Source: a virus
Taxonomy: Duplodnaviria; Heunggongvirae; Uroviricota; Caudoviricetes
Length of the DNA stretch: 64,000 nucleotides
Direction: 5' to 3' (one strand)
IMG/VR virus record: IMGVR_UViG_2879469214_000003
Coordinates: 1 to 64,000 of that record
Part shown: positions 1-64,000 of the stretch, in pieces
Numbering within the stretch: position 1 is the stretch's first letter
How the letters are laid out: the number at the start of each line of letters is the position of its first letter
Made by a program: the position numbers and the translations under genes
Notes under the pieces: model-generated
The model's database searches: none
What the model saw: only the letters and a program-made list of their open reading frames with translations
What the model was told of the DNA's origin: nothing

Positions 1-1299
1 TTACAATTCAATGAATTCTTCAAGCATATAACCAAATTTCTCATATTCACCTTTTTGCAATTCAACTTCATAAATTACATCATTCTCTTCAAAGCTGGTA
101 TCCACCACATCACCAATTTTGTAGAGTATGGACGTTAGATCACCACGTTCTGCCGGAATACGGAAGCGTTTCGTATCACCTGTCAGCTCTGTCTGAATTA
201 ATTCACGGATTTTAAGCAGATCCTCAGAGTCTAATGCGCTTACTTTAATATGGCCTTTATCCAATGGAAGCATTTCAAGTTGCTCTGGTGTACATGCATC
301 TTTTTTGTTATACAGTACTAACTGCGGCTTGTCCCCTGAACCAAGTTCTTGCAAAATCGTGTTAACCGTCCGCATTTGATCTTCACGCATAGCTGATGAG
401 GCGTCCACAACATGCAGGATGAGATCTGCTTCATTCACTTCCTCCAGCGTTGCTCGGAATGCTGCAATTAGATCATGCGGGAGATTTTGAATAAAACCAA
501 CCGTATCGGTAAGTACGATTTCTTTACCACTTGGAAGTTCCATCGTACGTGATGTTGGATCCAGAGTAGCGAATAGCTGATCTTGAATATACACATCTGC
601 AGCCGTCAACTGCTTGAGCAAGGTCGATTTGCCAGCATTGGTATAACCAACAAGGGCCACCTGTACAATACCTGTTTTTTTGCGGCGTTCACGATGTAAC
701 TTGCGATGACGAGTCAATTCTTCCAGATGACGCTTCAGATCATCGATGCGACCACGGATGTGACGACGGTCTGTCTCCAGCTTGCTTTCACCCGGGCCTC
801 TTGTTCCGATTCCGCCCCCGAGTCTGGACAGATTCTTGCCATGACCCGACAAACGTGGCAGCAAATAGCTATGTTGAGCCAATTCCACCTGAATAATACC
901 TTCTCTAGTGTTGGCACGTTGTGCAAAGATGTCCAAAATCAATTGGGTGCGGTCAATAATTTTGAGATCGAGGGTTTCTTCCAGATTACGAACCTGCGCA
1001 CCTGACAATTCCTGATCAAAAATAGCTGTGGTAGCTCCGAGTTCCTCCGCGATTGCACGAAGCTCTTCCACCTTACCTTTACCAATGAACCATTTGGTAT
1101 CCCGTTTTTCCCGGTTCTGAGAAAGTACACTTAGCACTTCCACTCCAGCTGTCTCGGCAAGTTTCACCAGTTCCTCTAAAGAGTACTCAGGATTGATACC
1201 TGTACGTTTTACATCATCCGTAACAAGACTCACCAAGACGGCGCGATCTTTTTTGACCATATCTGTATCATGTGTGCCATTTGTCATGTATATGTTCAC
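1..1299 (-). CDS. hflX: GTPase HflX (host gene)
   Basis: 432 aa. G-domain motifs (LVGYTNAGKSTLL, DTVGF, NKKD) and HflX N-terminal domain. Stop TAA at 1-3. Confidence 0.85.
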   Translation of the reverse strand: MNIYMTNGTHDTDMVKKDRAVLVSLVTDDVKRTGINPEYSLEELVKLAETAGVEVLSVLSQNREKRDTKWFIGKGKVEELRAIAEELGATTAIFDQELSGAQVRNLEETLDLKIIDRTQLILDIFAQRANTREGIIQVELAQHSYLLPRLSGHGKNLSRLGGGIGTRGPGESKLETDRRHIRGRIDDLKRHLEELTRHRKLHRERRKKTGIVQVALVGYTNAGKSTLLKQLTAADVYIQDQLFATLDPTSRTMELPSGKEIVLTDTVGFIQNLPHDLIAAFRATLEEVNEADLILHVVDASSAMREDQMRTVNTILQELGSGDKPQLVLYNKKDACTPEQLEMLPLDKGHIKVSALDSEDLLKIRELIQTELTGDTKRFRIPAERGDLTSILYKIGDVVDTSFEENDVIYEVELQKGEYEKFGYMLEEFIEL

Positions 1300-1406
1300 T
1301 CCCTCTAATTACTATTCCGTTGATATTCATTACCACGAATATGCCATGGCATGCCTTAAGCCGAACCGGTTGGCCCGGCCGGCTGGTGTAAAAACTATAT
1401 TATCGC

Positions 1407-1808
1407 TTACTTTCGCTCAAAGTTCAAATCCTCTGTACGGATTGTCATCAGCTCCAGTTTTCCTGGACTGCCTTCCGAGTATTGTTCCAACAAACGAACC
1501 GCCTGATGCCTGATCGAACGCTCAATGGCATTACGAACGTATCTGGCGTTACTGAACGCATGCAGCGAATCATTTTTTTCCTGAAGCAAATGTTGCTTTA
1601 GCTTGAGTATGGTCTGAGGCATTAGAATATAATCACGCTCTTTGGCCATAATCTCAGAGATTTGAATCAACTGATCAATACTATAGTCTGGAAACTCCAC
1701 TTGAATGGGGAAGCGGGAAGGTAATCCAGGGTTCGTCTGGAGAAAAAAATCAATTTCTTCCGAATACCCGGCAAGAATCAGTATAAACTGATTTTTGTTA
1801 TCTTCCAT
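1407..1808 (-). pseudogene. 3' portion of a spoVK-like AAA+ ATPase gene split by prophage insertion (attR side)
   Basis: 133 aa aligns with the C-terminal half of the SpoVK-like protein at 7903..8925 (ILAGY...GLPSRFPIQ...FSNARYVRN...IRHQAVRL). The frame is open upstream only to a TAG at 1824-1826. The hflX-spoVK neighbourhood resembles the B. subtilis arrangement. Confidence 0.6.
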
Positions 1809-3483
1809 GGACTTGGCGTGAGTCTAGTGAACCCTGTAATTTTACTAGACTCTCATTGTCTGGCAACTCCTTATGGGGGCTGATTTTATAGACTATTTCG
1901 ATTCTCTTATCATCATGCAATACGACACTATCAATGAAATTATAAATCAATCTTCGTTTATCTTCGATAGTTAAATTTGTTTGTATGATCTTTTTGAATT
2001 TTTCAAGTATATTCGCAGCTAACAAAGCGCTATCATCTTGATGTTGACTCATTTTTAAATTTTCACTAATGGCTGATAGCTCTTTATTTAAATCTGAAAT
2101 TTCGATTTCAATTGGCGCTATCTTTAAAGAAAGTTCCTCTTTAGATTTAATTATGCCTTCCGCATACAGATCAATATACCTCTCTTTTAATCTTTCTTTT
2201 TCTTTTAACGACTTGACTAGTATGTCTTTGGATTTATGTAGCTCATCAACTTTTGCTGTATCTGAAACCCTCTCTAGTAACTTATCGACCAGATGTTGAG
2301 GATTATTAACTATTGTTGTGAATTCTCCCCAAACTAAATTATCAATCATATCTACCCGCCAGTTAGCCCCTCTACAGCTCACATTTGGTTTACCCGACTC
2401 AACATTGTACGATTTTGTTGTTTTTCTGGTGCATGTGTAGTACTTTAATAAACCATATTTAGTTTTAGTAGTTGTACCAGAAGAAACCGAAGCTCCACAT
2501 CTTCCACATCTAACTAAGTTCCTCAACAAGTAATCTTGAGTTGGCTTACCCTTATTCTTATGAAACTTCACATTATCATCAAGTACTTTTTGTACTTTTT
2601 CAAAAGTTACTTCATCTATATATTCTGGAACCGAAATCATGGTCCACTCTTCTTTAGGTTTTGATACTTTCTTCTTCTTACCCAATACCTGAATTGTTTC
2701 GGTTTTGCCATAGTAAAATGTTCCTTTATATGCTGGATTTCTTAAAATCCTACTTATTGTAACCTGATACCAGTCCCCACCTTTAGGTGCCGCAAATCTC
2801 TTTGAAGATAATACTCTAGCAATTTCTGAACAAGAGGAGCCCTCTAAAATCATCTTGACCATTAGAAGATATCTTTCTTTCTCTATCGGATTTTCAACTA
2901 AAGTATCCAACTCTTTATCATAAGTATATCCATATATCCGATTCATTCCGGGGATCTTATTGTTAGCTACCATAGCATTGCGTCCACGTTTAGTGTCGGC
3001 CAATATTTTAGCTTTATTGTATTGAGAGATTGAGCCTTGAATGTTGTAATTGAGCATTGACTCTGCATTTCCTTTTTGAAGATCAAACTCAACAAAGTGT
3101 AAATCACACCCTAACTCCCATATTTTATGAGTTACATCTTGCTGAAGATGAAGATGCCTACTAAGTCTGTTGGGGTGTAGGAAGATTACTTTACTACCCA
3201 ATCCTTTACCAAGAAGAAAGAATATGTAGTTCAGCATTGGACGATTAGGATTGTCTCCTGATTCGGCCTCTTCTCGCAACACTATTATCTCGTCTCTATT
3301 GATATCGAATTTCTCTTTGGCCTCATTAACACAAATGTCGATTTGGGTATCTAAAGAATAATTGTCTACTTGGATGTCAGATGACACACGAGTATAAACA
3401 ATAGCCCTGATCTTTCCGATCAAGGCTGAGATTTGAGTTACATTTAGCTTTTGATGATCTCTTAAAACAATCATATACATCAC
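1798..3483 (-). CDS. large serine recombinase (SprA-like prophage integrase)
   Basis: 561 aa. N-terminal resolvase catalytic domain (AIVYTRVSSDIQ), recombinase and zinc-ribbon region (CGRCG...C), C-terminal coiled coil. It sits at the prophage end and its 3' end overlaps the interrupted gene. Confidence 0.85.
   Translation of the reverse strand: MMYMIVLRDHQKLNVTQISALIGKIRAIVYTRVSSDIQVDNYSLDTQIDICVNEAKEKFDINRDEIIVLREEAESGDNPNRPMLNYIFFLLGKGLGSKVIFLHPNRLSRHLHLQQDVTHKIWELGCDLHFVEFDLQKGNAESMLNYNIQGSISQYNKAKILADTKRGRNAMVANNKIPGMNRIYGYTYDKELDTLVENPIEKERYLLMVKMILEGSSCSEIARVLSSKRFAAPKGGDWYQVTISRILRNPAYKGTFYYGKTETIQVLGKKKKVSKPKEEWTMISVPEYIDEVTFEKVQKVLDDNVKFHKNKGKPTQDYLLRNLVRCGRCGASVSSGTTTKTKYGLLKYYTCTRKTTKSYNVESGKPNVSCRGANWRVDMIDNLVWGEFTTIVNNPQHLVDKLLERVSDTAKVDELHKSKDILVKSLKEKERLKERYIDLYAEGIIKSKEELSLKIAPIEIEISDLNKELSAISENLKMSQHQDDSALLAANILEKFKKIIQTNLTIEDKRRLIYNFIDSVVLHDDKRIEIVYKISPHKELPDNESLVKLQGSLDSRQVHGR
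1820..1852. other. perfect 9-bp inverted repeat (GAGTCTAGT-N15-ACTAGACTC) at the prophage/host junction; candidate attR core or recombinase binding site
   Basis: Lies where homology to the spoVK-like paralog ends. The TAG that truncates the host frame sits inside the left arm. Confidence 0.4.
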
Positions 3484-3510
3484 CTTTATATATTATTTTT
3501 GTCTATTTGA

Positions 3511-3690
3511 TTATAACATTTCTGACTTGAGATAACTATTATCATTTGAATACTTATTCAGCATTTCTTCCATCCAGTCCAAAATCACCCCCTCAACATC
3601 TACTACGTTTGTATTCTGTTGCTCATCATTTATAATTTTATTGACTATGGTGTACTCAGCCATTCTTCTTGCGGTTAAACTTTTATTCAT
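3511..3690 (-). CDS. small hypothetical protein (59 aa), translationally coupled to the upstream gene
   Basis: ATG overlaps the TAA of 3683..4255 (ATGAATAA). RBS AGGAGG 7 nt upstream. Below the 60-aa cut-off of the ORF track. Confidence 0.3.
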   Translation of the reverse strand: MNKSLTARRMAEYTIVNKIINDEQQNTNVVDVEGVILDWMEEMLNKYSNDNSYLKSEML

Positions 3691-4255
3691 TTAAAGCCTC
3701 CTGTATCTTCGTATCGTATGTATTAATTGCCTCCATAATAAATTCTTTCAAATGATAGTGCCATCTCGTTCTAGGTTTAAAACCTTTAATCTCAATTCCA
3801 ATCTCCTCACAAATAGCTAGTGAAATACTACTTTTATTTACTTTGCTTCTATATGTATGTTCCTTGATTTGGTTCTGAGCTATGTTTTGATACTTTAGAA
3901 ACGCTTCAATATGTATAAAGAAAACTCTATTTTCTGGTTCTCGGAAGTTCATTATAAATCCCGATATGACACCTTGATATGTATTTGCTTCAGATAGTTT
4001 ATCAATTTGATGTTGCTTGATCACACTTTCCTGAAAACTAATTGACTTATCCTTAGTGGATTTAAGCTCTAGTGTGAACAAATGACTCTCTGCAAACATC
4101 ATACAATCATAATCATTCTTAGTTACCCTCACTCTGTTACGAAGATCTGGTGGAATAAAAGTGTCTTTCAAACGTGTAAAGAAGATCTTTTCTGCTCCTT
4201 GTGTTGCCGACTTCTGAAAATCTTCCTCAAAAACTTTACCAAGATTTGTAGCCAA
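3683..4255 (-). CDS. RecU-like Holliday-junction resolvase / PD-(D/E)xK nuclease
   Basis: 190 aa. LFTLELKSTK and VFFIHIEAF resemble the RecU catalytic D..E.K core. Confidence 0.45.
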   Translation of the reverse strand: MATNLGKVFEEDFQKSATQGAEKIFFTRLKDTFIPPDLRNRVRVTKNDYDCMMFAESHLFTLELKSTKDKSISFQESVIKQHQIDKLSEANTYQGVISGFIMNFREPENRVFFIHIEAFLKYQNIAQNQIKEHTYRSKVNKSSISLAICEEIGIEIKGFKPRTRWHYHLKEFIMEAINTYDTKIQEALNE

Positions 4256-4259
4256 TCAA

Positions 4260-4466
4260 TCATTCCTCTCCTGCAATTAATCGTTTAGCTTCTACTGCTT
4301 TAAACAAACAATCATATGTATCATGCACACAGACTCCATAAACATCTAAAATTTCTTCGCCTACATTTATAGTTTCCTTGCATCCATAACAATTTGAGTA
4401 CTGAATGATGCTCTCTTGTGGATCTGGAAAGTGGATATAGTGATAGTTATTTTCGAATCTATCCAT
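4260..4466 (-). CDS. small zinc-ribbon protein
   Basis: 68 aa with CYGC and a second Cys cluster. Confidence 0.3.
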   Translation of the reverse strand: MDRFENNYHYIHFPDPQESIIQYSNCYGCKETINVGEEILDVYGVCVHDTYDCLFKAVEAKRLIAGEE

Positions 4467-4593
4467 TTAACTTCTCAACTTTTTCATTCAGCAATTGGCT
4501 AAGTACTGTACCAACAACTTCTTTGTATTCGTCTTCAGTCAACTTGCGTTCAATGATTTGTTCAATCTTTGACTTACTAAGCTTGTTTTCCAT

Positions 4594-7500
4594 TTATTCA
4601 TTCTCCTTATCCTTATACTTGTTGTAACCAGTGATCCAAACGTCCGTCTGATCTGTAGATCTGAAGCCACCATTACCATCTGGGACTTGTCTTGGCTTTT
4701 TCTTATGACTTGTTATTTCAATTAAATCTCCTTTTCCAATTTTCAAGGCTTTATCTTTAACGTTAAATGTCTTCTTGTCCATTTTAAACACACGTTCATC
4801 ACCACTGCGAAGATTGTATAGGGTGAGTTTGGGACTATATTTAATATCTAAATCAGTAACTACGCACCAACCCGATTCTATATCAGGAAATATAGCCTCA
4901 GAGTAACCCAGCATTTCCTTCTGGAACATCACTTCTTCATTTGGCATTACTATGGAGTAGTCATTTTCAGTACGAATCCTATTTTCTTCATCAACTAGAT
5001 CCGCAATCCTCTTAAGTTTAGTCTTCTCAACGTATGTTTTTTTATATTGAGACTTCCCACTTGAGAATCCTTTGTACAGCGTCACTAACAAACTATTGTT
5101 ACCAAATTCTCTAAAAAACCCAAGACGAATTAATATATCAGTTTGACGACTGTTGACCGAAGTTTTTTCGTTTAAATCAACCAACAATTCAACGAATGAA
5201 TTATATGTGTTTTTACTTAAAATCAACAACTCTTCTGCAATCTTTTCGTTTAGGTATTTAATAGATTTTAAACCTTTGTAAATTGTTTTATCGCCCTCAT
5301 TAAAGGAGTAATCAGCATTAGACTTACCAAATTTTATTGGTGATACCTCAATGCCTCTTGTTTTAGCATAGTTAATTATTTGACCTGTTTTTTCTATGTT
5401 GTCATTATTTATATTTAACATCACAGTAAGAAAGGCTAGAGGGTAGTAGTGTCTTAGATATCCATTTCCATAGCCGATGTGAGAGTAAGGATTTGAGTGG
5501 TTATCGGAGAATCCATAACGCTGTGCATCATCTATGACCTGTAAGAAAGGCTCTAAGACAGCAAGCGCATCCTCTTCCGTCTCTCCGTAATCCAAATACA
5601 TTTTTTGCACAAAACGCTTTCTTATCTCTGGTAGAAACTTCTCTGTTCCTTCTTTTTTACTCAATCCTCTTCGAACACTATCGCTTTCTGCCATTGAGAA
5701 CTCACAGAACTCAACGAGAAAATTCATGATTTGTTCCTGATAAACTAGGTATCCAATAGTGCTCTTCAGAAAATTATTCAATGCTTCATGACCATGATCT
5801 TTGAATATGCCATTTGCCAAAGCTTGTCTGTATGAGTCTCCTGATGGTCTGATTGCTCCATTTCCAATTGAAAATAACTCAATATAACTAAACATATCGT
5901 TTTGTTCTTCTATCTTATGTATTGTTTCTTCACTTAGTAGATCTTTTAGATATGCTTGGGCTGAATTACTTTCCCATTGGAATATACCTAAACCTGACTC
6001 TCGTATCGAACTCCAGACATCTTTATCGTCAACGTCCATATTGTCTGGTGTAAGCCGTTCAATTCCAGCTAACTTACACGTCTCATTGATAATTTCATTG
6101 TTGTCCAAACCCAAAATATCCAACTTTACATAATTGAGTCCATCGAGTTCCTTCATATTGATCTGACTTACTGGATACTTGCTCTCTTTTGTATAACAAA
6201 GACCAATGTTATCTTCGAGACTTATCGGAGAAACAATGTAGCCAGAAGGATGAGAGCCTATACTTACTATAACTCCTTGCACCAACTCAACATATTTGAA
6301 TAGTTCGGGATACATTTCGAGATACTTTGGTTCTACTCTATCGACCTTCTTATCGTCTTTGTATACTGACTTAGCAATAGCATCTACTATCGCAAGATCC
6401 ATCCCCAAAGCCCTTCCAACTTCTCTAATTGCCCCTTTTAGTGCAACAGTGTTGAAGGTGATAATCTCTGAGAAGTGAATGCCGGGAATTGTTGCTACGT
6501 AATCAATAACATCTTGCCTTTTAGATGGAGGCCAATCCAAGTCAATATCAGCAAGCGAGATACGTTCTGGATTCAAGAATCGGAAAAAATTTAGCTTATG
6601 CTTGATACTATCCATCTCAGTAATTTTCAATAAATACGCAATTAAGCTTCCGTTAACTGATCCACGACCATATCCTTGATAAATATCATTGCTATGCGCC
6701 CAATCGACTACGTCTTTTTGGAGGAGCATATAATCAATAGCTCCAACCTTTTTATATGTATCAAACTCTTCTCTAATTCGTTTAAAGTATGTATCTTTTT
6801 TTACTTTGTCAAACTTATTAATTCCTCTTTCAACTACGCCGACATTTATCCTTTCTTTAAACACTTTTTCTGAGTCGTCGTGCAGCTTAGGATACTTGGG
6901 TGACGAATCAATTGTAAATTCTTCGATACTATCCGCCATAACGTTGGTATTGTGTATAGCTTCAAGGTAGACATTTCTAGGTAAGGCCGATTGCTCCTCA
7001 AACATTTTTACAACTTCGGGATATGTTTTAAATGTAAGATCAAATGCATCTTCGTCTCCATATGTCGCTCCCTTGGCCTTCATTAGAATCTTCCGTGCAT
7101 CAGCATGAGACCTGTTTAAGGCGTGAGTGTCTGTCCCTGCAATAAGCGGTATACCTGTTTCGATTGATAAATTATGTAGGTGTTGGTTGAATAACTTTTG
7201 CTCTGGGTGAGTGTGATATTGAATCTCAAAAAACATTCTATGCTTATTTTTCACAAAGAAGTCCATAAATCTGTTCATCATTTGCTTGTTGTCATTTTTA
7301 ATTGCTCTCCATAACGGAGATGCAAGACAGGCAGATGTCATGATAATATTATCCGAAGTATTGAACAGCTCTTCGAAAGTAATCCTTGGATTATAATAAT
7401 AATGTCCGTCATCTTTATTGTTCGAGAGTGAAGTTAGTTTGTTTAATTCTTGTGCACCTTCAAGATTCTTTGCAATAAGCATGTAATGATAATTGTCACG

Positions 7501-7737
7501 AATCAAACCACTTTCTTTGTCGTTGTGCTCCGTGAGATATATCTCGTTCGCATGAATATACTTCATACCCTTCTCTTCAATTGATTGTTTCTTCTTAACC
7601 CAATTAAATACATTTCCATGCTCAGAGAAACATATTGTCTGCATCTCTGCCTTCTCTGCTTTATCGATGTACTGCTGGTATTTAGTCACAGAGTCTATAG
7701 CCATTGATGTTGATGGATTGCTAGTGTCTGAATGCAA
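4594..7737 (-). CDS. DNA polymerase III alpha-type replicative polymerase (PHP plus polymerase core), YorL-like
   Basis: 1047 aa. N-terminal PHP motif (YHLHSDTSN when the frame is read a few codons upstream of the TTG at 7737). Large polymerase core. Exact start uncertain because there is no ATG. Confidence 0.8.
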   Translation of the reverse strand: MHSDTSNPSTSMAIDSVTKYQQYIDKAEKAEMQTICFSEHGNVFNWVKKKQSIEEKGMKYIHANEIYLTEHNDKESGLIRDNYHYMLIAKNLEGAQELNKLTSLSNNKDDGHYYYNPRITFEELFNTSDNIIMTSACLASPLWRAIKNDNKQMMNRFMDFFVKNKHRMFFEIQYHTHPEQKLFNQHLHNLSIETGIPLIAGTDTHALNRSHADARKILMKAKGATYGDEDAFDLTFKTYPEVVKMFEEQSALPRNVYLEAIHNTNVMADSIEEFTIDSSPKYPKLHDDSEKVFKERINVGVVERGINKFDKVKKDTYFKRIREEFDTYKKVGAIDYMLLQKDVVDWAHSNDIYQGYGRGSVNGSLIAYLLKITEMDSIKHKLNFFRFLNPERISLADIDLDWPPSKRQDVIDYVATIPGIHFSEIITFNTVALKGAIREVGRALGMDLAIVDAIAKSVYKDDKKVDRVEPKYLEMYPELFKYVELVQGVIVSIGSHPSGYIVSPISLEDNIGLCYTKESKYPVSQINMKELDGLNYVKLDILGLDNNEIINETCKLAGIERLTPDNMDVDDKDVWSSIRESGLGIFQWESNSAQAYLKDLLSEETIHKIEEQNDMFSYIELFSIGNGAIRPSGDSYRQALANGIFKDHGHEALNNFLKSTIGYLVYQEQIMNFLVEFCEFSMAESDSVRRGLSKKEGTEKFLPEIRKRFVQKMYLDYGETEEDALAVLEPFLQVIDDAQRYGFSDNHSNPYSHIGYGNGYLRHYYPLAFLTVMLNINNDNIEKTGQIINYAKTRGIEVSPIKFGKSNADYSFNEGDKTIYKGLKSIKYLNEKIAEELLILSKNTYNSFVELLVDLNEKTSVNSRQTDILIRLGFFREFGNNSLLVTLYKGFSSGKSQYKKTYVEKTKLKRIADLVDEENRIRTENDYSIVMPNEEVMFQKEMLGYSEAIFPDIESGWCVVTDLDIKYSPKLTLYNLRSGDERVFKMDKKTFNVKDKALKIGKGDLIEITSHKKKPRQVPDGNGGFRSTDQTDVWITGYNKYKDKENE

Positions 7738-7902
7738 ATGATAAATTACATAGTTATCCGTATGCTCATCTCCTTACTTAAATACTCGATCAAATATTGA
7801 TTTTATATATTATATTAGTCTAATTAGTTCACATTTTAATCACCTCCTTTGCTTTCTCCTATGGGACATTTAACACCATTGCATCCCATAGGAGATTACT
7901 CT

Positions 7903-8925
7903 CTATACCGTATAGATGCCTTCAACTTTCTTTGGCTCATTCAACTGGGAATCTATGTCCCGTGCGGTAATTTCCATCAGACTTTGGCGCGATATATTCT
8001 CACGTCTTTTCATTAGTCGTACAGCTTGATGCCTAATTGCTTTCTCGATCACATTGCGCACATATCTTGCATTGCTAAAGTGAATCCTTAAATTCTTTTC
8101 TTCTTGAATGATCTGTTTAAGTTTTACTCCAGCTTCACTTGTAAAGTTATAATCCTTCTCTGACGACATCTTTAGTGCAATTAGCATTAATTCCTCTGTA
8201 GAATAGTCATCAAAGTTGATCTGAATAGGAAATCTTGAAGGTAACCCTGTGTTAATCTGAAGGAAATCGTCCATCTCTATAGGATAGCCAGCCAGTATGA
8301 TGATTAGATCGTCGCTCTTGTCTTCCATTACTTTTACAAGTGTGTCGATAGCCTCTTTACCAAAGTCTTTTTCTCCTCCACGAGCAAGACTGTAAGCCTC
8401 ATCTATAAACAGTATCCCGCCCATGGCTTTTTTCACAAGCTCACGAGTCTTCAAAGCTGTATGACCAATGTACTCTCCAACTAAGTCAGCACGTTCGACC
8501 TCAATTAAGTGCCCTTTGCTTAATACACCCATCTTGTTGAGCATTTTGGATATTATCCTTGCTACAGTTGTTTTACCAGTGCCGGGGTTACCTTTAAAAA
8601 TCATGTGGTACACTTGCTTGCTGTTCTTCAATCCCACTTCGCTTCGATACTTATTGACCTGAATTAATGAGTAAATTTCATAAATAAGATCCTTAACTTT
8701 ATCAAGCCCGATCATTTCGCCCATCTCATTAAATATGTCTGCTGCGGATTCATTATTGTGATTACTTGTTAATGACTTTTCTTCACTTATCTCTAGAGGT
8801 GCTTTAAGTCCATCATCGGCGTTAAATACAATATTAATCCTTGCATCATTAACAGTAATTCGTCTGACGCTCTCGTCCACAGTCATCACCTCGTTAAGAC
8901 AGTATATGCATCTGTGTTGGGGCAA
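7903..8925 (-). CDS. SpoVK-like AAA+ ATPase (phage-borne intact paralog)
   Basis: 340 aa. Walker A GNPGTGKTTVARI, Walker B ILFIDEAYSL, GLPSRFPIQ, C-terminal FSNARYVRN. Confidence 0.75.
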   Translation of the reverse strand: MPQHRCIYCLNEVMTVDESVRRITVNDARINIVFNADDGLKAPLEISEEKSLTSNHNNESAADIFNEMGEMIGLDKVKDLIYEIYSLIQVNKYRSEVGLKNSKQVYHMIFKGNPGTGKTTVARIISKMLNKMGVLSKGHLIEVERADLVGEYIGHTALKTRELVKKAMGGILFIDEAYSLARGGEKDFGKEAIDTLVKVMEDKSDDLIIILAGYPIEMDDFLQINTGLPSRFPIQINFDDYSTEELMLIALKMSSEKDYNFTSEAGVKLKQIIQEEKNLRIHFSNARYVRNVIEKAIRHQAVRLMKRRENISRQSLMEITARDIDSQLNEPKKVEGIYTV

Positions 8926-8980
8926 AATGCTTATCTGATTTTATTGATTGTAATCTATGTATAGTAGGCCGAAGCCTACA

Positions 8981-9253
8981 TTAGAATGACCCAAATAATT
9001 CTTCCAATTTGTCATCGTATATCTCTGATCTTTCCAAATCTTCTTCTTCGCTCTGTACGGGAAGCTCTATATCTTCATCCAAAAGGAGAGGTGATTCATT
9101 TATGTTAAAACTTGATCCAGTACCAAAAAACAATAGTCTCAGTGCCTTCCTAACTACATCGCTTTTATCTTCGTGAGGAGGCAATCTTTTCCACGCTTCA
9201 ATAAGATCCTCATCTTTGTTTGGTCTAAGTCTTGCTCTAGCCGCTATTTCCAT
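8981..9253 (-). CDS. small acidic protein, possible ParR-like adaptor of the actin-like ATPase
   Basis: 90 aa. Immediately downstream of and overlapping the actin-like gene. Basic N-terminus then an acidic tail. Confidence 0.3.
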   Translation of the reverse strand: MEIAARARLRPNKDEDLIEAWKRLPPHEDKSDVVRKALRLLFFGTGSSFNINESPLLLDEDIELPVQSEEEDLERSEIYDDKLEELFGSF

Positions 9254-10188
9254 GATTTTTTTCCAATCTTGCCATATCCTCTAACTTGGGCAAGTTGATC
9301 CATCAAAACCTTATTTGGAAGATCTAAGTATTCGAAAATAAATCGAGCAGCTCCACCAGCGATTAAATAGATTTCAAAATTGGTATTCAAACTTTCAATT
9401 TCATTTTTGATTTGTCTAGCTAATGATTTAAATGCTTTTTGAATTAGGGGAACTATATTGTGTCCAAAGTAATTACCTGATATAACATAGGGGTCTAACT
9501 CATATATTGCTGGAGTGTGTCCGGTTAGTTTTTGTATGTAAGTTTGTAATAGTGTGTACGCCTTCTCTACCCCCACTAAAACACTTTTGGATTCTTTCAA
9601 AATACTGGATTTGCTGAAACCTAGTAAATTAAGAGTGTAAAATCCCAGATCAACAGTTAGTATCTTTTGTTTGGCTGCTTTTACTTTAGCAATTTTGCCA
9701 TCTTCACCTAATAAATAGTCCATTGTAACACCTAATCCTTGAGGAACTATCTTGCATTCTTCGATAACAGGCTGGACAATGATGTTGCTTCCCCTACCTT
9801 TACGAATCTTATATTCACCCTGATCAGCCAAACCCAAAAGTTTTTGCTCAAATGGAATTTTCTGTTCAAAGTAAAAGTTGATAGGAAGTCCACTTACTAA
9901 TTTCACTTTTTCTTTTTTTGCTAAATACCCCAAAGTTGTCTTCATCACTACTTCACTTGTCTCAGCTTCGGCTTTGTTATTGTTGAGAGAAAAATATTTA
10001 ACATCACTGTATTCTACCGCAGCATTTCCTACAAACAATTCATCGTTGTAAATGAAGTGATCTGATTTTATATTTTGTTCAAATAGGTCTTTTGCTTCCC
10101 CAGCTATTGTTGGTTGACGAAAGAATTTCCCCCCCCTCTCGCCTTTAGTCCATTTAAATCCTAGGTCTAAATTTAATGTGTTATGCAA
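9244..10188 (-). CDS. actin-like ATPase (ParM/Alp family segregation protein)
   Basis: Actin-fold motifs: phosphate-1 LNLDLGFKWTKG, connect LVSGLP, phosphate-2 ILTVDLGFYTLN, adenosine IAGGAARF. The ORF-track ATG at 10290 lies upstream of the predicted -10. The likely start is TTG at 10188 with AAAGGAGG 8 nt upstream. Confidence 0.55.
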   Translation of the reverse strand: MHNTLNLDLGFKWTKGERGGKFFRQPTIAGEAKDLFEQNIKSDHFIYNDELFVGNAAVEYSDVKYFSLNNNKAEAETSEVVMKTTLGYLAKKEKVKLVSGLPINFYFEQKIPFEQKLLGLADQGEYKIRKGRGSNIIVQPVIEECKIVPQGLGVTMDYLLGEDGKIAKVKAAKQKILTVDLGFYTLNLLGFSKSSILKESKSVLVGVEKAYTLLQTYIQKLTGHTPAIYELDPYVISGNYFGHNIVPLIQKAFKSLARQIKNEIESLNTNFEIYLIAGGAARFIFEYLDLPNKVLMDQLAQVRGYGKIGKKSWK

Positions 10189-10280
10189 AATGGTACAACC
10201 TCCTTTTAAGTCGTGTACACAGTTATACCAGATTGAGATATTCTGTTCTATTTGTGTACAGATGTAGCCTCTATAGGATG

Positions 10281-10330
10281 ATTGTACCATCTAATATAAT
10301 GATTGTACAGTATTATTTTTGTGTATTTAA
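10281..10330 (-). promoter_or_regulatory. repeat motif (variant TTAAATACACAAAAATAATAC) plus sigmaA-like promoter TGTACA-17-TACAAT
   Basis: Motif abuts the -35. Reading direction is minus. Upstream of the actin-like gene. Confidence 0.5.
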
Positions 10331-10385
10331 AACTAAATACTCAATTTTTACCTATTGCCTTTCTTCAAGTAAAATTGATGTTTCA

Positions 10386-10877
10386 TCAGGATTTAGCCTT
10401 CAAAAAATGTTGATATCTCAAGGATAATTCAGTCAACCATTCATGATTGTCACAATTTTCGCTGCGTGTGTCCAAAGCAAGGTCAATCATTGAAGATAAT
10501 TGCTCAACAGTTAGATCAACATCATCAATTTCCACATCACAGTAAAAGTTGACAATCTCGTTGTACTTACTTGGGTTAGCTATACCGTTAGACTTGTTTT
10601 CTATGTATAGTTCTAAGTTCACTTTAGCTTCAGGATACTCTTTCTTAATCATGTTGACTGCCTCATGGTATGTAAACTTTCTCAGGTGATCTCCATCAAA
10701 CTGAAAATAGATAATGAAACTATTAAAATGAAGTCTTCTTAATGTGTAGTCGTATGATACTGTTTTTTGATCGAAGATGTATTCCATGTCCAATTTCTTA
10801 TCTTTAAAAGCTGGATAGAATACTCTCAAGTGTTTATCGAAGAGTTTAAACAAATTCTTATCGTTCAGTTTTATCAT
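10386..10877 (-). CDS. hypothetical protein
   Basis: 163 aa ORF with RBS GAAAGGGA-N7-ATG. Confidence 0.4.
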   Translation of the reverse strand: MIKLNDKNLFKLFDKHLRVFYPAFKDKKLDMEYIFDQKTVSYDYTLRRLHFNSFIIYFQFDGDHLRKFTYHEAVNMIKKEYPEAKVNLELYIENKSNGIANPSKYNEIVNFYCDVEIDDVDLTVEQLSSMIDLALDTRSENCDNHEWLTELSLRYQHFLKAKS

Positions 10878-11059
10878 ATGTATTTCCCTTTCTGTTAGTA
10901 GTGATCATTCTCGCTTTGGTAATACTCCAAGTCGTAATTCAATTGCCACTCTACAAGTTTTACTATGTATCTGTCATACTTCTCTTTCTCAATTAATCCC
11001 TCTTCATATTTACTGTTTAAGTAGTTCATATAATTTTGGATCTGAATAATGCATCACCT

Positions 11060-11617
11060 CTATTCTCGGTTTGATCGTAAATCTAGGACTTGTTCCTTCC
11101 TTGTCTTTAGCTCTTCTAAAATTAACTCTTCAGGAATCAAATTGCCGAATCCAACACTATTTTTGGTAAATGGACTGTCAATTCCTACATTGATTTGATT
11201 CACATAATTCGATGGTCTACTATGAATATGTCCATGAATCGAATAAGCATTTGGTGTTAATCCAATTTCAATCGGATAGTGGAAAAGGAATAGATGCTGC
11301 TTATTGATCTTTCTAACAATCATGTTTTCAACTTCTTCGAAGTGATGAGCCATTTTCTTTACTGCGTTAGCATTGTCATGGTTACCAACAGCTAAATGAA
11401 TTTTGCCATTTAGTCTTGGAATGATACTCTCCCATCTAGTGATTCCACCAAATACAAGGTCACCAAGATGATAAACCGTATCATTGCTGCTTACTGTGTT
11501 ATTCCATTGTTCAATTAGGTATTTGTTCATCTCTTCAGTTGTATTGAATGGTCTGTTCTCATGCTGAATGATATTATTATGTGAGAAGTGGCTGTCCGAT
11601 GTATACCAAACTGACAA
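11060..11617 (-). CDS. metallophosphoesterase (YfcE/MJ0936-type)
   Basis: 185 aa. GDLVFGG, GNHD, GHIH motifs. Confidence 0.7.
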   Translation of the reverse strand: MSVWYTSDSHFSHNNIIQHENRPFNTTEEMNKYLIEQWNNTVSSNDTVYHLGDLVFGGITRWESIIPRLNGKIHLAVGNHDNANAVKKMAHHFEEVENMIVRKINKQHLFLFHYPIEIGLTPNAYSIHGHIHSRPSNYVNQINVGIDSPFTKNSVGFGNLIPEELILEELKTRKEQVLDLRSNRE

Positions 11618-11618
11618 T

Positions 11619-12053
11619 TTACTTATCCTCCTTAACCTTTAAAGGCGTGTAACAATCTGAACAAATAATCCATGTACATGTATCTAAGCAATTTGAAAAC
11701 TGATACCACTTAGATGGCACAAAATACTCTTTAGTTGATATGAATTTTGGTGTATCTTCACAGTTCCGACAGTATAAAAAGTCGGTGTTACTGTTTAGTC
11801 TTGCTGATGGTTTATAGCCGTATATGCCTAAGTGCTTATTTACTTTTTTCATCTTTTCTCCGTTAGTACATATATAAATGTTTGATAAGGAATAATCACG
11901 ATGATTGCCCCAATCATGAACCACAACAAGTGACCCCAAGTAAATACCAGCTTGCCTTTTACCACACGTATAAATACAACCAGACTGAAGATTAAACATA
12001 GAGCCAACAAAGCATTGAAAATTATATTTACTATATGAACCTCTCCTTTTCAA
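11619..12053 (-). CDS. Cys-rich hypothetical protein (zinc ribbon)
   Basis: Several CxxC pairs. The real start may be an internal Met. Confidence 0.3.
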   Translation of the reverse strand: MKRRGSYSKYNFQCFVGSMFNLQSGCIYTCGKRQAGIYLGSLVVVHDWGNHRDYSLSNIYICTNGEKMKKVNKHLGIYGYKPSARLNSNTDFLYCRNCEDTPKFISTKEYFVPSKWYQFSNCLDTCTWIICSDCYTPLKVKEDK

Positions 12054-12080
12054 TTCAAATGCATCTTTTACTTAAACATC

Positions 12081-12452
12081 CTATGTATTATTTTTCTTCA
12101 AAATCCGAACCATTAAATCATTGGTAATCTTCAAATCTTCACTGTGTAGTGCATGAATTATATCTAATGCTCTCATCTGTTCAACTGACATTTTACTGTT
12201 TAAGTTAATTGGCTGCATAAACAATAGCTCATACGTAGTAACACCTAATGTATCCGCAATGTTTTCTAATTTACCCATGCGCGGTTCATTCCTACCACTT
12301 TCCCAATAGCCTATGGTAGCACCTGACACACCTAGCTTTTGACCCAACTCTTCCTTCGATAACTCCATTCTTTCACGGAACCTCTTCAAATTACGTGCAA
12401 AATTTAATTCACTCATGTTGAACCTCCTATTTGATTTTCTTAATAATAGCAA
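12081..12452 (-). CDS. XRE-family helix-turn-helix transcriptional regulator
   Basis: HTH LSKEELGQKLGVSGATIGYWESG. The start is probably the internal Met (MSELNF). Confidence 0.6.
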   Translation of the reverse strand: MLLLRKSNRRFNMSELNFARNLKRFRERMELSKEELGQKLGVSGATIGYWESGRNEPRMGKLENIADTLGVTTYELLFMQPINLNSKMSVEQMRALDIIHALHSEDLKITNDLMVRILKKNNT

Positions 12453-12506
12453 TCACTATTACTTTTGATCAAATATAAGTTTCATTTAAACTATGTATTC
12501 TATGTA

Positions 12507-13166
12507 TTAAGTGAATGCTGGTCTTAGTTTCTTTATAGCACACTTATATTGATAATGAGTCGCCTGTCTAGTTTGATTTATCCCTTCACCAATCTCAGTG
12601 ACTCCCATACCATCAAAAAAGAACTTCTTAGCAACGTATCTCTCTTTTTCATTAAGCTTCGTATCTAGTAATTCTTTTAATTGATTATTAAACTCATCTT
12701 CTTCCACCTGATTAAGTTTAGTGTGTTCATCATTGGCTAGAATTTCTGAAATTAATTTATCTGCACCATCGCTCGTTTTACCAATAGGCGTCTCAAGACT
12801 TACGGTTTGAAACGAATTGCGACACTTCATACGCTTGTGACGTTCAGCTTTGACAAATTCCATCCACACAACATTTCCAATATAGGTAGATAGTTTAGTA
12901 TCTTTACTTGTGTCATATGTATCAAAAGCTTTTACTAATCCTATTGATCCTATTCCAACTAAGTCATCCAAGTCGTCTTTGAAACCAAACTCCTTCCACT
13001 TGTGAGCAAGTTTAACTACAATGCGAATATTATTGTTGATTACTTGGTTTCTTAGTTCCTTATCATTTGTCTCTTTCGCGAGTTTGATCATTGCTTCATT
13101 ATCAAAACTTGGATCATAATGTCTCATCATATTATCAAAATTCATTTGTCTCACCTTTTTGTACAC
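12507..13166 (-). CDS. sigma-70 family sigma factor (phage-encoded)
   Basis: Region 2 (DLVGIGSIGLVKAFDTYD) and region 4 HTH (MGVTEIGEGINQTRQATHYQYKCAIKKLR). Confidence 0.7.
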   Translation of the reverse strand: MYKKVRQMNFDNMMRHYDPSFDNEAMIKLAKETNDKELRNQVINNNIRIVVKLAHKWKEFGFKDDLDDLVGIGSIGLVKAFDTYDTSKDTKLSTYIGNVVWMEFVKAERHKRMKCRNSFQTVSLETPIGKTSDGADKLISEILANDEHTKLNQVEEDEFNNQLKELLDTKLNEKERYVAKKFFFDGMGVTEIGEGINQTRQATHYQYKCAIKKLRPAFT

Positions 13167-13398
13167 TATGTTTGATGTACAATCCTTCTTCTGTAATTTC
13201 TAATAAGTTGATCTGCTTACCGTATGCACATGCCCCATCTATACCAATCTTGTCTCCTTTAGGATCGAACCAAATTTCAGCAGAACCGTGTAAATGAATT
13301 GCTGGAGTATGCCCAAAAATTACTTTCTTTTTTAGACTGGTGAAATTGTGATAGAATTGCTCTCTAATCCATATAAAATCAGACTCAGAAGTGTTTTT

Positions 13399-13886
13399 TC
13401 AGTTACTTAACATTGGATTGATTCCTGCATGAACGTATATATGTCTCTCGTCCTCATGACACAGCGACAATACATCAAGAAAATCAATGTGGTGCTGATA
13501 ATGTTTACGTATATACTCTTTTACTTCTATGTATTTATCCCAGTCGAATCCTTCTTCGAAATAATCTCCACCAATGTAGCCAATTAGTGTTGTGAACCCA
13601 CCATTATTAAGCCATTGAGCATCATAGAGCTCATCATCATTTTTTAGTGCTGCTACCATCATGTCATCGTGATTACCTTTTAACGCTACAACATCATGAT
13701 CAAACTTTAGCTTTATAATCTGTTCAATGACTTGCTTACTTTTCATGCCTCTATCTACATAATCTCCGAGTAATATTAATTGATCATTTGTTGAATCATA
13801 TTTGTTTTTATTGAGTATTAAATTAAATTCATCAAGGCATCCATGAATGTCGCTAACAACGAGTTTTCTGATGTTTTGAGCCTCAT
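13399..13886 (-). CDS. Ser/Thr phosphatase-type metallophosphoesterase (PrpE/ApaH-like) with apparent -1 frameshift in an A-run
   Basis: Downstream frame gives KLVVSDIHGC, GDYVDRG, GNHD. It has no ATG. The ATG at 13884-13886 (MRLK) is in another frame and joins if the run at about 13874-13877 had one more base. Confidence 0.5.
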
Positions 13887-13926
13887 TTCCATTGATTTAT
13901 TATATAAATTACATTAAAATTATCAT

Positions 13927-13942
13927 ATTGCAGGGGTGCAAT
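13927..13942. promoter_or_regulatory. palindromic operator-like site ATTGCA-N4-TGCAAT
   Basis: Perfect 6-bp inverted repeat in the divergent AT-rich region, between the sigma-factor operon start and the plus-strand membrane gene. Confidence 0.35.
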
Positions 13943-14096
13943 AGTCGAAGGTTTAATAGGGAGCAGTCATTACCTTAATTGGTGTGACTGCTTTTTTGAT
14001 GAAGCAAGTGTTTTATAAAATTATAAAAATTTTAACTTTATTATGAATCTGATTTCATAGTAGCTACGTATAGATTAATAAAAGGAGTGGTCATAA

Positions 14097-14819
14097 ATGG
14101 AAGAAAAGGTCGGATTGAATTTTTACTCTAATCTAAAAGAAATATTAGATTTTTATGATGAGGAGCTATCAAGCAAAAAACTAATTCCAACAACTAAATT
14201 GGATGCTTTGTACGTATGGACTGCTTTGGCTTTAATTGTAAGTGGGACAACACTCCTTTTTATCAGTCTAGGCAACTTTAAATCTCTTCTTTCAGTTCTC
14301 CTTTCAACTTTGGCAATTGTACTGCTTTTATCCGCTTTGGGTTTGATGCAACTTATAGTCAATTCAAGGGGTAAAACCGTGAAATTATACTTTGGTGATG
14401 GTGAAAAACAGCAGTACTTAACGCTTGAAAATAAAAGATCAAGTAAAAACGAAAATAATATTCTCTTTGCATATCGAACTGATAGAATCGCAAGTAAATT
14501 GAATGAAATGGGAATATATAAAGTCGAACACATTACAGCTATCGCTGAGCACTTAGAGAGCCACAGTCAAAACACTAAAAGTATAAAATGGCTTCCTATC
14601 GGCATTTTTGGATTGTTCTTAATTCCTCTGTGGACAGAATTTGTAGGCAAATACTTAAGCGGCACTTCTTCTGTTATTTTCTTAATCCTATTAGGGTCGG
14701 TACTTGCTACTGTTGTATACTTGCTGAATATTGCTTTCAGGATTATCCTATGGCCTGAAACTGATAAGCAGATAGAGATTGCTACCATCATGAAAATTTT
14801 ATTAACTTCTAGAGTTTAA
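14097..14819 (+). CDS. 4-TM membrane protein (plus-strand insertion, candidate superinfection-exclusion or Abi-type protein)
   Basis: 240 aa. Two hydrophobic hairpins (residues about 40-85 and 165-215). RBS AAAGGAGTG. Opposite strand to its neighbours. Own terminator. Confidence 0.55.
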   Translation: MEEKVGLNFYSNLKEILDFYDEELSSKKLIPTTKLDALYVWTALALIVSGTTLLFISLGNFKSLLSVLLSTLAIVLLLSALGLMQLIVNSRGKTVKLYFGDGEKQQYLTLENKRSSKNENNILFAYRTDRIASKLNEMGIYKVEHITAIAEHLESHSQNTKSIKWLPIGIFGLFLIPLWTEFVGKYLSGTSSVIFLILLGSVLATVVYLLNIAFRIILWPETDKQIEIATIMKILLTSRV

Positions 14820-14830
14820 TCAGATCCAAA

Positions 14831-14855
14831 GAGGGAGAGCCACTCCCTTTTTTTT
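14831..14855. terminator. rho-independent terminator between convergent genes
   Basis: GGGAG-agcca-CTCCC followed by T8. Confidence 0.6.
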
Positions 14856-14862
14856 GATCAAA

Positions 14863-15219
14863 CTAGACTTTCACAGACTTTTGTTTGTTAATCAGAGCCT
14901 CTATTTCTTTTAACTTTTCTAAGCTTAGCGATCCAACTTTCTCTCTCAGGCTGACCACTAGATCCCTGCGTTCATTTGCTCGATTAACTCTATCCCAGTA
15001 TTCATTGGGGTTAATAAATGCTTTGTAATGTCCCAATACCCCATTGTTATTGGTCAGAGTTCTCTTATCCAATCTAATGGGATGTTTATCTCCTTCTTGA
15101 GAAACGTATACACTTGATGTATTTACTTTTTGTACGATGTATTCTTTTAAATTTGTTTCTTTATATAGAAAGCCACTGATATTCACATAAAGCGTCTGAC
15201 CAACTTCAATATTTTTCAT
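14863..15219 (-). CDS. hypothetical protein
   Basis: 118 aa ORF. Confidence 0.4.
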   Translation of the reverse strand: MKNIEVGQTLYVNISGFLYKETNLKEYIVQKVNTSSVYVSQEGDKHPIRLDKRTLTNNNGVLGHYKAFINPNEYWDRVNRANERRDLVVSLREKVGSLSLEKLKEIEALINKQKSVKV

Positions 15220-15638
15220 TATTCAGCCTCCAATAGTTCGGGATTATCGTGAATGTTTCCAACAATTTCGCACTCATCCGATACATAAGCATAGTCATAA
15301 CTTAGTGGCTGATCTCCCAAATGCCACGCATATTCTCTATATTCGATCATCTCATTATGATATGTAGGATATGTATTCTCTGGATTTTCGTATAGATCGG
15401 GAACTTTAAAGATGTCTTTGTCATAGGCTGCAACACCATTTTTATCTTTTAGTCCTATGCATTTACTAACAGTAGACGCCTCTACCAAATACCAATGCGT
15501 AGTGTTAAAGTAATCATCATGCCAATCGACAATTTCACCAACAATCACGTCATCTCCAATCAAGTATCCGTAAACCCATTCACCTGTTTCAATGTGTTTT
15601 CCACGATGCTTATTGCTCATATTTATCCACTCCTTCAT
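15219..15638 (-). CDS. hypothetical protein
   Basis: 139 aa ORF. Confidence 0.4.
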   Translation of the reverse strand: MKEWINMSNKHRGKHIETGEWVYGYLIGDDVIVGEIVDWHDDYFNTTHWYLVEASTVSKCIGLKDKNGVAAYDKDIFKVPDLYENPENTYPTYHNEMIEYREYAWHLGDQPLSYDYAYVSDECEIVGNIHDNPELLEAE

Positions 15639-15960
15639 GACCCAAGCTGACCTCCAAAGTCAGTAGCACCAACTCGATGTCTTCCATGTTTATCGTGTGG
15701 TCTGACTCTCGCAGCATCGTTACTCCAAGCCGTTCCAAAAATTTATAGTCTAAGACCCATCCACCTTCACTATCAGCATGCCGCGGGAATTTGATTTTAC
15801 GTGCCTCATCAAGCTCCTTGCGAAGCCGTTCTGTTTCACCAAGAAGAAAAAATACATCATTCGTAAGTTCACTCGTGTCACTCCAGCCCGGGCTGTTTGC
15901 ATCGTAGATCATTCGTTCCGTTGCCCGTTTTCTGATTTCTTCTTCCCAATTCATAATCAT
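15610..15960 (-). CDS. hypothetical protein
   Basis: 116 aa ORF. Confidence 0.35.
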   Translation of the reverse strand: MIMNWEEEIRKRATERMIYDANSPGWSDTSELTNDVFFLLGETERLRKELDEARKIKFPRHADSEGGWVLDYKFLERLGVTMLRESDHTINMEDIELVLLTLEVSLGHEGVDKYEQ

Positions 15961-16004
15961 TCTTCCTCCTCTATTATTCTGTGTAAAATTAGATTTTCTT
16001 GGAC

Positions 16005-16331
16005 TTATTTATTGCCTGTGAGTTTCCATTGTTCAAAAACTTCTTGAGATTTATCGCTAAAGTTAAACCATTCAGGAGCAATCTTTAATGACTTAACGGT
16101 TTCGATTACACAATTTTCACACAGATCAAATTTCCACTTCTCTCGCTCATAAACACTTCCTTCTTTAAAGTTTACATGAAACTCATAGGAGAAATTTTCC
16201 CAAACATAGTGATCCACTTGTTCATATTTCGTTGTCTTGCCACATTTATTACATGTTGTTGATTCGTGAATCTCTTTTTCTTCTGTTATTGTCTCTTTGC
16301 GATAGTTCTTCATTTTCACATCTCCATTCAT
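16005..16331 (-). CDS. zinc-ribbon hypothetical protein
   Basis: 108 aa. CNKCG...CENC. Confidence 0.4.
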   Translation of the reverse strand: MNGDVKMKNYRKETITEEKEIHESTTCNKCGKTTKYEQVDHYVWENFSYEFHVNFKEGSVYEREKWKFDLCENCVIETVKSLKIAPEWFNFSDKSQEVFEQWKLTGNK

Positions 16332-16351
16332 TTAATCTCAACCTATATGTA

Positions 16352-16912
16352 TTAAAAATTGTTGGTGGCAATTGCAATGGCTATATGGCGTTTCTCTGAC
16401 TGAGTTTCTTTGATATCCTTGTTGATGGCTGCCAATTCGTTCTCTAAACTTGCAATTAAATTGTCGCATTCGATGCGAACATTTTCTGATCGAGTCTTGT
16501 ACTTTTTATATTTTAATACAGCAATCTCAGCTTCATATTTGATTGACAGTTCTTCTGCTTTCTTCCGTTTCGCCATTTCTGATCTATGTATTTTGCGTAA
16601 TTCTTTTTTGTAAAAATCCACTATTCTATCTCTAAATGAAATATGATCACGGTTGTCTCTGTCGATATCATACATTGTTGTGACTAAGTTACCTTCCATG
16701 TTTAAATAAATCGCGATCTTCTTAGCATATGAAAACATGTGACCATCAACACCTTCATTGTCTGGAACTATACCAATGTATTCGGCTGTTTTCAGTAGTG
16801 ATCTGACATACTCCGTTGCGGATCTCTTGTTCTTACCAAAGTTCGGATATCGTTCTTGCACACGTAAGAAGGCGTGCTGGGAGATTTCTATGTTATTCAC
16901 TTTAAAGTTCAT
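16352..16912 (-). CDS. hypothetical protein with C-terminal coiled coil
   Basis: 186 aa ORF. Confidence 0.4.
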   Translation of the reverse strand: MNFKVNNIEISQHAFLRVQERYPNFGKNKRSATEYVRSLLKTAEYIGIVPDNEGVDGHMFSYAKKIAIYLNMEGNLVTTMYDIDRDNRDHISFRDRIVDFYKKELRKIHRSEMAKRKKAEELSIKYEAEIAVLKYKKYKTRSENVRIECDNLIASLENELAAINKDIKETQSEKRHIAIAIATNNF

Positions 16913-16966
16913 GTTAACAACTCCTTGTTATATGTAATTTAAATTTTGATAAAAGACGGCTTTTAC

Positions 16967-17254
16967 TTAAACAATGACTTTTCCTTCTAACCGATCATAT
17001 GCAGCCTTAACTCTTTCTGAAACTTCTATGTATGAATCTTTGTTCTGATATAGATCAATAACCTCACCATTTTCAACGATAAAACGATTATAGTAGTATT
17101 GAATATGTTTCTTATTGTCCTCTATCTTTACTGTTTGTCCAAGTATTACACACTTCTTAATCTTATATCGTACTTCCTCAAACGAATCGCAACTTAGATA
17201 ACTCTTCATACACAGTTGACTGTAATTATCAATTACACTTGGCTTAATTTTCAT
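16967..17254 (-). CDS. hypothetical protein
   Basis: 95 aa ORF. Confidence 0.35.
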   Translation of the reverse strand: MKIKPSVIDNYSQLCMKSYLSCDSFEEVRYKIKKCVILGQTVKIEDNKKHIQYYYNRFIVENGEVIDLYQNKDSYIEVSERVKAAYDRLEGKVIV

Positions 17255-17277
17255 ATGTATTCTTCCTCCTATTGTTC

Positions 17278-17424
17278 ATAACGTTCATCAATATATGTAT
17301 AGCAGAGCTCTCGTTCTTTTGCATCCTTACCCGCTTCGTAACACATCTTCCTGTGCGCCTCACGAACACCTTCAAAGCATTTACACCAGAATAGATATTG
17401 AATTAGTTTGTTGAGCATATGTAT
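17278..17424 (-). CDS. small Cys-containing hypothetical protein (49 aa)
   Basis: RBS GAAAGGGTG-ataatacat-ATG. Not in the ORF track because it is under 60 aa. Confidence 0.25.
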
Positions 17425-17426
17425 TA

Positions 17427-17906
17427 TCACCCTTTCAGTGACATAAGTAGTATTGATATAAAATTGAATGCTGCATGACTTATTATAGGGACCAACAAAC
17501 TATTACTTTTCTTGTAATACCAACACCAGACGAATCCGATAAACACATATCCTATAAATGCTGTTGGATTGAAGTGTGGTATTGCGAATGCGACTGAACT
17601 TACTAGAGCCGCAATCGTGAATCCTAGTTTTTTGCTTAGACGTTTAAATATAAGACCTCTACATATGTACTCTTCTATCATGGGACTAAATGTGACGCTG
17701 TAAATGTATAGAACTGGGATTGATACAGGTGTATTCAGTATTGTAGCAGTCTCAATGTATTTACTTGTCAATGAGTTGATCAGACTGAAACCTATAAAAG
17801 CGAACATCGTTGAGTATAGTATATTTTCAATGTTATTTCTGTGTTTAAAAGTACTTAGTCCAGCAGACAACTTATGTTTGTTTTTGATAATGAACCAAAA
17901 GAGCAA
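17427..17906 (-). CDS. CPBP-family intramembrane metalloprotease (CAAX protease / bacteriocin-immunity type)
   Basis: EExxxR (EEYICRGLIF), FxxxH (FAIPHF), HAAFNF motifs. The TTG start at 17906 lacks an RBS. An ATG with RBS AGGAGGG at about 17972 is in the +1 frame and would add an N-terminal TM helix if an A-run were one base shorter. Confidence 0.55.
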   Translation of the reverse strand: MLFWFIIKNKHKLSAGLSTFKHRNNIENILYSTMFAFIGFSLINSLTSKYIETATILNTPVSIPVLYIYSVTFSPMIEEYICRGLIFKRLSKKLGFTIAALVSSVAFAIPHFNPTAFIGYVFIGFVWCWYYKKSNSLLVPIISHAAFNFISILLMSLKG

Positions 17907-17971
17907 AATTGGTGGTACTAATACTAGTACAATCTTTTCTATAACAGATCACCTTCTTTATCATTTGTTCC

Positions 17972-18010
17972 CTCCTAAAAGAAAAAAGTACAGGTTCTCT
18001 TTGACCTGTA
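17972..18010 (-). terminator. rho-independent terminator (minus-strand direction) downstream of DHFR
   Basis: TACAGGT-tctctttg-ACCTGTA, followed in the minus orientation by a T-rich run (CTTTTTTCTTTT). Confidence 0.55.
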
Positions 18011-18013
18011 CTC

Positions 18014-18064
18014 AGTTTATCATCTATAATATTGTTTGTCTAGTGTTATTTTAGTGTAATTATT
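18014..18064 (-). promoter_or_regulatory. repeat motif (TAATTACACTAAAATAACAC) plus promoter TAGACA-17-TAAACT
   Basis: Motif overlaps the DHFR stop codon. The predicted TSS falls inside the 5' arm of the downstream terminator hairpin. Confidence 0.45.
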
Positions 18065-18554
18065 TTCTTTTTAAGTGTCTAACTTTGATTTTATATATCT
18101 CAGCATCCTCAGTTGTTTCCATTGTTTCTTCGGTGTATATATCCCATTCATCTCCATTAAAATTTGGAAAATAAGAATCACCATGAAATGTATGTTGTAT
18201 CTCATTGATATATAAGTCTTCAACAATCGGTATGAATTGTTCGTAAACTTTAGAACCACCAATAATGAAGGTTTCGTTGTGTGAGTCAGCGGACAACTTC
18301 AATACATCATCTATATTATTAACAATAATACAGCCCTTCTGGTTATAATCAGAATTACTAGTTAGAATAACATTAGTTCGATTAGGTAAAGTTTTTCCAA
18401 TTGATTCGTAGGTTTTTCTACCCATTATTACGTTAGCACCAGTTGTCTTTTCTTTAAAATAAGTCAGATCCCATGGTATATGCCAAGGCAGTTTACCTTT
18501 ACTGCCAATTAAGCCATTTTTATCTGTAGCCACAATTATCGAAAGCTTACTCAT
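18060..18554 (-). CDS. dfrA: dihydrofolate reductase
   Basis: 164 aa. [31 protein letters not shown]...[12 protein letters not shown]. Confidence 0.85.
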
Positions 18555-19396
18555 ACAGAAACCTTTCCTTTGATTGCAGGATGCGGATTATAATCCTCTA
18601 CAATAAAATCATCATATGTAAAGCCGAAGATATCTTCTACATTAGGATTGAGTTTGACACGAGGAAGTTCTTTAGGTTCTCGGCTGATTTGTGTTTTAAT
18701 CTGTTCAATGTGATTTGTATAAATGTGTACATCTCCCCCAGAGTAGATTAAATCTCCCACTTCCAGATCACATACTTGAGCTACCATCATAGTTAAAAGT
18801 CCATAGCAAGCTAAATTAAATGGCAGCCCAAGGAAAACATCGGTTGAACGCATATTAAATTTACAAGATAGTTTGCCATAAGCGACATAGAACTGGAAGG
18901 CAAAATGGCAAGGAGGAAGTTTCATGTCTCTTATTTCGCCAACGTTCCAAGCCGATACTAAATGTCTGCGGGAATCAGGATTTGTCTTTATTAATTGAAT
19001 GATATTAGAGATCTGATCAATTGTTTCATCGGTCAAAACTTTCATATCTAAATCTTCATCATATTGTATATCTGCCACCTGCCATTCTCGCCACTGAGAA
19101 CCGTATACTGGCCCCAATTCCCCGTTTTCATCAGCCCATTCATCCCAAATTCGTACTCCATGTTCCTTTAGATAGGCGATATTTGTATTCCCACTCAAGA
19201 ACCAAAGCAGCTCATGAATGACCGATTTGAGATGAATACGTTTAGTAGTTAAAAAAGGAGCTCCTTTACTTAAGTCGTGACGAATTGTATAGTCAAATAC
19301 CGATATAGTTCCAGTACTAGTTCTATCTTCTTTAAATACCCCATTCTCAAGTACATATTTACATAATTCAATATAATCCATGTCTAATTTGTTCAA
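18551..19396 (-). CDS. thyA: thymidylate synthase (ThyA type)
   Basis: 281 aa. Active site [12 protein letters not shown] and ThyA-like flanks. Confidence 0.9.
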
Positions 19397-19454
19397 ATTG
19401 TATCTCCTTTAATTTCAAGTAAAAAGGCAGTGGATTCACCACCGCCCATATGTA

Positions 19455-20249
19455 TTAGTTAAATCTCAATGTTCCTAGATCAATCTGACGCTTGATTTCT
19501 TCTTCAATCTTGGGTTCTGGGGCTTCCCATCCATCTGGTTTAATTACTTTTCCAACTTCATTGTAATGTGGATTACCATCAGAAAATAGTTTTTGCATGT
19601 TTGCACTATGTACAATATCAAAAATTTTGTCTGGAATAACCGATGTTTCAACAAGTCCACCTTCGGCAAAGTATTTGATATCAATTAGTGCATCAACTTG
19701 TCCAATCAATCGATCTTCAGGAAAGGGTTTAGTCAATTGTTTATCGTATGTATCGTAAATTGAATTAATGAGGTTGTGTACAAAATCATTAAACTTTAAT
19801 TTATCTCCATCGGATGATGCATATAGAAGTTCAACTACCTCTTCCATGATAAAATTAGCTCTATTTGTAACGAGTTTATCATCTAGTGGAGTCGGCATTT
19901 CAGGTGCTGGACAGTTAAATGCCTTTTGGAACTCTCTCACTTTCATAAAGTCAGTTTTAGTGGAATCCAAATTAGTCATATGTATGTATTTATCTCCTTG
20001 ATTAGTCAGATCGTTTAATGTGTAGTTGCATTTCATATCTATTACTGCTTTATTGTACGCTAATGCTGCATCATTTTCGCATTCGTAATAGCCTAGATGA
20101 TATTGTTTTTTATCTTTGGCTATGTACGCTCTCCATAACTGCTTTCTTTTGTTCCACCCAACGCCCTTATATCTTGAATATATATTTGCTTTTTTTCTGT
20201 TGGTTATGTATGTTTTCCACTCATCTTTTTTCATAATGGGGACATTCAT
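19455..20249 (-). CDS. AP2-domain / MazG-like nucleoside triphosphate pyrophosphohydrolase fusion
   Basis: N-terminal AP2-like (YKGVGWNKRKQLWRAYI). C-terminal all-alpha NTP-PPase (REFQKAF...IMEEVVELL). Confidence 0.5.
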   Translation of the reverse strand: MNVPIMKKDEWKTYITNRKKANIYSRYKGVGWNKRKQLWRAYIAKDKKQYHLGYYECENDAALAYNKAVIDMKCNYTLNDLTNQGDKYIHMTNLDSTKTDFMKVREFQKAFNCPAPEMPTPLDDKLVTNRANFIMEEVVELLYASSDGDKLKFNDFVHNLINSIYDTYDKQLTKPFPEDRLIGQVDALIDIKYFAEGGLVETSVIPDKIFDIVHSANMQKLFSDGNPHYNEVGKVIKPDGWEAPEPKIEEEIKRQIDLGTLRFN

Positions 20250-20718
20250 TTAAACAGGCATATTCACCAAATAATTTAGATGCATAGTAGTTATATGCAT
20301 TCGCCGCCGCTATCTCATTTGTAAAATTTAAATTTACAGCCTCACAACAATAGTCAGCCGTAATCTTCATTCTCCACGTTGTTAGACCAATATGCTCTCT
20401 TTTGGATACACCTTTATAAATTGAACTTCCGTTATTTGGTATTTTTCTCATGTTTCTAGAGTTTTCTTTTGATGTGCATATCCTAAGATTTTTCTTCCTA
20501 TTGTCAAGACGATTATGATTTATGTGATCCACTTCTAGACCTGAAGGACAGTCGGTTATTAAACGATGCATTCTGATATTAATTCTTTTTTCACCATCGT
20601 TTTGCATTTTCAAAGCATATCCTAAGTCACAGTACCACTTCCATTGATTTAAATAATCGTAATCATCGTCATCTACTAAACAAACCTCGCCTGTCGATAG
20701 TATAATTTCTTTAGTCAA
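20221..20718 (-). CDS. HNH homing endonuclease with AP2 DNA-binding domain
   Basis: HNH (EVDHINHNRLDNRKKNLRICT...EN) and AP2 (YKGVSK...W). Inserted between thyA and the nrd genes. Confidence 0.7.
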   Translation of the reverse strand: MTKEIILSTGEVCLVDDDDYDYLNQWKWYCDLGYALKMQNDGEKRINIRMHRLITDCPSGLEVDHINHNRLDNRKKNLRICTSKENSRNMRKIPNNGSSIYKGVSKREHIGLTTWRMKITADYCCEAVNLNFTNEIAAANAYNYYASKLFGEYACLNECPHYEKR

Positions 20719-21160
20719 TTAAGTTCCTTTCATCATCGATTAAGACTTGAAATTCTCTAAGTGTTTCCGCTGTAGGGTAACTCTCAAATCTAAATTTTTT
20801 AACTATTTTATTTTTGTCTTTTAATACGTCCCCTATAACATCAAGTGCTCCGCAGTAAACATCATAAATGGAGTTTCCGCTACCAAACAAAATAATTCTT
20901 CTTCCCTCTAACAATAAGAGCTTATTATAGATCATTTTAAAATATTCATGCGGAACTCCTTTGCCAACGGTCGATGTGCCAATAAATAATGCCTTATAAT
21001 TTTTAAAATCTAATCTACTAGGACTAATAGTTGCTAAATTATATAAATCAAATCCATCAGTATTACAAAGTTCAACTAATGCTTTTGTGTTTCCAGACAT
21101 CGAGTAATAAAAAATAGCTTTGGTTCTAGAGATCGAAACCATCCCCGCTCTCATGACCAT
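20711..21160 (-). CDS. nrdI: NrdI flavodoxin-like protein
   Basis: YYSMSGNTKALVE. Located upstream of nrdF and nrdE. Confidence 0.6.
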   Translation of the reverse strand: MVMRAGMVSISRTKAIFYYSMSGNTKALVELCNTDGFDLYNLATISPSRLDFKNYKALFIGTSTVGKGVPHEYFKMIYNKLLLLEGRRIILFGSGNSIYDVYCGALDVIGDVLKDKNKIVKKFRFESYPTAETLREFQVLIDDERNLID

Positions 21161-22151
21161 ATGAAATTACATTTGTCTGAAAGAAGTCGCCTTTTGTGTT
21201 GCCTCCTTTAGTTCCATAAGTTATAATCCACTGTGATTTCAGTTCTTTATTGTCTGGATATACTTCCTCAAGTCCCGCATTTCTACAAATAACATTCGAT
21301 AGGTACTCAATATAGTCTTTATATTCTGATACTGAAAGAATATCAATTCCATCGAAAATATAATCTGCCCACTCTTTTTCCTTTTCAACACAAAAACGAA
21401 TGAAATTAATTGCATTATTATAATTTTCTTTTGTATTTAGCTGTTCATTTTCAAGCATGAGTATCTTCATTACATCTCCATAAAATACAGAATGAAAGTT
21501 TTCATCAGTTTTAATTAAGTTAACCATATTGTTGGAACCTATCATTCTATTGGATCTTGCTAAAGAGTTAAAGTATACAAATGCACCAGTAAAGAAAACT
21601 CCTTCCAATACCAGATTCGCAAGTAAAGCATGATATAGTTTATTGAAGTCTGTAGGATTATCAATAAAGTCTTGTATCTTGTCAAAAATCATATTGTTAC
21701 GCTCCCTTAAGATATGGATTTCTTTAGGAGCATTAAATGCCTGTTTCTTTTCCTCAGAATTAAGCATTGTAGAAGTAAGGTATTGATATGATCTAGCATG
21801 AAGCCCTTCAAACGCCCCAATGATCTGAATAACTGCTGCAACACTAGGATCTGTGCATGTATGACCAATTGTGAAATTAAATCTGTTTGCAACCGAATCT
21901 AGAGATGTTAGCATACCAGTTAATACGTTATACACATATTTCTCTCTCTCAGTTAGAGAATCTCTGTATTGCTTTAGATCATTTGTGAGTCTAATCTCGT
22001 CTTCAATCCAATAGTTTCCAAACAGTTCTTTATATAGTGTCAACATGTGAGGATATTTAATATCATCCCAATCACATATTCCACTTGCTACTCCACCAAA
22101 AATCTTTGTGGCTTTATTCTTAACTTCACCATTGAATACTCTAAATGACAA
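21126..22151 (-). CDS. nrdF: ribonucleotide reductase class Ib beta subunit
   Basis: 341 aa ferritin-like protein with di-iron carboxylate motifs. Confidence 0.85.
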   Translation of the reverse strand: MSFRVFNGEVKNKATKIFGGVASGICDWDDIKYPHMLTLYKELFGNYWIEDEIRLTNDLKQYRDSLTEREKYVYNVLTGMLTSLDSVANRFNFTIGHTCTDPSVAAVIQIIGAFEGLHARSYQYLTSTMLNSEEKKQAFNAPKEIHILRERNNMIFDKIQDFIDNPTDFNKLYHALLANLVLEGVFFTGAFVYFNSLARSNRMIGSNNMVNLIKTDENFHSVFYGDVMKILMLENEQLNTKENYNNAINFIRFCVEKEKEWADYIFDGIDILSVSEYKDYIEYLSNVICRNAGLEEVYPDNKELKSQWIITYGTKGGNTKGDFFQTNVISYGHESGDGFDL

Positions 22152-22207
22152 AATATCGCTCCATTCAACTTTATTAGTTGAGGGAGAAATTCTCCCTCAC
22201 TTTTTAT

Positions 22208-24535
22208 TTATCCACTACAGGATTCACAATTTTCTTTTCGATTTACAGAATTCTTATCAACGTAATTGTAGTAAAGAGATTTTAAAGAGTTCTTCCATGC
22301 AAATGTATGTATTTTTAACATCTCACTAGCTTTTACTGATTCATGAACCATAACGTTGTGTGAAATAGATTGATCAATTCCTTTTTGAGCAGCGGCAATA
22401 ATCTTCAATGACCACAATTCATCCATCTCAAAACCTGATTTGTAGTACCACTTTGTCTTCGCGCTGTAGTTAGCAGGAATAACAGTCACGTTCATACCTT
22501 GTTTTTCTTCTTGGAAAATAACTTCATATGGTGCATCTAAAGACGCGAATACATTATTGATCAAACTATTTGATCCAGTAGGCGCAATACAGCTAAGGTT
22601 CCCGTTCCGTATGCCCTGAGACATGATACGTTTCTTGAGATCAACCCATTCAGAAGAGCTATAATTTCGTTTCTCGAAGTATTCTCCCGTATCCCAATCA
22701 GAACCTTTGAACTTTGGATAACTTCCTTTTTCAATTGCTAATTTATGACTAGCAAGAATATGAGCATAGTTAAGTTTCTCGAACACTTCTGTTACATATT
22801 CAGAAGCTTTATCAGATTCCCAACGTATACCTTTATCCGCTAATAAATTGGCTAACCCCATGGCTCCAGCACCTACACTACGATATAAGTTATTCGTATG
22901 AGTAGCTTGTTCGACTACTGTCCTATTCAGAGTAATAACGTTATCTAATAGTCTAAATTGAATATCGATAACAGATTGGAGATCGATGTCATCATTTCCG
23001 AAAACAGCAGGAAGAGAAATGGAACTTAAATTGCATGTAACAAGACCTGAACCAACTTTCTTTTCTACAACAGTTCCATCCGGTAAAAGTTCTTTGGATA
23101 GGAACTCATCCACATCGCAGTTCAAAACGATCTCCGAACAAAGATTGGAAGAAATCGGTATTCCTTCATGTCCATTTGGATTCATTCTGGCAGCAGTATC
23201 AATGTAGTATATATAAGGAGTACCACCTGTTTTTTGCGCCTCAAAAATTGATTTGTAAATATCAGTTGCTTTTACAACCTTTTTAATTTCAAGATTATCA
23301 TTCTTTTCAATCAATCTATAATAATATGTAAATGCATGGTCTTTCTTGTTTGGAATCTCGTTTTCCTGAAGTAGTTTTTTATCATATAACTTATTTACAT
23401 CGATCCCCATTTTCTTATTAACTTCATAGGGATCGAATATAGTCCATGTGTCACGACTATTCAATCTTCGCATGAATTCATCTGGGACGTTCACAGCAGT
23501 AAAAATAGAATGAGCTCTTCTTTCTTGAGACCCTGTTTTCATTCTTAGGTCAAGAAAATCAAAGATATCAGCATGCCATAAAGGAAGGTAGAGAGCGATT
23601 CCTCCCGGTCTCATATTTAACTGATTGACATATGTTGCAATTTCATTGAACAGTTTTGATGGCCCAACAACACCAGTCGATCTTCCCTTGTATCCTCGAA
23701 TCCAACTACCATGAGATCTAAGTTTTCCTAGATAAATACCTAATCCTGCTCCGTTCTGACTGAATGTTGATGCATCTTTTACTGCATTCATAATACTGTT
23801 TAAGCTATCATCGACAGTAATGATATGACATGAACTTAGTGTTCCAGAAGCTCTTCCGCTATTAGATAGTGTTGGTGTAGCCAAACCAATAAGATGATTA
23901 CTAAGTGCATCGTAAGAATCTTTGACATATGTCATTCTTTTAGTTTTGTCTTCATCTTTCAGAAGATAAAGTACTGTTGTTAAATAACGTTCTTGGAAAA
24001 GCTCTAAAGTTTCTTCGTTATATCCTTTTGCTAGATAATTTTTATTAAACAGAAATAATCCAGCATAGCTAAACTTACGATCTCTCTCTTTATTGATATA
24101 TAAACCAGCTTCATCTAATTCTTTTTTACTATATTCTTTCAAAATGTCTTCTGAATATATTCCTTTTTCAGTTAACATCTTGACAAGAGTATAATAATCT
24201 CCGTAACCATTTTTATAGTCAAAGCCCCGTTCTTTTGAAGCCTCTTTGTATTTTTTTCGTCTAAATGCTGACGCAGAAAGATATGTGAAATTCGGAGTAA
24301 ACTGATTAATCATGTTGTTTGATTCTCTTACAATTAAGTCAAATAAATAATCAGCTTTTACTTCCTTTTTGCTAGTGACTTCGGAAATAATCTTGTTCAG
24401 TAAATTCTCTAAATCACTTTTTTCAAATTCTTTTCCACTATCCTGTACAATCTCTTCAAAGAACCTGATGAATCTTTCCTCAATAAATTCTGTTTTCTGA
24501 ATATAAGACCCACGATCTTTTAGTACTACTGTCAA
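22208..24535 (-). CDS. nrdE: ribonucleotide reductase class Ib alpha subunit
   Basis: 775 aa. LSSCHIITVDDSLNSI, catalytic Cys and Asn region, C-terminal YY-CESCSG tail. Confidence 0.85.
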   Translation of the reverse strand: MTVVLKDRGSYIQKTEFIEERFIRFFEEIVQDSGKEFEKSDLENLLNKIISEVTSKKEVKADYLFDLIVRESNNMINQFTPNFTYLSASAFRRKKYKEASKERGFDYKNGYGDYYTLVKMLTEKGIYSEDILKEYSKKELDEAGLYINKERDRKFSYAGLFLFNKNYLAKGYNEETLELFQERYLTTVLYLLKDEDKTKRMTYVKDSYDALSNHLIGLATPTLSNSGRASGTLSSCHIITVDDSLNSIMNAVKDASTFSQNGAGLGIYLGKLRSHGSWIRGYKGRSTGVVGPSKLFNEIATYVNQLNMRPGGIALYLPLWHADIFDFLDLRMKTGSQERRAHSIFTAVNVPDEFMRRLNSRDTWTIFDPYEVNKKMGIDVNKLYDKKLLQENEIPNKKDHAFTYYYRLIEKNDNLEIKKVVKATDIYKSIFEAQKTGGTPYIYYIDTAARMNPNGHEGIPISSNLCSEIVLNCDVDEFLSKELLPDGTVVEKKVGSGLVTCNLSSISLPAVFGNDDIDLQSVIDIQFRLLDNVITLNRTVVEQATHTNNLYRSVGAGAMGLANLLADKGIRWESDKASEYVTEVFEKLNYAHILASHKLAIEKGSYPKFKGSDWDTGEYFEKRNYSSSEWVDLKKRIMSQGIRNGNLSCIAPTGSNSLINNVFASLDAPYEVIFQEEKQGMNVTVIPANYSAKTKWYYKSGFEMDELWSLKIIAAAQKGIDQSISHNVMVHESVKASEMLKIHTFAWKNSLKSLYYNYVDKNSVNRKENCESCSG

Positions 24536-24602
24536 CTAAACATCTCCTCTGTCTATGTGTATCTTTGTAAAAGAATTATTTTATTATGATATACCTTATG
24601 TA

Positions 24603-24842
24603 TTAATACTCTATATCTACCACTAACAATCTATCTCCAGCATCCATCACATATCCTTGCTTAAAGAAACGTCCAATAGCATACTCTACGGCTACCTTTT
24701 GCATCTCTTTAATTGTGATATCATTGTCTCCCGCCATCTCAACACAATCTTCTTCATCAACATTGACTAAAAATTCAACTTCTTCTGCATCGTTCTTGGC
24801 GAATCTACGTTCTAGTATTACATTAAACTGCACTATCATCAC
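24603..24842 (-). CDS. hypothetical protein
   Basis: 79 aa ORF. Confidence 0.3.
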   Translation of the reverse strand: MMIVQFNVILERRFAKNDAEEVEFLVNVDEEDCVEMAGDNDITIKEMQKVAVEYAIGRFFKQGYVMDAGDRLLVVDIEY

Positions 24843-24855
24843 CTCCTTGAATTAA

Positions 24856-25065
24856 TCACTTGCTATCTCTGGTGTGGAAAGTTACTCGATCAAACTCTCC
24901 CCAAGCATTTCTCCACACCTCTTGTCCATACTTATCAAACTCATCGAATTGCTTCTTACCCAACTTCTTTTTCATCGTCTTACTAATGTAACCATCCTCA
25001 TGTAGCATACTCTCATTTTCTGTGCCAATATCATCTTTAAAACAGTCGATCAGCACTCTGGACAA
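24856..25065 (-). CDS. hypothetical protein
   Basis: 69 aa ORF. Confidence 0.3.
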   Translation of the reverse strand: MSRVLIDCFKDDIGTENESMLHEDGYISKTMKKKLGKKQFDEFDKYGQEVWRNAWGEFDRVTFHTRDSK

Positions 25066-25066
25066 G

Positions 25067-25291
25067 CTAAGTGTTGCTTCGTTTAAATGAATTACTTTTC
25101 CACTCCTTGTTACCCTCTCGTTCTCTTTTCATCTCAAGATGGGCTCTTACTTGGAAATACTCTTTCGTGCTTTCTTTCATCTTGTTGTTACTGAGATGTT
25201 GTCGATCAAGAGCCATATTCAGATCCTTTAGACTTTCATTTAACTTATCGAGTGACTTTTGAATCCGACTATTTCTATCCATCTTCAACAC
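25067..25291 (-). CDS. hypothetical protein
   Basis: 74 aa ORF downstream of a motif-bearing promoter. Confidence 0.35.
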   Translation of the reverse strand: MLKMDRNSRIQKSLDKLNESLKDLNMALDRQHLSNNKMKESTKEYFQVRAHLEMKREREGNKEWKSNSFKRSNT

Positions 25292-25319
25292 CTCTTCTTG
25301 TTGTTTATCTTACTCTTTT

Positions 25320-25370
25320 AATATAATCCATAAATCATTAATTGTAAAGTGTTATTTTAGTGTAATTAAG
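25320..25370 (-). promoter_or_regulatory. repeat motif (CTTAATTACACTAAAATAACAC) plus promoter TTTACA-17-TATATT
   Basis: Motif abuts the -35. About 30 nt upstream of the ATG of 25067..25291. Confidence 0.5.
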
Positions 25371-25376
25371 TATAAA

Positions 25377-25757
25377 TTAATCTCTTGGTTTAAGATTAAA
25401 CATAATACTACCAAACAATGTATCGTTTGCACTACCAGTAAAATTATCCAATACATGATCATTATCTTTGTCTGTATGTTCAATGATAAGCACATTGTAC
25501 TTCTGATCATAGTGCATTCCGCCAAGTTTAAATTGTACAGGAATACTCAGAGAAGACGCTGCCGAAGTTATTGCTTGAACCAACTCGGATTCATGCTTCT
25601 CCCTAATTGTTTTGTACGTGCCATTTGGCAGTGTAATAGTGTATGAGGTATCGTCAATGGTAAACGTAAATGTGTTATTGCTTGATGTAATTGTCACTTG
25701 ATGATTGATATCTACTGATCCCCAAACTTGTTGTCCGTATGCTGCTATTCTATCCAT
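25377..25757 (-). CDS. hypothetical beta-rich protein
   Basis: 126 aa ORF. Divergent from the SEC-C gene. Confidence 0.35.
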   Translation of the reverse strand: MDRIAAYGQQVWGSVDINHQVTITSSNNTFTFTIDDTSYTITLPNGTYKTIREKHESELVQAITSAASSLSIPVQFKLGGMHYDQKYNVLIIEHTDKDNDHVLDNFTGSANDTLFGSIMFNLKPRD

Positions 25758-25901
25758 CTCCCTTGTTGTTTGTTTAATGTTCTACTTCTTTATAAAAGGT
25801 ACATTTTATTTAGAAAATGATGTTATACTCTAAATGCCAACAGAAGTTACGTTACATGATAATGTAACCACTGAATATTAAGTCATGAATGGAGACCCTG
25901 G

Positions 25902-26975
25902 ATGAAAATTGGAAGAAATGACCTTTGCACTTGCGGTAGTGGTAAGAAATACAAAGTATGTCATATGCAGCTTCCAGATAAGCCGTTAATTGATCCTTCT
26001 ATTCCTGTAAACTCAGCAATAGATAGAAGGATGAGAGAAAATTTAATAAAACAATGCGTCCACCCAAATCAGGAAGAATGCAGAGGAGAACCAATCAAGG
26101 CTCACTCAATACAAAACAATCGTATTCTAAGAAAACTTGGAAGAAACGGCGACCTATATATGGTTAAGATGGTTGTGAATGAAACATCTAAAAGAATGAA
26201 TCCTCGTTTTAAGGCCATTGGACGAAAGAAGGCAACGACCTTTAGTGGTTTTTGTAGTCATCATGACAAGGAATTGTTCCAACCAATTGAGGATCAAGAC
26301 TTTTATGGCTCCGAACATCAAAAGTTTTTATTCTCCTATAGGGCTTTTTCATTTGAGTACCATAAAAAAGCAGAAGCAGCTAAATTACATAAGAAAAATG
26401 GAGATGATAAACCAAGTCTTTATACCAACTATGAGTATCTAGGTTTTAAGGAGGGGTATGATTTATCAACTAATGACAATGAATACACTAAAAGTCTTTA
26501 TGATGAAGCACTTTTATCGAATGATTATGTAGCAGTTGAATCTGTAGAAGTTGTCCTGAACAAAGAAGTGCTTTTTTCGGTTAGTTCAGGATTCTATCTC
26601 GAATATGATCTGACAGGGGAAAAAATAAATGATTTGTCTAACCCAGAAGCTCGAATCCACCCTGTGACCCTAACTGTTTTCCCAGAAAATAAACGAACTA
26701 TAATACTATTTAGTTGGCTTAGAGACAGTTCAGAAATATACTTTAACTTCAAACAACAATTGCTTGGTCTTAAGGTAGATCAACTAGAACAAATACTAAA
26801 TAATATGATCCCGTCTTATTGTGAGAATGTGGTTTATAACCCAGACTTTATAGACAATATGAATTCTTCGAATAAATCTGACTATTTAAAAGTGTACTCA
26901 TCAACAACTATGGATTATATACCGAGCAACATAAAGAAGAATCTACTTACTGCTACAAGTTATACTTTATTTTAG
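25902..26975 (+). CDS. SEC-C zinc-binding motif protein with uncharacterised C-terminal domain (plus-strand insertion, candidate defence or Abi gene)
   Basis: 357 aa. N-terminal CTCGSGKKYKVCH (SEC-C metal-binding motif). Second His/Cys cluster GFCSHHD. RBS GGAGA. Own extended -10 promoter (TGtTATACT) and terminator. Confidence 0.6.
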   Translation: MKIGRNDLCTCGSGKKYKVCHMQLPDKPLIDPSIPVNSAIDRRMRENLIKQCVHPNQEECRGEPIKAHSIQNNRILRKLGRNGDLYMVKMVVNETSKRMNPRFKAIGRKKATTFSGFCSHHDKELFQPIEDQDFYGSEHQKFLFSYRAFSFEYHKKAEAAKLHKKNGDDKPSLYTNYEYLGFKEGYDLSTNDNEYTKSLYDEALLSNDYVAVESVEVVLNKEVLFSVSSGFYLEYDLTGEKINDLSNPEARIHPVTLTVFPENKRTIILFSWLRDSSEIYFNFKQQLLGLKVDQLEQILNNMIPSYCENVVYNPDFIDNMNSSNKSDYLKVYSSTTMDYIPSNIKKNLLTATSYTLF

Positions 26976-26985
26976 GTGTTTAACT

Positions 26986-27009
26986 GGGGCGCTTTGCGCT
27001 CCCTTTTTT
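26986..27009 (+). terminator. rho-independent terminator after the SEC-C gene
   Basis: GGGGCGC-ttt-GCGCTCCC followed by TTTTTT. Confidence 0.5.
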
Positions 27010-27058
27010 ATGAAATTTGACTTTCATTAACATTTCTACTTCTTACAACCCTTTTATA

Positions 27059-27439
27059 TCAACGTTTTTCTGACTTCTCTTTTTGACAATAATTACAGAT
27101 CATATCATCTTCTTCTGTTGAATGCATTTCTTCTCCTGAATATCTGTCTTCACAAACTTGGCAGTCGTATTTAATATAATGTAGTGGATTATATCCAGAC
27201 CAAGTTTCCCCTAAATGTTCTGCAACTTGCCCAACTGCATTGGAATCAATATCAACCTTTTTAATTTCTCCCTCTTCGATGGTTCCATATACTTCACTAT
27301 GCTTTCCAAGGATCTCACCAAAGTACGCTTCTTTCCCAATCGCATACTCAACTTCGCTTTCAGTAGCAACAAACAATCCTTCGACTTCGCCTTGACGACT
27401 ACAATCCCAATTAAACTTGTATAGATACTTTTCTTCCAT
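27059..27439 (-). CDS. hypothetical protein with C-terminal Cys cluster
   Basis: 126 aa. CQVCEDR...CNYC. Confidence 0.35.
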   Translation of the reverse strand: MEEKYLYKFNWDCSRQGEVEGLFVATESEVEYAIGKEAYFGEILGKHSEVYGTIEEGEIKKVDIDSNAVGQVAEHLGETWSGYNPLHYIKYDCQVCEDRYSGEEMHSTEEDDMICNYCQKEKSEKR

Positions 27440-27461
27440 TTACTTCACCTCTGCTATGTAT

Positions 27462-27857
27462 TTAAATAGTTTCAATATTGATTCCTAAACTCTTAACCTT
27501 TTCTATTGTCCCAAGACTTACTTCCTCCGTAACCAAATCCCATCCATACAATGTGACACCGTAATAAGCATCTGAAACATCTGCCTCTTCATCGTGAATC
27601 TCTCCACGTAATCTGATCGTCTTCTCTTTAAATGACTCTTGTCCAATCACGTTGTACTCACTATCATAAACATCAAAGATTTCTTCATCTTCTTCATGAT
27701 ATACATAGCCAGTACAGATACTATTGTCGTCAATACTCTTATCTAACTTCATCCATTCGTATACTGCTTCATCTGACGTTGCAATCAAATATGTAACAAT
27801 TCCCGCTTTACTGCCTTTAGGTGCAAAGTGTTCGAATTTAATCTTGTATAGGTTCAC
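27462..27857 (-). CDS. hypothetical protein
   Basis: 131 aa ORF. Confidence 0.35.
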   Translation of the reverse strand: MNLYKIKFEHFAPKGSKAGIVTYLIATSDEAVYEWMKLDKSIDDNSICTGYVYHEEDEEIFDVYDSEYNVIGQESFKEKTIRLRGEIHDEEADVSDAYYGVTLYGWDLVTEEVSLGTIEKVKSLGINIETI

Positions 27858-27893
27858 TTGCTTCTCTCCTTTCTAAATCAAATACGCCATTTA

Positions 27894-28253
27894 TTAGAAT
27901 TTAGGATTAAGAGATTCATTCACAGTTGAAAAGATAACCTGAATTTGATTGGCCCAAGGCTTTAGGGTGGGATCTAATCTTCTAATCTCTCCGAGTTCTG
28001 TTTCAGAAACTTGATTGTAAAAATCGTTCTCTCCATATTTGATCCACTCAAATCCTTCACGAAGAACATTGATTCCGTTGATCAATTCCACGATAATTCC
28101 CTCTTTAAACGAATCATCATCTGAGTAATATGCATCAGTAATTTCTCTTAGGCGTTCTGGTGTCAATCCCATTGACTCCTCTCCTTTTAATACTCGTGTT
28201 AAATATTCATCTTTGTTTTCTTCTATGTATTTCATTGTCTCTTTAATGCCCAC
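27894..28253 (-). CDS. hypothetical protein
   Basis: 119 aa ORF. Confidence 0.35.
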   Translation of the reverse strand: MGIKETMKYIEENKDEYLTRVLKGEESMGLTPERLREITDAYYSDDDSFKEGIIVELINGINVLREGFEWIKYGENDFYNQVSETELGEIRRLDPTLKPWANQIQVIFSTVNESLNPKF

Positions 28254-28284
28254 TCATTTGCCCCCTAAACTATTCGAAGACTGT

Positions 28285-28731
28285 TTACCGACATATGTCC
28301 AGATAATTCTTGATAAAGTCAATCAGCACATCTACATCTTGCTCTGTTGTTTGTTCGTTAATTATAAATTTATCAACGTCAATAAATTTACTATAGTCTC
28401 CACCGCCGTGATATTCATCAGCAACATGAATTTTAAGTTGCAAATTGCCTGTTATCTTAAGCAAATGAATATCGCTTCCTTCTGAAATTGGAAAATCAAT
28501 TTCACGCTTATCAATTTTATTTTCTTCAATATATTCATTTATGGAATACAAAACATCATCGCATTGATCCTCATTAAAGTACGAATTATATCCGGGCACT
28601 TTACCTCTAAAATATGTGCTAAGTTTATTGTTTAACTTAGTTCGAGCTCGCTCAACTACCCCATCCATTGAAGCAACTAGGCCTACTTTTTCAGCTTCTC
28701 TCAAATAGTACCAGTCAGCATATTTTGTCAT
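28285..28731 (-). CDS. hypothetical protein
   Basis: 148 aa ORF. Confidence 0.35.
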   Translation of the reverse strand: MTKYADWYYLREAEKVGLVASMDGVVERARTKLNNKLSTYFRGKVPGYNSYFNEDQCDDVLYSINEYIEENKIDKREIDFPISEGSDIHLLKITGNLQLKIHVADEYHGGGDYSKFIDVDKFIINEQTTEQDVDVLIDFIKNYLDICR

Positions 28732-28817
28732 TTATAACTTCCCTTCTTTAAAATATTTACATCGCTATTCATAAATCATTTGAAAACTCCGATAACATAA
28801 TAAACTCTATATAAAGG

Positions 28818-29438
28818 TTGGTGCGTATGGCTTTAACTATTGATTGGGGTACTTTAGTAGTTTCAATTCCGGTTGTTATAACTACTGCTTTAGCTGCAAC
28901 TAAGTATCTTGTGAAAGCTTATTCGAATGAACATTTTGAGAAGCGAATGGAGTCTTTCAAAGCCGAATTGCAACAGGAGGCAGAAAAGAGAAAATTAGAA
29001 ATGGAAAAAGAACATACTGAGTATTTAAAAAAGCTGGATAGTAAAATGATAGTCTCTGCCGATTACATACAGGAACGATATGTCAAGATAAAAGAAATAC
29101 GAGCGCTAATGCAAGATAAATTTCTCACTGTAAAAAATGCTTCTCCTTCTGATTCGGTTCTTTCAAGTTATATTGAAACTGAAATTAGAAAATATTTAGA
29201 TAATAATAGAATGTATTTTACAGATGAATATATAGATTTTATTGATAGCTTTATTCTGCATATCAACGAAGCTAGAATGAAAATGTATGAAGCATATGTT
29301 ATACGAGACTCCACTAAATTCACCAATGCTCAAAAATATGAAAGGCATGAACAAGCTAGTGAATCTTTTGAAAAATTAGAAGCTCTCTATCATCAAATCG
29401 AAAAACATCTCCGCAATGATTATTTAGGAGCCCTTTGA
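28818..29438 (+). CDS. membrane-anchored coiled-coil protein (plus-strand insertion)
   Basis: 206 aa. N-terminal TM (LTIDWGTLVVSIPVVITTALAA) then coiled coil. Followed by a strong terminator. Confidence 0.5.
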   Translation: MVRMALTIDWGTLVVSIPVVITTALAATKYLVKAYSNEHFEKRMESFKAELQQEAEKRKLEMEKEHTEYLKKLDSKMIVSADYIQERYVKIKEIRALMQDKFLTVKNASPSDSVLSSYIETEIRKYLDNNRMYFTDEYIDFIDSFILHINEARMKMYEAYVIRDSTKFTNAQKYERHEQASESFEKLEALYHQIEKHLRNDYLGAL

Positions 29439-29442
29439 AAAT

Positions 29443-29466
29443 CGAGCCTTTGTGGGCTCTTTTATT
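29443..29466 (+). terminator. rho-independent terminator
   Basis: GAGCC-tttgtg-GGCTC followed by TTTTATT. Confidence 0.6.
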
Positions 29467-29520
29467 CTTTACGCTCTTAGTGATAATTCAGATTCCCGAT
29501 AAAATCTCACTTTTACTTAG

Positions 29521-29709
29521 TTATTCATCACCATATACAAACCAAGCTGGCAATCGTGGATCAACTATTTTGAACAGGTCATCGATAAATTCATATGCGT
29601 TCTCAATTACCTGATCTTTCTGATAAACAGTGTCACTACACTTGATTCCATTATCAATCATGAATTTAACTACTCTATCTAAGAGCTGTTTTTCAGTATC
29701 CATATACAT
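29521..29709 (-). CDS. hypothetical protein
   Basis: 62 aa ORF with RBS AAAGGAGA. Confidence 0.35.
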   Translation of the reverse strand: MYMDTEKQLLDRVVKFMIDNGIKCSDTVYQKDQVIENAYEFIDDLFKIVDPRLPAWFVYGDE

Positions 29710-29751
29710 TCTCCTTTCTCAAAGAAATATATCTTTCATAAGGTCTACTAC

Positions 29752-29913
29752 CTATTCCGATTCTTCAAGTTCATCAATTTGTATATTCAACTGATCAATC
29801 TCGCCATCCAACTCAGTTACATTTGCCATCATTAATTGGATCGTTTGCAGTAGTCTATCTCTTTTTTCAACTTTAGTACCCAGTTCTTCAATGAGATCAT
29901 CGTATTCTTTCAT
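29752..29913 (-). CDS. small coiled-coil hypothetical protein (about 53 aa)
   Basis: RBS GAAAGGGTG-N6-ATG. Not in the ORF track. Confidence 0.3.
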   Translation of the reverse strand: MKEYDDLIEELGTKVEKRDRLLQTIQLMMANVTELDGEIDQLNIQIDELEESE

Positions 29914-29977
29914 GTTGGACACCCTTTCTCACAGCAAGCCTTCTTTTGACTGTTTGGGGAGATAGTCTCCCCAATAA

Positions 29978-30835
29978 TTATTTAACCTCTTCGGTCTTAG
30001 TAGTTGGCAATTGAATCATTGGAGTATTAGATCCACTTACATATGGAAGTGCTCCATCCCATTTCTTAATTGTCTCATATTGAACGAGTTGATTAGAGAG
30101 TGACTGCTGAAGCTCCTTGTTTGCTTTGGCTTGACCTTCTGCTTCAATCAATAGTTTGTCCGCGTTACCTTGTGCTTCTACTCTTTTACGGTCTGCTTCT
30201 TTCTTGGCAATCTCAAGTTCAGTAGTCTTGCGTTCCAATTCTTGAGAAGCTTCAACACGCTTATCAATTGCTTCCTGCGTCTTAGCATCTGGTTGAGGTA
30301 CACCAACAGTTACATTAGATACGATAAAGCCCAATTCTTTAACATCATCAGCAAAGCGTTGTTGAACATCTACTCCTGCCTCAGATGATTTTTCACCATA
30401 AACATCAATTACTGTAAACTTAGAAATACCTTTACGAGCAGCGTCACGGAAACGTGTTTTGAGATATGTATCCTCAATTTCTTGAATCCCAATGGGGCCA
30501 AATGTATTGAAAATAGATGATACTTTACTAGGTTCTACTTGATAGTTGTAAGCAAAATCAATTGTGATGTTTTTACCATCTGACGTAGCAATCTGAATAT
30601 CTTTGTATTCAACCGTTTGAATTCTGATAGGATACTTAGTTACTTTCTCAAACGCTCCAACCAATTTCCATCCTTGACTCAGTGTACTGTCTTTTACCCC
30701 ACCATTTGGTGAATAAACAACCCCAACATATCCATTGGGAATTCTTGTTACAAAGAAACTCAACAATACAGCTCCTAGAATAATGACCGATGCAACCGCA
30801 ATTGCTCCTACTTTAAATGTCTTTAGATTTGTCAT
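29978..30835 (-). CDS. SPFH/band-7 (stomatin/prohibitin-like) membrane protein
   Basis: 285 aa. N-terminal TM, SPFH core, Ala/Glu-rich coiled-coil C-terminus. Confidence 0.75.
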   Translation of the reverse strand: MTNLKTFKVGAIAVASVIILGAVLLSFFVTRIPNGYVGVVYSPNGGVKDSTLSQGWKLVGAFEKVTKYPIRIQTVEYKDIQIATSDGKNITIDFAYNYQVEPSKVSSIFNTFGPIGIQEIEDTYLKTRFRDAARKGISKFTVIDVYGEKSSEAGVDVQQRFADDVKELGFIVSNVTVGVPQPDAKTQEAIDKRVEASQELERKTTELEIAKKEADRKRVEAQGNADKLLIEAEGQAKANKELQQSLSNQLVQYETIKKWDGALPYVSGSNTPMIQLPTTKTEEVK

Positions 30836-30971
30836 TTACAATCTCCTCTTGTTTAAATTTATTGTATTTATTAACGACAAAGTTTCCTACTTTACTGAAC
30901 ACAGGAAACATAAGTGACCACAAGCCAAAGCCTAGGATAAAAATTAAAATGAGTCCTCCAATGAATGGCAT
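30828..30971 (-). CDS. small membrane protein (47 aa) upstream of and overlapping the SPFH gene
   Basis: MPFIGGLILIFILGFGLWSLMF... RBS AAAGGAGAAGAAGG. Plausible NfeD-like partner. Confidence 0.3.
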
Positions 30972-30983
30972 CCTTCTTCTCCT

Positions 30984-31214
30984 TTATGGATGAATCCAAG
31001 CACAAATTTCATCTGCGCGAAGCAGCTCACAAAGTTGATTTAGATTACACTTACGTTTAACTGCGTCCCACATAGAACCCTTATATCCAAACTCTTTCTC
31101 ACAAAATTCCACAGCCTCATCTACTTCCGTAAATGATTCTTCTCCGTTCTCCAAATCAATAATCAACATATTCCATTCTCCTCTATGTATGTTTGCTAAT
31201 TTCGTACTGATCAT
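30984..31214 (-). CDS. hypothetical protein
   Basis: ORF. A likely later start at MLIIDLENGEE has RBS GAGGAG. Confidence 0.3.
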   Translation of the reverse strand: MISTKLANIHRGEWNMLIIDLENGEESFTEVDEAVEFCEKEFGYKGSMWDAVKRKCNLNQLCELLRADEICAWIHP

Positions 31215-31356
31215 GAATAATGTCTAATGCTTCCTGTAGTCCAAGAATCTCACCATCGTGAGCAATTGGATCTGTATCCTTGTAGTAATTAAGTGATACT
31301 TCAATTTCCTCAATAATCTTCTCAATTAATTTGTCCATGTATGGTATGTCTCCCTT

Positions 31357-31554
31357 TTAGAATCGAACAGTTGGGTAAGGATCGTAAATATCTCTCTTTC
31401 TACTTTGATACAAGTTCAAGTTAATAAATTCTTCGTTTAGTTTACGACTCTTCATCTCTTCAAGCATTGCAATTTCAATGTTGGTTTTTCGTTGTTGCGT
31501 TCGTAAAACTTCAAGTCTATTGGTGATATCAAGATAACTAAGTTCAGGAAACAT
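31357..31554 (-). CDS. hypothetical protein
   Basis: 65 aa ORF. Confidence 0.3.
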   Translation of the reverse strand: MFPELSYLDITNRLEVLRTQQRKTNIEIAMLEEMKSRKLNEEFINLNLYQSRKRDIYDPYPTVRF

Positions 31555-31797
31555 TTATTTACCTCCTTTAGATTTTATGAGGGGAATATGTAGTATCATT
31601 AGTGCACTTGCTGGAGCCATCAGTTGACTCATAATAATTCCAATTATTTTACCGATCTCGGTGTAGGGTTTTAGCAAGAATACAAACTGAGCTAGATAAT
31701 AATATGTGAAACCAAATACCAGCCAGAGGAACATAAACTTAAAGATTGTCAACGCTGCTTTAATTCTTCTCACTCCCCCAATACCTGATAAAGCCAC
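31555..31797 (-). CDS. small 2-TM membrane protein
   Basis: 80 aa with two hydrophobic helices. Confidence 0.35.
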   Translation of the reverse strand: MALSGIGGVRRIKAALTIFKFMFLWLVFGFTYYYLAQFVFLLKPYTEIGKIIGIIMSQLMAPASALMILHIPLIKSKGGK

Positions 31798-31836
31798 TAT
31801 TTTACCTAGATATCTGGCTTACAAAAGCCCTATGTA

Positions 31837-32034
31837 TCAAGGATTTTTAATTGCTCTAATCCGTCTTTTCATTAATCTATCTCTCAAATCATAAAACTTG
31901 TTCATCCTATCAAACTCTTTATGTCTCTCTATATATCTGACTACAAATTCCGGTCTTTCATTTACTGCTGGCCTACTAAATACGACTTTACCGAAAAGAA
32001 ATTCTTGTGCTTCATCATCCATTTGGTCACCCAT
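31837..32034 (-). CDS. hypothetical protein
   Basis: 65 aa ORF. Confidence 0.3.
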   Translation of the reverse strand: MGDQMDDEAQEFLFGKVVFSRPAVNERPEFVVRYIERHKEFDRMNKFYDLRDRLMKRRIRAIKNP

Positions 32035-32041
32035 CTGTGTA

Positions 32042-32296
32042 TTAAAAAGTCATACACCCTTTACGGTATCTTTTGCCCTTATATTTGAATCGAGCAATAA
32101 ATGTACGAACCAGAATCAATCCTTCATTCACTCGTTCAATTACGATTACGCCTTTCTCGGTCATCCATCTTAATTTACCTTGAACGTTTGGAATGGAGGA
32201 TATCATCTTAATGAGATATCCCACTCCAACATTACTTTGCTCACAGCGTAACTTCGCATGTTCCGAAACCTTGATTCTAACTTTATTCTTGCTCAT
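32042..32296 (-). CDS. hypothetical protein
   Basis: 84 aa ORF. Confidence 0.3.
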   Translation of the reverse strand: MSKNKVRIKVSEHAKLRCEQSNVGVGYLIKMISSIPNVQGKLRWMTEKGVIVIERVNEGLILVRTFIARFKYKGKRYRKGCMTF

Positions 32297-32303
32297 ATGT
32301 ATA

Positions 32304-32531
32304 TTACCGTTTAATAGATTTGCGTTGTGTACGTTGCTTTTTGAATTTAGTCAACACAGATCCTTCCTTCCGTCCATTTTCTGCTGGTTTAACATATTGG
32401 AATGTGAAACCCTTTTTAGCTGCCTGTTGTTTCGCTGCAATGACTGCCCCAAGATAATCAGCAGGAAGATTGTCGATTACCACGTTTTGATTGTTGTTAG
32501 TAGTTGCAATTCCGTAAAATTTCATATGCAT
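32304..32531 (-). CDS. hypothetical protein
   Basis: 75 aa ORF. Confidence 0.3.
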   Translation of the reverse strand: MHMKFYGIATTNNNQNVVIDNLPADYLGAVIAAKQQAAKKGFTFQYVKPAENGRKEGSVLTKFKKQRTQRKSIKR

Positions 32532-32557
32532 ATTTCTCCATTCGTATATGTATTATT

Positions 32558-34099
32558 TTATTGTTTAATAGTTTCTCTATAATCCTCGATGAACAATTGG
32601 CATGTTTTAATCACTTTCTTTTTAGGTCGATACTGAGTCCAAACATTAATATTAAGTGATCCTAAAGCTTCAACTTCTGTAAATACAGGTACTTTGTTGT
32701 AATAATCTTCATCTGTTTTAAACTTCATCAGTTGTAATTTTCCACAATCAATCTTTACTGTGTTATTAGTTTTACCCATCAGTTTTTTATCCGAAATAAA
32801 CAAATCTTTAATTAGAAATGTTCCCGGTTTAAAGTTGTTTCCTGAATAACGATAAAACTCTGCAAGATAGTTGATTAGATTTTCATTGACATTGTTGGCG
32901 CTAAATTCTAAATCATAATATAACGTGTCATCGGGCACAAAGTCTTTCAGGAAGTTATTTAATTCATCTTTCAATTCTTGTAGATTGTCTTTATTTAGAC
33001 TTAAGCCTCCAGCACCGTCATGTCCACCAGTATGATTAACATTCTCACATTGTCCTAGTAAGTCTAACATTGAGAATTCTTCTAAACCACGAAAGCTTCC
33101 TGCATATGTATTTTCATGATCTCCATCACCCAATACGATTGCTGGTCTGTTGAATTTTTTAGATAATTCTTGTGCCACCAATCCGTTTAGTCCCTTACCG
33201 ATAGATGGATCATACACAATGACTACTTTATCTTCATCTTTAATGCTGTCCTTGTGTCTCTCAAGTGCTTCAGCTTGAACAACTTTGCGATGTTCGTTCA
33301 ATTTAATTAACTCTTTAACATACCCCTTTGTTTCTGGGATTACTTTGTCACACATCAGAAAATCAATTGCCAGTTTGATGTTATCCGCTCTCGTTGCTGC
33401 TGTTACTGCTGGACTAGCACCATACAAGAAATCTGTTGAGGAGAGATTTTTCAAGTCTGAGTTCATCGCTTCAAACAATAGCTTCATACCTTCATGTCGT
33501 AAACCTTTAAGTGACACTTTTGCAAAATATCTATTCTCCATTTCCTTCATACACATTACATCTGCCATTAAAGCGAACCCCGGCAAATCACTCAACTCAA
33601 GGGAGTATCGAGTATCCATGTAGTCATCTATAACTTGACACACCTTATATACTAACAACCCACCTGAAGCATTCTTATTTGGGTACTCGCATCCTGCTTG
33701 TTGAGGGTTCACTAAAATACAATATGGATTCTCTACGTCAACTGAGTGATGATCTATAACCAAACAATCAATACCCTTGTCCACTAAAAACTTCAATGGC
33801 TCAACATCATTACTACTACTATCTACTGCTATATATAAGTCTGTATCATCTTCAATTTGGTCAATGATGAATTTGGAGCCGTGTCCTTGACTACGTTCAA
33901 CATATTTGATCTCTACATTGTCAGTGAACTTAATCAGAATCTTATAGAGTATCACTGCTGAAGAAATCCCGTCAAAATCCACATCGGCAAAAATTACAAT
34001 CTTCTCACCGTTCTTAATTGCCCTAATGATCCTTAAAACCACCACATCAATATTCTTCAGCAGATACGGACTGTGTACTACACTAGAGAGTGGATTCAA
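32558..34099 (-). CDS. DHH/DHHA1 phosphoesterase (RecJ-like ssDNA exonuclease)
   Basis: 513 aa. DVDFDG, LVIDHH, and GGH in the DHHA1 domain (NHTGGHDGAGG). Confidence 0.7.
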   Translation of the reverse strand: MNPLSSVVHSPYLLKNIDVVVLRIIRAIKNGEKIVIFADVDFDGISSAVILYKILIKFTDNVEIKYVERSQGHGSKFIIDQIEDDTDLYIAVDSSSNDVEPLKFLVDKGIDCLVIDHHSVDVENPYCILVNPQQAGCEYPNKNASGGLLVYKVCQVIDDYMDTRYSLELSDLPGFALMADVMCMKEMENRYFAKVSLKGLRHEGMKLLFEAMNSDLKNLSSTDFLYGASPAVTAATRADNIKLAIDFLMCDKVIPETKGYVKELIKLNEHRKVVQAEALERHKDSIKDEDKVVIVYDPSIGKGLNGLVAQELSKKFNRPAIVLGDGDHENTYAGSFRGLEEFSMLDLLGQCENVNHTGGHDGAGGLSLNKDNLQELKDELNNFLKDFVPDDTLYYDLEFSANNVNENLINYLAEFYRYSGNNFKPGTFLIKDLFISDKKLMGKTNNTVKIDCGKLQLMKFKTDEDYYNKVPVFTEVEALGSLNINVWTQYRPKKKVIKTCQLFIEDYRETIKQ

Positions 34100-34396
34100 A
34101 AACTCATCAATATTCTCAATTCCATTGATCTTAGCTAATTTTGAATATGTATTATCGTATGGCTCAAATGGAATCTGTGGTTGCTTTTGTTTCCATGCTA
34201 TGGCAAAATCACTCCTTTATCAGAATTATTGAATAACTATTTTGAATTTTTCAGGCAATGCAATATTCTCATTATTATTGATCCAGCTATTTGTTAACCA
34301 CTTGTCTACCAATCCTGTTTGTTTGTTGATGATTTTGATATTTGCTTTTCTCAAATCAATCACTCCCCCAGTTTGGATGTACTCGACTGATGCGTA

Positions 34397-34585
34397 TTAT
34401 ATCTCAATTAGTTCAACAATCTTTACTTTACTAGTGTCGATTAGCGCATTACCCACTTCGTGCTTACGACTGATAACATAGTATCGTTTCTTAAACATAT
34501 CTTGCATAAACTCCGAGAAATTTGCTTCACTATTATTTACTACTTCCTTTTTTGATCCATCATCAAATTCAATTATTACTTTCAT
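34397..34585 (-). CDS. hypothetical protein
   Basis: 62 aa ORF. Confidence 0.3.
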   Translation of the reverse strand: MKVIIEFDDGSKKEVVNNSEANFSEFMQDMFKKRYYVISRKHEVGNALIDTSKVKIVELIEI

Positions 34586-34623
34586 TTATACCTCCTTATG
34601 TTGCTGAAAGAGCAGTTTCATTT

Positions 34624-34797
34624 AAACTTTTTATTGATGTATTTGAAAGCAATCATCCACAATGCAAATGTAGTCGCGCCGTACAATGCCGACAATTCAA
34701 AAGCATGTGAAGGATATGATTCAAATACGGGTTTGGCAAGACGATTCATTGTAACCAACCCAGCAAAAAGGGCATAACTAGCAATAATATTTTTCAT
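34624..34797 (-). CDS. small membrane protein (about 57 aa)
   Basis: RBS AAAGGAGAAATACAT-ATG. Hydrophobic. Not in the ORF track. Confidence 0.25.
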
Positions 34798-34820
34798 ATG
34801 TATTTCTCCTTTTGGTTGAA

Positions 34821-35102
34821 TTAATTTAGTTCAGGCACAAGAGTATAAAATGTGTCGAAATTGTCTATCTTCGCATAGTCAACAAATCCATCTGGGAATA
34901 GAAGTTTATACCTTGGAACAGTCTTCGATCTTGTTGACACATCAATGGTAACTACACCTGTAATTACTGGACTGCCTCCATGCTTGCTATGTAGCTCTTT
35001 CAGTGACCAAAGAGCATTATTTACCTCATAACCATATTTCTCAGCAATTTTTGCCCCCATTAAAGGCTCTCTGGGAACAGCTCTAACAATACCTTCATTC
35101 AT
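34821..35102 (-). CDS. hypothetical protein
   Basis: 93 aa ORF. Confidence 0.35.
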   Translation of the reverse strand: MNEGIVRAVPREPLMGAKIAEKYGYEVNNALWSLKELHSKHGGSPVITGVVTIDVSTRSKTVPRYKLLFPDGFVDYAKIDNFDTFYTLVPELN

Positions 35103-35357
35103 TTTTAATCCTCCTTTTTTCTAAAGCAACTATATTTTTATCAAATAATTACCTCCTTTTGGATTCTTTTTAACTCATCCATAGTAATAATTTCTCTATG
35201 GTAATACTCCGGGGCAATTCTCACCAATCCTTCAGCTAATTCCCAACTCAATTCTTTTCCTATTACATCTCCGTTGATTGTTTCATCTTGCCATTCAACA
35301 ACTGCATATTTTGTATCCACATATGATCCTCCTTTCTCTAAGAAACTCTTCTTTTAC

Positions 35358-35603
35358 TTACACTTCAAAATCCAAAAAATTTGCCGCCAATGTAACACTC
35401 TCTTTTGTATTTGGATTGTATACAACATAGCTCATCTGATTATCCGCATGCTCTCCAATCGGTATCTCTTTGAGAATCTCTACTTCAGTCCCTGCATCAA
35501 ATTCAAACAGACAGTCTTGATCTACTTCAACGTAGCTATCTTGAATTTCTTCTCTCCAGAGATTCAGCATTAGAACATTCCTTTTTAACTTAGCAGTTTT
35601 CAA
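35358..35603 (-). CDS. hypothetical protein
   Basis: 81 aa ORF. Confidence 0.3.
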   Translation of the reverse strand: MKTAKLKRNVLMLNLWREEIQDSYVEVDQDCLFEFDAGTEVEILKEIPIGEHADNQMSYVVYNPNTKESVTLAANFLDFEV

Positions 35604-35884
35604 GATTTATCAATCTCCTTTTGTATGAAATTCAAATTTCACTTAGATTTCCTCTAATTCCATCATCGCTAGAATGTAAGCATCGTACTGATCTTCTGAA
35701 AACTCCCATCCAAATATAGCTATACTCCTATTGAATTCATCCAAGCAATCTTTTTTTATCTTGGATTCTAAGCGATCGCTGATTATTTTTAACAATTGAT
35801 TTAGATCGCTATGTTTACTCATTTAACCTTGCTCCTTTTCTTAATGAAATCCAACATTCATTCTAATTATAAAATACTTTAATG

Positions 35885-36142
35885 TTATTTTTGTGTATTA
35901 GATAGTTTGTAAAATTCTTTCTTACAACAGATCCAGAATGAATGATTTTCTGCTCCATTATCGTCTTCTATGTATGTTTCCTCATCCACCGCTGCGCAGT
36001 CATCATATCGCTTCATGAGCAGCTCGTAATATCCCCCGACAGTGACTGGTACATTTCTCAACTTGTCCACAATTTTAACATGGGTGGCTTCCTCCTCATT
36101 TGCTGTTTGCAATAAATCAGAATCGCTTATCTCAACATACAT
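35885..36142 (-). CDS. hypothetical protein
   Basis: 85 aa ORF downstream of a motif-bearing promoter. Confidence 0.35.
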   Translation of the reverse strand: MYVEISDSDLLQTANEEEATHVKIVDKLRNVPVTVGGYYELLMKRYDDCAAVDEETYIEDDNGAENHSFWICCKKEFYKLSNTQK

Positions 36143-36170
36143 TCAACCATCCCTCTCGATCTGATAATCT

Positions 36171-36221
36171 TATTATATTCTATATTTACATCAAGTCAAG
36201 TATTATTTTAGTGTAATTAAA
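36171..36221 (-). promoter_or_regulatory. repeat motif (TTTAATTACACTAAAATAATAC) plus consensus promoter TTGACT-16-TATAAT
   Basis: Best example of the family. Motif directly abuts the -35. Confidence 0.6.
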
Positions 36222-36415
36222 TTTGCATAAAAACTATATTTCATCTGATTATACGTCAGTCAAAATATCCATCATTTTTTCAATGGTCTCATCATTCAAA
36301 CCATTGTTTGCTTTCCAATCTTCAACCAAAAACTTCAAAGGTGGACACTCTAGATCCCACCAAGCCAAATAACTTAATTCCTCAAGCTGATTTACTGTAA
36401 ACATTGAACACCTCC

Positions 36416-37351
36416 TTAAACTCTGATTTTATATTTGTCCTCTTGTGTCATTCGTGTAAAAAAATCTACGCCATGATCTATTGGAGCGTCTTTCTCTCCC
36501 ATTACACCTGTACATTTGATAGCAAATAAACAATATATATTATCTCGCAATACAAACTTTCTAGCTTCGTCTTTGATCTCATCGCTTGTTACGTTGTTAT
36601 CAAAAGCCAACACAATCTCTACACCTAATCGCTCCAGCTTCAGCGCTTGAGCTTCACTAAGTTCATGTCCTCCTATGCTCACACTATTCTTAATACCATA
36701 ACTCCACGCCTTCTGAACGCTCTTCTCAGCCTCAAACACATACACACGTCCAGTGGATTTAATGTGTTCATACGTTTTATCTAATCCATATAAAATTAAG
36801 CTTTTAGGAGTAGGTATAGGATACCAATACTTTGAGATTTTCAGTTTCTCATAATCAAGAGTTGTCCTTCCTTTCACTCCAACTAGAGAGCCAAGATCGT
36901 CCCTGACAGGTATGATTATGCAGTTGTCATTGAGAGAGTAGCCCACTTCAAATATTTTTTGTGCTTCGCATGATATCCCCTCCTCTAAGAACTTCCAATT
37001 TGGCATTGATATGTACATATTTAAAACTGATTCGTCAATCTTACGAAGTGGAACTTCATCTTTAGCTTCCGTTTTAGGTTCAATTGAATCAAGAAAGGAT
37101 AGGATGGGATCTACCTCTTCTTTTACATTCTTATAATCCGAATAATAGCTGTATCCACACACTTGACAGATGTAATACATTGCCTTTGAAAATGAAATGT
37201 CTCTGTAGTGTTGCACCAAAGTTATTATATCTGCTGGTTTTGGTAGATTATCTGTATAGCAATTCACCAGTAACGAGTCAGTAAACACTTGTAGGCTTGA
37301 AGGATTGTCTCCTCCCGGTCTTGTTGATCGTATCTCACTACTATCTGACAT
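36416..37351 (-). CDS. DNA primase (TOPRIM domain)
   Basis: 311 aa. TOPRIM Glu (VYVFEAEKSV) and DxD (LAFDNN). Adjacent to the helicase. Confidence 0.5.
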   Translation of the reverse strand: MSDSSEIRSTRPGGDNPSSLQVFTDSLLVNCYTDNLPKPADIITLVQHYRDISFSKAMYYICQVCGYSYYSDYKNVKEEVDPILSFLDSIEPKTEAKDEVPLRKIDESVLNMYISMPNWKFLEEGISCEAQKIFEVGYSLNDNCIIIPVRDDLGSLVGVKGRTTLDYEKLKISKYWYPIPTPKSLILYGLDKTYEHIKSTGRVYVFEAEKSVQKAWSYGIKNSVSIGGHELSEAQALKLERLGVEIVLAFDNNVTSDEIKDEARKFVLRDNIYCLFAIKCTGVMGEKDAPIDHGVDFFTRMTQEDKYKIRV

Positions 37352-37459
37352 TCTATCATTAATATGACACCCAAGAGAGATTAAAATATCAGCAACTTTA
37401 TTGTCTCGTATTATGTTTTCCTTTAAAGTTTGGGCATCAATTTTATATCACCTCTCGTA

Positions 37460-38959
37460 TCAATCTTTGTTTAAAGCCTTGCGTAAATTTGCAACTTCTT
37501 TTTCAGTCTTAAGCTTTTTGTTTTCTTTCTTAAGTTGCTTAAGTTCTTTTTCGCCTTGTGATGGAACCAGATATCCCTTTTCAATCCACAGATTCTTACC
37601 TTTGTCTACTTCAAAACAGAGGATATCCTTGTCCTTACCTCCGCGATTCTTATCAATTACTACCATGTAATAGTTAATATGCATTTCTAATTGTGTCGTA
37701 GACTCACCTATAAAGGGATCATTAGGATTGTAAATTACGAACTTATCATATTGATCTCGCGATATCGGTTTTGCCATCATTAAAGAATCTGCAACGTGCT
37801 TGATATGCTTGCCATTTGCAATAGCTTGACTGGTAAGCATATCATTGAATAAGCTATCATCAGTGAGTTGAAAGGTAGACCAAACAGGAATATCTTCGGT
37901 ACTTGCTACTTCTTTAAGCATGTCTGCTGTTCTTACGAATGTCATCCAATCATGATCAGGTGCTTTCATTGTGTCATAAATAATCAACTGGCAATTTCTT
38001 AGTTTATGACGTTTAATTTGTCTCTTTAGAGTATTTTCATCGTACTTATTTAACTCCAAAAAGTATATCTTACTGTTTTGTTCTATGTATTTGGCTGCCT
38101 CTTTAACGATTTCTTCTTCATCCGCATTTAAAGTGCCTGTTACGATTTTGGTCTCATCAATACCGTCAATCCCTCTGCGCTTCATCTGCACATCAAAACC
38201 AAATTCGGGATTATTAAGTACACAGCTAATTTGCATACCTAGCCATTCAGCTTCATCTTGCTCGTTTACTAGTACCAATACGGGAATTTGTAGTTTGATT
38301 CCTAAGTAGCAAGCAATTTTACTTGTTGTTCTACTTTTACCACATCCGCTATGCATCCCAAAGAGGTTAAATTTCTTGCCCCTAAGCCCCCTAATTAACC
38401 CGTTAATGATCTCAAATGGAACTGGAACACCTACATCAGGAGTAAGCTTCCATTCTTCAATTTTGTCTGACATGTTGTGTCCTAGTATAATGCTATCTTC
38501 AACTCCACCTATGATAGTGCCAATGGTGTTGATCTGGTACTCCATACCTTTGATGATATCTTCTGTTCCAATCTTATCAAAATCTTTTCTCCCCATTAGC
38601 TTTTGCACCGGGAATCCTTTTCTTTCTAGTTCTCTTAATAGAGAATACTTCTTAAGTTTTTCGTAGTAAACTGGAAAATCGTCTAAATCTACAAGTTTCA
38701 TAATTCTGTGAATACATTTGTAACCTTTTAAATAGTCATATTTCGTTTTTCGATCTGGGTCTGAGTTCATATAAATATTTATCTTTACTTCATTAATTTC
38801 TGTTCCTGCATGTTGACTGTAGAGATCCATAAGTGAATCATAGAGAAACTTATTTGAAGGTTGGTTAAAATCATAGTTAGATTTTATTAGTTCACTATAA
38901 TCTAGAAGTAAATCGGGATTAGAGTACATGCTGCCTACTATTAACATCTCTGTTGCCAA
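37460..38959 (-). CDS. replicative DNA helicase (DnaB-like)
   Basis: 499 aa. P-loop GMHSGCGKS, RecA-like C-terminal domain, N-terminal helical domain. Confidence 0.55.
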   Translation of the reverse strand: MATEMLIVGSMYSNPDLLLDYSELIKSNYDFNQPSNKFLYDSLMDLYSQHAGTEINEVKINIYMNSDPDRKTKYDYLKGYKCIHRIMKLVDLDDFPVYYEKLKKYSLLRELERKGFPVQKLMGRKDFDKIGTEDIIKGMEYQINTIGTIIGGVEDSIILGHNMSDKIEEWKLTPDVGVPVPFEIINGLIRGLRGKKFNLFGMHSGCGKSRTTSKIACYLGIKLQIPVLVLVNEQDEAEWLGMQISCVLNNPEFGFDVQMKRRGIDGIDETKIVTGTLNADEEEIVKEAAKYIEQNSKIYFLELNKYDENTLKRQIKRHKLRNCQLIIYDTMKAPDHDWMTFVRTADMLKEVASTEDIPVWSTFQLTDDSLFNDMLTSQAIANGKHIKHVADSLMMAKPISRDQYDKFVIYNPNDPFIGESTTQLEMHINYYMVVIDKNRGGKDKDILCFEVDKGKNLWIEKGYLVPSQGEKELKQLKKENKKLKTEKEVANLRKALNKD

Positions 38960-39005
38960 ATCCTCAACCTTTGAAACCTCTTCAGAAATAATATCACCGC
39001 CTTAG

Positions 39006-39548
39006 TTAATCGAACAATGTGGTAATGTCTAACGCTTCCTTGCTTTCATTTACTTTTTTATTCTGGGCACTATTAATGGCTTTATTTACGACTCTCATTG
39101 AATCTACGTGGTTAATCAGTATCTCTGTTTCTGCTTTCTGTTTTGCAGATTTACTTTCGTCTCTCAGGCAGTTCTCAATGTTGTTTTTTACGATAGCGAA
39201 ACAGTACTTGAGTTCACTCATTAAATTCTTAAATTCTTTATTTCCCCTTGCCCACTCAATCTTCTCTGAGCAATATGTATATGTATTCTCAATGGTCTGA
39301 TATGTAATTCCTTGCTTGTAACGCTTACTGACTTTTCCAAATAACACAGAGTCATTTCTTAATTCTTGAATGTAAGGATAGAATGTGTTTGGTATAGTGC
39401 TAACTTTTTTCAATTTATGGATTCTCGCTATTGTATTTGCTAATCTATCCATTTCAAGTCGCTCTTTTGCTTTAAACTCTTTAACTTTTAAATATTTCTC
39501 ATAGCAATACTCAACATGATAATATCGCTTATCTTCACCATATTTCAT
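39006..39548 (-). CDS. hypothetical protein
   Basis: 180 aa ORF. Confidence 0.35.
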   Translation of the reverse strand: MKYGEDKRYYHVEYCYEKYLKVKEFKAKERLEMDRLANTIARIHKLKKVSTIPNTFYPYIQELRNDSVLFGKVSKRYKQGITYQTIENTYTYCSEKIEWARGNKEFKNLMSELKYCFAIVKNNIENCLRDESKSAKQKAETEILINHVDSMRVVNKAINSAQNKKVNESKEALDITTLFD

Positions 39549-39615
39549 ATCTTCCTTCTGCCCATATTGAGTACAAATTGGACACTTGACTGGTCTAGCC
39601 AGTTAAATCACCTCC

Positions 39616-40452
39616 TTAGAATACAAAGCCCTCAAACTCAGGCAATCTCAAGAAATTGTTTTTAGTATATCCTCTGTGTTTAACCACACACTTGATAACC
39701 GGATCAATGTAAACCGTATCCTCTGTCTCTTTCTTTTTAAGTTGCTGGAACACTCTATATCCCGCTTTTCTCTCGTTTGTGCCAACAGCTAAACTCATTA
39801 CCCCAACTATTCGTTTACCATCAGACAATATCCAACCAAATTCATTTTTCTTGTATCCAGCAATGTAGTATTCTCCTACCTCATACGCGATTACCTTCAA
39901 CCATTTGTCGGATCTTTTATCGATTTCATATTTTGAGCGGATATCCTTCAAAACTATTCCTTCAAGTTTTTGCTGCTTGGCAAGGCTGAAGTACTCAATT
40001 CCATTTCCTCTTATATAGATCGATTTAGCATAGTATTCATTGTCTACGAAGGCATTGGACAGTATCTCTTTGCGTTCTATAAGAGGTTTGGAAGTCACAC
40101 TTTTTCCTTCAAAATTAACTATGTCGAAAGCGCAAAATGTAACTTTATGTCTGCTTTTCTTGGACATAAACCTTTCCATGATTGATTCAAAGTTTGGCTT
40201 ACCGTCTGAATCAGTTACGATCAGTTCACCGTCAAGGGTTGACCCCTTCTGGATTGGTATATTTTTAACCAGTTCAGGGAACTTGGCAGTTACATCATTA
40301 TTGTGTCTGGTGTAGATCTTCACCTTATCTCTGTAGTCGACAATTAGTCGTATGCCATCGAGTTTAAGCTCTGTTAGGTGTAAAGCACTATCGAATGGCA
40401 AGTTATTTGGTGCTTTGTAAAGCAACATTGGAGAAGTAAACATATTTATCAC
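39616..40452 (-). CDS. ATP-dependent DNA ligase (LigB-like)
   Basis: 278 aa. Adenylation motif I ELKLDGIR. Nucleotidyltransferase and OB layout. Confidence 0.75.
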   Translation of the reverse strand: MINMFTSPMLLYKAPNNLPFDSALHLTELKLDGIRLIVDYRDKVKIYTRHNNDVTAKFPELVKNIPIQKGSTLDGELIVTDSDGKPNFESIMERFMSKKSRHKVTFCAFDIVNFEGKSVTSKPLIERKEILSNAFVDNEYYAKSIYIRGNGIEYFSLAKQQKLEGIVLKDIRSKYEIDKRSDKWLKVIAYEVGEYYIAGYKKNEFGWILSDGKRIVGVMSLAVGTNERKAGYRVFQQLKKKETEDTVYIDPVIKCVVKHRGYTKNNFLRLPEFEGFVF

Positions 40453-40640
40453 CCATTCAAGTATATCAAACAGGTGTTTGTAGTTTTAGTGGTAATATAT
40501 GTATCTTTTTAGATATCAACCTACTCACTTTTCTCATTGGAACTCTTATCATTACTGTCTTTCTCTTTGCTCTTGTAATACTTCAGAATATCATCTACTG
40601 TTACGAAATCTGCTTCCACTTACAATCAATCCAATCTTGT

Positions 40641-40861
40641 TTATTCGCTTTCTTCCCATTCATTGATTTCTACAAATCGCTTTGTTCCATCACTCGTGTA
40701 TCCAAAGAACATATCTACTGGCCTTGCCCATACCTGATATTATTGTCCATGTAAACGACCAATCCTTCTTGTTGTTCGGTATGTGTGGCAAAGCATACGA
40801 ATTGATATGTTCCACCTTTGTAATGTTTAAACTTCTGGCCTTTGGCAACATCATAAATCAC
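40641..40861 (-). pseudogene. DUF1653-like small protein with apparent -1 frameshift
   Basis: GTG start with RBS GGAGG. Frame B reads KHYKGGTYQFVCFATHTEQQEGLVVY...YGQGQ*. It continues in another frame as PVDMFFGYTSDGTKRFVEINEW. The shift is at about 40718-40722 in a G-run. Confidence 0.3.
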
Positions 40862-40951
40862 TCACAATCACCTCCTTTATTCTCCTTAATTCTCTCGATA
40901 TCTTCCATATCCTAAGCTGATATTCTGATGAAACTGTACTTTTACCAAGAA

Positions 40952-42166
40952 TTAAATCCATACAGCTTTAGGTTTGAGACTATGCTTAACATTTCGGTCT
41001 AATTCCCGTTCTGTCCACTTACTCCATTCTTCTTGTGGTACTTCCCGTACAACATAGCACCCACTAGATAAAACTTTGTCTCCTTGTTTTTCTGTGAAAT
41101 TTTCATATGGAATGACCACTTCAAGCAGCACACCTTTATCATAGTAATGCGATTCTCTAATTTCTTCTTTTTCATTAAAATAAATATGTTCGTTTTTAGG
41201 TTTTACAAGTGTTCCGAACACATACTCAAATTTGCTATCGTGATGGCTAAAGTATTTGTCATCACGTCTCTCAACAAACTTATAAAACTTTTGTGAGTCT
41301 ATGTATTGTTTTGCATCAATCTCAATCTTATTTTTAGGTTCTTCGGCAATCTCTCTTAAAACATTTTTCTTAGTGATCCGGTATGTATTATCTTTAATCT
41401 TCACAACTCTAACTGGTTCTTTCACAATCACATCTAGGATCTCTTCCACACTGTCGTACTTAATTTCTTTGGGCTTCTCAAAGTAATCCTCACTCAGGGC
41501 AATATTCGCTATCTTGTCAATGATTTTACTTAGACTAAATGACTCTCCTTCTTCTAGTTCAATCATCTTGTCGTAATTGATACCATACATTCCACCAAGA
41601 TGCTGCTTCAATTCTTCTGCATTTGTTATATTGAGCTCCATGCAGCTAAGTGCAATCCGTAAAAACTCAGGCTTGGAAATGTTGTAACCTTTATCTTTAT
41701 ACTTTTGAACTCTCAACAGTGAAACAATTGGAAAATCGGTTTGCTTGTTAAACTTCAAGATTCGTTGTGCATTGTGTTTCAGAAAGTCTTCATGTAGAAC
41801 AAACTGCTCTGTTTCAAAATCGAAGGCTCCCATACATACTGTGTAGTCAAATGTATCAAAGATATCTTCTGCTTTCTCAAAATACTTGAAGTGGATCATT
41901 TGAATTTCCTTGTCATCTACTCTAACCAATAATGCTTTAGATGTAAGAGCATTTACCCAATCATCACTATTGTCATAGATTTCTTCAACTAATTCTGATA
42001 GTGACTCTTCATCTCTAAAGTAGAGATCAATATCGTTTACTGGATTATTGCTAAACAAACTTGTGATTGTTCCTCCTGCTATGTATGCTCTATGCTCCTT
42101 CAGAGTATTCACCAAACTTGTTCCTAAGTAATTGTACAATTTGTTCTTTTCAAAAATATATTCCAT
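40952..42166 (-). CDS. nucleotidyltransferase-fold protein (pol-beta-type GG-x12-DID motif), function unknown
   Basis: 404 aa. AYIAGGTITSLFSNNPVNDIDLYF plus a downstream acidic residue. RBS AAAGGAGG. Confidence 0.45.
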   Translation of the reverse strand: MEYIFEKNKLYNYLGTSLVNTLKEHRAYIAGGTITSLFSNNPVNDIDLYFRDEESLSELVEEIYDNSDDWVNALTSKALLVRVDDKEIQMIHFKYFEKAEDIFDTFDYTVCMGAFDFETEQFVLHEDFLKHNAQRILKFNKQTDFPIVSLLRVQKYKDKGYNISKPEFLRIALSCMELNITNAEELKQHLGGMYGINYDKMIELEEGESFSLSKIIDKIANIALSEDYFEKPKEIKYDSVEEILDVIVKEPVRVVKIKDNTYRITKKNVLREIAEEPKNKIEIDAKQYIDSQKFYKFVERRDDKYFSHHDSKFEYVFGTLVKPKNEHIYFNEKEEIRESHYYDKGVLLEVVIPYENFTEKQGDKVLSSGCYVVREVPQEEWSKWTERELDRNVKHSLKPKAVWI

Positions 42167-42190
42167 TTATTTAATTCCTCCTTTAATTTT

Positions 42191-42244
42191 ATGTTATCAT
42201 ACATATATTCATTCTTCAAGTATTATTTTTGTGTAATTGTAATG
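42191..42244 (-). promoter_or_regulatory. repeat motif variant (AATTACACAAAAATAATAC) plus promoter TTGAAG-17-TAACAT
   Basis: Overlaps the last codons of the HNH gene. Drives 40952..42166. Confidence 0.45.
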
Positions 42245-42826
42245 TTTAAACTTATTGCTGGTTCCTCTATACTTGCCATAATATTTTAATCGCATATCTT
42301 CCGCAAATTTTCCAGCTTGTTTAACATCTTCAAATTTTCCAAGCCGAGTGTTGACTCCATTCAACTGTATCTGGACTACCCATATCTTTGAATTTTTATC
42401 CCAACAGACATTTCGGTAACCAGATTTGTTATTTGAGTTTTGACCGTTTCTATCCATGGAGTTGTTTTTGTTTGATGTTATTTCTAAGTTTACTCTTCGA
42501 TTATCTAGAGTGTTGTGATTTATATGATGTATGTATTGATCTTTTTTTGTTTCTGCTTCAAGTATCATTTTGTGCAAATAAGGCGTCTTTGTTTTATAGT
42601 AGCCAATAAGGTACTCATCATGCAAAATTGTCTGAGCATAATAACTATCTGCTTTCTTCCTATAACTTGCTCTCCAGTGATGATTGATTTTCTTTAAGTA
42701 ATTCAATATATCCAAGTCTACTAAAATTTCAAACTTTTCCCTTTTGGTATTTGTAAAAAATATTTTTGCAACATCGTCCTCTACTTTATAATCGTTAAAC
42801 GGATAAAAATCACCCTTTCTTGCCAA
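42209..42826 (-). CDS. HNH homing endonuclease with AP2 domain
   Basis: HNH (YIHHINHNTLDNRRVNL) and AP2 (YRNVCWDKNSKIWVVQI). Confidence 0.65.
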   Translation of the reverse strand: MARKGDFYPFNDYKVEDDVAKIFFTNTKREKFEILVDLDILNYLKKINHHWRASYRKKADSYYAQTILHDEYLIGYYKTKTPYLHKMILEAETKKDQYIHHINHNTLDNRRVNLEITSNKNNSMDRNGQNSNNKSGYRNVCWDKNSKIWVVQIQLNGVNTRLGKFEDVKQAGKFAEDMRLKYYGKYRGTSNKFKHYNYTKIILEE

Positions 42827-43080
42827 ACTATATATTCACCTCCCTTTAAGTAAAAGTAAACTTTCATCTTATTTTCTTACTTTGATTTCGATTGTAATTT
42901 CTAACCGCTCGTTATCTGCAGGATTATATTCTGGCATATTGTCTTTTATCCAATCATTTACTCGTTCAATCGGATCTGCTCCATCGTATGTAATTAGCGT
43001 TATCCTTTTGCCGATTAGTCTTTCATCTTCTTCGAACATATTTATCCCTCCATTCTTGATCAGAGAAAGATTTCATTTGG

Positions 43081-43263
43081 TTATTTTGCTGCATATACAA
43101 AATCGACCATCATCTGCACTTTTGGCTTATCAAACTTGTTATTATCAATTACCTTGTCAACATCAAAGCCAAACTCACGTAATTTTTCCAATGCTTCTTC
43201 CACAGGCCAATCATATTCTCTTGTAACTTCTTCTATACAGGCCAATATTTGCTCTCTTTCCAC
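43081..43263 (-). CDS. hypothetical protein
   Basis: 60 aa ORF. Confidence 0.3.
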   Translation of the reverse strand: MEREQILACIEEVTREYDWPVEEALEKLREFGFDVDKVIDNNKFDKPKVQMMVDFVYAAK

Positions 43264-43311
43264 AGAACAACTCCTCCATTTCTCCGTAAAAGGAAAATTT
43301 GATATAGATTT

Positions 43312-43575
43312 CTACTCTTTTTTGTTCTTCGGTAATGCTAGTACAACTAAAATACCCACAACAAATGTCAGTCCCATCAATTGTAACATCTGCTTTTCAA
43401 ATCCATCCGATGGATATATAGAACTTAGATATACATCATGTTCGAAATTCTCAAGGAACCGCTCGTCTATACGGAATAAATCTGCCCCGAATATATACAA
43501 CAAGCCCTCAATGGTTATAAGTCCAGCTAAAACGATGAGTCCAATAGATTTTGCCTTACTCATTTCACACCTCAT
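43312..43575 (-). CDS. small membrane protein
   Basis: 87 aa with two TM helices. Confidence 0.35.
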   Translation of the reverse strand: MRCEMSKAKSIGLIVLAGLITIEGLLYIFGADLFRIDERFLENFEHDVYLSSIYPSDGFEKQMLQLMGLTFVVGILVVLALPKNKKE

Positions 43576-43598
43576 TCTCTAAGAAATGTACGTTTCAC

Positions 43599-43829
43599 CT
43601 ACTTTAACAGTGATACTGAATTGCTAAGATTACGATGTTTTTCTCCTGTCTCTAAGTCAGTAAACCACGAGGTTGATAGGTTGAACTTATATCTACCGTT
43701 TACTATGACATTTCTTTTGTCCGGTTCATCTAGATCGGTTTCAGTCACAGTAAAACCATGTTCCTTCATCTGTCTCAATAGGCTTTTGTTGAAACTGCTG
43801 TAATGTTTGATCATGGTCGATGTCTCCAT
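43599..43829 (-). CDS. hypothetical protein
   Basis: 76 aa ORF. Confidence 0.3.
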   Translation of the reverse strand: METSTMIKHYSSFNKSLLRQMKEHGFTVTETDLDEPDKRNVIVNGRYKFNLSTSWFTDLETGEKHRNLSNSVSLLK

Positions 43830-43870
43830 TCTCTATTCTTAGATTTTATGTTTCATCTTATATCTGAGTA

Positions 43871-44104
43871 TCAGGTATACTGTTCTAAGTAATCTCTTCC
43901 CTCTGAAGTCAAATATACAGTTGCACCACCAGTTCCAATTTGTATAAGTTCAATGCAACCTATTCTTTCTAATTCACGATATTTGTTCAACCCTTCTAAC
44001 TTAACCCACTTCATGACACCTTCTGTTTCGGCTGCAATGTTAAGAGCTTCAACCAAAGATTCATCTGAATTAAGGATTTCTTCATAAATTTTCATATGTA
44101 CCAT
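43871..44104 (-). CDS. hypothetical protein, paralog of 45906..46109
   Basis: 77 aa. Shares the block YRELERIGCIELIQIGTGGATVYLTSEGRDYLE with FRELERLGYIELDQKATGMAIVYVTELGSEYLE. Confidence 0.4.
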   Translation of the reverse strand: MVHMKIYEEILNSDESLVEALNIAAETEGVMKWVKLEGLNKYRELERIGCIELIQIGTGGATVYLTSEGRDYLEQYT

Positions 44105-44143
44105 CTCCTTTGTCTAAGTAGATAAATTATTTAACCCAAGCTT

Positions 44144-44488
44144 TCACTTATCATCTAGCTGGATTAAATTTCTTGGAATCAAATAAACGTCACCATTTGT
44201 GTTTTCACATAGAGAGTAACCATTATCGTAATCATAAATGACTGTGAGTTTAAGATAACTTTGAAGAGTCTCATACTTGCTTATTAAAAATCCATTCTTA
44301 TTCACATACTTATCTAGTTCTAAATACTTTCCAATTTTCAAAAGGCTCTCACGATATTCCAAGAGGGGATCAAACAATTCGGTTACTTCATCTACTCCTA
44401 GTTTAGGCTCCAATTTAAAATAAAGGGCGTTCTCCAAATCATAATGCTTCATAATCATATCAAACGTCTCTTTGTTCAATCTCATCAT
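44144..44488 (-). CDS. hypothetical protein
   Basis: 114 aa ORF. Confidence 0.35.
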   Translation of the reverse strand: MMRLNKETFDMIMKHYDLENALYFKLEPKLGVDEVTELFDPLLEYRESLLKIGKYLELDKYVNKNGFLISKYETLQSYLKLTVIYDYDNGYSLCENTNGDVYLIPRNLIQLDDK

Positions 44489-44513
44489 TCCCTTTCTTCA
44501 AAAAAGTCATATT

Positions 44514-44729
44514 TTACTTAGTTTTCGCTCTATAAACCTGCCAGCAAGCACCATTGACTGTACTGTAAGAGTTTGATTTTTCATCTTTTCTTAGTTCAAT
44601 AGATCTTGCTTTGGATGGATTCTCGATAACTTCATATCCTTGATGATTCAGCCAAGCTTTTGCGTCATCTATCCCTTTGCTTTTTAATAATCCACCGTAA
44701 ATCGAGTTAATGTCTTTATTGATTATCAT
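44514..44729 (-). CDS. hypothetical protein
   Basis: 71 aa ORF. Confidence 0.3.
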   Translation of the reverse strand: MIINKDINSIYGGLLKSKGIDDAKAWLNHQGYEVIENPSKARSIELRKDEKSNSYSTVNGACWQVYRAKTK

Positions 44730-44770
44730 ATGTACAATTCCTCCATTTCTTAATCAAACTCACATTTCAA

Positions 44771-44977
44771 CTAAACTATATAGTCGTCATCGACAAGGCA
44801 AAGCTTCCATTCTCGACCATTTCCGTCCTTGTTGACACTACTCACTATTAATTTTCCGTTAGATTCAGATACGTTTTCAGCCACTAATTTATCGCATTTA
44901 CCTTGATACATGGTATAAATCGACGTTCGTATGATTTTCAACTTTAATCCCCCCTCTTTAAAATTTTTTTTATTCAA
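44771..44977 (-). CDS. hypothetical protein
   Basis: 68 aa ORF. Confidence 0.3.
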   Translation of the reverse strand: MNKKNFKEGGLKLKIIRTSIYTMYQGKCDKLVAENVSESNGKLIVSSVNKDGNGREWKLCLVDDDYIV

Positions 44978-45152
44978 CCAGTTCCCATAGTTCGTTTGAG
45001 GAGTTGAAAATCAACTCCTCTGTGGTATACCATGTTTTACCTTTGTTTTCGGAATCAACTAGAACATTACCTTCTTTTTTATACCAAGTCCCGTCATTGT
45101 CTTTTACTACATGACCTAAGCTCATCATGTTAAATGCTTCAAAAATATTCAT
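44970..45152 (-). CDS. hypothetical protein (61 aa, shortened from the ORF-track call)
   Basis: An internal ATG at 45152 with RBS AAGGAG-N6 is the probable start. The longer ORF overlaps the upstream gene. Confidence 0.35.
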   Translation of the reverse strand: MNIFEAFNMMSLGHVVKDNDGTWYKKEGNVLVDSENKGKTWYTTEELIFNSSNELWELVE

Positions 45153-45189
45153 GTGACTCTCCTTATGAAAGATTCGTTTTATTGTAAGC

Positions 45190-45672
45190 TTACTCAATCT
45201 CTTCATTCTTGAACTTTTCCTTGCCAGAATAGTAGTGAAGTAAATATTTTGTCTTAATTGTGTAGTCCAACGGTCTTCTGTACCATGGTATAGCCTCATT
45301 TTTTGACCTTTCCCAATCATACTTCAACAAAATTCCAATACATGTCCTAAATTGGCGAAGTACTTCTTCGTCTCGATCTCCAGATTCAATCTTTTTGAGT
45401 AAATTGATTATTGTACGATCTAGTGTTTCGTCCGTATTGTAGAGTGGATTTAAGCTCAACATTAAATGAGTGGTGAGAGTCTTCAACTCTTTACTCTCAA
45501 AGTCCCCGGAATAAATTTTGGAAGCACTCATCTTTATGTCTGCACGCCATTTTGCCCTTTCTTCTGTTATGTATTTCAATTTTTGATTCTTATCATTACT
45601 TAAAGTGTTTATTATTGCTGCAATTACAGCAGCAGAAACTGTAGCAGTGAAAATTGTCTCAAGCAAGTTCAT
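45190..45672 (-). CDS. membrane-anchored hypothetical protein
   Basis: 160 aa with an N-terminal TM helix. Confidence 0.4.
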   Translation of the reverse strand: MNLLETIFTATVSAAVIAAIINTLSNDKNQKLKYITEERAKWRADIKMSASKIYSGDFESKELKTLTTHLMLSLNPLYNTDETLDRTIINLLKKIESGDRDEEVLRQFRTCIGILLKYDWERSKNEAIPWYRRPLDYTIKTKYLLHYYSGKEKFKNEEIE

Positions 45673-45718
45673 AACTTCTCCCCTTTAATTCACAATGAAA
45701 CTACTCTTTCATTTGAAT

Positions 45719-45934
45719 TTATCTGTACCTTGAATCACAGAAGGCTTGATGGACAGCAATTGGTTCCTCTTTGTTGTAGTCCTTGATTTTTTCAGATTCT
45801 TTACCTATGATTATGGGTCTTGTAATAACAGCGTCTCCCACTACCTTTTTTAATACTATAATGTCATTCATCTTTAATTTCCCCTTTCTCCGTGAAAGAC
45901 TAATTTTACTGATTTTCAAGATACTCGCTTCCAA
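45719..45934 (-). CDS. hypothetical protein
   Basis: 71 aa ORF. Confidence 0.3.
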   Translation of the reverse strand: MEASILKISKISLSRRKGKLKMNDIIVLKKVVGDAVITRPIIIGKESEKIKDYNKEEPIAVHQAFCDSRYR

Positions 45935-46109
45935 GCTCTGTTACGTAAACTATAGCCATTCCGGTTGCCTTTTGGTCTAGCTCGATGTAGCCCAGCCTTT
46001 CCAACTCTCTAAAATCATTCATTCGTTCAGATTTAACTGCTCTAAGTAATCCCTCATTTTCGTTTGCAAAAATAAGCGAATTGTATAAATTTATTTCAAG
46101 GTTAGACAT
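45906..46109 (-). CDS. hypothetical protein, paralog of 43871..44104
   Basis: 67 aa. RBS GGGAG. Confidence 0.4.
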   Translation of the reverse strand: MSNLEINLYNSLIFANENEGLLRAVKSERMNDFRELERLGYIELDQKATGMAIVYVTELGSEYLENQ

Positions 46110-46200
46110 ATGATCAACTCCCTATATATTTTATCTCTTATGTAGTTCGACAATCCTATTTAATCTTCCTGCCGTTGTTTTCTCCTGTTTGTATTACTAT

Positions 46201-46223
46201 TGTATTATTTTAGTGTAATTAAG
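46201..46223 (-). repeat. repeat motif copy (CTTAATTACACTAAAATAATAC) with no obvious adjacent promoter
   Basis: Exact core copy of the repeat family. The downstream -35/-10 is poor. Confidence 0.4.
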
Positions 46224-46237
46224 TCAATCATTAAATT

Positions 46238-46609
46238 TTACTTTAACTCTGTTATATCAACTTTTAAGTAATCACTGAGAATAAGTGTTATATCTACTTT
46301 GACTTTGCTCCACAACAAGACCATTCTTTGTGTATACCCTCTAATCGAATATTCAACTTTTAAACTTTCAGAGGATTTCGATGTTTCAATGATTCTAATA
46401 TCATTCTCTCTTAGGTAATTCTTCAACTTATATGCCTCAGCAGTCACTTTACTCTGTATATTATCAAGGTGATTAATGTAAACAGTATACATTTTCATTT
46501 CTGAATTAGCTATTTGCTTTTTATCATGCTCAATTGAACTTAATAGATACGGCAGTTCAACATATCTTTTAACAGCTGCTAACTCTTCAGGTGTCTGTTT
46601 CAAATTCAT
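46238..46609 (-). CDS. hypothetical protein
   Basis: 123 aa ORF. Confidence 0.35.
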   Translation of the reverse strand: MNLKQTPEELAAVKRYVELPYLLSSIEHDKKQIANSEMKMYTVYINHLDNIQSKVTAEAYKLKNYLRENDIRIIETSKSSESLKVEYSIRGYTQRMVLLWSKVKVDITLILSDYLKVDITELK

Positions 46610-46952
46610 CTCCTCCTTCGTTCAATTTAACAGATACCAAATCATCAAAATTTAGCAACTCATAACCTGTATCAGTCTCCAGCTTTATTTTCTTTCCAGA
46701 GTTACTAACTGATGTAACAATCCCTTTGACAGTCTTATTCCCAAATTCATTAAACAATTCAATATCTGCCTCTATAGTGTAACTCAATGACATACGTAAA
46801 TTAAGTGAAATGATTTCAATCTCATCTTCATGTAAGAATGGTTTTGTGGAAACAGTATCTCTTGAACGATGCTCAATGATTCTTTCTTTATGTTGTGGTA
46901 GCATCATACGACTTGATTCCCATAGTCCATTTGCTTCAAGTTTTTTACTCAT
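46587..46952 (-). CDS. yolD: YolD-like protein (partner of the Y-family polymerase)
   Basis: 121 aa immediately downstream of and overlapping uvrX. Has the MMLPQHKE-type motif. Confidence 0.5.
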   Translation of the reverse strand: MSKKLEANGLWESSRMMLPQHKERIIEHRSRDTVSTKPFLHEDEIEIISLNLRMSLSYTIEADIELFNEFGNKTVKGIVTSVSNSGKKIKLETDTGYELLNFDDLVSVKLNEGGDEFETDT

Positions 46953-48292
46953 TTATAATGACCCCCAATTTTATTTGATCTGTCTATAGCTTGACCAGCA
47001 GAAGTTATGGAGCTTGCCCGTAAAATTGCAATATCTCCAAAGCGATCCTTAATATCATCCATTACTTTGTCCACCGCCCTCTTCTGTTCCTGATCATCGA
47101 ATAATGACAGCTGATAAGTCTCAGCATTAGAGAGATTGGACAATGATATCCCAACTCGTCTTACAGGTTGACCGTCCCAATGTTGCCTAAATATCTGCTT
47201 GGCTATCTTGCACACATCTATAGTAATGTTGGTGGGATCTTGAAGTTTAACCTGTCTGCTAAATCCAGTTGGATGATCAAAGTCAGCACCGGATAGGCTC
47301 ATAGTGACTACACTACCCATTAATCCCTTTTTTCGAGCACGTCTGCAAACTTCAGTACAGATGTCTTGAATTACAACGTCAATTTCCCATTGTTCAGTAT
47401 AGTCCCTAGGAAGTGTCATACCGTTACCAATATCCTTTTGAACACTATGAGTATTTATTGTTACCGGAGAGTCATCTAAGCCATTAGCTACTCTCCAAAT
47501 AACCTCACCATTAACTCCCCATTTACTTCTCAATTTAGACAATGGTGTCTCAGCAAGCTGTTTTATAGTTCGAATACCCATTTTCCACAGGTGCTTTTCC
47601 ATTCTAGATCCAATTCCCCACATATCGCGAATTGGTTTATCACCTATATGTTCGTGTAGCTCTTCTTTTCTAAGAAAGAATACTCCACCATCAATTTTCT
47701 TCGCTATCATATCACAGCAGAGTTTACTCATCACTTTGTTGGTTGAAATACCTGCTCTTGCGTAGACTCCCGTTTCATTGTAAATCTTGTCTTGAATCTG
47801 CTTTGCTAAATCAATTGGGTCATTACCAAATAAGTGAAGAGAGCCAGTCACATCGCAAAATAACTCATCGATACTATAGGGCTCAACCAAGTCGGTGAAC
47901 TCCTCTATAATGGACATAATTTGTGTAGAAACTTCAATGTATTCCTGCATATGTGGTCTTACAATAATCAACTCAGGACACTTTTGAAGTGACTGCCATA
48001 ATGGTTCAGCGGTTGACACGCCTTTTGCCTTAGCTAGAGGACATGCAGCAAGTATAATTCCTGAACGTCTTGCTGGATCTCCTGCAACTGCCAATGGTTT
48101 GTTTTTGTACTGTGGCATTTTAGCCTTTTCAACACTGGCGTAAAACGATTGCATGTCAATTAGCATAATTGTCCGCTCTTTCTTCGCCATTATTATCACT
48201 CCCATAATCAAATAAGAACGTTTGTTTGTATTAGTATTATACACCGAACAGACGTTCTTTATGCAACAGGAAATTTTTGTAGTTCGTATCAT
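46949..48292 (-). CDS. uvrX: Y-family translesion DNA polymerase (UvrX/DinB-like)
   Basis: 447 aa. IMLIDMQSFYASVE catalytic motif, palm/fingers and little-finger layout. Confidence 0.85.
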   Translation of the reverse strand: MIRTTKISCCIKNVCSVYNTNTNKRSYLIMGVIIMAKKERTIMLIDMQSFYASVEKAKMPQYKNKPLAVAGDPARRSGIILAACPLAKAKGVSTAEPLWQSLQKCPELIIVRPHMQEYIEVSTQIMSIIEEFTDLVEPYSIDELFCDVTGSLHLFGNDPIDLAKQIQDKIYNETGVYARAGISTNKVMSKLCCDMIAKKIDGGVFFLRKEELHEHIGDKPIRDMWGIGSRMEKHLWKMGIRTIKQLAETPLSKLRSKWGVNGEVIWRVANGLDDSPVTINTHSVQKDIGNGMTLPRDYTEQWEIDVVIQDICTEVCRRARKKGLMGSVVTMSLSGADFDHPTGFSRQVKLQDPTNITIDVCKIAKQIFRQHWDGQPVRRVGISLSNLSNAETYQLSLFDDQEQKRAVDKVMDDIKDRFGDIAILRASSITSAGQAIDRSNKIGGHYK

Positions 48293-48348
48293 TGCATATA
48301 CTGTATACTAAAAAAGACATCTATTTCACATAACAGAGGAGAATTACA

Positions 48349-48846
48349 ATGAAGGACAAGTTAAAGGGTTTGGTCATTGGTATTCTAATTGGATCAACAA
48401 TTACAGGAGCTACAGCTTTTGCAGCTACTACTACACCAATTAAAGCAGTTATCCAGAAAGTCAGTCTTTATGTAGATGGAACTAAGAAGTCAATAACTGA
48501 TGCAATAACGTACAAGAACACTACATATGTACCAGTTAGAAGTATGAGTAATGCAATTGGTGAGAAGGTTTCATTAAAAGGGGATAATCTCTATATTGGT
48601 AAGCAGCCAAAGGCGAAAGTGAGTTTGGACGATGCTTTTGATTTAGTGTACAAAAAAATTAAGAAAGATGTGGATAAATACAGTTTAAGTATGATGGAAG
48701 ATGGAGAAAGCGAGGGTAAATATGTAATTCGTGTATTTGAAGACTTTCCTGATCATATAGCCACATACGGATGGTATTACGTTGATATGAATACCGGAGC
48801 AGTTTATTGGTATGATCTTGCTAATGATAACATGGTAAAACTATAG
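48349..48846 (+). CDS. secreted protein with signal peptide (plus-strand insertion)
   Basis: 165 aa. N-terminal signal peptide (LVIGILIGSTITGATAFAA), then a beta-rich domain. Confidence 0.5.
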   Translation: MKDKLKGLVIGILIGSTITGATAFAATTTPIKAVIQKVSLYVDGTKKSITDAITYKNTTYVPVRSMSNAIGEKVSLKGDNLYIGKQPKAKVSLDDAFDLVYKKIKKDVDKYSLSMMEDGESEGKYVIRVFEDFPDHIATYGWYYVDMNTGAVYWYDLANDNMVKL

Positions 48847-48871
48847 GGTGGATTTCTCCACCCTTTCTTCC
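48846..48871 (+). terminator. rho-independent terminator
   Basis: GGGTGGA-tttc-TCCACCC followed by TTTCTTCC. Confidence 0.45.
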
Positions 48872-48930
48872 TGTAAAACTTGTCTTTCATTAAAATAATG
48901 AATACATATAACAACTTGTCTATGGTATAA

Positions 48931-49425
48931 TTGGTTTTTCAATGCTTCATTATGGAAGGGGTGTTTTCAATGAATCAGCACAATAAAATTATTGACTCTG
49001 ATGAAATTAAAGTTCTTTTTGATGGGAAGTCCTTTATCAAAACTGTTACTTTTGAAGATGACAACATATCAATATTGTATTATGAAACTTATGAGGATAT
49101 GCTGCAAAACTCAGAAAAACTATTGATTACTGAAGAAGAATTCAATATTTTCTTTACTCCTACGACAATTGAAAAAATAATGATTAAAAACACTTCCGAC
49201 ATACTTTTTAAATTTCCATTTGTAAAGAATATTTCAATTACTCTTAAAACTAACAATTATGTTTACTCTGCAAAACTAAATAAGACATTGATATATGAAT
49301 TTACTGGAGTAGATATTGGAAAATTCAATGACTCCAACGAATACAAAACTAATTTTGCTTCAATTCACTTAGATAAAAAAGAAATCAGAAATAAGTTATT
49401 TCAACAAATAGTTAATATTGATTAA
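48931..49425 (+). CDS. hypothetical cytoplasmic protein (second gene of the plus-strand cassette)
   Basis: 164 aa ORF. Same strand as 48349..48846. Confidence 0.4.
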   Translation: MVFQCFIMEGVFSMNQHNKIIDSDEIKVLFDGKSFIKTVTFEDDNISILYYETYEDMLQNSEKLLITEEEFNIFFTPTTIEKIMIKNTSDILFKFPFVKNISITLKTNNYVYSAKLNKTLIYEFTGVDIGKFNDSNEYKTNFASIHLDKKEIRNKLFQQIVNID

Positions 49426-49426
49426 G

Positions 49427-49452
49427 GATGGCGCTTGTCGCCGTCTTTTTTT
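49427..49452 (+). terminator. rho-independent terminator
   Basis: GATGGCG-cttgt-CGCCGTC followed by T7. Confidence 0.6.
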
Positions 49453-50065
49453 ATTGACAAAAGTCCTTAATTATCTGATCAATATCCATCTCCATATCCC
49501 ACCATATCTTGCCTTCCTTAACTTCTGGGTCTTTATGAAGATTCATTTCATTGTCTAATCTAAAAGTATTCTGACCGTACACCTTTCCATAACTCATTCC
49601 ATATCTCGTACCGCCTTCAATTACTCCTTCATCTTTCACTGTAACGATTTTTGGACACAGTGCGGCTAGTAGCCGATCACGTTCAATCAAACGCTTGGAA
49701 AACTGACTCAATCCTCTCTCATTACTTTCAACTGCCTTTGTGGTGTACGGATGAACAATACATCCATTTTTCTTAATTTCCTCTGAGAGACTTCTGTTTT
49801 TCCATGGATATATCTCTTGCTTAGTAGGTGTGTTAACAATTGCAATCGTCTTTCCTTTTCCAGCTATGGCTCCTTTATGAGCGGCTGCATCTATGCCCTC
49901 AGCCAATCCTGAAACAACTATGTATCCGTGTCTTGCTAAATTACAGGCGAAAGTGTGCGCCGCCTTTAGTTCGTCTACACTTGCTTTTCTTGAGCCAATC
50001 ACGGCAACCCATCTGTCTCTTTGAGTTAGATCCATATTCAAACCAGTTACTTTAATTATGACCAC
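49451..50065 (-). CDS. DprA/Smf-like Rossmann (SLOG) protein
   Basis: 204 aa. VIGSRKAS...ARHGYIVVSGLAEGIDAAAHKGAIA...GKTIAIV. Confidence 0.55.
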   Translation of the reverse strand: MVIIKVTGLNMDLTQRDRWVAVIGSRKASVDELKAAHTFACNLARHGYIVVSGLAEGIDAAAHKGAIAGKGKTIAIVNTPTKQEIYPWKNRSLSEEIKKNGCIVHPYTTKAVESNERGLSQFSKRLIERDRLLAALCPKIVTVKDEGVIEGGTRYGMSYGKVYGQNTFRLDNEMNLHKDPEVKEGKIWWDMEMDIDQIIKDFCQ

Positions 50066-50092
50066 TCCTCATGAATTGTTCATTTTATCGAA

Positions 50093-50449
50093 TTAGTCGA
50101 TATACTCATAGTGCATGATTACCACTCGATAAATGGGGATTCCTAACAATCGCTTTACAATCACATCTTCTCCAGTATAGACTTTTTTTCTGTTGATTTT
50201 TCTAATCACATAATACTCTCCGTGATCCAAGTCTAAGTAATCAGTCATCACAAAATTCCTCAGTGACTGCTTTACATAAACAGGTTCGTGATAGGGGAAT
50301 ATATTTCTTTCTCGGTATGTTGTTTTTAAATTGATTATCTTTGGAGTCGTGATTATATATTCACCTTCTACGGCTGTCCTATATTCAAGTTCATATTTTT
50401 TCTGTCCAAGTATGAACTGTCCTTTTTCATTGATGTAACCTGCTCCCAT
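50093..50449 (-). CDS. hypothetical protein
   Basis: 118 aa ORF. Confidence 0.35.
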   Translation of the reverse strand: MGAGYINEKGQFILGQKKYELEYRTAVEGEYIITTPKIINLKTTYRERNIFPYHEPVYVKQSLRNFVMTDYLDLDHGEYYVIRKINRKKVYTGEDVIVKRLLGIPIYRVVIMHYEYID

Positions 50450-50474
50450 GGCGTTTCTCCTTAAAATATGTATT

Positions 50475-50879
50475 TTAAAGACTTTTCAAACCCTTTCCAC
50501 AAACTGGACAGTAGTTTATTTTCACTCCATAAAGTGAATGAGGTGCACTTCCTCCAACGATACTGTCTTCTAAGTAATTTACACTGTTTATAAATACGCT
50601 ATAATCACTTAGCTGAGCCTTCATTAAAGGCTCTCTGTCTGTTGAACTTTCACCAGCACAATACTTACAATTTTCTATGTGCTCATCTTTATCTTTAGAC
50701 TGCTTGTCTAATTCATCTGCCACCAGATTAAATTCGTCTGCAATACTTCTTAGCTCCTGAGTGCACCATGTATTATTTGTTAAACTAATGCTGCCGACAA
50801 GTCGAGGCGTAAATCCGATTTGCTTAACTATCTTTCCTTTTATAAATCTACCGTTAACCTTAATCTCAGTACTAAACAT
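50475..50879 (-). CDS. zinc-ribbon hypothetical protein
   Basis: 134 aa. CKYCAG...YCPVCG. Confidence 0.35.
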   Translation of the reverse strand: MFSTEIKVNGRFIKGKIVKQIGFTPRLVGSISLTNNTWCTQELRSIADEFNLVADELDKQSKDKDEHIENCKYCAGESSTDREPLMKAQLSDYSVFINSVNYLEDSIVGGSAPHSLYGVKINYCPVCGKGLKSL

Positions 50880-51459
50880 TCACAGCTTCCTCTCTAGTCA
50901 CCCACTCAAGATAATTGGTATGATTTCGATCCTTCTTGTGTTTGAAGCCCAACTTTCCCAAAACATAATCATAGTAAACTTTGTAATTATAGTTATCTGT
51001 TCTGATATCTTTAGTTAAGTAAGGTGACATATCTGAAGGATGCTTATAGTAATGAACCCTTAAATAATATCTTTCCCCATAACTATCTCCCCCAAGTACT
51101 CTGACACACAATTCGGCATATTTATTTTCTGCTTGAGGAATCCAGACATAGTGATGTGAATGAAAGCTTCCATCTGGATCATTTCTTAATTTCTCAACAT
51201 GATAAAGACATCCATCTCTAACTTCATATGTATATCGCTCATTGTCTGGAGCATAGTTAAAACTCTTTGGAATTTCGTATTGAACACCATTAATATCTGC
51301 TGTATTTAGTTTGCTATTTACTCGACGCTCTTCTTCGTCAATCTTATTCTTTAACTTGTACATCTCTTCGCCAATGCCTCTTTTTGCAGTCTTACTATTC
51401 ACATTCCCGTAATCTATCTTTGCTTTTTCATACTCATTCTTCATTTCTAAGAGTTGCAT
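50872..51459 (-). CDS. hypothetical protein
   Basis: 195 aa ORF. Confidence 0.4.
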   Translation of the reverse strand: MQLLEMKNEYEKAKIDYGNVNSKTAKRGIGEEMYKLKNKIDEEERRVNSKLNTADINGVQYEIPKSFNYAPDNERYTYEVRDGCLYHVEKLRNDPDGSFHSHHYVWIPQAENKYAELCVRVLGGDSYGERYYLRVHYYKHPSDMSPYLTKDIRTDNYNYKVYYDYVLGKLGFKHKKDRNHTNYLEWVTREEAVNV

Positions 51460-51504
51460 TCTCTACCTCCTCATTGTTTGTGAAACACGCATTTTATTTG
51501 AACT

Positions 51505-51533
51505 TTGACTCAATGATGTTCCTATGGTAAAAT
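51505..51533 (+). promoter_or_regulatory. strong sigmaA-type promoter TTGACT-17-TGgTAAAAT (extended -10) on the plus strand
   Basis: Near-consensus hexamers with an extended -10. No plus-strand protein gene downstream. Confidence 0.55.
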
Positions 51534-51539
51534 ATCTCT

Positions 51540-51740
51540 GTCGGTACGAAACCCTAACCCAATATTAGGTATTTGAGTCGTTCTCCAATTTTTTAAATGG
51601 CTTAAATTGTAGTTCCGTCTGTGCAACAAATTTAAGTAGCTTGTATTTAGCAAGATACTCCTATGGTAAGGAAAAGAACTGTAGTGTATGGTGCTACCCA
51701 CACTTTACACACATCCTTTGGATGACAGTTCTTTTTCTGT
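51540..51740 (+). ncRNA. candidate ~200-nt non-coding RNA (orphan promoter to structured terminator)
   Basis: Promoter at 51505-51533. Outer stem AAGAACTGT (51674-51682) pairs with ACAGTTCTT (51725-51733) and encloses two small hairpins (AGTGT..ACACT, CATCCtttGGATG). Followed by TTTTT. Confidence 0.3.
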
Positions 51741-51792
51741 TTTCTACTCAAATTAATCTCAGTAAAATAGACCTTTCATTTGCTGTTGGCTC

Positions 51793-52053
51793 TCAAACTT
51801 TATCTGGTCGATTTCCTACAAAGCAATCTCTAATGCACTTATGTATTTTAATCTCATTGTCCAACTCATTATCATCCCACTGATTTTGATATATACTTTT
51901 CCAGCCCACAAACCATTTACATCTCTCGAAAATCTTTAACTTGTAAACAGTTTTATAATAAGTCACTCCACCAGCTCTTAGTGTATCTACACGTTGTTCT
52001 TTTACTTCCAATCTGTATTTTTTCTCATCTTCATTCCAATACTTTTTATACAT
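51793..52053 (-). CDS. hypothetical protein
   Basis: 86 aa ORF. Confidence 0.35.
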   Translation of the reverse strand: MYKKYWNEDEKKYRLEVKEQRVDTLRAGGVTYYKTVYKLKIFERCKWFVGWKSIYQNQWDDNELDNEIKIHKCIRDCFVGNRPDKV

Positions 52054-52477
52054 CTGCCCTCTTCTCCTTTAACACTGACATGTCATATCCAGATTCAATG
52101 AATCGAATTGTCTTACTTCTGTTGCAGTCGTTTCCTAAGTATGTATATATCTCATCCATATCTTCAAATGTGAAACTTGTCCCTAAATACTCATTAATAA
52201 TTGCCCTGAATCTCTTTTGCCAATACAAGCTAACTCCCTTACAGCTTGGTCTTGATAACCAAGCCAATACTTTTCTCTTTATGTCAAAGTCAGACTCTAC
52301 ATCGCTCAGTAAGAAATAAATATTATTTTTGGGTTCAATTATTAATTCAAACTTAGAGTTAATGAAGCAATTCGGTGAGTGGCGTTCTGCAATTTTCATA
52401 AACTTTTGAATTTCAATTAGATTCACTTTTCTCCTCCTGACCATACATAACAAATGTTCCTCTTGGAGCAATTTCAA
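52046..52477 (-). CDS. hypothetical protein
   Basis: 143 aa ORF. Confidence 0.35.
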   Translation of the reverse strand: MKLLQEEHLLCMVRRRKVNLIEIQKFMKIAERHSPNCFINSKFELIIEPKNNIYFLLSDVESDFDIKRKVLAWLSRPSCKGVSLYWQKRFRAIINEYLGTSFTFEDMDEIYTYLGNDCNRSKTIRFIESGYDMSVLKEKRADV

Positions 52478-52640
52478 TCTGGCTAATAAAGTCCCTCTTC
52501 TCTAAATACTCAATATCAAGTTTACTATAGTAAAAAACCAATCCATCTATAACGGGCGACACATATGCTACAATTCCCAATTTATTAAGCACTCGTTCAC
52601 ATTTCTCGCAATCCTCAGATAGTCTAATTATGTACTCCAT
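52413..52640 (-). CDS. hypothetical protein
   Basis: 75 aa ORF. Confidence 0.3.
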   Translation of the reverse strand: MEYIIRLSEDCEKCERVLNKLGIVAYVSPVIDGLVFYYSKLDIEYLEKRDFISQIEIAPRGTFVMYGQEEKSESN

Positions 52641-52815
52641 CTACCCTGCTCCTTTCTTTAAGCGTCACCATATATTCTTCGTATATTGGTTTAAAAGCAG
52701 CTTCTTCCTGTTTCCATAAAGTCTCTCCAACATCAATTCCATATCCAGCGTTACAACCTTGAGCGAAAAAGTAATAGAGCATGTTTTTCAACTCATCTCT
52801 TTTGATGTATGGCAT
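52624..52815 (-). CDS. hypothetical protein
   Basis: 63 aa ORF. Confidence 0.3.
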   Translation of the reverse strand: MPYIKRDELKNMLYYFFAQGCNAGYGIDVGETLWKQEEAAFKPIYEEYMVTLKERSRVDGVHN

Positions 52816-52818
52816 AGA

Positions 52819-53007
52819 TTACGGCTCCCATCTATACAGTTCATAATCATTATCTACCAATTCAAAATAATCGGAACTATGATCGCCTGATAGTTTCTCG
52901 TTAAGAATATCGACTATCAAGTCTCCATAATAGCTACTTACATTCTCGCAAACTAATTTATCGTTCACTAACTCTCTACCAAAGTTATCTTTACAAATGA
53001 TCTTCAT
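52819..53007 (-). CDS. hypothetical protein
   Basis: 62 aa ORF. Confidence 0.3.
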   Translation of the reverse strand: MKIICKDNFGRELVNDKLVCENVSSYYGDLIVDILNEKLSGDHSSDYFELVDNDYELYRWEP

Positions 53008-53228
53008 TTTAATTCCTCCAGAACTTCTTCAATATTTTCGATGTTGTCCCATACCTCATCATAGTAATAGTTGACATTCCCATCTACACTATCAACCGAT
53101 ATTTTGCAACAATGCTTCCCTTCTTCATCACAGTAGTTGTTCCAGCGCACATTTACTTCTATGATGTCTGTGTGTTTTTGAAAATATGTATTCATATATG
53201 TGGGAAGTCTATTTATCTGAACAATCAT
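53004..53228 (-). CDS. hypothetical protein
   Basis: 74 aa ORF. Confidence 0.3.
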   Translation of the reverse strand: MIVQINRLPTYMNTYFQKHTDIIEVNVRWNNYCDEEGKHCCKISVDSVDGNVNYYYDEVWDNIENIEEVLEELK

Positions 53229-53259
53229 AATTCTTTCTCCTCCTTATGAAACGTGCCTT

Positions 53260-53574
53260 TTACTTAGTAGTCTTACTTTTCTTGAATGGTTCAATAAATA
53301 ACCAGCGAAAACCTGTGTATAAGATTTTCAAGAGGTTCCATGAGGCAAAGACTGCCAACCCAATAAGAGCTAATAATATAATCCACATCACAGTCGCTCT
53401 TAGTTGATCTGGCATGACCCAGTTATCTTGTAGCCACCATATCCCATTCATCAATAACAAAACTAATCCCCATAATGCTGATATGAGCCCCGCGAACAAT
53501 AATGTCTTTTTCATTCTTTTAAAAAACTCTCTCAACTTATACGAATCCTCCTCAACTTCATGGTCTCTATGCAT
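53260..53574 (-). CDS. membrane protein (2-3 TM)
   Basis: 104 aa with hydrophobic helices. Confidence 0.4.
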   Translation of the reverse strand: MHRDHEVEEDSYKLREFFKRMKKTLLFAGLISALWGLVLLLMNGIWWLQDNWVMPDQLRATVMWIILLALIGLAVFASWNLLKILYTGFRWLFIEPFKKSKTTK

Positions 53575-53807
53575 CTTATCAAGATTAGATAAGATAGCTA
53601 GTTGCCTAAGATGTCCTCTAAACTAATTTCTCGCTTTCCACTTCCAATAACTATGTAAAATCCGGGCTTGTCTGATCTCTCTTCTAATGTAGCTCCATGT
53701 GACTTTGCCAGTTGAATAATCTCCTCATTAGATAACTCAATCTCATCTTTCAACTTGTGGCCTCCCATTCTAATTTTGATAAAACAGATCTTTTAACTGC
53801 ATTTTGA

Positions 53808-54038
53808 CTACTTACTAAGAGCCACGGATGTTCGTTTTAGAATGTCATTCCATTCATTCAGTATGTATTCTACCCAGTATTCTGGAGGGTAGTGTCCAAC
53901 AAACTCTTCGTCTTCTTTTAGCATTTTCATAACAGATGATTTATGTACTAGTGAAACGACAAACTCTTTTTCTAAAGGAAGATTCTCAAGCATGTACTCA
54001 ATTATTAAGTCTTGATAACCTCGCACTTCTTCTCTCAA
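53808..54038 (-). CDS. hypothetical protein
   Basis: 76 aa ORF. Confidence 0.3.
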   Translation of the reverse strand: MREEVRGYQDLIIEYMLENLPLEKEFVVSLVHKSSVMKMLKEDEEFVGHYPPEYWVEYILNEWNDILKRTSVALSK

Positions 54039-54256
54039 TGTGAACCTCCTCTATCGTTGTCTCTCTCATCGTTTAGTTCTTTGATCTCAGGGAAGATAGC
54101 CACAAACAAATCAATAACGTCAATTTTTTTACTCTTTCTATTCTGGGTTAAATAAAATCCGGGTGTTTTTGAATTTTCAGTTACTTTGATTCCTATTTCT
54201 TTAGCTATTCGTTTCATTTTTTCAATATCGATTTCATTATGATCATTTTTCTTCAA
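54035..54256 (-). CDS. hypothetical protein
   Basis: 73 aa ORF. Confidence 0.3.
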   Translation of the reverse strand: MKKNDHNEIDIEKMKRIAKEIGIKVTENSKTPGFYLTQNRKSKKIDVIDLFVAIFPEIKELNDERDNDRGGSH

Positions 54257-54310
54257 CTATGTACCACGTCCCCTCATAAGAAAAACGGCGATATCTTTCC
54301 CGTTAAAGGA

Positions 54311-54360
54311 ATTATATCACCGTTTTATATGTATGTACAGTTTTATTTTAGTGTAATTAA
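54311..54360 (-). promoter_or_regulatory. repeat motif (TTAATTACACTAAAATAAAAC) plus promoter TGTACA-17-TATAAT
   Basis: Motif overlaps the stop of 54357..54869 and abuts the -35. Confidence 0.55.
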
Positions 54361-54869
54361 CTAATTCGAATATGCTTTTTATCAGTCACCAGTGTCGCTC
54401 CATCAATCTCAAGTCCGTTCTTAACATCCTTAAGCAAAGCTTTACTGTCAATCTTCGGTTCTTGTGTAATCTTATATGTATCTGGAATTTTAGTTGGATC
54501 ATATACATTGATTGAAGGTGGATTCACCTGTAATTTAACTTTGAATACTCCCGCATTCATTTTCTCAATATGGTTACCTTCAAGGTATTCCTGTAGAAGA
54601 CCTTTCAAACGTTCCTGTTTATTTTCCATGTATTTACGCTTTTTACTGAAACGCTGTTCTTCAGCTTTAAAAGTTGCAATTGTTCCTTCAAGATTTCGAA
54701 TAAACTTAACGATGTTCTCGCACTTATTTTCAATACCGTCTTCCAGTGCTTCAAGAGTATCTTTATACATTTCAAAATCATCTTCACCAATTTCATCGTT
54801 TTCTAGTGCTGTTTCAAGGTAATCGCTCAGGAACTTATAGTCTTCAGATAGTTTGTAAAGTGATGGCAT
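54357..54869 (-). CDS. hypothetical coiled-coil protein
   Basis: 170 aa ORF. Confidence 0.4.
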   Translation of the reverse strand: MPSLYKLSEDYKFLSDYLETALENDEIGEDDFEMYKDTLEALEDGIENKCENIVKFIRNLEGTIATFKAEEQRFSKKRKYMENKQERLKGLLQEYLEGNHIEKMNAGVFKVKLQVNPPSINVYDPTKIPDTYKITQEPKIDSKALLKDVKNGLEIDGATLVTDKKHIRIS

Positions 54870-54919
54870 CTAATCATTCTCCTCTAATATGTATTATTCT
54901 TGATCAAATCTATGTTTCA

Positions 54920-55198
54920 TCAGATCTCGTTTTCTAGCTTATCCAACTCTGATACAGCTCGTTTAATCTGTTTATTTAAACTGTCAATGCGCTCATTTAA
55001 TTCTGCTTTTTCTTTTGCGATGACTCTTTCAAATGCTTCTGTACTATATGCTTGATCGTTATAAATAACCCAATCATTGCACAGCTCCGAACCAGACATG
55101 ACACAACTTCCTTCTTCAAACTGCTCTCTATAGAAACGAAGTTGCTCTTCGATTGGTTTACTGTTCATGTCTTTAGCTTTGATAATAATAATATTCAC
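54920..55198 (-). CDS. hypothetical protein
   Basis: 92 aa ORF. Confidence 0.35.
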   Translation of the reverse strand: MNIIIIKAKDMNSKPIEEQLRFYREQFEEGSCVMSGSELCNDWVIYNDQAYSTEAFERVIAKEKAELNERIDSLNKQIKRAVSELDKLENEI

Positions 55199-55206
55199 CT
55201 CTATTT

Positions 55207-56286
55207 CTATAATTCAAGATGTTGTTGTACGGTCTGGTAGTCCTTGTACAATTGTGGATCTTCATTGGCTGCAATTCCATATATAACATCGTAGTTGTAT
55301 TCACAGTCCCTGAACACTCGACCATCTCCATCCCATTTGTCAAACATGTAGGAAGAAATGTCATTGTAAATTTTACGATCTAAGTCTGACTCGGTGGTAA
55401 AACTATTTAATCCACATTCAGCATGACTATAGCCCTCAGTCCAATCATTTCGATTCATTTCTAGACTGTGAGCCAGCCTCAGGTATTTATTCCTATCTAT
55501 AATGGCTTCATTGAGTTCACTCCATGAATCTGTGAGTTCAAGATCATACTTGGCTAACAACAATGCCAACATTTTATTGTACTCTTTTTCCTTTTCTTCC
55601 TTCTCTTTTTTGACTCTTTCCTGTTTCATTTTATAGAGTTCATCGTTCCAAATCTTTTTAATCTGGTCAATCAAGGATTTCTTCAATTCCTCTAATCTAT
55701 TTTCAGAGTATTGGGTAGGGATCTGTTTTCTAATCTCTGAAGTAAAGTTGTAATACAACTCAGTTGTATTTCTTGATCGTCCAGTTTTATAACCATAATA
55801 GCTATTCCTGATACCGACCTGTTTTAATAGATCAAAAACTCTTGTTTCGGTTTCTTTGTTGCTTTTTACTTTTTCAACGTTCTTAATATGTATGTCCTTA
55901 TCCGTATCAGCAATTGCATTTATAAAGCCAATCATTTTCTCAAGGCCATCATTTTTATTCTCATCAAAAAACACATATGTATAATGCCAATTCTCTTTAT
56001 AATTGACTCCATTGAGTAAACCTCCTTGTTGAACGAGTTTATCAATGTCATAGCTATTCCATTCAACCCTAAGAATGGGTTTGTCATTATACCACCCATC
56101 TCGATGCTCTGAGCGTCTTACTTTAAATTCAGCTAGTTTAAGTGATGTAAGATGCTGTATCTTTGCTAATCCTGTGGACTCCTCCAACTTCTTAAACTTC
56201 GAAGTTGTTAACTCTCTCATTTTCTCAATTTCTTTAGCGATCTCATCAAAATTCTTATCGATGCTTTGTGACTCCCAAACTCCCAT
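55207..56286 (-). CDS. hypothetical protein
   Basis: 359 aa ORF with a Lys/Glu-rich central coiled coil. Confidence 0.45.
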   Translation of the reverse strand: MGVWESQSIDKNFDEIAKEIEKMRELTTSKFKKLEESTGLAKIQHLTSLKLAEFKVRRSEHRDGWYNDKPILRVEWNSYDIDKLVQQGGLLNGVNYKENWHYTYVFFDENKNDGLEKMIGFINAIADTDKDIHIKNVEKVKSNKETETRVFDLLKQVGIRNSYYGYKTGRSRNTTELYYNFTSEIRKQIPTQYSENRLEELKKSLIDQIKKIWNDELYKMKQERVKKEKEEKEKEYNKMLALLLAKYDLELTDSWSELNEAIIDRNKYLRLAHSLEMNRNDWTEGYSHAECGLNSFTTESDLDRKIYNDISSYMFDKWDGDGRVFRDCEYNYDVIYGIAANEDPQLYKDYQTVQQHLEL

Positions 56287-56527
56287 TCAGTACTTCCTTT
56301 CTTAATCAAATTTACATTTGATCTAAACTTCCTAATGTATACACCAGATTTCAGATATATATCATCCACACTACTTTGTTCATCAATAAAAAAAGCGGTA
56401 TATCTACATAGTATCCCCATTGTCCGAAGCCATTTTTCCACTCTACAATTCACATTTCAAAAAAAATAAGTAAGTTATAATACATGTATCTCCTAATGCA
56501 TAAATTATAAGGGGGAGATGATATGAA

Positions 56528-57220
56528 TTGAAAAAGAAAAGAAGGAAACTTGGCGTGCCTATGGCGCATGTATCTGCGACGTATAAGAAAATAACTGTGA
56601 GCGTCCCTGCTGCTCCTGTATCAGATGTACTGCCTGCGACAATGACATTTTACGTTGATACGAGATTTACCACCGCCCAAGTTAATCGAATACGGCAAAT
56701 CATTGGAACAGTCTTAGGAAATTGGGAAGCGCATTTCGATGCATTAAACGAAGGAGATGCACTTTCAAGATACCAAAATTGTGTAAATAAATATGCCAAG
56801 TTTAATTTAGCACCTGTTTGGTTCGAAGAAAAACTGGCTAACGGGGCTGCTGCTGCTGCCGTTCAAATGGATGGGCTGACTACCATGATTGCAGCCAATG
56901 GTTTCGGCAGAGCTGCTAAAGCCTATATTATGTACCAAAATTCCCGAAGTTCGACCATTAAAGGAGTCAATGCTTCTAATCCTGAAAAGAATTCATTGAC
57001 GGTTACTATAAATGCATCCGCTCTTAATTCATATTCGGTATCAACAATATTCTTAGGCGGCTCTCTTCATCATGCTTGGCTCCATCGTGAAGGATATCGG
57101 CATCCTGCTGGGAAATATACAAGTTATTTTGCCGGAGAAAGTAGCATGTGTGTTATGAGAGGAAATAATGATAAATCAGTCGGAACTCCAGATAATAGTT
57201 ATACGAAATGGCTGGATTAA
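56528..57220 (+). CDS. hypothetical protein with atypical (higher GC) composition; plus-strand insertion
   Basis: 230 aa. GCG/CTG/GCC-rich codons unlike its neighbours. Start uncertain (TTG at 56528 or ATG at 56561). Ala-rich segment. C-terminal HHAWLHREGYRHP. Confidence 0.45.
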   Translation: MKKKRRKLGVPMAHVSATYKKITVSVPAAPVSDVLPATMTFYVDTRFTTAQVNRIRQIIGTVLGNWEAHFDALNEGDALSRYQNCVNKYAKFNLAPVWFEEKLANGAAAAAVQMDGLTTMIAANGFGRAAKAYIMYQNSRSSTIKGVNASNPEKNSLTVTINASALNSYSVSTIFLGGSLHHAWLHREGYRHPAGKYTSYFAGESSMCVMRGNNDKSVGTPDNSYTKWLD

Positions 57221-57307
57221 CATAAAAATTCCTTTCAGCTTTTCCATGACAACAACAGACCAATGTTAAAACTCTCCATGATTCTCACATCTCGGTACGT
57301 CCCATAT

Positions 57308-57544
57308 TTATAAATCTCTTTGACCTCGAACAAACTTATGTATTTCAATCAATTTCTTAAAATTACGTTTACGCATCATTTCATTCACTTCTACAATAAT
57401 ACTTAACATTGCTTCCTGATGATCGCTACGCATAGCTGATGGGCAATCTAAGGTGTTTGGAATGGCTGCATTATGTAGTTCTTCACTTTCTGGACAGCAC
57501 TGATTAAAAGCATTCCACAAACAATGTGTGTTATTACAATTCAT
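57308..57544 (-). CDS. small Cys-rich protein
   Basis: 78 aa. CNNTHC...CCPE. Confidence 0.35.
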   Translation of the reverse strand: MNCNNTHCLWNAFNQCCPESEELHNAAIPNTLDCPSAMRSDHQEAMLSIIVEVNEMMRKRNFKKLIEIHKFVRGQRDL

Positions 57545-57695
57545 TTAATTCACCTTCAGACACAGACATTTCCGACAAACTTTCAGATAGTTCCTTATAC
57601 TTATATGTAAGCAGTCTTGAAACCTCTTTTCGTTTTTCATCATCATATGTATGCCAATCTAGAGCTACACTATTCAAATAATCTTTTGTTATCAT
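57531..57695 (-). CDS. small acidic hypothetical protein (54 aa), translationally coupled to 57308..57544
   Basis: RBS AAAGGAGA-N8-ATG. Its stop overlaps the downstream ATG (TTAAATGAATTGTAA). Confidence 0.3.
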
Positions 57696-57778
57696 ATTGT
57701 TTCGTCTCCTTTTCTCTAAGAAAGTCCTCTTTTATTATATTTTTACTTTTAAATATGGTAGAGATCATATAATGATCC

Positions 57779-59044
57779 CTACTCCTGAATTGTAAGTGCG
57801 TATTGAGAAGTATTGCTATGTACCTCAAGCTTCTCTACTAACTGTACAGCATAACCCACAAACTCTATAAAATTGCCATCATCTAGTTTAAATGAACCAA
57901 TTATATTTTTTATGGTCTCTTTTTGCTCAGATGAAAGTTCATCTATAATGAGGAGTATCCTTAATGATTTACGAAAAGCATCAATAAGCAACTTCTCAAA
58001 CGTGCGATCATGACTTCTTTCTGGCATATCAGGATTGTAGCTCACCAACCACTGTCTCACCTTGCTCAGTTCGTTCTTTTCTACAAAATTTAGAATCTTC
58101 AATACCCATTCATTAATGTTTTCATCCCGTATCTTAATGTCAGTTACGATACTAAAGGCTGAAGCAAATCTGATTAATTGGGGTATAATATGCCCATTTA
58201 AATGAGTGAATTTTTGTACAGATCTTTGCTTGTTAGACCCGTAACACTCGTACTCTAATATATCAATTTGAATGGGATTCTTTTTACTATGATTAAACTT
58301 AATTAGTAATCCGTCTGGTATTCCACTTACTCCATCCACTTTATTATCATTGGCATCTTTATTGGAGGTCTTGAATACTCTATTAGCTGGTATCAGTATC
58401 GTGTCCTTTACAGGATACTCCTCGCTAAACAGCCTGTGAAAATTTTTATTTACTAATGTTTCAAGACCCCTAACTTTATGGGTTTCGTTGATAAAATCCA
58501 CTTTTCTAAAAGTCCCTGTAATATCTATACTATCAACATCTGTCGGATTTGCTGGATTTTCACTTTTCGACAAGTGACCCATACCTACTTGATCAGTCTC
58601 TAAGAAATACACTAACTCATCTGATTTATTAACAATAAAGGTTTCGTGTAAAACTTTTAAAGCTTCAGGATCTTTGATTGGCTTTGGAAGTTGAGTGAAT
58701 CTTTGAGACCAGTTCTCAAACGAGGACAGTACCTTCAGCGAAAAGGGTTCACAAAACTGCAAATCAATTATCTTATACCAATAAGAGTATTCTCTTGCTT
58801 CGTCCCAAGGTGTAAAATCAATTGACTTCTCTACAATTCCTTTTGCACCACAGTATAATCCCTTTTTCTTGTCAAACTTCACAGAAAAGTAAACAGTTTC
58901 TCCTACTTGTGCAAACCTCTTTTTGAAACCAACAACTGAATTTTCTATGCACTTGTAGTAGTTATCAATTGATTCACCACAACTAAATATTCTTGCTGTC
59001 ATTAGGCATCTTTCCTTTATGTATGTTTTACTTATTAATTCCAC
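57779..59044 (-). CDS. candidate restriction-type nuclease with N-terminal PUA-like (EVE-like) domain, encoded downstream of the Dam methylase
   Basis: 421 aa. N-terminal about 130 aa has an EVE/PUA-like pattern (VVGFKKRF...GETVYFSV...GLYCGAKGIVEK). The central region has a possible nuclease signature (GIPDGLLIKF...IDILEYE...K). Confidence 0.35.
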   Translation of the reverse strand: MELISKTYIKERCLMTARIFSCGESIDNYYKCIENSVVGFKKRFAQVGETVYFSVKFDKKKGLYCGAKGIVEKSIDFTPWDEAREYSYWYKIIDLQFCEPFSLKVLSSFENWSQRFTQLPKPIKDPEALKVLHETFIVNKSDELVYFLETDQVGMGHLSKSENPANPTDVDSIDITGTFRKVDFINETHKVRGLETLVNKNFHRLFSEEYPVKDTILIPANRVFKTSNKDANDNKVDGVSGIPDGLLIKFNHSKKNPIQIDILEYECYGSNKQRSVQKFTHLNGHIIPQLIRFASAFSIVTDIKIRDENINEWVLKILNFVEKNELSKVRQWLVSYNPDMPERSHDRTFEKLLIDAFRKSLRILLIIDELSSEQKETIKNIIGSFKLDDGNFIEFVGYAVQLVEKLEVHSNTSQYALTIQE

Positions 59045-59100
59045 AAGGAAAATAATATCCCTTCTATTTTTGATGGCCTAATGACAGACACGAACTAGAA

Positions 59101-59880
59101 TCAACCTGTTACATCATAATTCGTAATAATCAACTCACTAAAATTTTGTCTGCCATTGTCGCTCTTGCAAACACTATAATAAACTTCATGATCCATGATA
59201 TTAAAATCTTTAAACAACTCTCTTATGTATTGATCATCATTAATAGTGTAGAGCCACTTACCTCTTGCTTTCTTGCAGCACTCAGCCAAATTATAAAACA
59301 TCTCATCTGTAAATTTGCCAGTTGCATATTGTTTTGTATTTCTGTAAGGACTGTCGAGATAGAAGAATGTATCTGGACTATCATAGATCTTAAAAATATC
59401 CTCAAAGCTCTTATTCTCAATCGTTACTTTTTTTATACGTTCATATGCTAGTCTGATATCTTCTTCGATTTGTTCCAGTCTAAGACGATTCCTATCTTTT
59501 CCAGTTCCAAAGATAGGATTTTTCATATCTGCCCCAAAGCCAGCCTTGACCATATAATAGAATGCTTTCGCTCTTTCAATTGAATCATCAAATGTGTTAT
59601 TTTTATATTTATTTTTGTAGTAGTCGAAACGTTCTCTGCTTACCAGCTCCCATTCAAAACTCTTGATGAATTCCTCATGAGCATTTTGAATAACTGACCA
59701 AAAATTCATAAGATTGCTGTCAAAGTCATTTAGAATCTCCCACTTACTTTTCTCCTTACTTAATAGCATGATGGCAGAGCCACCGAAAACTTCAACATAC
59801 CCTTTATGCTCTGGAAACAATGGCATCAATTTGCTTACCAATTTACTTTTACCGCCTACCCATTTTAGTGGACTTTTCAT
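59101..59880 (-). CDS. Dam-family DNA adenine-N6 methyltransferase
   Basis: 259 aa. N-terminal KWVGGKSKL..FGGSAIMLL (Dam motifs). C-terminal DSPY-type motif (YLDSPY). Confidence 0.85.
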   Translation of the reverse strand: MKSPLKWVGGKSKLVSKLMPLFPEHKGYVEVFGGSAIMLLSKEKSKWEILNDFDSNLMNFWSVIQNAHEEFIKSFEWELVSRERFDYYKNKYKNNTFDDSIERAKAFYYMVKAGFGADMKNPIFGTGKDRNRLRLEQIEEDIRLAYERIKKVTIENKSFEDIFKIYDSPDTFFYLDSPYRNTKQYATGKFTDEMFYNLAECCKKARGKWLYTINDDQYIRELFKDFNIMDHEVYYSVCKSDNGRQNFSELIITNYDVTG

Positions 59881-59935
59881 ATATTTTCTCCATTCAATAA
59901 TTTTAATGTTTGTGAAATTGCGATTTTACATAAAC

Positions 59936-60313
59936 CTATGTATTTAAGATTTGACGAATACTTTCTAATTTCTGAGCGTTTCTTGCTTCAATTGCTGTAG
60001 TATTCAATGTTGCATGCCCATATCCTCCCAAGTCATTTCCTGCTCTGAACTTATTTCCTTCGTCATCTTCACATTGCATCTGGAACCCCTTAAATTCAAC
60101 TGACTCAATACTATACCAACTGTGCTGATCATCAAATAGCTCCGTCCACTGTTTAAGTTCATAACATTTGAGATAAGACTCAATGTCCTCACCACATGAC
60201 ACCTTAACGTATGTTGTCTCGTCCCAGTCTTCTCCGAACACATCAAACACCAAGTACGAATTAATCTTACTAAACTTAATTGAATTTTCTTTATTCAATT
60301 TTATCCCTCCCAT
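59936..60313 (-). CDS. hypothetical acidic protein
   Basis: 125 aa ORF. Same operon as the dam gene. Confidence 0.35.
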   Translation of the reverse strand: MGGIKLNKENSIKFSKINSYLVFDVFGEDWDETTYVKVSCGEDIESYLKCYELKQWTELFDDQHSWYSIESVEFKGFQMQCEDDEGNKFRAGNDLGGYGHATLNTTAIEARNAQKLESIRQILNT

Positions 60314-60343
60314 TTCTCATATTTATATAAAATCACGATATGA

Positions 60344-61105
60344 TTAGAATTTATCTTTATTTTCATTTAATTCTTCATCAATTTCTCTTTTTCCCTTTCC
60401 AAGCAAAAGTAGAGCAGAAACTGTCTTTTCTACTTTTACTACTCTACGCAAATCTTCAGTGCTTAGGTAATCACGCAATGGTTCGTTCTTATCAATCCCA
60501 TAAATTTCTCTAAGTCCCTTTGCATTTATATCAAATAACAGTTTATACACCATGTCTGTAAGCACACTGTAAGCAATGCCTGTGCTCATGGAACCTGTGT
60601 AAAAATCTCTAATTGCATCAGTGAGTTGTCTCCGTTCTTGTCTTGCAATTTCTCTATTAACTGCCCATTGAATTTGTTCTTTTGATGATATCTCCTCAAC
60701 ATTGAGAAGGTAATGGCGAACTGATTTAGCAATTTCAGATTCAGTAAGTAACATTCCAATTCGGAGAAGTCCACGACGAGATATAAGCGTGAGTGATGGA
60801 GCAGTTTTTAGCTCAGGTTCAAGTTGAACCCGACCCTTAAAATCTGACAATGAAGTACCTTTAAGAATTCTTATCTCTCCATAGTCGTTAAATTCAGAGC
60901 GATTACGCTTTATGAGCGTTTTAATAGTCTCATGTGGTACTTCATAATAATTTGCTGCCATTTCAATGGTCACTTCAGTTGTTTCTGGTATTACAGTAAC
61001 AAGTTTAATCTTATCCATAACATTATCTTTAAAAACTAAATCATCACGCATTGTTTTGCTTTCGGTGAGAATAAGTTCGTTTCGTTCATTAAGATCTAAT
61101 TCCAA
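60344..61105 (-). CDS. ORF6N-domain antirepressor-like protein
   Basis: 253 aa. TIEMAANYYEVPHETIKTLIKRNRSEFNDYGEIRIL resembles the phage ORF6N / antirepressor N-terminal domain. Confidence 0.45.
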   Translation of the reverse strand: MELDLNERNELILTESKTMRDDLVFKDNVMDKIKLVTVIPETTEVTIEMAANYYEVPHETIKTLIKRNRSEFNDYGEIRILKGTSLSDFKGRVQLEPELKTAPSLTLISRRGLLRIGMLLTESEIAKSVRHYLLNVEEISSKEQIQWAVNREIARQERRQLTDAIRDFYTGSMSTGIAYSVLTDMVYKLLFDINAKGLREIYGIDKNEPLRDYLSTEDLRRVVKVEKTVSALLLLGKGKREIDEELNENKDKF

Positions 61106-61172
61106 TTGATTATCTAACTCCCTCTTAATATGACTATTTTTATCTAAATCAAATTCTCATTTCATAGTGAAT

Positions 61173-61838
61173 TTAATCTACAATCTCTAATCGAACCTTT
61201 TTGTTTAATGCGCTTGCTCTTCTAAGTAATCCATTAATCGGAATATTGCCTATTTCATAATCAATAAAGTATCCAAGCTCTTCGACTTTATGCCAATCTC
61301 CTTCAACAAATTCAACAAAGTGTTGGCTAAACTGTTCTAAGAAGTCATCAATTTCTTGATTATAATATGTAACTCGATAATTTCCTCCTTCTTGAGTAAC
61401 GTAATTAAAATCAAAGTAACTCCCATTCCCATGGTCATCATGATATCTGTCAAATTTAAACTCTTTGAGGTCATACTTCTCATGGACTCGTCTTAAAATT
61501 TCTTCTACTGTTTGCGTTGTATACTGAAAATGATTTGAAATTGATTCTATAGAGTTATGTTCACTTCCCCAATAACTGCTCTGATCACTTTCATCTTTAA
61601 ACATTAGATAACCATCAATAGTACACAGATCATTTTTTACAGTAATAACATAGTAATTTTCATTATCTAATTTTACTTCAATGCCATAATCTTCAGGGAT
61701 TGCCTTCTTAATAGCTTCAATAATATCTATTGTCATGCTTTCATTCTTCTGTTCAAATAGATAGTTCTCCTCAAAATACTTAATTGCTTCTTCTTTGCTT
61801 GAGAATGTCCTATTATCAATACCACTCACATAACCCAT
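61173..61838 (-). CDS. hypothetical protein
   Basis: 221 aa ORF. Confidence 0.4.
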   Translation of the reverse strand: MGYVSGIDNRTFSSKEEAIKYFEENYLFEQKNESMTIDIIEAIKKAIPEDYGIEVKLDNENYYVITVKNDLCTIDGYLMFKDESDQSSYWGSEHNSIESISNHFQYTTQTVEEILRRVHEKYDLKEFKFDRYHDDHGNGSYFDFNYVTQEGGNYRVTYYNQEIDDFLEQFSQHFVEFVEGDWHKVEELGYFIDYEIGNIPINGLLRRASALNKKVRLEIVD

Positions 61839-61865
61839 TTAATCACTCCAATATTATTTTATCGT

Positions 61866-62234
61866 CTAACAATACGATCCAATCTTGCGTCTAACCGTGA
61901 ATCCCTGTGCATCTAAATAATCGTTCAATTCGCGCGCGCTAATATTTCCATTAAATCTACTCTCAATATCTTCAATTAAAATATCTACTGCCTTATCTGG
62001 CCTCTTGAATGGCTCTGTTGGCTCTGAAATTAATATGTATTTTGTAACTCCACTGTCTAATTCTTTACTATGTATTTTATAACCACGTACATATAATTCT
62101 TGAATACGTGCATTGTATCTAAGTGCAATCTTGTTTAGTTCTACATTGGTAACACCAGACTCTCCTGCACGTCTCAGTGTGGTTACAATCTTATCTCTCT
62201 GCGTTTCTGTTCTCTCTTTTGTCTCTTTGTTCAT
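61866..62234 (-). CDS. hypothetical protein (possible winged-helix DNA-binding protein)
   Basis: 122 aa ORF. Confidence 0.35.
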   Translation of the reverse strand: MNKETKERTETQRDKIVTTLRRAGESGVTNVELNKIALRYNARIQELYVRGYKIHSKELDSGVTKYILISEPTEPFKRPDKAVDILIEDIESRFNGNISARELNDYLDAQGFTVRRKIGSYC

Positions 62235-62399
62235 TTATTCTCCTTTGTTAAACTCTTCTGCTAAAACATACATCTTGTTATCCGCTGGATCATAACCTGC
62301 AATAATCTTTACGCCTTCAGACTCTTCTATGCGCATAAGCAAAGTTTTACCATCTAAATCGTCCCATTTCACAACAGGAATATTTTTAAACCAATTCAT
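62235..62399 (-). CDS. small hypothetical protein (54 aa)
   Basis: Its stop overlaps the downstream ATG (GGAGAATAAATG). Not in the ORF track. Confidence 0.25.
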   Translation of the reverse strand: MNWFKNIPVVKWDDLDGKTLLMRIEESEGVKIIAGYDPADNKMYVLAEEFNKGE

Positions 62400-62565
62400 C
62401 TTGCTTATCCTTTACAGCCATATTGTTTTTAGCTTTAAAATAATCTTCTCCAGACACTTCTCTTGAGGTTGCTTTTCTACATCTCAAACATCTGCTTAAT
62501 GATTCTGATTCATAAATTTCACCATCACATCTAATACATGTATCACTCAATATCTTACGTCACCT
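62392..62565 (-). CDS. small zinc-ribbon protein (about 57 aa, TTG start)
   Basis: CIRCDG...CLRCRK. RBS GAAAGGTGA. Not in the ORF track. Confidence 0.2.
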
Positions 62566-62580
62566 TTCCTGATCAAAGTT

Positions 62581-62889
62581 TCATTTTATTTTGTTTTCTC
62601 TTTCTTTTACCTTAACGATAAAGTCTCCACGATTTAAAGGATCTTCAACACTTATTTCAACATCATATTTAGCACCTTTTGTTAAACTAAACGAATCTCT
62701 ACTATCTACAAAGTAATTTATTTTATATCCCTCACTATCTTTAAACTGCAAAATATCACCTCTGCTAGTCATAATCTGTTCCATATACTCCAGATTCCCA
62801 ACAGTTTTGCTTGTTCCACAGCCTGTAGCAATCAAAATTAACAGCAACATTGAAAAACCAGCGAATATTTTTTTCATAGTACCCCTCAC
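62581..62889 (-). CDS. lipoprotein
   Basis: 102 aa. Signal peptide with lipobox LIATGC. Confidence 0.5.
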   Translation of the reverse strand: MRGTMKKIFAGFSMLLLILIATGCGTSKTVGNLEYMEQIMTSRGDILQFKDSEGYKINYFVDSRDSFSLTKGAKYDVEISVEDPLNRGDFIVKVKERENKIK

Positions 62890-63068
62890 TATTCTAAATT
62901 TACTTTCCGTGGTCTACCCAAACAATGCTCACAATCAGACTCCTCACATTCGGGCTCTAACCATTCACCACAAATGCCACAATAATAGGAATCATATCCT
63001 TCGTGATAGCAAGTATATGTTATACCTTTCTCATTACATTTTTCACAACTCACTAATCTTCATCCCTT

Positions 63069-63299
63069 CTAGCTGTGCCAGTCTATATTCATAACATTAA
63101 CTTTTCCATTCATATCTTCATTTTGAAAGTAAACAAATCGGTGTTCATTGCCCCAAGGCATTTTTGAAAAATGTTGTTCAATCTTTTCTCTGTCAGTGAC
63201 GTGAACCATTTTTACTCTGAGTCCTTCTACTACTTCTTCGAAGATTGAGCAGTTACGTAGGACACTTCCACTCTTTAGCCCAATATCAACATTAAACAT
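63069..63299 (-). CDS. hypothetical protein
   Basis: 76 aa ORF. Confidence 0.3.
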   Translation of the reverse strand: MFNVDIGLKSGSVLRNCSIFEEVVEGLRVKMVHVTDREKIEQHFSKMPWGNEHRFVYFQNEDMNGKVNVMNIDWHS

Positions 63300-63477
63300 T
63301 TTGTGTCTCCTTAATTCGTGTTATTACGTCATTTAGATATGTATTCAAAAACAAGTCATCTCTAATATCTTCTGAATATTTGTATGGAACTTCGTTCTCA
63401 ATAAAATCTGATAACTTTTTATAGTCTTTGATTATATCGATGAGCTCATTTGCCAATTCTTGATTCATGTTTTTCAT
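63292..63477 (-). CDS. hypothetical protein
   Basis: 61 aa ORF. Confidence 0.3.
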   Translation of the reverse strand: MKNMNQELANELIDIIKDYKKLSDFIENEVPYKYSEDIRDDLFLNTYLNDVITRIKETQNV

Positions 63478-63515
63478 TCTCCCTTTCTAGATCAAATGCT
63501 GATTTTATTCAAATA

Positions 63516-63827
63516 TTATCGTTCCCAAGACTCTTTAACCCGTTCAATTTGAAGATTTTCTTCTTCTTTAATGTCAATGTCTAATCTTGCACATTTTTCA
63601 ACCTCAACATATTCCTGCTTAAACTCATATTTTCCATCGCAGCAAGGACAACGCAACCAAACCTTCTGACCATCATTATCAGAATCAAATAGATTTAGCG
63701 TTCCATTTTCGAGAATCTTATATTGAGTAGTCATTGTTTCTTCTACATATAAAATCAATTCAATATCTTCCCACTCATTCTCATGAAGATCAATACATTC
63801 TGGATCAGTACATTTAAGGTTTTCCAA
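63516..63827 (-). CDS. zinc-ribbon hypothetical protein
   Basis: 103 aa. CTDPEC...CPCCDG. Confidence 0.35.
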   Translation of the reverse strand: MENLKCTDPECIDLHENEWEDIELILYVEETMTTQYKILENGTLNLFDSDNDGQKVWLRCPCCDGKYEFKQEYVEVEKCARLDIDIKEEENLQIERVKESWER

Positions 63828-64000
63828 CTTTAACTTCTACCTCATTTCTCATTCAACTTAATCAATGAATCAAAATCAAACTCACTCAAAATCTTCAACA
63901 ATCTCTCTACTTTAGGAGCTCTTAGTGCTGTCATAGCATATGTATGTGCCTTACTTGTGTAATACTTTTTATTTAAATCAAGATGTCGTTTTGCTTCAGC

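Follow-up and report, generated by a model that had tools for sequence, protein, structure and literature searches.

The spoVK gene of Paenibacillus xylanexedens EDO6 is split by a prophage whose precise excision, reconstructed in silico, restores the intact spoVK reading frame. Insertion was the work of a Goe14-type integrase. We consider it somewhat probable that the element is excision-competent, being excised on induction and, most likely, in the mother cell as well. Insertion of a phage into spoVK is an arrangement already known; what is new here is the host and the phage lineage. The stretch of DNA analyzed (64,000 nucleotides, hereafter the window) starts in the EDO6 chromosome and then passes through attR into a temperate phage whose length is at least 126 kb.

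Extent of the prophage

The first gene of the window, hflX (1..1299, minus strand), encodes a ynbA-type GTPase with the Pfam domains GTP-bdg_N, GTP-bdg_M and MMR_HSR1 and adjoins the spoVK fragment, as an earlier note on this DNA had stated. By G+C and gene content, positions 1815..64000 are prophage DNA, representing only the attR-proximal part of the element. G+C drops from ~44% to ~34% near 1.8–2 kb and stays at that low level to position 64000, which bears out the earlier claim that the rest of the window is prophage. The genes of this part serve replication and nucleotide metabolism and include those for polIII alpha, NrdEF, ThyA, DHFR, a RecJ-like and a DnaB-like protein, primase, ligase and a Y-family polymerase. 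A second prophage end was sought in the window and is absent; G+C remains phage-like throughout, and there are no structural genes. Since attL is found on another contig, the prophage must reach at least the end of the contig that carries attR, ~126 kb past attR, and with the junctions on separate contigs it is their orientation and the gene order that indicate colinearity. Gene content is given for about half of the element, on the attR side.

The two parts of spoVK

The host-derived 3' part of spoVK lies at 1407..1814 (minus strand), where the called ORF (1407..1808; EDO6_02350) encodes 133 aa. Its sole Pfam match is the AAA lid domain PF17866, and it shows 100% identity to the last 133 residues of the intact SpoVK of P. 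amylolyticus PAE5 and five other genomes, so that its earlier assignment as the C-terminal part of SpoVK stands. The alignment reported for this ORF, from its first residue (MED..), to the phage paralog at 7903..8925 (minus strand) was also recovered (paralog residues 200-325, 51% identity, E 7e-40). Translated in frame, the sequence upstream reads *THAKSMED, the TAG at 1824-1826 cutting the frame as had been described, and host sequence starts at the AAG Lys codon at 1812-1814. An intact 323-aa spoVK, with the 133-aa ORF sequence as its 3' part, was found directly upstream of hflX in 79 of 80 Paenibacillus species genomes; lysogens at the spoVK site make up one of these 80 species-representative genomes.

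The missing 5' part of the gene (189 codons) is present on another contig of EDO6 (P0329 = RPK28772.1 = EDO6_04299, P. xylanexedens). It encodes SpoVK residues 1-189 followed by TGV and a stop codon, and it is preceded by mutS-mutL-miaA-hfq-DUF402, in the conserved order, and followed by phage lysis and tail genes. The earlier note had proposed to look for just such a fragment, together with attL, at the other prophage end. P0329 was absent from the top short matches of a search with the N-terminal 189 aa of SpoVK and was recovered by listing cluster members. Three of the top short matches (P0121, P0123 and P0150) proved to be frameshifted fragments and not junctions, and a search with the upstream DUF402 protein led to a representative that was not identical. 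The split point (..AIDTLVK|SMED..) has Walker B on one side and the sensor-1 'GY' motif on the other, and neither half is able to encode an active AAA+ ATPase. No secondary damage was found in either half.

More than 100 short SpoVK C-terminal proteins, of about 130-145 aa, came up in a protein search; the list is biased to short targets and gives no estimate of frequency. At first glance they might point to a stand-alone gene family, with the 133-aa ORF as an independent short lid-domain gene. This reading, and with it the view that the junction is an assembly artefact, is already refuted and retains practically no credence: the sequence sits inside an intact 323-aa gene in the 79 relatives, the matching 5' fragment occurs in the same strain, and the attR junction is also present in an independent Logan assembly of run SRR8443429, with equivalent junctions in other strains. 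Moreover, of three short homologs read together with their neighborhood, two lie beside an integrase of the same family; the third, from Pelosinus, does not.

Attachment sites and reconstruction of excision

Alignment of both junctions, as had been advised, showed a shared core of 3 bp, AAG, which the comparison of attB, attL and attR places at 1812..1814 (minus strand) in attR. The sites read ..CTTGTA AAG TCC/TCT ATGG.. (attB), ..CACGCC AAG TCCATGG.. (attR) and ..CTTGTA AAG ACGGGGG.. (attL). AAG comprises the only bases common to attP and attB, and crossover falls within it. The predicted attB in EDO6 is ..ACGCTTGTAAAGTCCATGGAAG.. and the predicted attP is ..CTCACGCCAAGACGGGGGTTTAG... Both att cores are undamaged. 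When attL and attR were joined in silico at AAG, a 323-aa SpoVK was obtained that matches P. amylolyticus PAE5 in 322 of 323 residues, in agreement with the earlier expectation that excision would restore spoVK. The same joining gave the full 687-aa integrase. Sigma-70 promoter and terminator scans of the two junction regions yielded nothing above shuffled expectation.

The inverted repeat at 1820-1828/1844-1852, once taken to mark the junction, is indeed perfect over 9 bp and reaches 12 nt at 92% when extended, but it lies wholly in the phage arm, within the integrase coding sequence and off-center from the crossover, and it is not conserved in related phages. Since the 64-kb window holds 85 inverted repeats of that kind (~1 per 750 bp), one at no more than 40 bp from the junction is no more than expected by chance. 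Being off-center, non-conserved and not rarer than chance, the repeat was ruled out as an att dyad.

The integrase and its severed C-terminus

The large serine integrase is encoded at 1798..3483 (minus strand) in a truncated prophage form of 561 aa with Resolvase, Recombinase and Zn_ribbon_recom domains (PF00239, PF07508 and PF13408, all above cut-offs). The gene reads across the junction, as the earlier note had recognized, and its last four codons and stop are host sequence. The host-derived part spans 1798-1814 and not 1798-1819 as then given; it consists of the core AAG at 1812-1814, followed by codons for VHGR and the stop. Nor does the gene start 10 bp away from the spoVK fragment: it is its 3' end that lies at the junction, overlapping the fragment by 11 bp. 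The best five phage matches of the integrase (Goe14, SPR, SPbetaL2, BUCT082 and BUCT083) show 42% identity at 95% coverage, and those that follow show at most 27%. Reconstructed to 687 aa, the protein can be aligned end to end, C-terminal extension included, with the 693-aa integrase of Goe14 (690 columns, 37.5%; residues 4-680 versus 1-679). Crossover occurs here after residue 557; the annotated Goe14 attP AAG is at codon ~559 of 693. On sequence comparison, the integrase is orthologous to that of Goe14 rather than to SprA.

Because the integrase gene holds attP within its 3' coding region, the protein loses ~126 C-terminal residues on integration. The severed residues persist as a 93-aa ORF at attL, homologous to the C-terminal extension of the Goe14 integrase; this ORF shares its strand with the spoVK 5' fragment and lies directly 3' of that fragment and its promoter. 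Terminator prediction found none between the stop codon of the fragment and this remnant, and Pfam scans of the C-terminal extension gave only sub-threshold helix-turn-helix hints. The severed domain, placed behind the host spoVK promoter, could serve as a sporulation-timed directionality switch. Directly upstream of the integrase gene, a conserved 59-aa ORF (3511..3690, minus strand) is a candidate accessory factor. It has no Pfam family and shows 38-42% identity to counterparts in related Paenibacillus phages and weak similarity (25%) to Goe14_01730, at the equivalent position. It is preceded by a RecU-like gene (3683..4255, minus strand; Pfam RecU) with 52% identity to Goe14 124732-125247, syntenic with the Goe14 gene that precedes the integrase region.

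A phage-encoded SpoVK paralog

The prophage carries an intact SpoVK paralog of 327 aa (7903..8886, minus strand), with an ATG at 8886 and a longest ORF from a TTG at 8925. It contains the AAA and AAA_lid_6 domains and is 60% identical to intact host SpoVK. Compared with the SpoVK family features described in PMC11513918, it retains both Walker motifs (A and B), the GY motif and the Arg-finger region, together with an N-terminal stretch of INIVxN type. Its N-terminal ~40 residues are unlike those of the host protein. The paralog was present in every related Paenibacillus prophage examined and absent from Bacillus SPbeta-like phages.

Upstream of the paralog lies a promoter-like motif, GCATTTT-N15-CATATACT (8901..8930, minus strand), which is the sole strict match in the window, although a match in a single window is not above chance. 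Across 12 diverged phages, both boxes of the motif GCAT(T/G)T(T/C)-N15-CATATACT and the 15-nt spacing are kept and the spacer sequence is variable. The motif makes a poor sigma-70 promoter, and we take it to resemble the sigmaE-type promoter consensus. As the only sigmaE-like motif of the window, it precedes the paralog and not the integrase gene. With an intact SpoVK paralog carried by the phage itself, the host gene might not need to be restored.

These features suggest another account, in which the prophage stays in place at sporulation, the paralog supplies or modifies SpoVK from a sporulation-type promoter of its own, and excision serves lytic growth only. The intactness of the paralog, its identity to host SpoVK with the key motifs kept, its presence in all Paenibacillus prophages of the group examined and the fixed spacing of the sigmaE-like motif all fit this account, yet Goe14-type Bacillus phages and an Alicyclobacillus mini-element use the same site without a paralog, the N-terminal ~40 residues differ from host SpoVK, and the promoter assignment is one of consensus resemblance. 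At one locus (L010), moreover, the paralog accompanies a different integrase, and neither a spoVK 3' fragment nor hflX occurs in the 10 kb read downstream. L010 appears to be located elsewhere than spoVK, so that the paralog and the spoVK site are not strictly coupled. On balance, we regard this account as possible but rather unlikely. We give slightly less weight still, and call it unlikely, to the broader claim that the phage takes over SpoVK function with an intact paralog behind a sigmaE-like motif and excision optional. If it were true, spore-cortex assembly in the lysogen, in which SpoVK activates MurG and acts in a checkpoint, would use a phage-encoded chaperone.

Recurrent use of the spoVK site

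The same architecture was found in at least 11 other Paenibacillus lysogens and also in Bacillus attL loci. In IMG/VR, attL of the Paenibacillus prophages was not found with an N-terminal SpoVK peptide, a degenerate DNA pattern or an alignment of the integrase remnant; the matches were phage paralogs and Bacillus Goe14-type attL loci only, and the Paenibacillus viral contigs there seem to lack attL. In Alicyclobacillus fastidiosus, a 3.1-kb mini-element occupies the same spoVK site with an integrase 38% identical to that of EDO6 and the core GTCAA, and it has no recognizable phage structural or replication genes. Of the two assemblies read, one has the integrase ORF intact and the other has it called as two pieces; the intact copy hints that excision has been kept. 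Altogether, the spoVK site has been used repeatedly, in Bacillus, Paenibacillus, Alicyclobacillus and Fodinisporobacter.

This distribution bears on the view that the prophage simply inactivates spoVK, with spore maturation impaired or SpoVK dispensable, and is excised only on induction and under no developmental control. The sequence holds no demonstration of developmental control, no SprB-like gene was recognized in the approximately half of the prophage read (without a SprB query), and the single lysogen among the 80 species genomes is compatible with a costly insertion. We nevertheless consider simple inactivation improbable. The site is reused in all four genera, an element without recognizable phage structural or replication genes keeps its integrase, intact in one of two assemblies, and the spoVK halves are free of secondary damage. 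In B. subtilis, where SpoVK acts in the mother cell, spoVK mutants show sporulation defects (PMC11513918).

Proposed excision of the prophage

The phage was inserted into spoVK by its Goe14-orthologous large serine integrase, recombining at AAG, and reversal at AAG yields, in silico, full SpoVK and full 687-aa integrase. In the reading that we favor, the element would be excision-competent and would leave the chromosome on prophage induction. Most likely it would also be excised in the terminally differentiated mother cell at sporulation, by analogy with SPbeta in spsM and skin in sigK. Excision there would let SpoVK be made when needed and would not cure the germ line. Candidates for control of direction are the truncation of the integrase, the conserved 59-aa ORF and the severed C-terminal ORF, which the spoVK promoter would presumably serve. 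It is from this analogy that mother-cell-specific excision is predicted; in the literature it is unreported for any spoVK element. No directionality factor or recombinase gene under sigmaE or sigmaK control was recognized in the half of the prophage that was read.

With these findings, the spoVK integration system published for the B. subtilis group now also takes in Paenibacillus. Together with the Alicyclobacillus and Fodinisporobacter loci, they show that one integrase family has kept to the same Lys codon, within a conserved AAA+ motif, in distant spore-formers. P. xylanexedens EDO6 offers a natural system for two questions raised by Goe14, whether spoVK is rebuilt at sporulation and whether truncation of the integrase sets the direction of recombination, and the phage SpoVK paralog adds a testable alternative, gene replacement versus restoration.

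Comparison with known systems

The closest parallel is Goe14, which integrates in B. subtilis spoVK at an AAG within its own integrase gene and thereby truncates that gene (Kohm et al. 2021, bioRxiv 10.1101/2021.11.22.469490); re-establishment of spoVK during sporulation was left there as still to be investigated. The EDO6 prophage shares with Goe14 and with the spoVK prophage of B. subtilis BS155 the target gene and the AAG Lys codon of ..LVK... As in Goe14, the integrase gene contains attP in its 3' coding part, at an equivalent residue (~557-559); integration cuts off ~126-131 C-terminal integrase residues that are left as a small ORF at attL; and the integrase gene has a small ORF and a RecU-like gene ahead of it. 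The two differ in that the host here is Paenibacillus, of a different family (Paenibacillaceae), and in that a SpoVK paralog is present in the Paenibacillus phage but missing from Goe14-type phages. Fifteen genes of the window match Goe14 (16 ORF rows, one being an antisense duplicate), all collinear and at the protein level only, with 24-52% identity. No match to Goe14 yonO, aimR/aimP or yopR was found within the 62 kb of prophage in the window, and the closest counterparts of its polIII alpha are those of 160-kb Bacillus siphophages. Kohm et al. took 70-95% average nucleotide identity as 'same genus' (bioRxiv 10.1101/2021.11.22.469490). The label SPbeta-like, used in the earlier note, holds only loosely, for the shared integrase, the RecU-like gene and the ~15 collinear proteins; judged from its proteins, the EDO6 prophage is not in the genus Spbetavirus.

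SPbeta is a large active prophage that splits a mother-cell sporulation gene, spsM, much as the EDO6 prophage splits spoVK, and both encode a large serine integrase at the prophage end. Precise excision rebuilds spsM, and developmental excision has been demonstrated for SPbeta with SprA and SprB (Abe et al. 2014, PMC4191935; Abe et al. 2017, PMC5499854), whereas EDO6 spoVK has been rebuilt in silico only. SprA and its family belong to another type of integrase (Kohm et al., bioRxiv 10.1101/2021.11.22.469490). The attP of SPbeta is 16 bp and lies outside the integrase coding sequence; that of the EDO6 prophage lies inside it. Direction in SPbeta is set by SprB, made from a sporulation promoter, and no SprB equivalent was recognized in the EDO6 prophage by a reading that used no SprB query. 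Skin in sigK (with SpoIVCA), vfbin in spoVFB, vrin in spoVR and gin in gerE likewise interrupt sporulation genes and encode serine recombinases (Abe et al., PMC5595907). In contrast to these degenerate or non-phage elements of a few kb to 48 kb (PMC5595907), the EDO6 element is a prophage of large size, whose one end holds a full replication module and whose other end holds lysis genes. It is the 3.1-kb Alicyclobacillus spoVK element that looks like the reduced skin/vfbin/vrin/gin class.

Prophage insertion splits spoVK

The window opens with the host hflX gene (1..1299, minus strand), beside which lies an ORF of 133 residues (1407..1808, minus strand) whose sole domain match is an AAA lid domain. 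From its first residue this ORF aligns with residues 200-325 of the intact SpoVK-like paralog encoded by the phage at 7903..8925, minus strand (51% identity, E 7e-40), and the in-frame sequence 5' of it is *THAKSMED, whose stop codon occupies 1824-1826. The earlier note had taken it for the C-terminal part of spoVK, which these features bear out. A large serine recombinase of 561 aa, the prophage form of the integrase (1798..3483, minus strand; three large-serine-recombinase domains), was said to start at the junction; instead, its 3' end sits there and overlaps the spoVK fragment by 11 bp. Its last codons are host sequence as proposed, but over 1798-1814 only, not as far as 1819. The G+C content falls from ~44% to ~34% at 1.8-2 kb and stays low to the window end, and genes for phage replication and nucleotide metabolism occupy the remainder, in keeping with a prophage beyond the junction. 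The 133-aa ORF is RPK31723.1 (EDO6_02350) on Paenibacillus xylanexedens contig RPHH01000001.1 (2.79 Mb; assembly GCA_003833245.1). Since window position 1 is record position 2,659,494, this contig extends ~126 kb beyond the junction. The same 20 kb is present at 100% identity in the Logan assembly of run SRR8443429. A sigma-70-like sequence (TTGCCA-16-TAAAAT, 1839..1866, minus strand), a consensus match only and not above shuffled expectation, is directed out of the prophage end toward the spoVK 3' fragment and hflX, and might sustain hflX expression after insertion.

Relatives were scanned with a single genome for each species, which gave 80 Paenibacillus loci. Of these, 79 have an intact spoVK immediately 5' of hflX, with the 133-aa sequence at its 3' end; in the remaining locus (L063) spoVK is interrupted by a related prophage. 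The intact gene of P. amylolyticus PAE5 has 323 codons, the last 133 of which encode the same residues as the window ORF. The possibility that the ORF is an independent gene was therefore rejected. Host gene order is conserved as mutS-mutL-miaA-hfq-..-DUF402-spoVK-hflX-ynbB-glnR-glnA, an arrangement also seen around spoVK of B. subtilis.

The other prophage end is absent from the 64-kb window. The 5' spoVK fragment, on whose existence the earlier note had made its reading depend, was found in the same strain on another contig (1.36 Mb), and in Logan run SRR8443429 on contig 28. This protein, P0329 (192 aa, RPK28772.1, EDO6_04299, P. xylanexedens, among the protein-cluster members listed), ends with TGV and a stop codon after SpoVK residues 1-189. 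Upstream lie mutS, mutL, miaA, hfq, a large gene without a Pfam match on record (in L125, another Paenibacillus lysogen, a penicillin-binding protein is encoded there) and DUF402. On the downstream side a 93-aa ORF comes first, then genes for an Amidase_2 endolysin and a holin, and last those for possible tail fibres, proteins with CBM96 and SPRY domains. Because the two junctions sit on different contigs, their colinearity is deduced from orientation and gene order; with attL on the second contig, the rest of the first contig (126 kb) is therefore prophage.

Attachment sites and in silico excision

When both junctions were aligned, attB read ..GATACGCTTGTA AAG TC(C/T) ATGGAAGAT.., attR (window minus strand) ..GACTCACGCC AAG TCCATGGAAGAT.. 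and attL ..GATACGCTTGTA AAG ACGGGGGTTTAGACC.., so that only AAG, the Lys codon of ..AIDTLVK/SMED.., is common to the sites. The two sites of an Alicyclobacillus element share GTCAA, and we infer that AA is the crossover dinucleotide because these are the sole bases common to all cases. Joining attL-left to attR-right in silico gave a 323-aa SpoVK identical to the PAE5 protein at 322/323 residues, and the reciprocal joint gave an open 687-aa integrase. Of the features described for SpoVK (PMC11513918), Walker B (ILFIDEAY) and the sensor-1 GY motif flank the split, and neither half is capable of ATPase activity.

The inverted repeat that the earlier note placed at the junction, GAGTCTAGT (1820-1828) and ACTAGACTC (1844-1852), does pair perfectly and can be extended to 12 nt at 92%. 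However, it lies 6-40 bp from the crossover, entirely in the phage arm and inside integrase codons ..ESLVKLQGSLDS.., and is not conserved in related attR sites, and the window contains 85 repeats of this kind; it was thus rejected as an att dyad. Within the paralog, a near-copy of the host attB occurs at 8318..8352 (minus strand), reading GCTATCGACACACTTGTA AAA GTA ATGGAAGA as against GCTATTGATACGCTTGTA AAG TCC ATGGAAGA. The left arm and AA are retained, while the right arm differs right after the core and again past ATGGAAGA; this may represent an internal pseudo-att site of the prophage.

The integrase and kinship of the phage

Among 50,697 phage records, the best five integrase matches were Goe14 (Bacillus phage vB_BsuS-Goe14), SPR, SPbetaL2, BUCT082 and BUCT083 (42% identity over 95% of the protein), all others being at most 27% identical. 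The Goe14 integrase has 693 aa with the annotated attachment site AAG at codon ~559; the crossover in the window phage follows integrase residue 557. The reconstructed 687-aa integrase could be aligned with that of Goe14 over 690 columns at 37.5%, C-terminal extension included, and this extension is also recognisable at the attL of L125. Goe14 and the prophage of B. subtilis BS155 integrate in spoVK at the AAG Lys codon, with attP within the integrase coding region, so that integration costs the integrase 131 residues and leaves a 97-aa ORF (Kohm et al., bioRxiv 10.1101/2021.11.22.469490). The same authors report no sprB equivalent, suggest integrase truncation as a possible direction control, and state that spoVK re-establishment in sporulation is still to be investigated. 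Our literature search found no report of this arrangement in Paenibacillus and no later test of spoVK re-establishment during sporulation. Together, these data show integration by a Goe14-type integrase at AAG, with spoVK disrupted, the integrase truncated and the junctions intact and reversible. The finding of the earlier note is real and its structural interpretation correct; of this structural account we are nearly certain.

The label 'SPbeta-like' stands in part. Fifteen window genes have Goe14 homologs at 24-52% protein identity (the match list has 16 ORF rows, one being an antisense ORF within the ligase gene that was not counted). They are roughly collinear, and include genes for the integrase, RecU-like, ParM-like, DHFR, ThyA, NrdE/F, YorK-like, primase, ligase, a 404-aa protein and a Y-family polymerase. 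The polIII alpha gene adjoining the integration module (4594..7737, minus strand) best matches 160-kb Bacillus siphophages (PK-3, FADO, PJN02), not SPbeta. Its identity among related Paenibacillus prophages (L004-L028) is 97%, 84%, 80%, 32% and 22%, a spread indicating that the module has been exchanged between otherwise related prophages. The phage is related to SPbeta distantly, in its architecture, and shares the integration module; it is not a Spbetavirus.

A LexA-box-like GAACAGACGTTC and a second copy of GCATATACTGT(A) lie at ~48250..48350, where the Y-family polymerase gene (46949..48292, minus strand) and a plus-strand ORF (48349..48846) diverge. On the host side, two tyrosine-integrase fragments are found just 3' of glnA in one locus (L001, 15170..16353) and an intact 334-aa integrase at the same place in another (L005); glnA is another integration locus of SPbeta-like phages (Kohm et al.).

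Possible sporulation-coupled excision and the phage paralog

The prophage would excise when induced and, most likely, in mother cells too; we put the chance that excision is coupled to sporulation at about even. At attL, the severed integrase C-terminus is the 93-aa ORF, with helix-turn-helix hints below threshold. As it is on the same strand directly 3' of the spoVK 5' fragment, with no terminator predicted between them, transcription from the sporulation-specific spoVK promoter is possible. Speculatively, a C-terminus read from this promoter would time the directionality switch in a simple way. A conserved 59-aa ORF (3511..3690, minus strand) just upstream of the integrase, between it and the RecU-like gene, could be an accessory or directionality factor; Goe14_01730 is weakly similar and equivalently placed.

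Alternatively, if mother cells produce the phage paralog (327 aa, counted from the ATG at 8886), a lysogen may have no need to rebuild host spoVK. The paralog is 60% identical to host SpoVK, has all ATPase motifs and was found in every examined Paenibacillus prophage of this group. About 10 nt before its ribosome-binding site lies GCAT(T/G)T(T/C)-N15-CATATACT (GCATTTT-N15-CATATACT in the window; paralog and motif, 7903..8930, minus strand), both boxes and spacing being kept in 12 diverged phages with a variable spacer sequence. It is a poor sigma-70 promoter, and resembles the sigmaE consensus (kmATATT / CATACAnT) and TAATATT-N14-AATACATT upstream of host spoVK. No other strict match occurs in the window, and since shuffled sequence also gives about one, its conservation, not its count, is the evidence. 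However, insertions at the same spoVK site occur without a paralog in Bacillus, whose SPbeta-like phages lack it, and in Alicyclobacillus, and one relative (L010) carries the paralog with a different integrase. A 2025 paper on phage G states that its authors found a spoVK homolog in no other phage (PMC12484599). At the attL of L125 (10001..11998, Logan ERR1343434_38), a spoVK 5' fragment ending ..LVKAMV* is followed by a 125-aa integrase remnant and then directly by a 327-aa paralog, whose place is thus beside attL, versus 6 kb from attR in the window phage.

Other elements in spoVK

One species-representative genome (L063), one Logan contig (L005) and eight IMG/VR prophage contigs (101-218 kb; L012 (= L004), L009, L016-L020, L028) have the same gene order as the window, paralog - polIII - (RecU) - integrase - spoVK 3' fragment - hflX, with integrases 48-67% identical to that of the window. 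Bacillus Goe14-type attL loci were also retrieved. In Fodinisporobacter ferrooxydans (L138, CP089291.1), a 596-aa serine recombinase adjoins a SpoVK C-terminal fragment. This fragment and one from Pelosinus sp. (L139; ORF called from MVKAMED) are cut at or just 5' of the same MED motif; with no integrase or recombinase within 6 kb, the Pelosinus locus may be a decayed or rearranged site.

In Alicyclobacillus fastidiosus (L137 2283..6402, CP104067.1; also L136), a mini-element of ~3.1 kb splits spoVK at the same codon. Besides an NlpC/P60 gene and a 66-aa ORF, it carries an integrase of 565 aa (38% identity to that of the window), whose frame likewise runs into host sequence; of the two assemblies consulted, one has this integrase intact and the other calls it as two pieces. 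No report of such an element in Alicyclobacillus was found in our literature search. The mini-elements and the paralog most deserve follow-up.

The arrangement described here has already been published for Bacillus, and is now extended to a further host family and to a phage of a distant lineage. The Alicyclobacillus mini-element, in which phage genes for structure or replication are absent, resembles an intervening element of the skin or gin type. The absence of those genes, together with a retained integrase that is intact in one of two assemblies, is in our view the best indirect argument that selection maintains excision at spoVK, as in skin, vfbin, vrin and gin.

Follow-up and report, generated by a model that had tools for sequence, protein, structure and literature searches.

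The 64,000-nucleotide stretch of DNA analyzed here, called the window below, comes from a large SPbeta-like Paenibacillus xylanexedens prophage, of which it makes up the early region. The backbone of the prophage is of the SPbeta type, comprising a YonO-type RNA polymerase (E value of 3.5e-222) and homologs of YonN, YonV (4.8e-142), YopP (5.9e-34), YorH to YorL, YotM, and LigB, and a large serine integrase is also encoded. A match to the Pfam family Phage_SPbeta_YorH was found together with the homologs of YorI, YorJ, YorK, YorL, and YotM; YorH to YorL form the replication module. The DNA is 65% A+T, with an A-rich minus strand. Phage records contained no near-identical match to the window, and an Rfam search of the window gave no family match.

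As listed in Table 1, the minus strand of the window carries seven copies of a 21-bp element, TTAATTACACWAAAATAAYAC, each with 0 to 2 mismatches from the consensus. These copies had been reported in a preliminary description of this DNA, and all seven are present on that strand, shifted by 1 to 4 nt or less. Their number lies far above the chance level of such AT-rich DNA, since only 0.10 copies were expected and seven or more were reached in 0 of 100 shuffles. The same description took the seven copies as the family; all of them are real, but weaker copies also occur in the window (3490, 7807, and 35882), and the prophage has many more beyond it. Its remark that the TTAA of the motif often serves as the stop codon of the upstream gene turned out to apply to only two of the seven copies (18043 and 54340).

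Table 1. Box copies, adjoining promoters, and other features of the window discussed in the text
Feature	Sequence or elements	Positions	Strand	Remarks
Box (variant)	TTAAATACACAAAAATAATAC	10310-10330	-	Ends at the -35 of the promoter of an actin-like (ALP_N) segregation gene
Box	ATAATTACACTAAAATAACAC	18043-18063	-	Upstream DHFR gene stops at the box TAA
Box	TTAATTACACTAAAATAACAC	25349-25369	-	Upstream of the operon leading into ribonucleotide reductase genes
Box (consensus)	TTAATTACACTAAAATAATAC	36200-36220	-	
Box	ACAATTACACAAAAATAATAC	42220-42240	-	Inside the 3' end of the upstream ORF; precedes a Gad2-family gene
Box	TTAATTACACTAAAATAATAC	46202-46222	-	Within a promoter spacer
Box	TTAATTACACTAAAATAAAAC	54340-54360	-	Box TAA is the stop codon of a Sipho_Gp157-family gene
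Weaker box-like copy	TCAAATAGACAAAAATAATAT	3490-3510	-	Directly before the serine integrase RBS; no promoter at offset 0
Weaker box-like copy	TCTAATACACAAAAATAACAT	35882-35902	-	No promoter at offset 0
Weak box-like copy	CTAATTAGACTAATATAATAT	7807-7827	-	Upstream of a DnaE-like gene; may be chance
Promoter	TGTACA-17-TACAAT, TGn	10281-10309	-	Sigma-A-like
Promoter	TAGACA-17-TAAACT, TGn	18014-18042	-	
Hairpin and T-run		17986-18013	-	Conserved; immediately after the 18014-18042 promoter
Promoter	TTTACA-17-TATATT	25320-25348	-	
Promoter	TTGACT-16-TATAAT	36172-36199	-	
Promoter	TTGAAG-17-TAACAT, TGn	42191-42219	-	Same promoter in the relatives L141 and L015
Promoter	TTGACT-17-TACAAT	46199-46227	-	Near-consensus; encloses the 46202 box
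Promoter	TGTACA-17-TATAAT, TGn	54311-54339	-	
XRE protein gene		12081-12416		Candidate box reader
Phage sigma factor gene		12507-13145		
phrog_2657 regulator gene		60344-61105		Candidate box reader

The box is a single continuous block of 21 conserved bp, asymmetric, strict in orientation, and carrying a TAAAATAAT tract. Dyad symmetry is absent from it, with a best self-complementarity of 10/20, and it is non-palindromic. Beyond its edges conservation drops off abruptly, and the neighboring promoter elements (-35, spacer, and -10) vary from copy to copy. A weak direct repeat (ATTACAC/ATAAYAC, with an 11-bp period) can be discerned within the box and was given no weight. An identity as the promoter of the phage sigma factor encoded in the window was rejected: such a promoter needs -35/-10-like blocks that are about 16 to 18 bp apart and differ from the sigma-A consensus, but the conserved block is a continuous 21-mer, and the properly spaced elements downstream of it are variable and sigma-A-like.

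In six of the seven cases, a sigma-A-type promoter follows, with its -35 starting exactly at the box end. The six -35/-10 pairs quoted in the preliminary description are correct, and so are its spacers of 16 to 17 bp (17 bp in five promoters and 16 bp in one); a TGn extended -10 is present in four of the six. The -35 hexamers of the box promoters are moderate (4 to 5 of 6 matches), and the -10 elements, with TGn, are good. When a promoter-like site was defined by a score of at least 8 of 12, such a site started at the exact given offset at 1.1% of positions, and relative to this background rate the six of seven boxes with a promoter-like site at that offset yield a binomial P of 1.5e-11. As a control, occurrences of the same 21-mer at random in public metagenomes were inspected, and none of the seven precedes a promoter. 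Placement of the motif directly against the -35, as originally described, thus holds for six copies but not for the copy at 46202, which fills the 17-bp spacer of a TTGACT/TACAAT promoter.

Over the 104.8 kb of the prophage that was read, window included, 26 PWM matches were found. At 15 of them, the promoter-like site begins exactly at the box end (P = 4.6e-23 against the background of 1.1%), and some weak matches occur without a promoter. Box orientation matches the direction of transcription throughout, even at the YonO-like operon, where both flip. This prophage and SPbeta both have a copy at the yonP/yonO promoter and copies at the operons of the replication module. Outside the prophage, a 17-mer search of genome contigs returned, among the matches listed, single matches in unrelated taxa, and a 21-mer search of metagenomes returned seven chance matches and no relatives. 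L015, which appears in Table 1, is a second, unrelated element of P. xylanexedens.

At homologous promoters in related Paenibacillus prophages, the box is swapped for a lineage-specific one and the flanks are kept. Between close relatives, whose flanks are nearly identical, the boxes differ entirely at all of at least 15 dispersed promoters, and each set of boxes goes with an integrase-fold repressor of its own. The type B box, TTAAAACACAAAGATAATAC, has the -35 directly after it; the type C box, TTTAAGAATAAAAATA, matches the core of the phi3T box; and the type D box overlaps the spacer and the -10, as in SPbeta. The box-in-spacer layout of the promoter around the 46202 copy is also kept, with lineage-specific boxes, in L142, L143-L145, L149, L150, and L166. 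We found that box type tracks the type of the SroF/MrpR-family protein across at least eight relatives, which have box types other than type A, the type of this prophage. Identity among SroF proteins is 72 to 84% within type C and 59 to 94% within type D, and the proteins of type B share 98% identity with one another but about 51% with those of type C; two additional relatives contributed two additional SroF types and two additional boxes. The neighboring AAA_24 protein is 91 to 96% identical to that of this prophage in type B and type C relatives. All told, the prophages compared share one conserved backbone but carry at least six box/repressor specificities.

Searches of the window for an SroF/MrpR homolog with blastp, phmmer, PHROGs, and Pfam were negative, and none turned up in the rest of the 104.8 kb read. 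In the syntenic relatives, DndB and MrpR_N_CB/MrpR_C_cat proteins are encoded between the same flanking genes in five of five cases. The corresponding interval of this prophage, which lies outside the 104.8 kb read, measures 3,527 nt, compared with 3,496 nt in L327. Judging from synteny and interval size, this interval probably holds the prophage's own type-specific SroF gene. A protein cluster look-up for a protein id inside the interval gave singleton clusters only. Five AAA_24-anchored neighborhoods searched for a type A box plus an SroF gene all had other box types, and a type A box together with a readable SroF gene was not found in any sequence examined. The 123-amino-acid product of a LexA-controlled gene has no sequence similarity to Sar of phi3T.

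In SPbeta, MrpR binds the SPbeta repeated element (SPBRE; Lazarevic 1999, as cited in PMC10516654) at about ten promoters and represses PaimR and PyosX (Kohm et al. 2023, PMC10516654). In phi3T, SroF (= MrpR/YopR) is a monomeric binder that reads 24 of the 26 bp of an asymmetric box with A-tracts, experimentally defined as CAGTAATTTTATTTTTATTCTTAATG (bioRxiv 10.1101/2025.11.27.690993). That the protein bound to the boxes of SPbeta and phi3T is SroF/MrpR was established by ChAP-seq, EMSA, and crystal structure (PMC10516654; bioRxiv 10.1101/2025.11.27.690993).

The element of the window resembles the phi3T box in being long, asymmetric, and rich in A-tracts, in standing at many early promoters at or near the -35, co-oriented with transcription, and in the common 3' half ...AAAATAA(T/A)TAC. 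Furthermore, the core of the phi3T box, TTAAGAATAAAAATA, recurs in type C relatives at the homologs of promoters in the window. The phi3T boxes point the same way as the early genes and end 2 to 3 bp before the -35 at at least six promoters; there, a 2-bp gap precedes the -35, whereas the box here abuts it. The two also differ in the 5' half (ATTACAC here versus AAGAATA in phi3T) and in the host (Paenibacillus versus Bacillus), and SroF of phi3T shares only 28 to 32% identity with the SroF proteins encoded by the Paenibacillus relatives.

Like SPBRE, the element is repeated at scattered sites in an SPbeta-type prophage, in the promoter regions of early genes and of genes for lysogeny control. 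The SPbeta sequence, AAATACAAAWAATATGTATA, contains an inverted repeat (ATACA..TGTAT), in contrast to the window motif, which has no dyad. SPBRE also varies in position, being mostly in the TAGACA/TATAAT spacer but upstream at aimR and yonX and downstream at yopV and yopM, whereas the window motif keeps a fixed register upstream of the -35. The box has no match to the published SPBRE within 5 mismatches except two chance ones, and the resemblance is loose and confined to the A-rich core. Since phi3T, an accepted member, also fails to match, a match to the SPBRE sequence defines the specificity type and not the family. The earlier proposal of an SPBRE-like operator in a distinct sequence version is supported in this sense, for the kind most likely agrees and the sequence does not.

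A further likeness is to lambdoid immunity (cI/operator heteroimmunity), in which repressor and operator specificity are likewise exchanged together on a conserved backbone and several immunity types are found among close relatives. The present system differs in that its operators are dispersed at at least 15 promoters over about 90 kb instead of being clustered beside the repressor gene, and in that its repressor family has a monomeric integrase fold and not a dimeric HTH.

We consider it probable that the 21-bp element is the operator box of an SroF/MrpR-type master repressor of the prophage. Most likely, the box set belongs to the known SPBRE/SroF-box kind of operator, to which it adds a new box sequence and a new host genus. 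That one phage regulator governs all these promoters, as had been suggested, is supported by the SPbeta-type backbone, the box architecture of phi3T, the covariation of box and SroF, and synteny. The putative repressor would bind the box, and binding would repress. With its integrase fold, it would bind as a monomer, clamping around the long, asymmetric, A-tract-rich site. In the lysogen, one molecule would occupy each box at about -56 to -36, against or slightly into the -35 hexamer, and keep RNA polymerase (sigma region 4 and the alpha C-terminal domains) off roughly 15 promoters, namely, those of the early, replication, and anti-defense operons and of the operon for the YonO-type late RNA polymerase. 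At 46202, where the box lies in the spacer, the core promoter itself would be blocked. Loss or inactivation of the repressor would then free all box promoters together.

It is unlikely, by comparison, that the operator is read by a protein other than SroF. One candidate, P0022, is a YopP/SroD-like tyrosine recombinase with an integrase fold, located at the early/late junction, and reads as having an intact set of catalytic motifs. Its promoter has a box that reaches into the -35 region, a type A box is found in the promoter of a 47%-identical homolog in L015, its homologs diverge between box types (61 to 66% identity), and the 104.8 kb read contains no SroF. A repressor operon promoter with its own box is, however, also expected under the SroF model; the box binder of SPbeta and phi3T is SroF/MrpR, SroF types track box types in at least eight relatives, and the SroF gene occurs at the corresponding position in all five syntenic relatives. 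Other candidate readers are the XRE protein and the phrog_2657 regulator of Table 1 and a 346-amino-acid HTH/coiled-coil protein encoded outside the window. Local XRE or sigma proteins, named as possible binders in the preliminary description, received no support; their genes are buried within an operon under box control, not where a gene for lysogeny maintenance would be placed.

A site in fixed register centered near -46 is also a textbook position for an activator, and this weighs against the repressor reading. The box could accordingly be a positive element at -56 to -36, at which a phage activator or a lineage-specific UP-like module recruits RNA polymerase, and the same protein would shut off the promoter with the box in its spacer, producing an early-to-middle switch. 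The register immediately upstream of the -35 at 15 promoters, the strict orientation, the imperfect -35 hexamers, the A/T-rich sequence at the location of an UP element, and the single copy inside a near-consensus promoter would all fit. We nevertheless regard this as quite unlikely. The phi3T box has the same fixed register, and its binder, SroF, is a shown repressor; with reasonable -35/-10 elements and TGn, the promoters are not obviously activator dependent; and in distant relatives and SPbeta the equivalent element overlaps the spacer and the -10, a repressor position. Moreover, closely related Paenibacillus prophages differ in the entire box, and its variation with phage lineage while the host genus is constant speaks against a site for the C-terminal domain of the host alpha subunit.

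Less probable again is an added role for the boxes, as recombinase-type sites or gene-conversion targets through which the operator set is replaced, or as UP-like elements after the repressor is removed. Gene conversion might homogenize or replace the whole operator set when the immunity type changes; if true, a recombinase/gene-conversion or UP-like role would have no described counterpart in SPbeta phages. That the copies are duplicated promoter cassettes sharing descent, or matches driven by composition, with no dedicated binding protein, is very improbable: A+T-rich DNA with an A-rich strand and weak PWM matches lacking promoters would suit it, but the excess over chance, the conservation that stops at the box edges next to differing promoter elements, the exchange of boxes as units between lineages with conserved flanks, and the absence of promoters at random occurrences elsewhere all speak against it.

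Read as operators of an SroF/MrpR-type repressor, the boxes reveal no new kind of system; they extend the SroF/MrpR repressor-and-box system from the SPbeta phages of Bacillus to large Paenibacillus prophages. The new box sequence can be used for annotating the early promoters and the repressor regulon of such elements. The register, with the box end at the -35 and constant co-orientation, is common with phi3T and could help explain how a monomeric integrase-fold repressor blocks transcription. The system could also help explain how the immunity type changes in a phage whose operators are scattered over about 90 kb.

A search of the window with TTAATTACACWAAAATAANAC, allowing up to three mismatches, returned seven matches, every one on the minus strand, versus a mean of 0.10 in dinucleotide-preserving shuffles. 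All seven copies listed in the preliminary description were recovered, far above what chance yields, and the repeated box is real. The 21-bp block is the whole extent of conservation, and the sequences flanking the copies are unrelated. At six of the seven copies a sigma-A-type promoter follows the block directly, with hexamer pairs and 16- to 17-bp spacers as previously described (see the table), and four of these six carry a TGn extension. Since the background for a promoter-like site of such quality at any exact position of this DNA is 0.011, six promoters at seven boxes correspond to P = 1.5e-11. The remaining copy, box 46202, lies inside a promoter spacer. The TTAA of the motif, said to double often as the stop codon of the upstream gene, does so at only two of the seven copies. 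A perfect 10-bp-stem hairpin with a T-run (GAGTACAGGTC...ACCTGTACTTTTTT) starts just past the −10 of box promoter 18043, and four relatives have it at the corresponding position. It is probably the terminator of the operon upstream, and transcripts from the box promoter probably escape it because they start within its 5′ arm.

Box copies, promoters, and neighboring features (window coordinates unless another sequence is named; boxes are named by their left coordinate)
Feature	Location	Strand	−35	Spacer (bp)	−10	Remark
Box 10310	10310	minus	TGTACA	17	TACAAT	box ends at −35
Box 18043	18043	minus	TAGACA	17	TAAACT	box ends at −35
Box 25349	25349	minus	TTTACA	17	TATATT	box ends at −35
Box 36200	36200	minus	TTGACT	16	TATAAT	box ends at −35
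Box 42220	42220	minus	TTGAAG	17	TAACAT	box ends at −35
Box 46202	46202	minus	TTGACT	17	TACAAT	box in spacer
Box 54340	54340	minus	TGTACA	17	TATAAT	box ends at −35
...AAYAT variant	3490-3510					integrase ribosome-binding site
...AAYAT variants	composite 69574, 82535, 94192					
Hairpin	17986-18013	minus				
ALP_N gene	9244-10290	minus				
Sigma factor and XRE genes	12081-13145	minus				
Gad2-family gene	40952-42166	minus				
Y-family polymerase/YolD/YhjD cluster	46238-48190					
LexA-like box CGAACAGACGTTCT	48245-48258					upstream of the cluster
AgrB and AgrD-like genes	L254 388-1049					window scale ~72.8-73.4 kb
LexA-like box CGAACACTAGTTCT, 123-aa gene	L254 ~1560-2140					window scale ~71.7-72.3 kb
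~245-nt leader	L254 2230-2482 and homologs					alignment columns 115-361
Mobile element	L015 10179-11250					IMGVR_UViG_2879469214_000005, P. xylanexedens

Four gene neighborhoods (L005, L254, L250, and L247) extended the reading of this prophage by 40.8 kb, giving a 104.8-kb composite. Of its 26 matches to the position weight matrix, 15 run without any gap into a promoter-like site (P = 4.6e-23), and the box strand agrees with the local direction of transcription in every case. Copies beyond the window include those near 71.7, 82.2, 85.2, 87.9, 89.7, 93.4, 94.4, 96.8, and 98.9 kb on the window scale. The copy at the early/late junction faces the YonP/YonO-like late operon and overlaps the −35 region of a divergent YopP-like gene. 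Weaker variants ending in ...AAYAT directly precede ribosome-binding sites, not promoters; these may act as roadblocks or in translational control, or may be no more than A-rich stretches ahead of genes.

The window corresponds to positions 2,659,494-2,723,493 of contig RPHH01000001.1 (Paenibacillus xylanexedens GCA_003833245.1) and forms one end of a large prophage, with nearly all genes on the minus strand. It encodes a serine integrase, DnaE-like polymerase, RNR, thymidylate synthase, DHFR, RecJ-like exonuclease, DnaB-like helicase, ligase, Gad2-family protein, Y-family polymerase, phage sigma factor, and XRE protein. SPbeta-type homologs within the window are YorI/J/K/L, YotM, LigB, and YorH, and YonG, terminase, YonJ, YonK, YonN, a YonO-type RNA polymerase, YonV, and a YopP-like recombinase lie further along. 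Judged by these genes, the backbone is SPbeta-like, despite no DNA-level similarity of the window to any phage record being found.

Several genes near the boxes were recorded. The Gad2-family protein (PF26128), which we take to belong to an anti-Gabija counter-defense family, is encoded immediately after box promoter 42220. An actin-like (ALP_N) segregation protein gene follows box promoter 10310, and its ~80-nt leader holds two copies of GTACAATCAT and several TGTACA palindromes that might form a centromere-like or regulatory site. The sigma factor (phrog_351, weak Sigma70_r2 match) and the adjacent XRE helix-turn-helix protein are encoded near the distal end of an operon predicted to be under box control, and nothing ties either to the box. 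Together with the YonO-type RNA polymerase, the sigma factor may give the prophage two late-transcription devices.

The motif was then compared with the operators of known phages. Reading SPbeta at the ten promoters listed as MrpR bound (PMC10516654) gave its repeated element, SPBRE, as AAATACAAAWAATATGTATA, which contains an inverted repeat. In most cases TAGACA and TATAAT flank it; the exceptions are aimR and yonX (upstream of −35) and yopV and yopM (downstream of −10). A search of SPbeta with the window motif yielded no real match. According to a 2025 preprint (10.1101/2025.11.27.690993), SroF (YopR/MrpR) binds as a monomer whose integrase-like fold closes round the DNA and reads 24/26 bp, and its box is asymmetric with two A-tracts, being CAGTAATTTTATTTTTATTCTTAATG in phi3T. 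In our scan of phi3T, every box was codirected with the early genes, and the boxes stopped 2 to 3 bp short of −35 at no fewer than six promoters, such as TTTAGAGTAAAAATAAAATTAC ta TTGACG-17-TAAGAT ahead of the yorE homolog; phi3T boxes also precede ribosome-binding sites (TGGAGG next), as do the ...AAYAT variants. The phi3T box thus shares the architecture of the window motif, and its binder is a known repressor. No dyad was found in the window motif, which, with its strict orientation, fits a monomeric, asymmetric readout. The earlier proposal of a distinct version of an SPBRE-like operator is supported.

To find homologous promoters, the genes flanking each window promoter were matched by tblastn against IMG/VR prophage contigs and Paenibacillus genomes. 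Such promoters bear lineage-specific boxes. Type A, that of the window, recurs in L141/L013, where the Gad2-family protein shares 94% identity with that of the window, and in L015. Type B (TTAAAACACAAAGATAATAC) ends at −35 at three homologous promoters and lies in the spacer at the 46202 homolog; type C (TTTAAGAATAAAAATA), which equals the phi3T box core, is offset 0 or +4 from −35; and type D (ATAWACAAAWATAAT) overlaps the spacer and −10, like SPbeta. At one promoter, set between a conserved terminator and a conserved ~245-nt leader, only the segment of box and core promoter varies, being type A in this prophage, B in L327, and C in L252/L329. The leader, more than 90% conserved among four prophages, lies upstream of a ~380-aa gene preceding that of the AAA_24 protein, and could be a structured RNA or contain a small ORF. 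The L015 mobile element, with two type A boxes, has no proteins in common with the window. It carries a near-identical 42220-type segment of box and promoter ahead of different genes, and it has a type A box at the promoter driving a YopP/SroD-like tyrosine recombinase gene, with a gene for a large helicase next. The element may use the repressor of the resident prophage.

An SroF/MrpR-family protein is encoded in every relative examined, and pairwise identities group these proteins by box type: 72-84% within type C and 98% within type B, about 51% between B and C, and 59-94% within type D versus at most 40% to other types. One Bacillus contig encodes a protein identical to YopR, and L340 and L341 add two further SroF types and two further boxes. 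Since the adjacent AAA_24 protein of type B and C relatives remains 91-96% identical to that of this prophage, box and repressor change together on a conserved backbone, as an operator-repressor pair predicts. This agrees with the multiple specific types of the SroF family (10.1101/2025.11.27.690993). The claim that one phage regulator controls all the box promoters appears essentially right.

Neither the window nor the rest of the 104.8 kb read contains an SroF homolog. In five of five syntenic relatives, the gene order is a Myb-like gene (opposite strand), PemK toxin, DndB-domain protein (YopQ/SroE-like), MrpR_N_CB/MrpR_C_cat protein, ~214-aa membrane protein, AgrB, a ~44-aa peptide, and, further on, AAA_24. 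Both flanks of the corresponding interval are present in this prophage, separated by 3,527 nt outside the 104.8 kb read, and the L327 equivalent measures 3,496 nt. From this synteny and similar size, we infer that a type A SroF gene lies there, within contig positions 2,733,321-2,737,387. Close to this predicted position, a LexA-like box (CGAACACTAGTTCT) right after TATAAT stands upstream of a 123-aa gene. The encoded protein is hypervariable and follows box type (63% identity to that of a type B relative, 29-40% to those of type C relatives), and is a candidate for an antirepressor under SOS control, comparable to Sar but with no sequence similarity to the phi3T protein. AgrB and a 40- to 44-aa AgrD-like peptide (MIKMNVMKLTMTAIGFLFTAIAYAGVNTASWTLIHSEPVPEELK) are encoded nearby, as also in L252, L327, L329, L340, and L341, preceded by the ~214-aa membrane protein that directly follows the MrpR-family gene in all relatives. 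They may form an Agr-type peptide signaling cassette near the repressor genes, at the place in the lysogeny-control region that arbitrium takes in SPbeta phages. Comparison of prophage sequence (L250) gave no homolog of AimR or AimP.

P0022, the YopP/SroD-like recombinase of this prophage, which has an integrase fold and is encoded outside the window, may be an alternative or additional box binder, since its own promoter carries a box, here and in the unrelated L015 element, and the protein diverges between box types. A fixed position just upstream of −35 is the textbook placement of an activator site, and the register of the box fits it; this reading is disfavored because phi3T boxes of the same architecture serve a known repressor, the core promoters are reasonable, the box sequence is lineage specific, and the equivalent element sits at the spacer or −10 in other lineages. 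On these grounds we favor repression by the predicted box binder.

The window box is a new specificity, in a new host genus, of the already known SPBRE/SroF-box system. Of possible interest to specialists are the strict register against −35, common to phi3T, and the concerted exchange of at least 15 dispersed operators with the repressor type.

What the first reader, a model, noticed from the sequence alone, without database searches (positions are those of the whole stretch)
25758..27010. Plus-strand N-terminal SEC-C-motif protein with own promoter, operator-like palindrome and terminator; candidate defence or Abi gene
The 357-aa protein begins with a SecA-type SEC-C zinc motif (CTCGSGKKYKVCH), unusually at the N-terminus. 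It continues with an uncharacterised domain containing a second His/Cys cluster (GFCSHHD) and a possible degenerate HNH-like segment (IKAHSIQNN...NGDL). It is a single opposite-strand gene with an extended -10 promoter and a 7-bp inverted repeat GTTACAT-N4-ATGTAAC at 25851-25868 in its leader. It sits between replication modules, the classic position for phage-defence cargo.
Basis: partly seen in the sequence, partly recalled or inferred. Interest (0 to 1): 0.6.

Follow-up and report, generated by a model that had tools for sequence, protein, structure and literature searches.

The report
Prophage-borne Rugutis-family anti-phage gene

Summary
The ORF (25902-26975, +, 357 aa), its N-terminal SEC-C zinc knuckle (Pfam E 6e-10), the GFCSHHD cluster, the extended -10 promoter and the terminator are all real. 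Promoter block, Shine-Dalgarno site and terminator are conserved in a related prophage. The 7-bp palindrome is exact but not conserved there, and 14% of shuffles give one.

The protein is a full-length homologue (31% identity, E 1e-56) of Rugutis (pUCCL633_059). Rugutis is an experimentally validated single-gene, abortive-infection-like system whose reported trigger is the phage large terminase. The family is large (1416 clusters at E<=1e-30). In every locus examined it lies beside defence genes or in a prophage accessory slot.

The family core keeps C52, C60, H68, C118, H121, D122 and R147 in at least 97% of 247 sequences, and the C-terminal half varies. The SEC-C motif is missing in about a quarter of members. 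A confident AlphaFold model (pLDDT 91) matches nothing in the PDB. I found no support for an HNH domain. The database name 'YecA family' rests on the 20-residue motif only.

Verdict: a prophage accessory gene encoding a Rugutis-family defence protein. It is a new member of a known kind, and its effector chemistry is unresolved.

The parts
25783..25832 (+). Promoter block with an extended -10 (TG-T-TATACT, 25821-25829) and no recognisable -35.
   Evidence: Sequence read. The block is 84% identical to the related Paenibacillus sp. O199 prophage (L004), equal to the coding sequence (83%), whereas the adjacent leader is 57%. The consensus scanner did not call it, so function is inferred from conservation.
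25851..25868 (.). Perfect 7-bp inverted repeat GTTACAT-GATA-ATGTAAC in the 5' leader. Probably fortuitous.
   Evidence: Exact. 14% of shuffled leaders contain such a repeat. It is 56% identical and asymmetric in L004.
25888..25896 (+). Ribosome-binding site AATGGAGAC (GGAG lies 7 nt before the ATG).
   Evidence: The 11-nt stretch 25885-25895, which covers this site except its last base, is 100% identical in L004.
25902..26975 (+). Coding sequence of a 357-aa Rugutis-family protein. It is identical to the P. xylanexedens protein that databases name 'YecA family protein'.
25914..25967 (+). SecA-type SEC-C metal-binding knuckle (aa 5-22; ligands C9, C11, C20, H21).
   Evidence: Pfam PF02810, E 6.1e-10. 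Matches SecA, YchJ and YecA-type metal-binding-domain structures only over this stretch. Present in 181 of 246 family members.
26052..26381 (+). Conserved family core (aa 51-160) holding C52, C60, H68, Q71, C118, H121, D122, E130, Y146 and R147. Inferred to be the metal centre and active site.
   Evidence: 247-sequence alignment: C52, C60, H68, C118, H121, D122 and R147 are each conserved in at least 97%, Q71 in 96%, E130 in 92%. Mean pairwise identity is 46%, against 27% for the rest of the protein. No Pfam, NCBIfam, PADLOC or PHROG family covers it.
26382..26972 (+). Variable C-terminal half (aa 161-357): a helical hairpin, a second beta-sheet and a helical bundle, ending in a conserved aromatic-x-L-F tail. 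Inferred to be the trigger-recognition part.
   Evidence: Secondary structure of the AlphaFold model. Higher column entropy and 27% mean pairwise identity. A terminal aromatic-x-[LIFV]-F occurs in 189 of 247 sequences.
26986..27010 (+). Intrinsic terminator (GGGGCGC-TTT-GCGCTCC plus a T-run), 10 nt after the stop codon, between convergent genes.
   Evidence: it is the only terminator-like site in 25600-27200. Stem and T-run are conserved in L004, with the single change in the loop.

Best explanation
The locus is a self-contained accessory gene ('moron') in a large temperate Bacillota prophage integrated in Paenibacillus xylanexedens. It encodes a single-protein, abortive-infection-type anti-phage defence of the Rugutis family.

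Shown here:
- The gene has its own conserved extended -10 promoter, ribosome-binding site and terminator. It is transcribed against the prophage's replication genes.
- Its product is a full-length homologue of Rugutis and shares every family-invariant residue with it.
- Five related phages keep the flanking genes but carry different cargo in this slot.

Taken from the literature on Rugutis, not tested here:
- The protein lets phage DNA enter. It is then activated late in infection by the invader's large terminase subunit (ATPase domain). It kills or arrests the cell before progeny are released.

Inferred:
- The conserved N-terminal core (aa 51-160) is the effector. C52, C60, C118 and H121 probably hold a structural zinc. 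H68, D122, E130 and R147 (with Q71 and Y146) probably form a metal-dependent hydrolytic or phosphate-binding site of a new fold.
- The variable C-terminal half (aa 161-357) is the surface that recognises the terminase.
- The SEC-C knuckle is an optional targeting module. By analogy with SecA and YecA it may dock the protein on ribosomes. Bacillota lack SecB (my own knowledge), so SecB docking is unlikely.
For: Homology to Rugutis:
- tblastn against plasmids finds the 359-aa SEC-C protein of Lactococcus pUCCL633A. This matches 'Rugutis, pUCCL633_059, 359 aa, N-terminal SEC-C' in PMC11381338.
- BLASTP gives 31% identity over 338 aa, E 1e-56. All invariant residues are shared.

Rugutis phenotype and trigger:
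-.

No PDB match for the fold, as reported for Rugutis:

Gene neighbourhoods:
- McrBC-like genes plus Dcm and MutH (L001).
- Type III restriction-modification plus nSTAND3 (L005).
- HsdM and T5orf172 (L007).
- Tn7-like cargo with AbiJ, a Gabija-like OLD plus UvrD pair, and SIR2 (L008).
- PifC and a P-loop NTPase (L011).
- An Abi gene plus an AAA ATPase and a helicase (L012).
- The gpD-ogr slot of P2-like prophages, in 92 of 5426 E. coli genomes.
- No partner gene recurs across these loci.

Prophage setting and variable slot:
-.

Regulatory elements:
-.

Conservation pattern of the protein:
-.

SEC-C binding to SecB and ribosomes:
- bioRxiv 10.1101/2020.07.21.215244 and 10.1101/613315.
Against: - No experiment exists for this protein or for any Paenibacillus or Bacillus member.
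- Identity to Rugutis is only 31%, so the trigger specificity (terminase) may not transfer.
- In the PNAS study the escape-mutant terminase was still toxic when co-expressed with Rugutis, so direct sensing is not firmly established.
- The metal site and active site are inferred from conservation alone. I could not read model coordinates.
- The isolated core folds poorly (pLDDT 70).
- No enzymatic family matches the core.
- The related phages' slot also carries non-defence cargo, such as a reprolysin-like peptidase and DUF6884 plus Vut_1. Position alone therefore does not prove defence.
- The ribosome-docking role of SEC-C is an analogy only. A quarter of the family lacks the motif.
Confidence: 0.75

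Rival explanations
1. It is a housekeeping SecA/YecA-type accessory chaperone of the Sec pathway, as the database name 'YecA family protein' implies.
For: NCBI and UniRef name it 'YecA family protein'. The SEC-C motif is genuine.
Against: - NCBIfam YecA/UPF0149-type models match only about 20 residues, at 17-29 bits against cut-offs of 140-267.
- Nothing beyond aa 22 matches SecA, YecA or YchJ.
- The gene lies in a 35% GC prophage.
- It is accessory: 1.7% of E. coli genomes carry it, inside P2-like prophages.
- A homologue has a demonstrated anti-phage phenotype.
Confidence: 0.02
2. The core is a divergent HNH / His-Me finger nuclease, so the protein kills by cutting DNA.
For: - H68 ends a beta-strand and is invariant.
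- Q71, N72, N73, G83, H121 and D122 are conserved.
- A Cys/His cluster flanks them, as in zinc-containing HNH domains.
- From memory, the pattern AH-x-x-Q...NG...H-D-x3-F loosely resembles the Pfam HNH_2 motif. This is a lead, not a test.
Against: - None of 26 diverse members hits any HNH Pfam family at E<=1.
- In the model H68 is followed by a helix, not by the beta-hairpin of a beta-beta-alpha-metal fold.
- About 35 residues separate the NG turn from the H-D pair.
Confidence: 0.1
3. It defends the lysogen without killing it, by binding the incoming phage's terminase directly and blocking DNA packaging (non-abortive superinfection exclusion). On this reading the Cys/His core is purely structural.
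For: - Rugutis escape mutations fall in the terminase ATPase domain.
- No known enzymatic fold is detected.
- The mutant terminase remained toxic with Rugutis, so the toxicity assay does not cleanly separate sensing from targeting.
Against: - Rugutis cultures collapse or stop growing at high MOI, which is the Abi-like pattern.
- Terminase expression reduces viability only when Rugutis is present, which implies an active toxic output.
- The near-invariant polar residues H68, D122, E130 and R147 look like a catalytic constellation rather than a scaffold.
Confidence: 0.1
4. It is prophage cargo with a non-defence role, for example an addiction toxin or a host-physiology modifier. The homology to Rugutis would then not predict its function in this host.
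For: The same slot in related phages carries non-defence-looking cargo (a secreted metallopeptidase, DUF6884 plus Vut_1). Identity to Rugutis is only 31%.
Against: - No antitoxin-like partner recurs in any locus.
- Defence genes are adjacent in every non-prophage context examined.
- All family-invariant residues are retained.
Confidence: 0.05

Closest known systems
Rugutis (Lactococcus plasmid pUCCL633A, pUCCL633_059 / WP_137016746.1; Grafakou et al., NAR 2024, PMC11381338; PNAS 2025, PMC12184496)
   Same: - Single gene of about 360 aa with an N-terminal SEC-C motif.
- Collinear homology over 338 aa (31% identity, E 1e-56).
- Identical invariant residues: C52, C60, H68, C118, H121, D122, E130, R147.
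- A confidently predicted fold with no PDB match.
- Carried on a mobile element.
   Different: - The host is Paenibacillus and the carrier is a large temperate prophage rather than a dairy plasmid.
- 69% of aligned residues differ, mostly in the C-terminal half, which I propose recognises the trigger. Target phages and the exact trigger may therefore differ.
- No phenotype has been measured for this member.
SecA / YecA (AscA) / YchJ metal-binding domain (SEC-C, PF02810)
   Same: The C-x-C-x8-C-H knuckle, including the conserved Ser and Tyr, at aa 9-21. In SecA and YecA this domain binds SecB and ribosomes.
   Different: Only about 20 residues are shared. The motif is N-terminal here, and the rest of the protein is unrelated. 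The motif is dispensable in about 26% of the Rugutis family.
Other defences reported to involve the phage large terminase: lactococcal Rhea (PMC12184496) and Avs/AVAST types 1-3 (from my own knowledge)
   Same: The large terminase is the phage component tied to the defence. Rhea and Rugutis escape mutants map to the terminase ATPase domain. The output is abortive.
   Different: There is no sequence or domain similarity. Avs proteins are large STAND NTPases with recognisable effector domains. Rhea resembles TnsE. This protein has no NTPase module.
NonA of Bacillus subtilis prophage SPbeta
   Same: An abortive-infection gene carried by a large temperate Bacillota prophage that also encodes its own ribonucleotide reductase. 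It protects the lysogen from unrelated phages (PMC8270828).
   Different: NonA is a small transmembrane protein unrelated in sequence. The present protein is soluble and 357 aa, with Cys/His clusters.
HNH / His-Me finger nucleases
   Same: An invariant His at the end of a beta-strand, nearby Asn/Gln residues and a surrounding Cys/His cluster.
   Different: There is no profile match and no structural match. The local topology is not beta-beta-alpha.

Membership tests
Rugutis anti-phage family | Significant, collinear, near full-length sequence homology to the validated protein pUCCL633_059. | tested here: met
   BLASTP gives 31% identity over 338 aa, E 1e-56. tblastn covers 93% of the query, E 4e-42. 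The subject is the 359-aa SEC-C protein of plasmid pUCCL633A, matching the paper's table.
Rugutis anti-phage family | Architecture: a single protein of about 360 aa with an N-terminal SEC-C motif followed by a domain that has no database family. | tested here: met
   Pfam finds SEC-C at aa 5-22 only. No Pfam, NCBIfam, PADLOC or PHROG family covers aa 23-357.
Rugutis anti-phage family | Family-invariant core residues (C52, C60, H68, C118, H121, D122, E130, R147 in window numbering). | tested here: met
   All are present in the window protein and in Rugutis. Each is conserved in 92-100% of 247 members.
Rugutis anti-phage family | A confidently predicted fold without significant PDB neighbours. 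| tested here: met
Rugutis anti-phage family | Stand-alone (single-gene) system in a mobile-element or defence context. | tested here: met
   The gene has its own promoter and terminator. No neighbour recurs across L001, L004, L005, L007, L008, L010-L012 and L015.
Rugutis anti-phage family | Protection against phage after DNA injection, with an Abi-like MOI dependence. | not testable with these tools
   Known only for the lactococcal protein.
Rugutis anti-phage family | Activation by the phage large terminase subunit. | not testable with these tools
   Known only for Rugutis with phage c2.
YecA / UPF0149 family (the database name of this protein) | A UPF0149-type N-terminal domain with a C-terminal SEC-C motif, scoring above the NCBIfam cut-off. 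| tested here: not met
   The best NCBIfam hits cover only aa 1-22, at 17-29 bits against cut-offs of 140-267.
SEC-C / SecA metal-binding-domain motif (PF02810) | The C-x-C-x8-C-[CH] knuckle scoring above the Pfam gathering threshold. | tested here: met
   39.2 bits against 20.4. It aligns to SecA metal-binding-domain peptides 1ozb and 1sx0, E 3e-9 to 1e-8 with the family profile.
HNH / His-Me finger nucleases | A profile match to an HNH family, or a beta-beta-alpha-metal fold with the catalytic His at the end of beta-1. | tested here: not met

The most novel reading that the evidence does not exclude
The conserved Cys/His/Asp/Glu/Arg core is a previously unseen metal-dependent effector fold. 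The SEC-C knuckle docks the protein at the ribosome, as it does for SecA and YecA. The defence would then inspect or act on the phage large terminase, or on translation itself, at the site of synthesis. That would make it a ribosome-tethered abortive-infection sensor and effector.
Probability: 0.12. Interest if true: 0.7.

Novelty: new member of a known kind. Interest (0 to 1): 0.35.

Why it matters
This places the Rugutis family, so far studied only on dairy lactococcal plasmids, inside a large temperate Paenibacillus prophage. The gene has a defined promoter, terminator and insertion slot there.

The analysis also shows several family-level points:
- The family is widespread, and databases misname it 'YecA family'.
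- In E. coli it occupies the gpD-ogr slot of P2-like prophages.
- Its SEC-C motif is optional.
- A fixed set of residues (C52, C60, H68, C118, H121, D122, E130, R147) marks the likely active centre.

These residues give direct mutagenesis targets for a defence system whose effector mechanism and fold are still unknown. The finding itself is not a new kind of system.

Tried and rejected
- HNH / His-Me nuclease idea: no Pfam HNH hit in 26 members, and no structural neighbour.
- YecA or Sec chaperone: rejected, because only the 20-residue motif matches.
- Operator-like palindrome: rejected as a conserved element.
- Two-gene system with the 206-aa plus-strand membrane/coiled-coil ORF (28818-29438). 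In L004 that ORF directly follows the gene, but the terminator lies between them. The pair is separated by four genes in the window. The 206-aa proteins are only 32% identical while the SEC-C proteins are 82% identical. No such neighbour occurs elsewhere.
- PADLOC hits to E2, E1-E2 and PDC-S12: these are motif-only matches to SEC-C tails.
- Megablast of the locus against phage genomes: no match. tblastn found only two unverified Listeria phage contigs.
- The afdb50 fold library was unavailable.
- Model coordinates could not be read, so the geometry of the proposed zinc site was not checked.

Full report
**1. What is in the sequence**

The window holds one long plus-strand ORF at 25902-26975 (357 aa, ATG). 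GGAG lies 7 nt upstream of the start codon. It is flanked on both sides by minus-strand genes.

The protein begins MKIGRNDLCTCGSGKKYKVCH. Pfam finds a SEC-C motif at aa 5-22 (E 6.1e-10, 39.2 bits against a cut-off of 20.4) and nothing else credible. NCBIfam, PADLOC and PHROGs match only these same 20 residues. The NCBIfam 'YecA-like' models score 17-29 bits against cut-offs of 140-267. The database name 'YecA family protein' therefore rests on the motif alone.

**2. Regulatory elements**

- TGTTATACT (25821-25829) is an extended -10 without a usable -35. The simple scanner does not call it, and promoter-like sites in the region are no more frequent than in shuffles.
- In a related prophage of Paenibacillus sp. 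O199 (L004, protein 82% identical), the 50-nt block 25783-25832 is 84% identical. That is as conserved as the coding sequence (83%). The downstream leader is 57% identical and the Shine-Dalgarno stretch 100%.
- The terminator (26986-27002 plus a T-run) is the only terminator-like site in 25600-27200. It is conserved in L004, with its single change in the loop.
- The inverted repeat GTTACAT-N4-ATGTAAC is exactly at 25851-25868. However, 14% of shuffled leaders contain an equivalent repeat, and in L004 the site has lost its symmetry.

I accept the promoter and terminator and reject the 'operator'.

**3. The surrounding element**

- From about 2 kb onward the window has 33-37% GC, against 43% in the first 2 kb.
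- The first ORF (1-1299) is a host HflX-type GTPase. It is followed by a large serine recombinase (1798-3483).
- The rest encodes a RecU-like protein, a PolIII-alpha-like polymerase, a clamp-loader-like ATPase, NrdE and NrdF (21126-24535), a Band7 protein, a RecJ-like exonuclease, a DnaB-like helicase and many PHROG families of unknown function. Nearly all are on the minus strand.
- The polymerase is about 57% identical to those of 140-166 kb Bacillus siphophages.
- The identical protein lies on a 2.79-Mb contig of P. xylanexedens GCA_003833245.1.

The gene is therefore an opposite-strand cargo gene in the replication region of a large temperate phage.

Five related IMG/VR phages (134-204 kb) keep the flanking genes: the 126-aa gene, the 148-aa gene, Band7 and NrdE. 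They lack the SEC-C gene. In its place they carry other cargo: a reprolysin-like secreted peptidase on the opposite strand, a DUF6884 plus Vut_1 cluster, or unknown genes. The slot is therefore variable, but not exclusively defensive.

**4. Identity of the protein**

A search of 5.8 billion proteins returns 219 full-length relatives of about 360 aa from Bacillus, Paenibacillus, Streptococcus suis, Clostridia and Negativicutes. A profile search of 1.84 billion cluster representatives gives 1416 clusters at E<=1e-30.

A literature search for SEC-C in anti-phage defence led to 'Rugutis' (PMC11381338). Rugutis is a 359-aa single-gene system from plasmid locus pUCCL633_059, with an N-terminal SEC-C motif and an otherwise unmatched predicted fold.

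tblastn of the window protein against plasmids hits the 359-aa SEC-C protein of Lactococcus plasmid pUCCL633A. Pairwise BLASTP gives 31% identity over 338 aa, E 1e-56. All family-invariant residues are shared.

Published findings on Rugutis:
- It acts after DNA injection, protects at low MOI, and gives culture collapse or stasis at high MOI.
- Expressing the c2 terminase lowers viability only in Rugutis cells. The mutant terminase remained toxic.
- A 2026 review still lists the mechanism as unknown.

**5. Genomic context of relatives**

| Locus | Organism | Neighbours |
|---|---|---|
| L001 | Sutcliffiella | McrBC-like pair; Dcm and MutH |
| L005 | S. suis | type III restriction-modification; nSTAND3 ATPase |
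| L007 | Bacillus sp. | HsdM; T5orf172 |
| L008 | Sporomusa | Tn7-like cargo with AbiJ, a Gabija-like OLD plus UvrD pair, SIR2 |
| L011 | Klebsiella pKPN5 | PifC; a P-loop NTPase |
| L012 | Vibrio | an Abi gene; AAA ATPase plus helicase |
| L015 | E. coli | between gpD and ogr of P2-like prophages |

In E. coli the gene is present in 92 of 5426 complete genomes. From my own knowledge, the gpD-ogr position is where phage P2 carries its non-essential Z/fun exclusion gene. No neighbouring gene recurs across these loci, which fits a single-gene system.

**6. Anatomy of the protein**

In 247 family sequences, C52, C60, H68, C118, H121, D122 and R147 are each conserved in at least 97%. Q71 is conserved in 96%, D236 in 94% and E130 in 92%.

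Residues 51-160 average 46% pairwise identity, against 27% for residues 161-357. Most members end in an aromatic-x-L-F tail (189 of 247).

The SEC-C motif is present in 181 of 246 members. Others start directly at the core, or carry a different N-terminal extension of about 60 aa or an insertion in the beta-sheet.

AlphaFold2 with a 34-sequence alignment gives pLDDT 91 and pTM 0.90. The model runs: an N-terminal four-stranded sheet plus helix that carries the invariant residues, a long helical hairpin, a second four-stranded sheet, and a helical C-terminus.

- Foldseek gives no hit at E<=0.001.

**7. Mechanism**

- Shown: the protein belongs to the Rugutis family, and the gene is an autonomous transcription unit in a prophage accessory slot.
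- From the literature: an Abi-like outcome and a terminase trigger.
- Inferred: the conserved core is the effector. C52, C60, C118 and H121 would form a zinc site, and H68, D122, E130 and R147 a hydrolytic or phosphate-binding pocket.
- Inferred: the fast-evolving C-terminal half is the trigger-binding surface, as is usual for defence sensors.
- Inferred: SEC-C is an optional targeting module. In SecA and YecA this motif mediates binding to SecB and to ribosomes. Bacillota lack SecB (my own knowledge), so ribosome docking is the more plausible analogy.

**8. Rivals**

- The YecA chaperone reading is refuted by the domain comparison.
- The HNH reading has only a loose motif resemblance, with no profile or structural support.
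- A non-abortive packaging block, or a non-defence cargo role, cannot be excluded without experiments. Both fit the Rugutis data and the invariant polar residues less well.

**9. Verdict**

The defence/Abi interpretation is supported by homology to a validated system.

The finding is a new member of a known kind, and interest is moderate to low. It adds a new host and carrier, a corrected annotation, and a defined residue set for attacking an unsolved mechanism.

Noticed in passing
window 1-3483: The left prophage boundary lies here. A host HflX-type GTPase gene (1-1299, minus strand; 43% GC in the first 2 kb) is followed by a 561-aa large serine recombinase (1798-3483, minus strand), and about 35% GC phage DNA continues to the end of the window.
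   Followed up: partly
window 28818-29438 (+): A second opposite-strand ORF of 206 aa, with an N-terminal transmembrane helix and a coiled coil, and no family match. In the related prophage L004 its 32%-identical counterpart directly follows the SEC-C gene (L004:11188-11808). In the window four minus-strand genes (27059-28731) separate them. It may be another accessory or exclusion gene.
   Followed up: partly
L016-L020 (IMG/VR phages of 134-204 kb), locus coordinates about 150-5000: The slot next to the conserved 126-aa gene is variable in related phages. No SEC-C gene is present. L017 has a reprolysin-like secreted metallopeptidase on the opposite strand (3872-4801). L020 has a DUF6884 protein plus a Vut_1 transporter-like protein. 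The others have unknown ORFs.
   Followed up: partly
L015 (E. coli O26 RM10386) 6001-7140; also L010: A Rugutis-family gene annotated 'YecA family protein' sits between gpD and ogr of P2-like prophages. It is found in 92 of 5426 complete E. coli genomes. 80 copies are at least 99% identical to the query and 12 are 80-90% identical. All are chromosomal.
   Followed up: partly
P0194, P0202, P0175, P0192 (family members): Architectural variants of the family. Some replace the SEC-C motif with an unrelated N-terminal extension of about 60 aa. Others keep a variant SEC-C and carry an insertion of about 55 aa inside the first beta-sheet.
   Followed up: no
(motif-only matches): SEC-C knuckles also end several PADLOC defence-associated proteins (E2, E1-E2 and PDC-S12 models), and one begins an NCBIfam methionyl aminopeptidase model. 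The motif seems to be a recurrent add-on module in defence proteins and ribosome-associated enzymes.
   Followed up: no
window 14097-14819, 48349-48846, 48931-49425, 56528-57220 (all +): Further plus-strand ORFs in an otherwise minus-strand prophage. None has a confident family; 48349-48846 weakly resembles a copper amine oxidase N-terminal domain. They are possible additional accessory genes.
   Followed up: no
L011 (Klebsiella pKPN5) 2262-8152: A SEC-C-less family member lies about 1.5 kb downstream of pifC and a P-loop NTPase, a PifA-like phage-exclusion locus. A 260-aa hypothetical gene sits between them.
   Followed up: no
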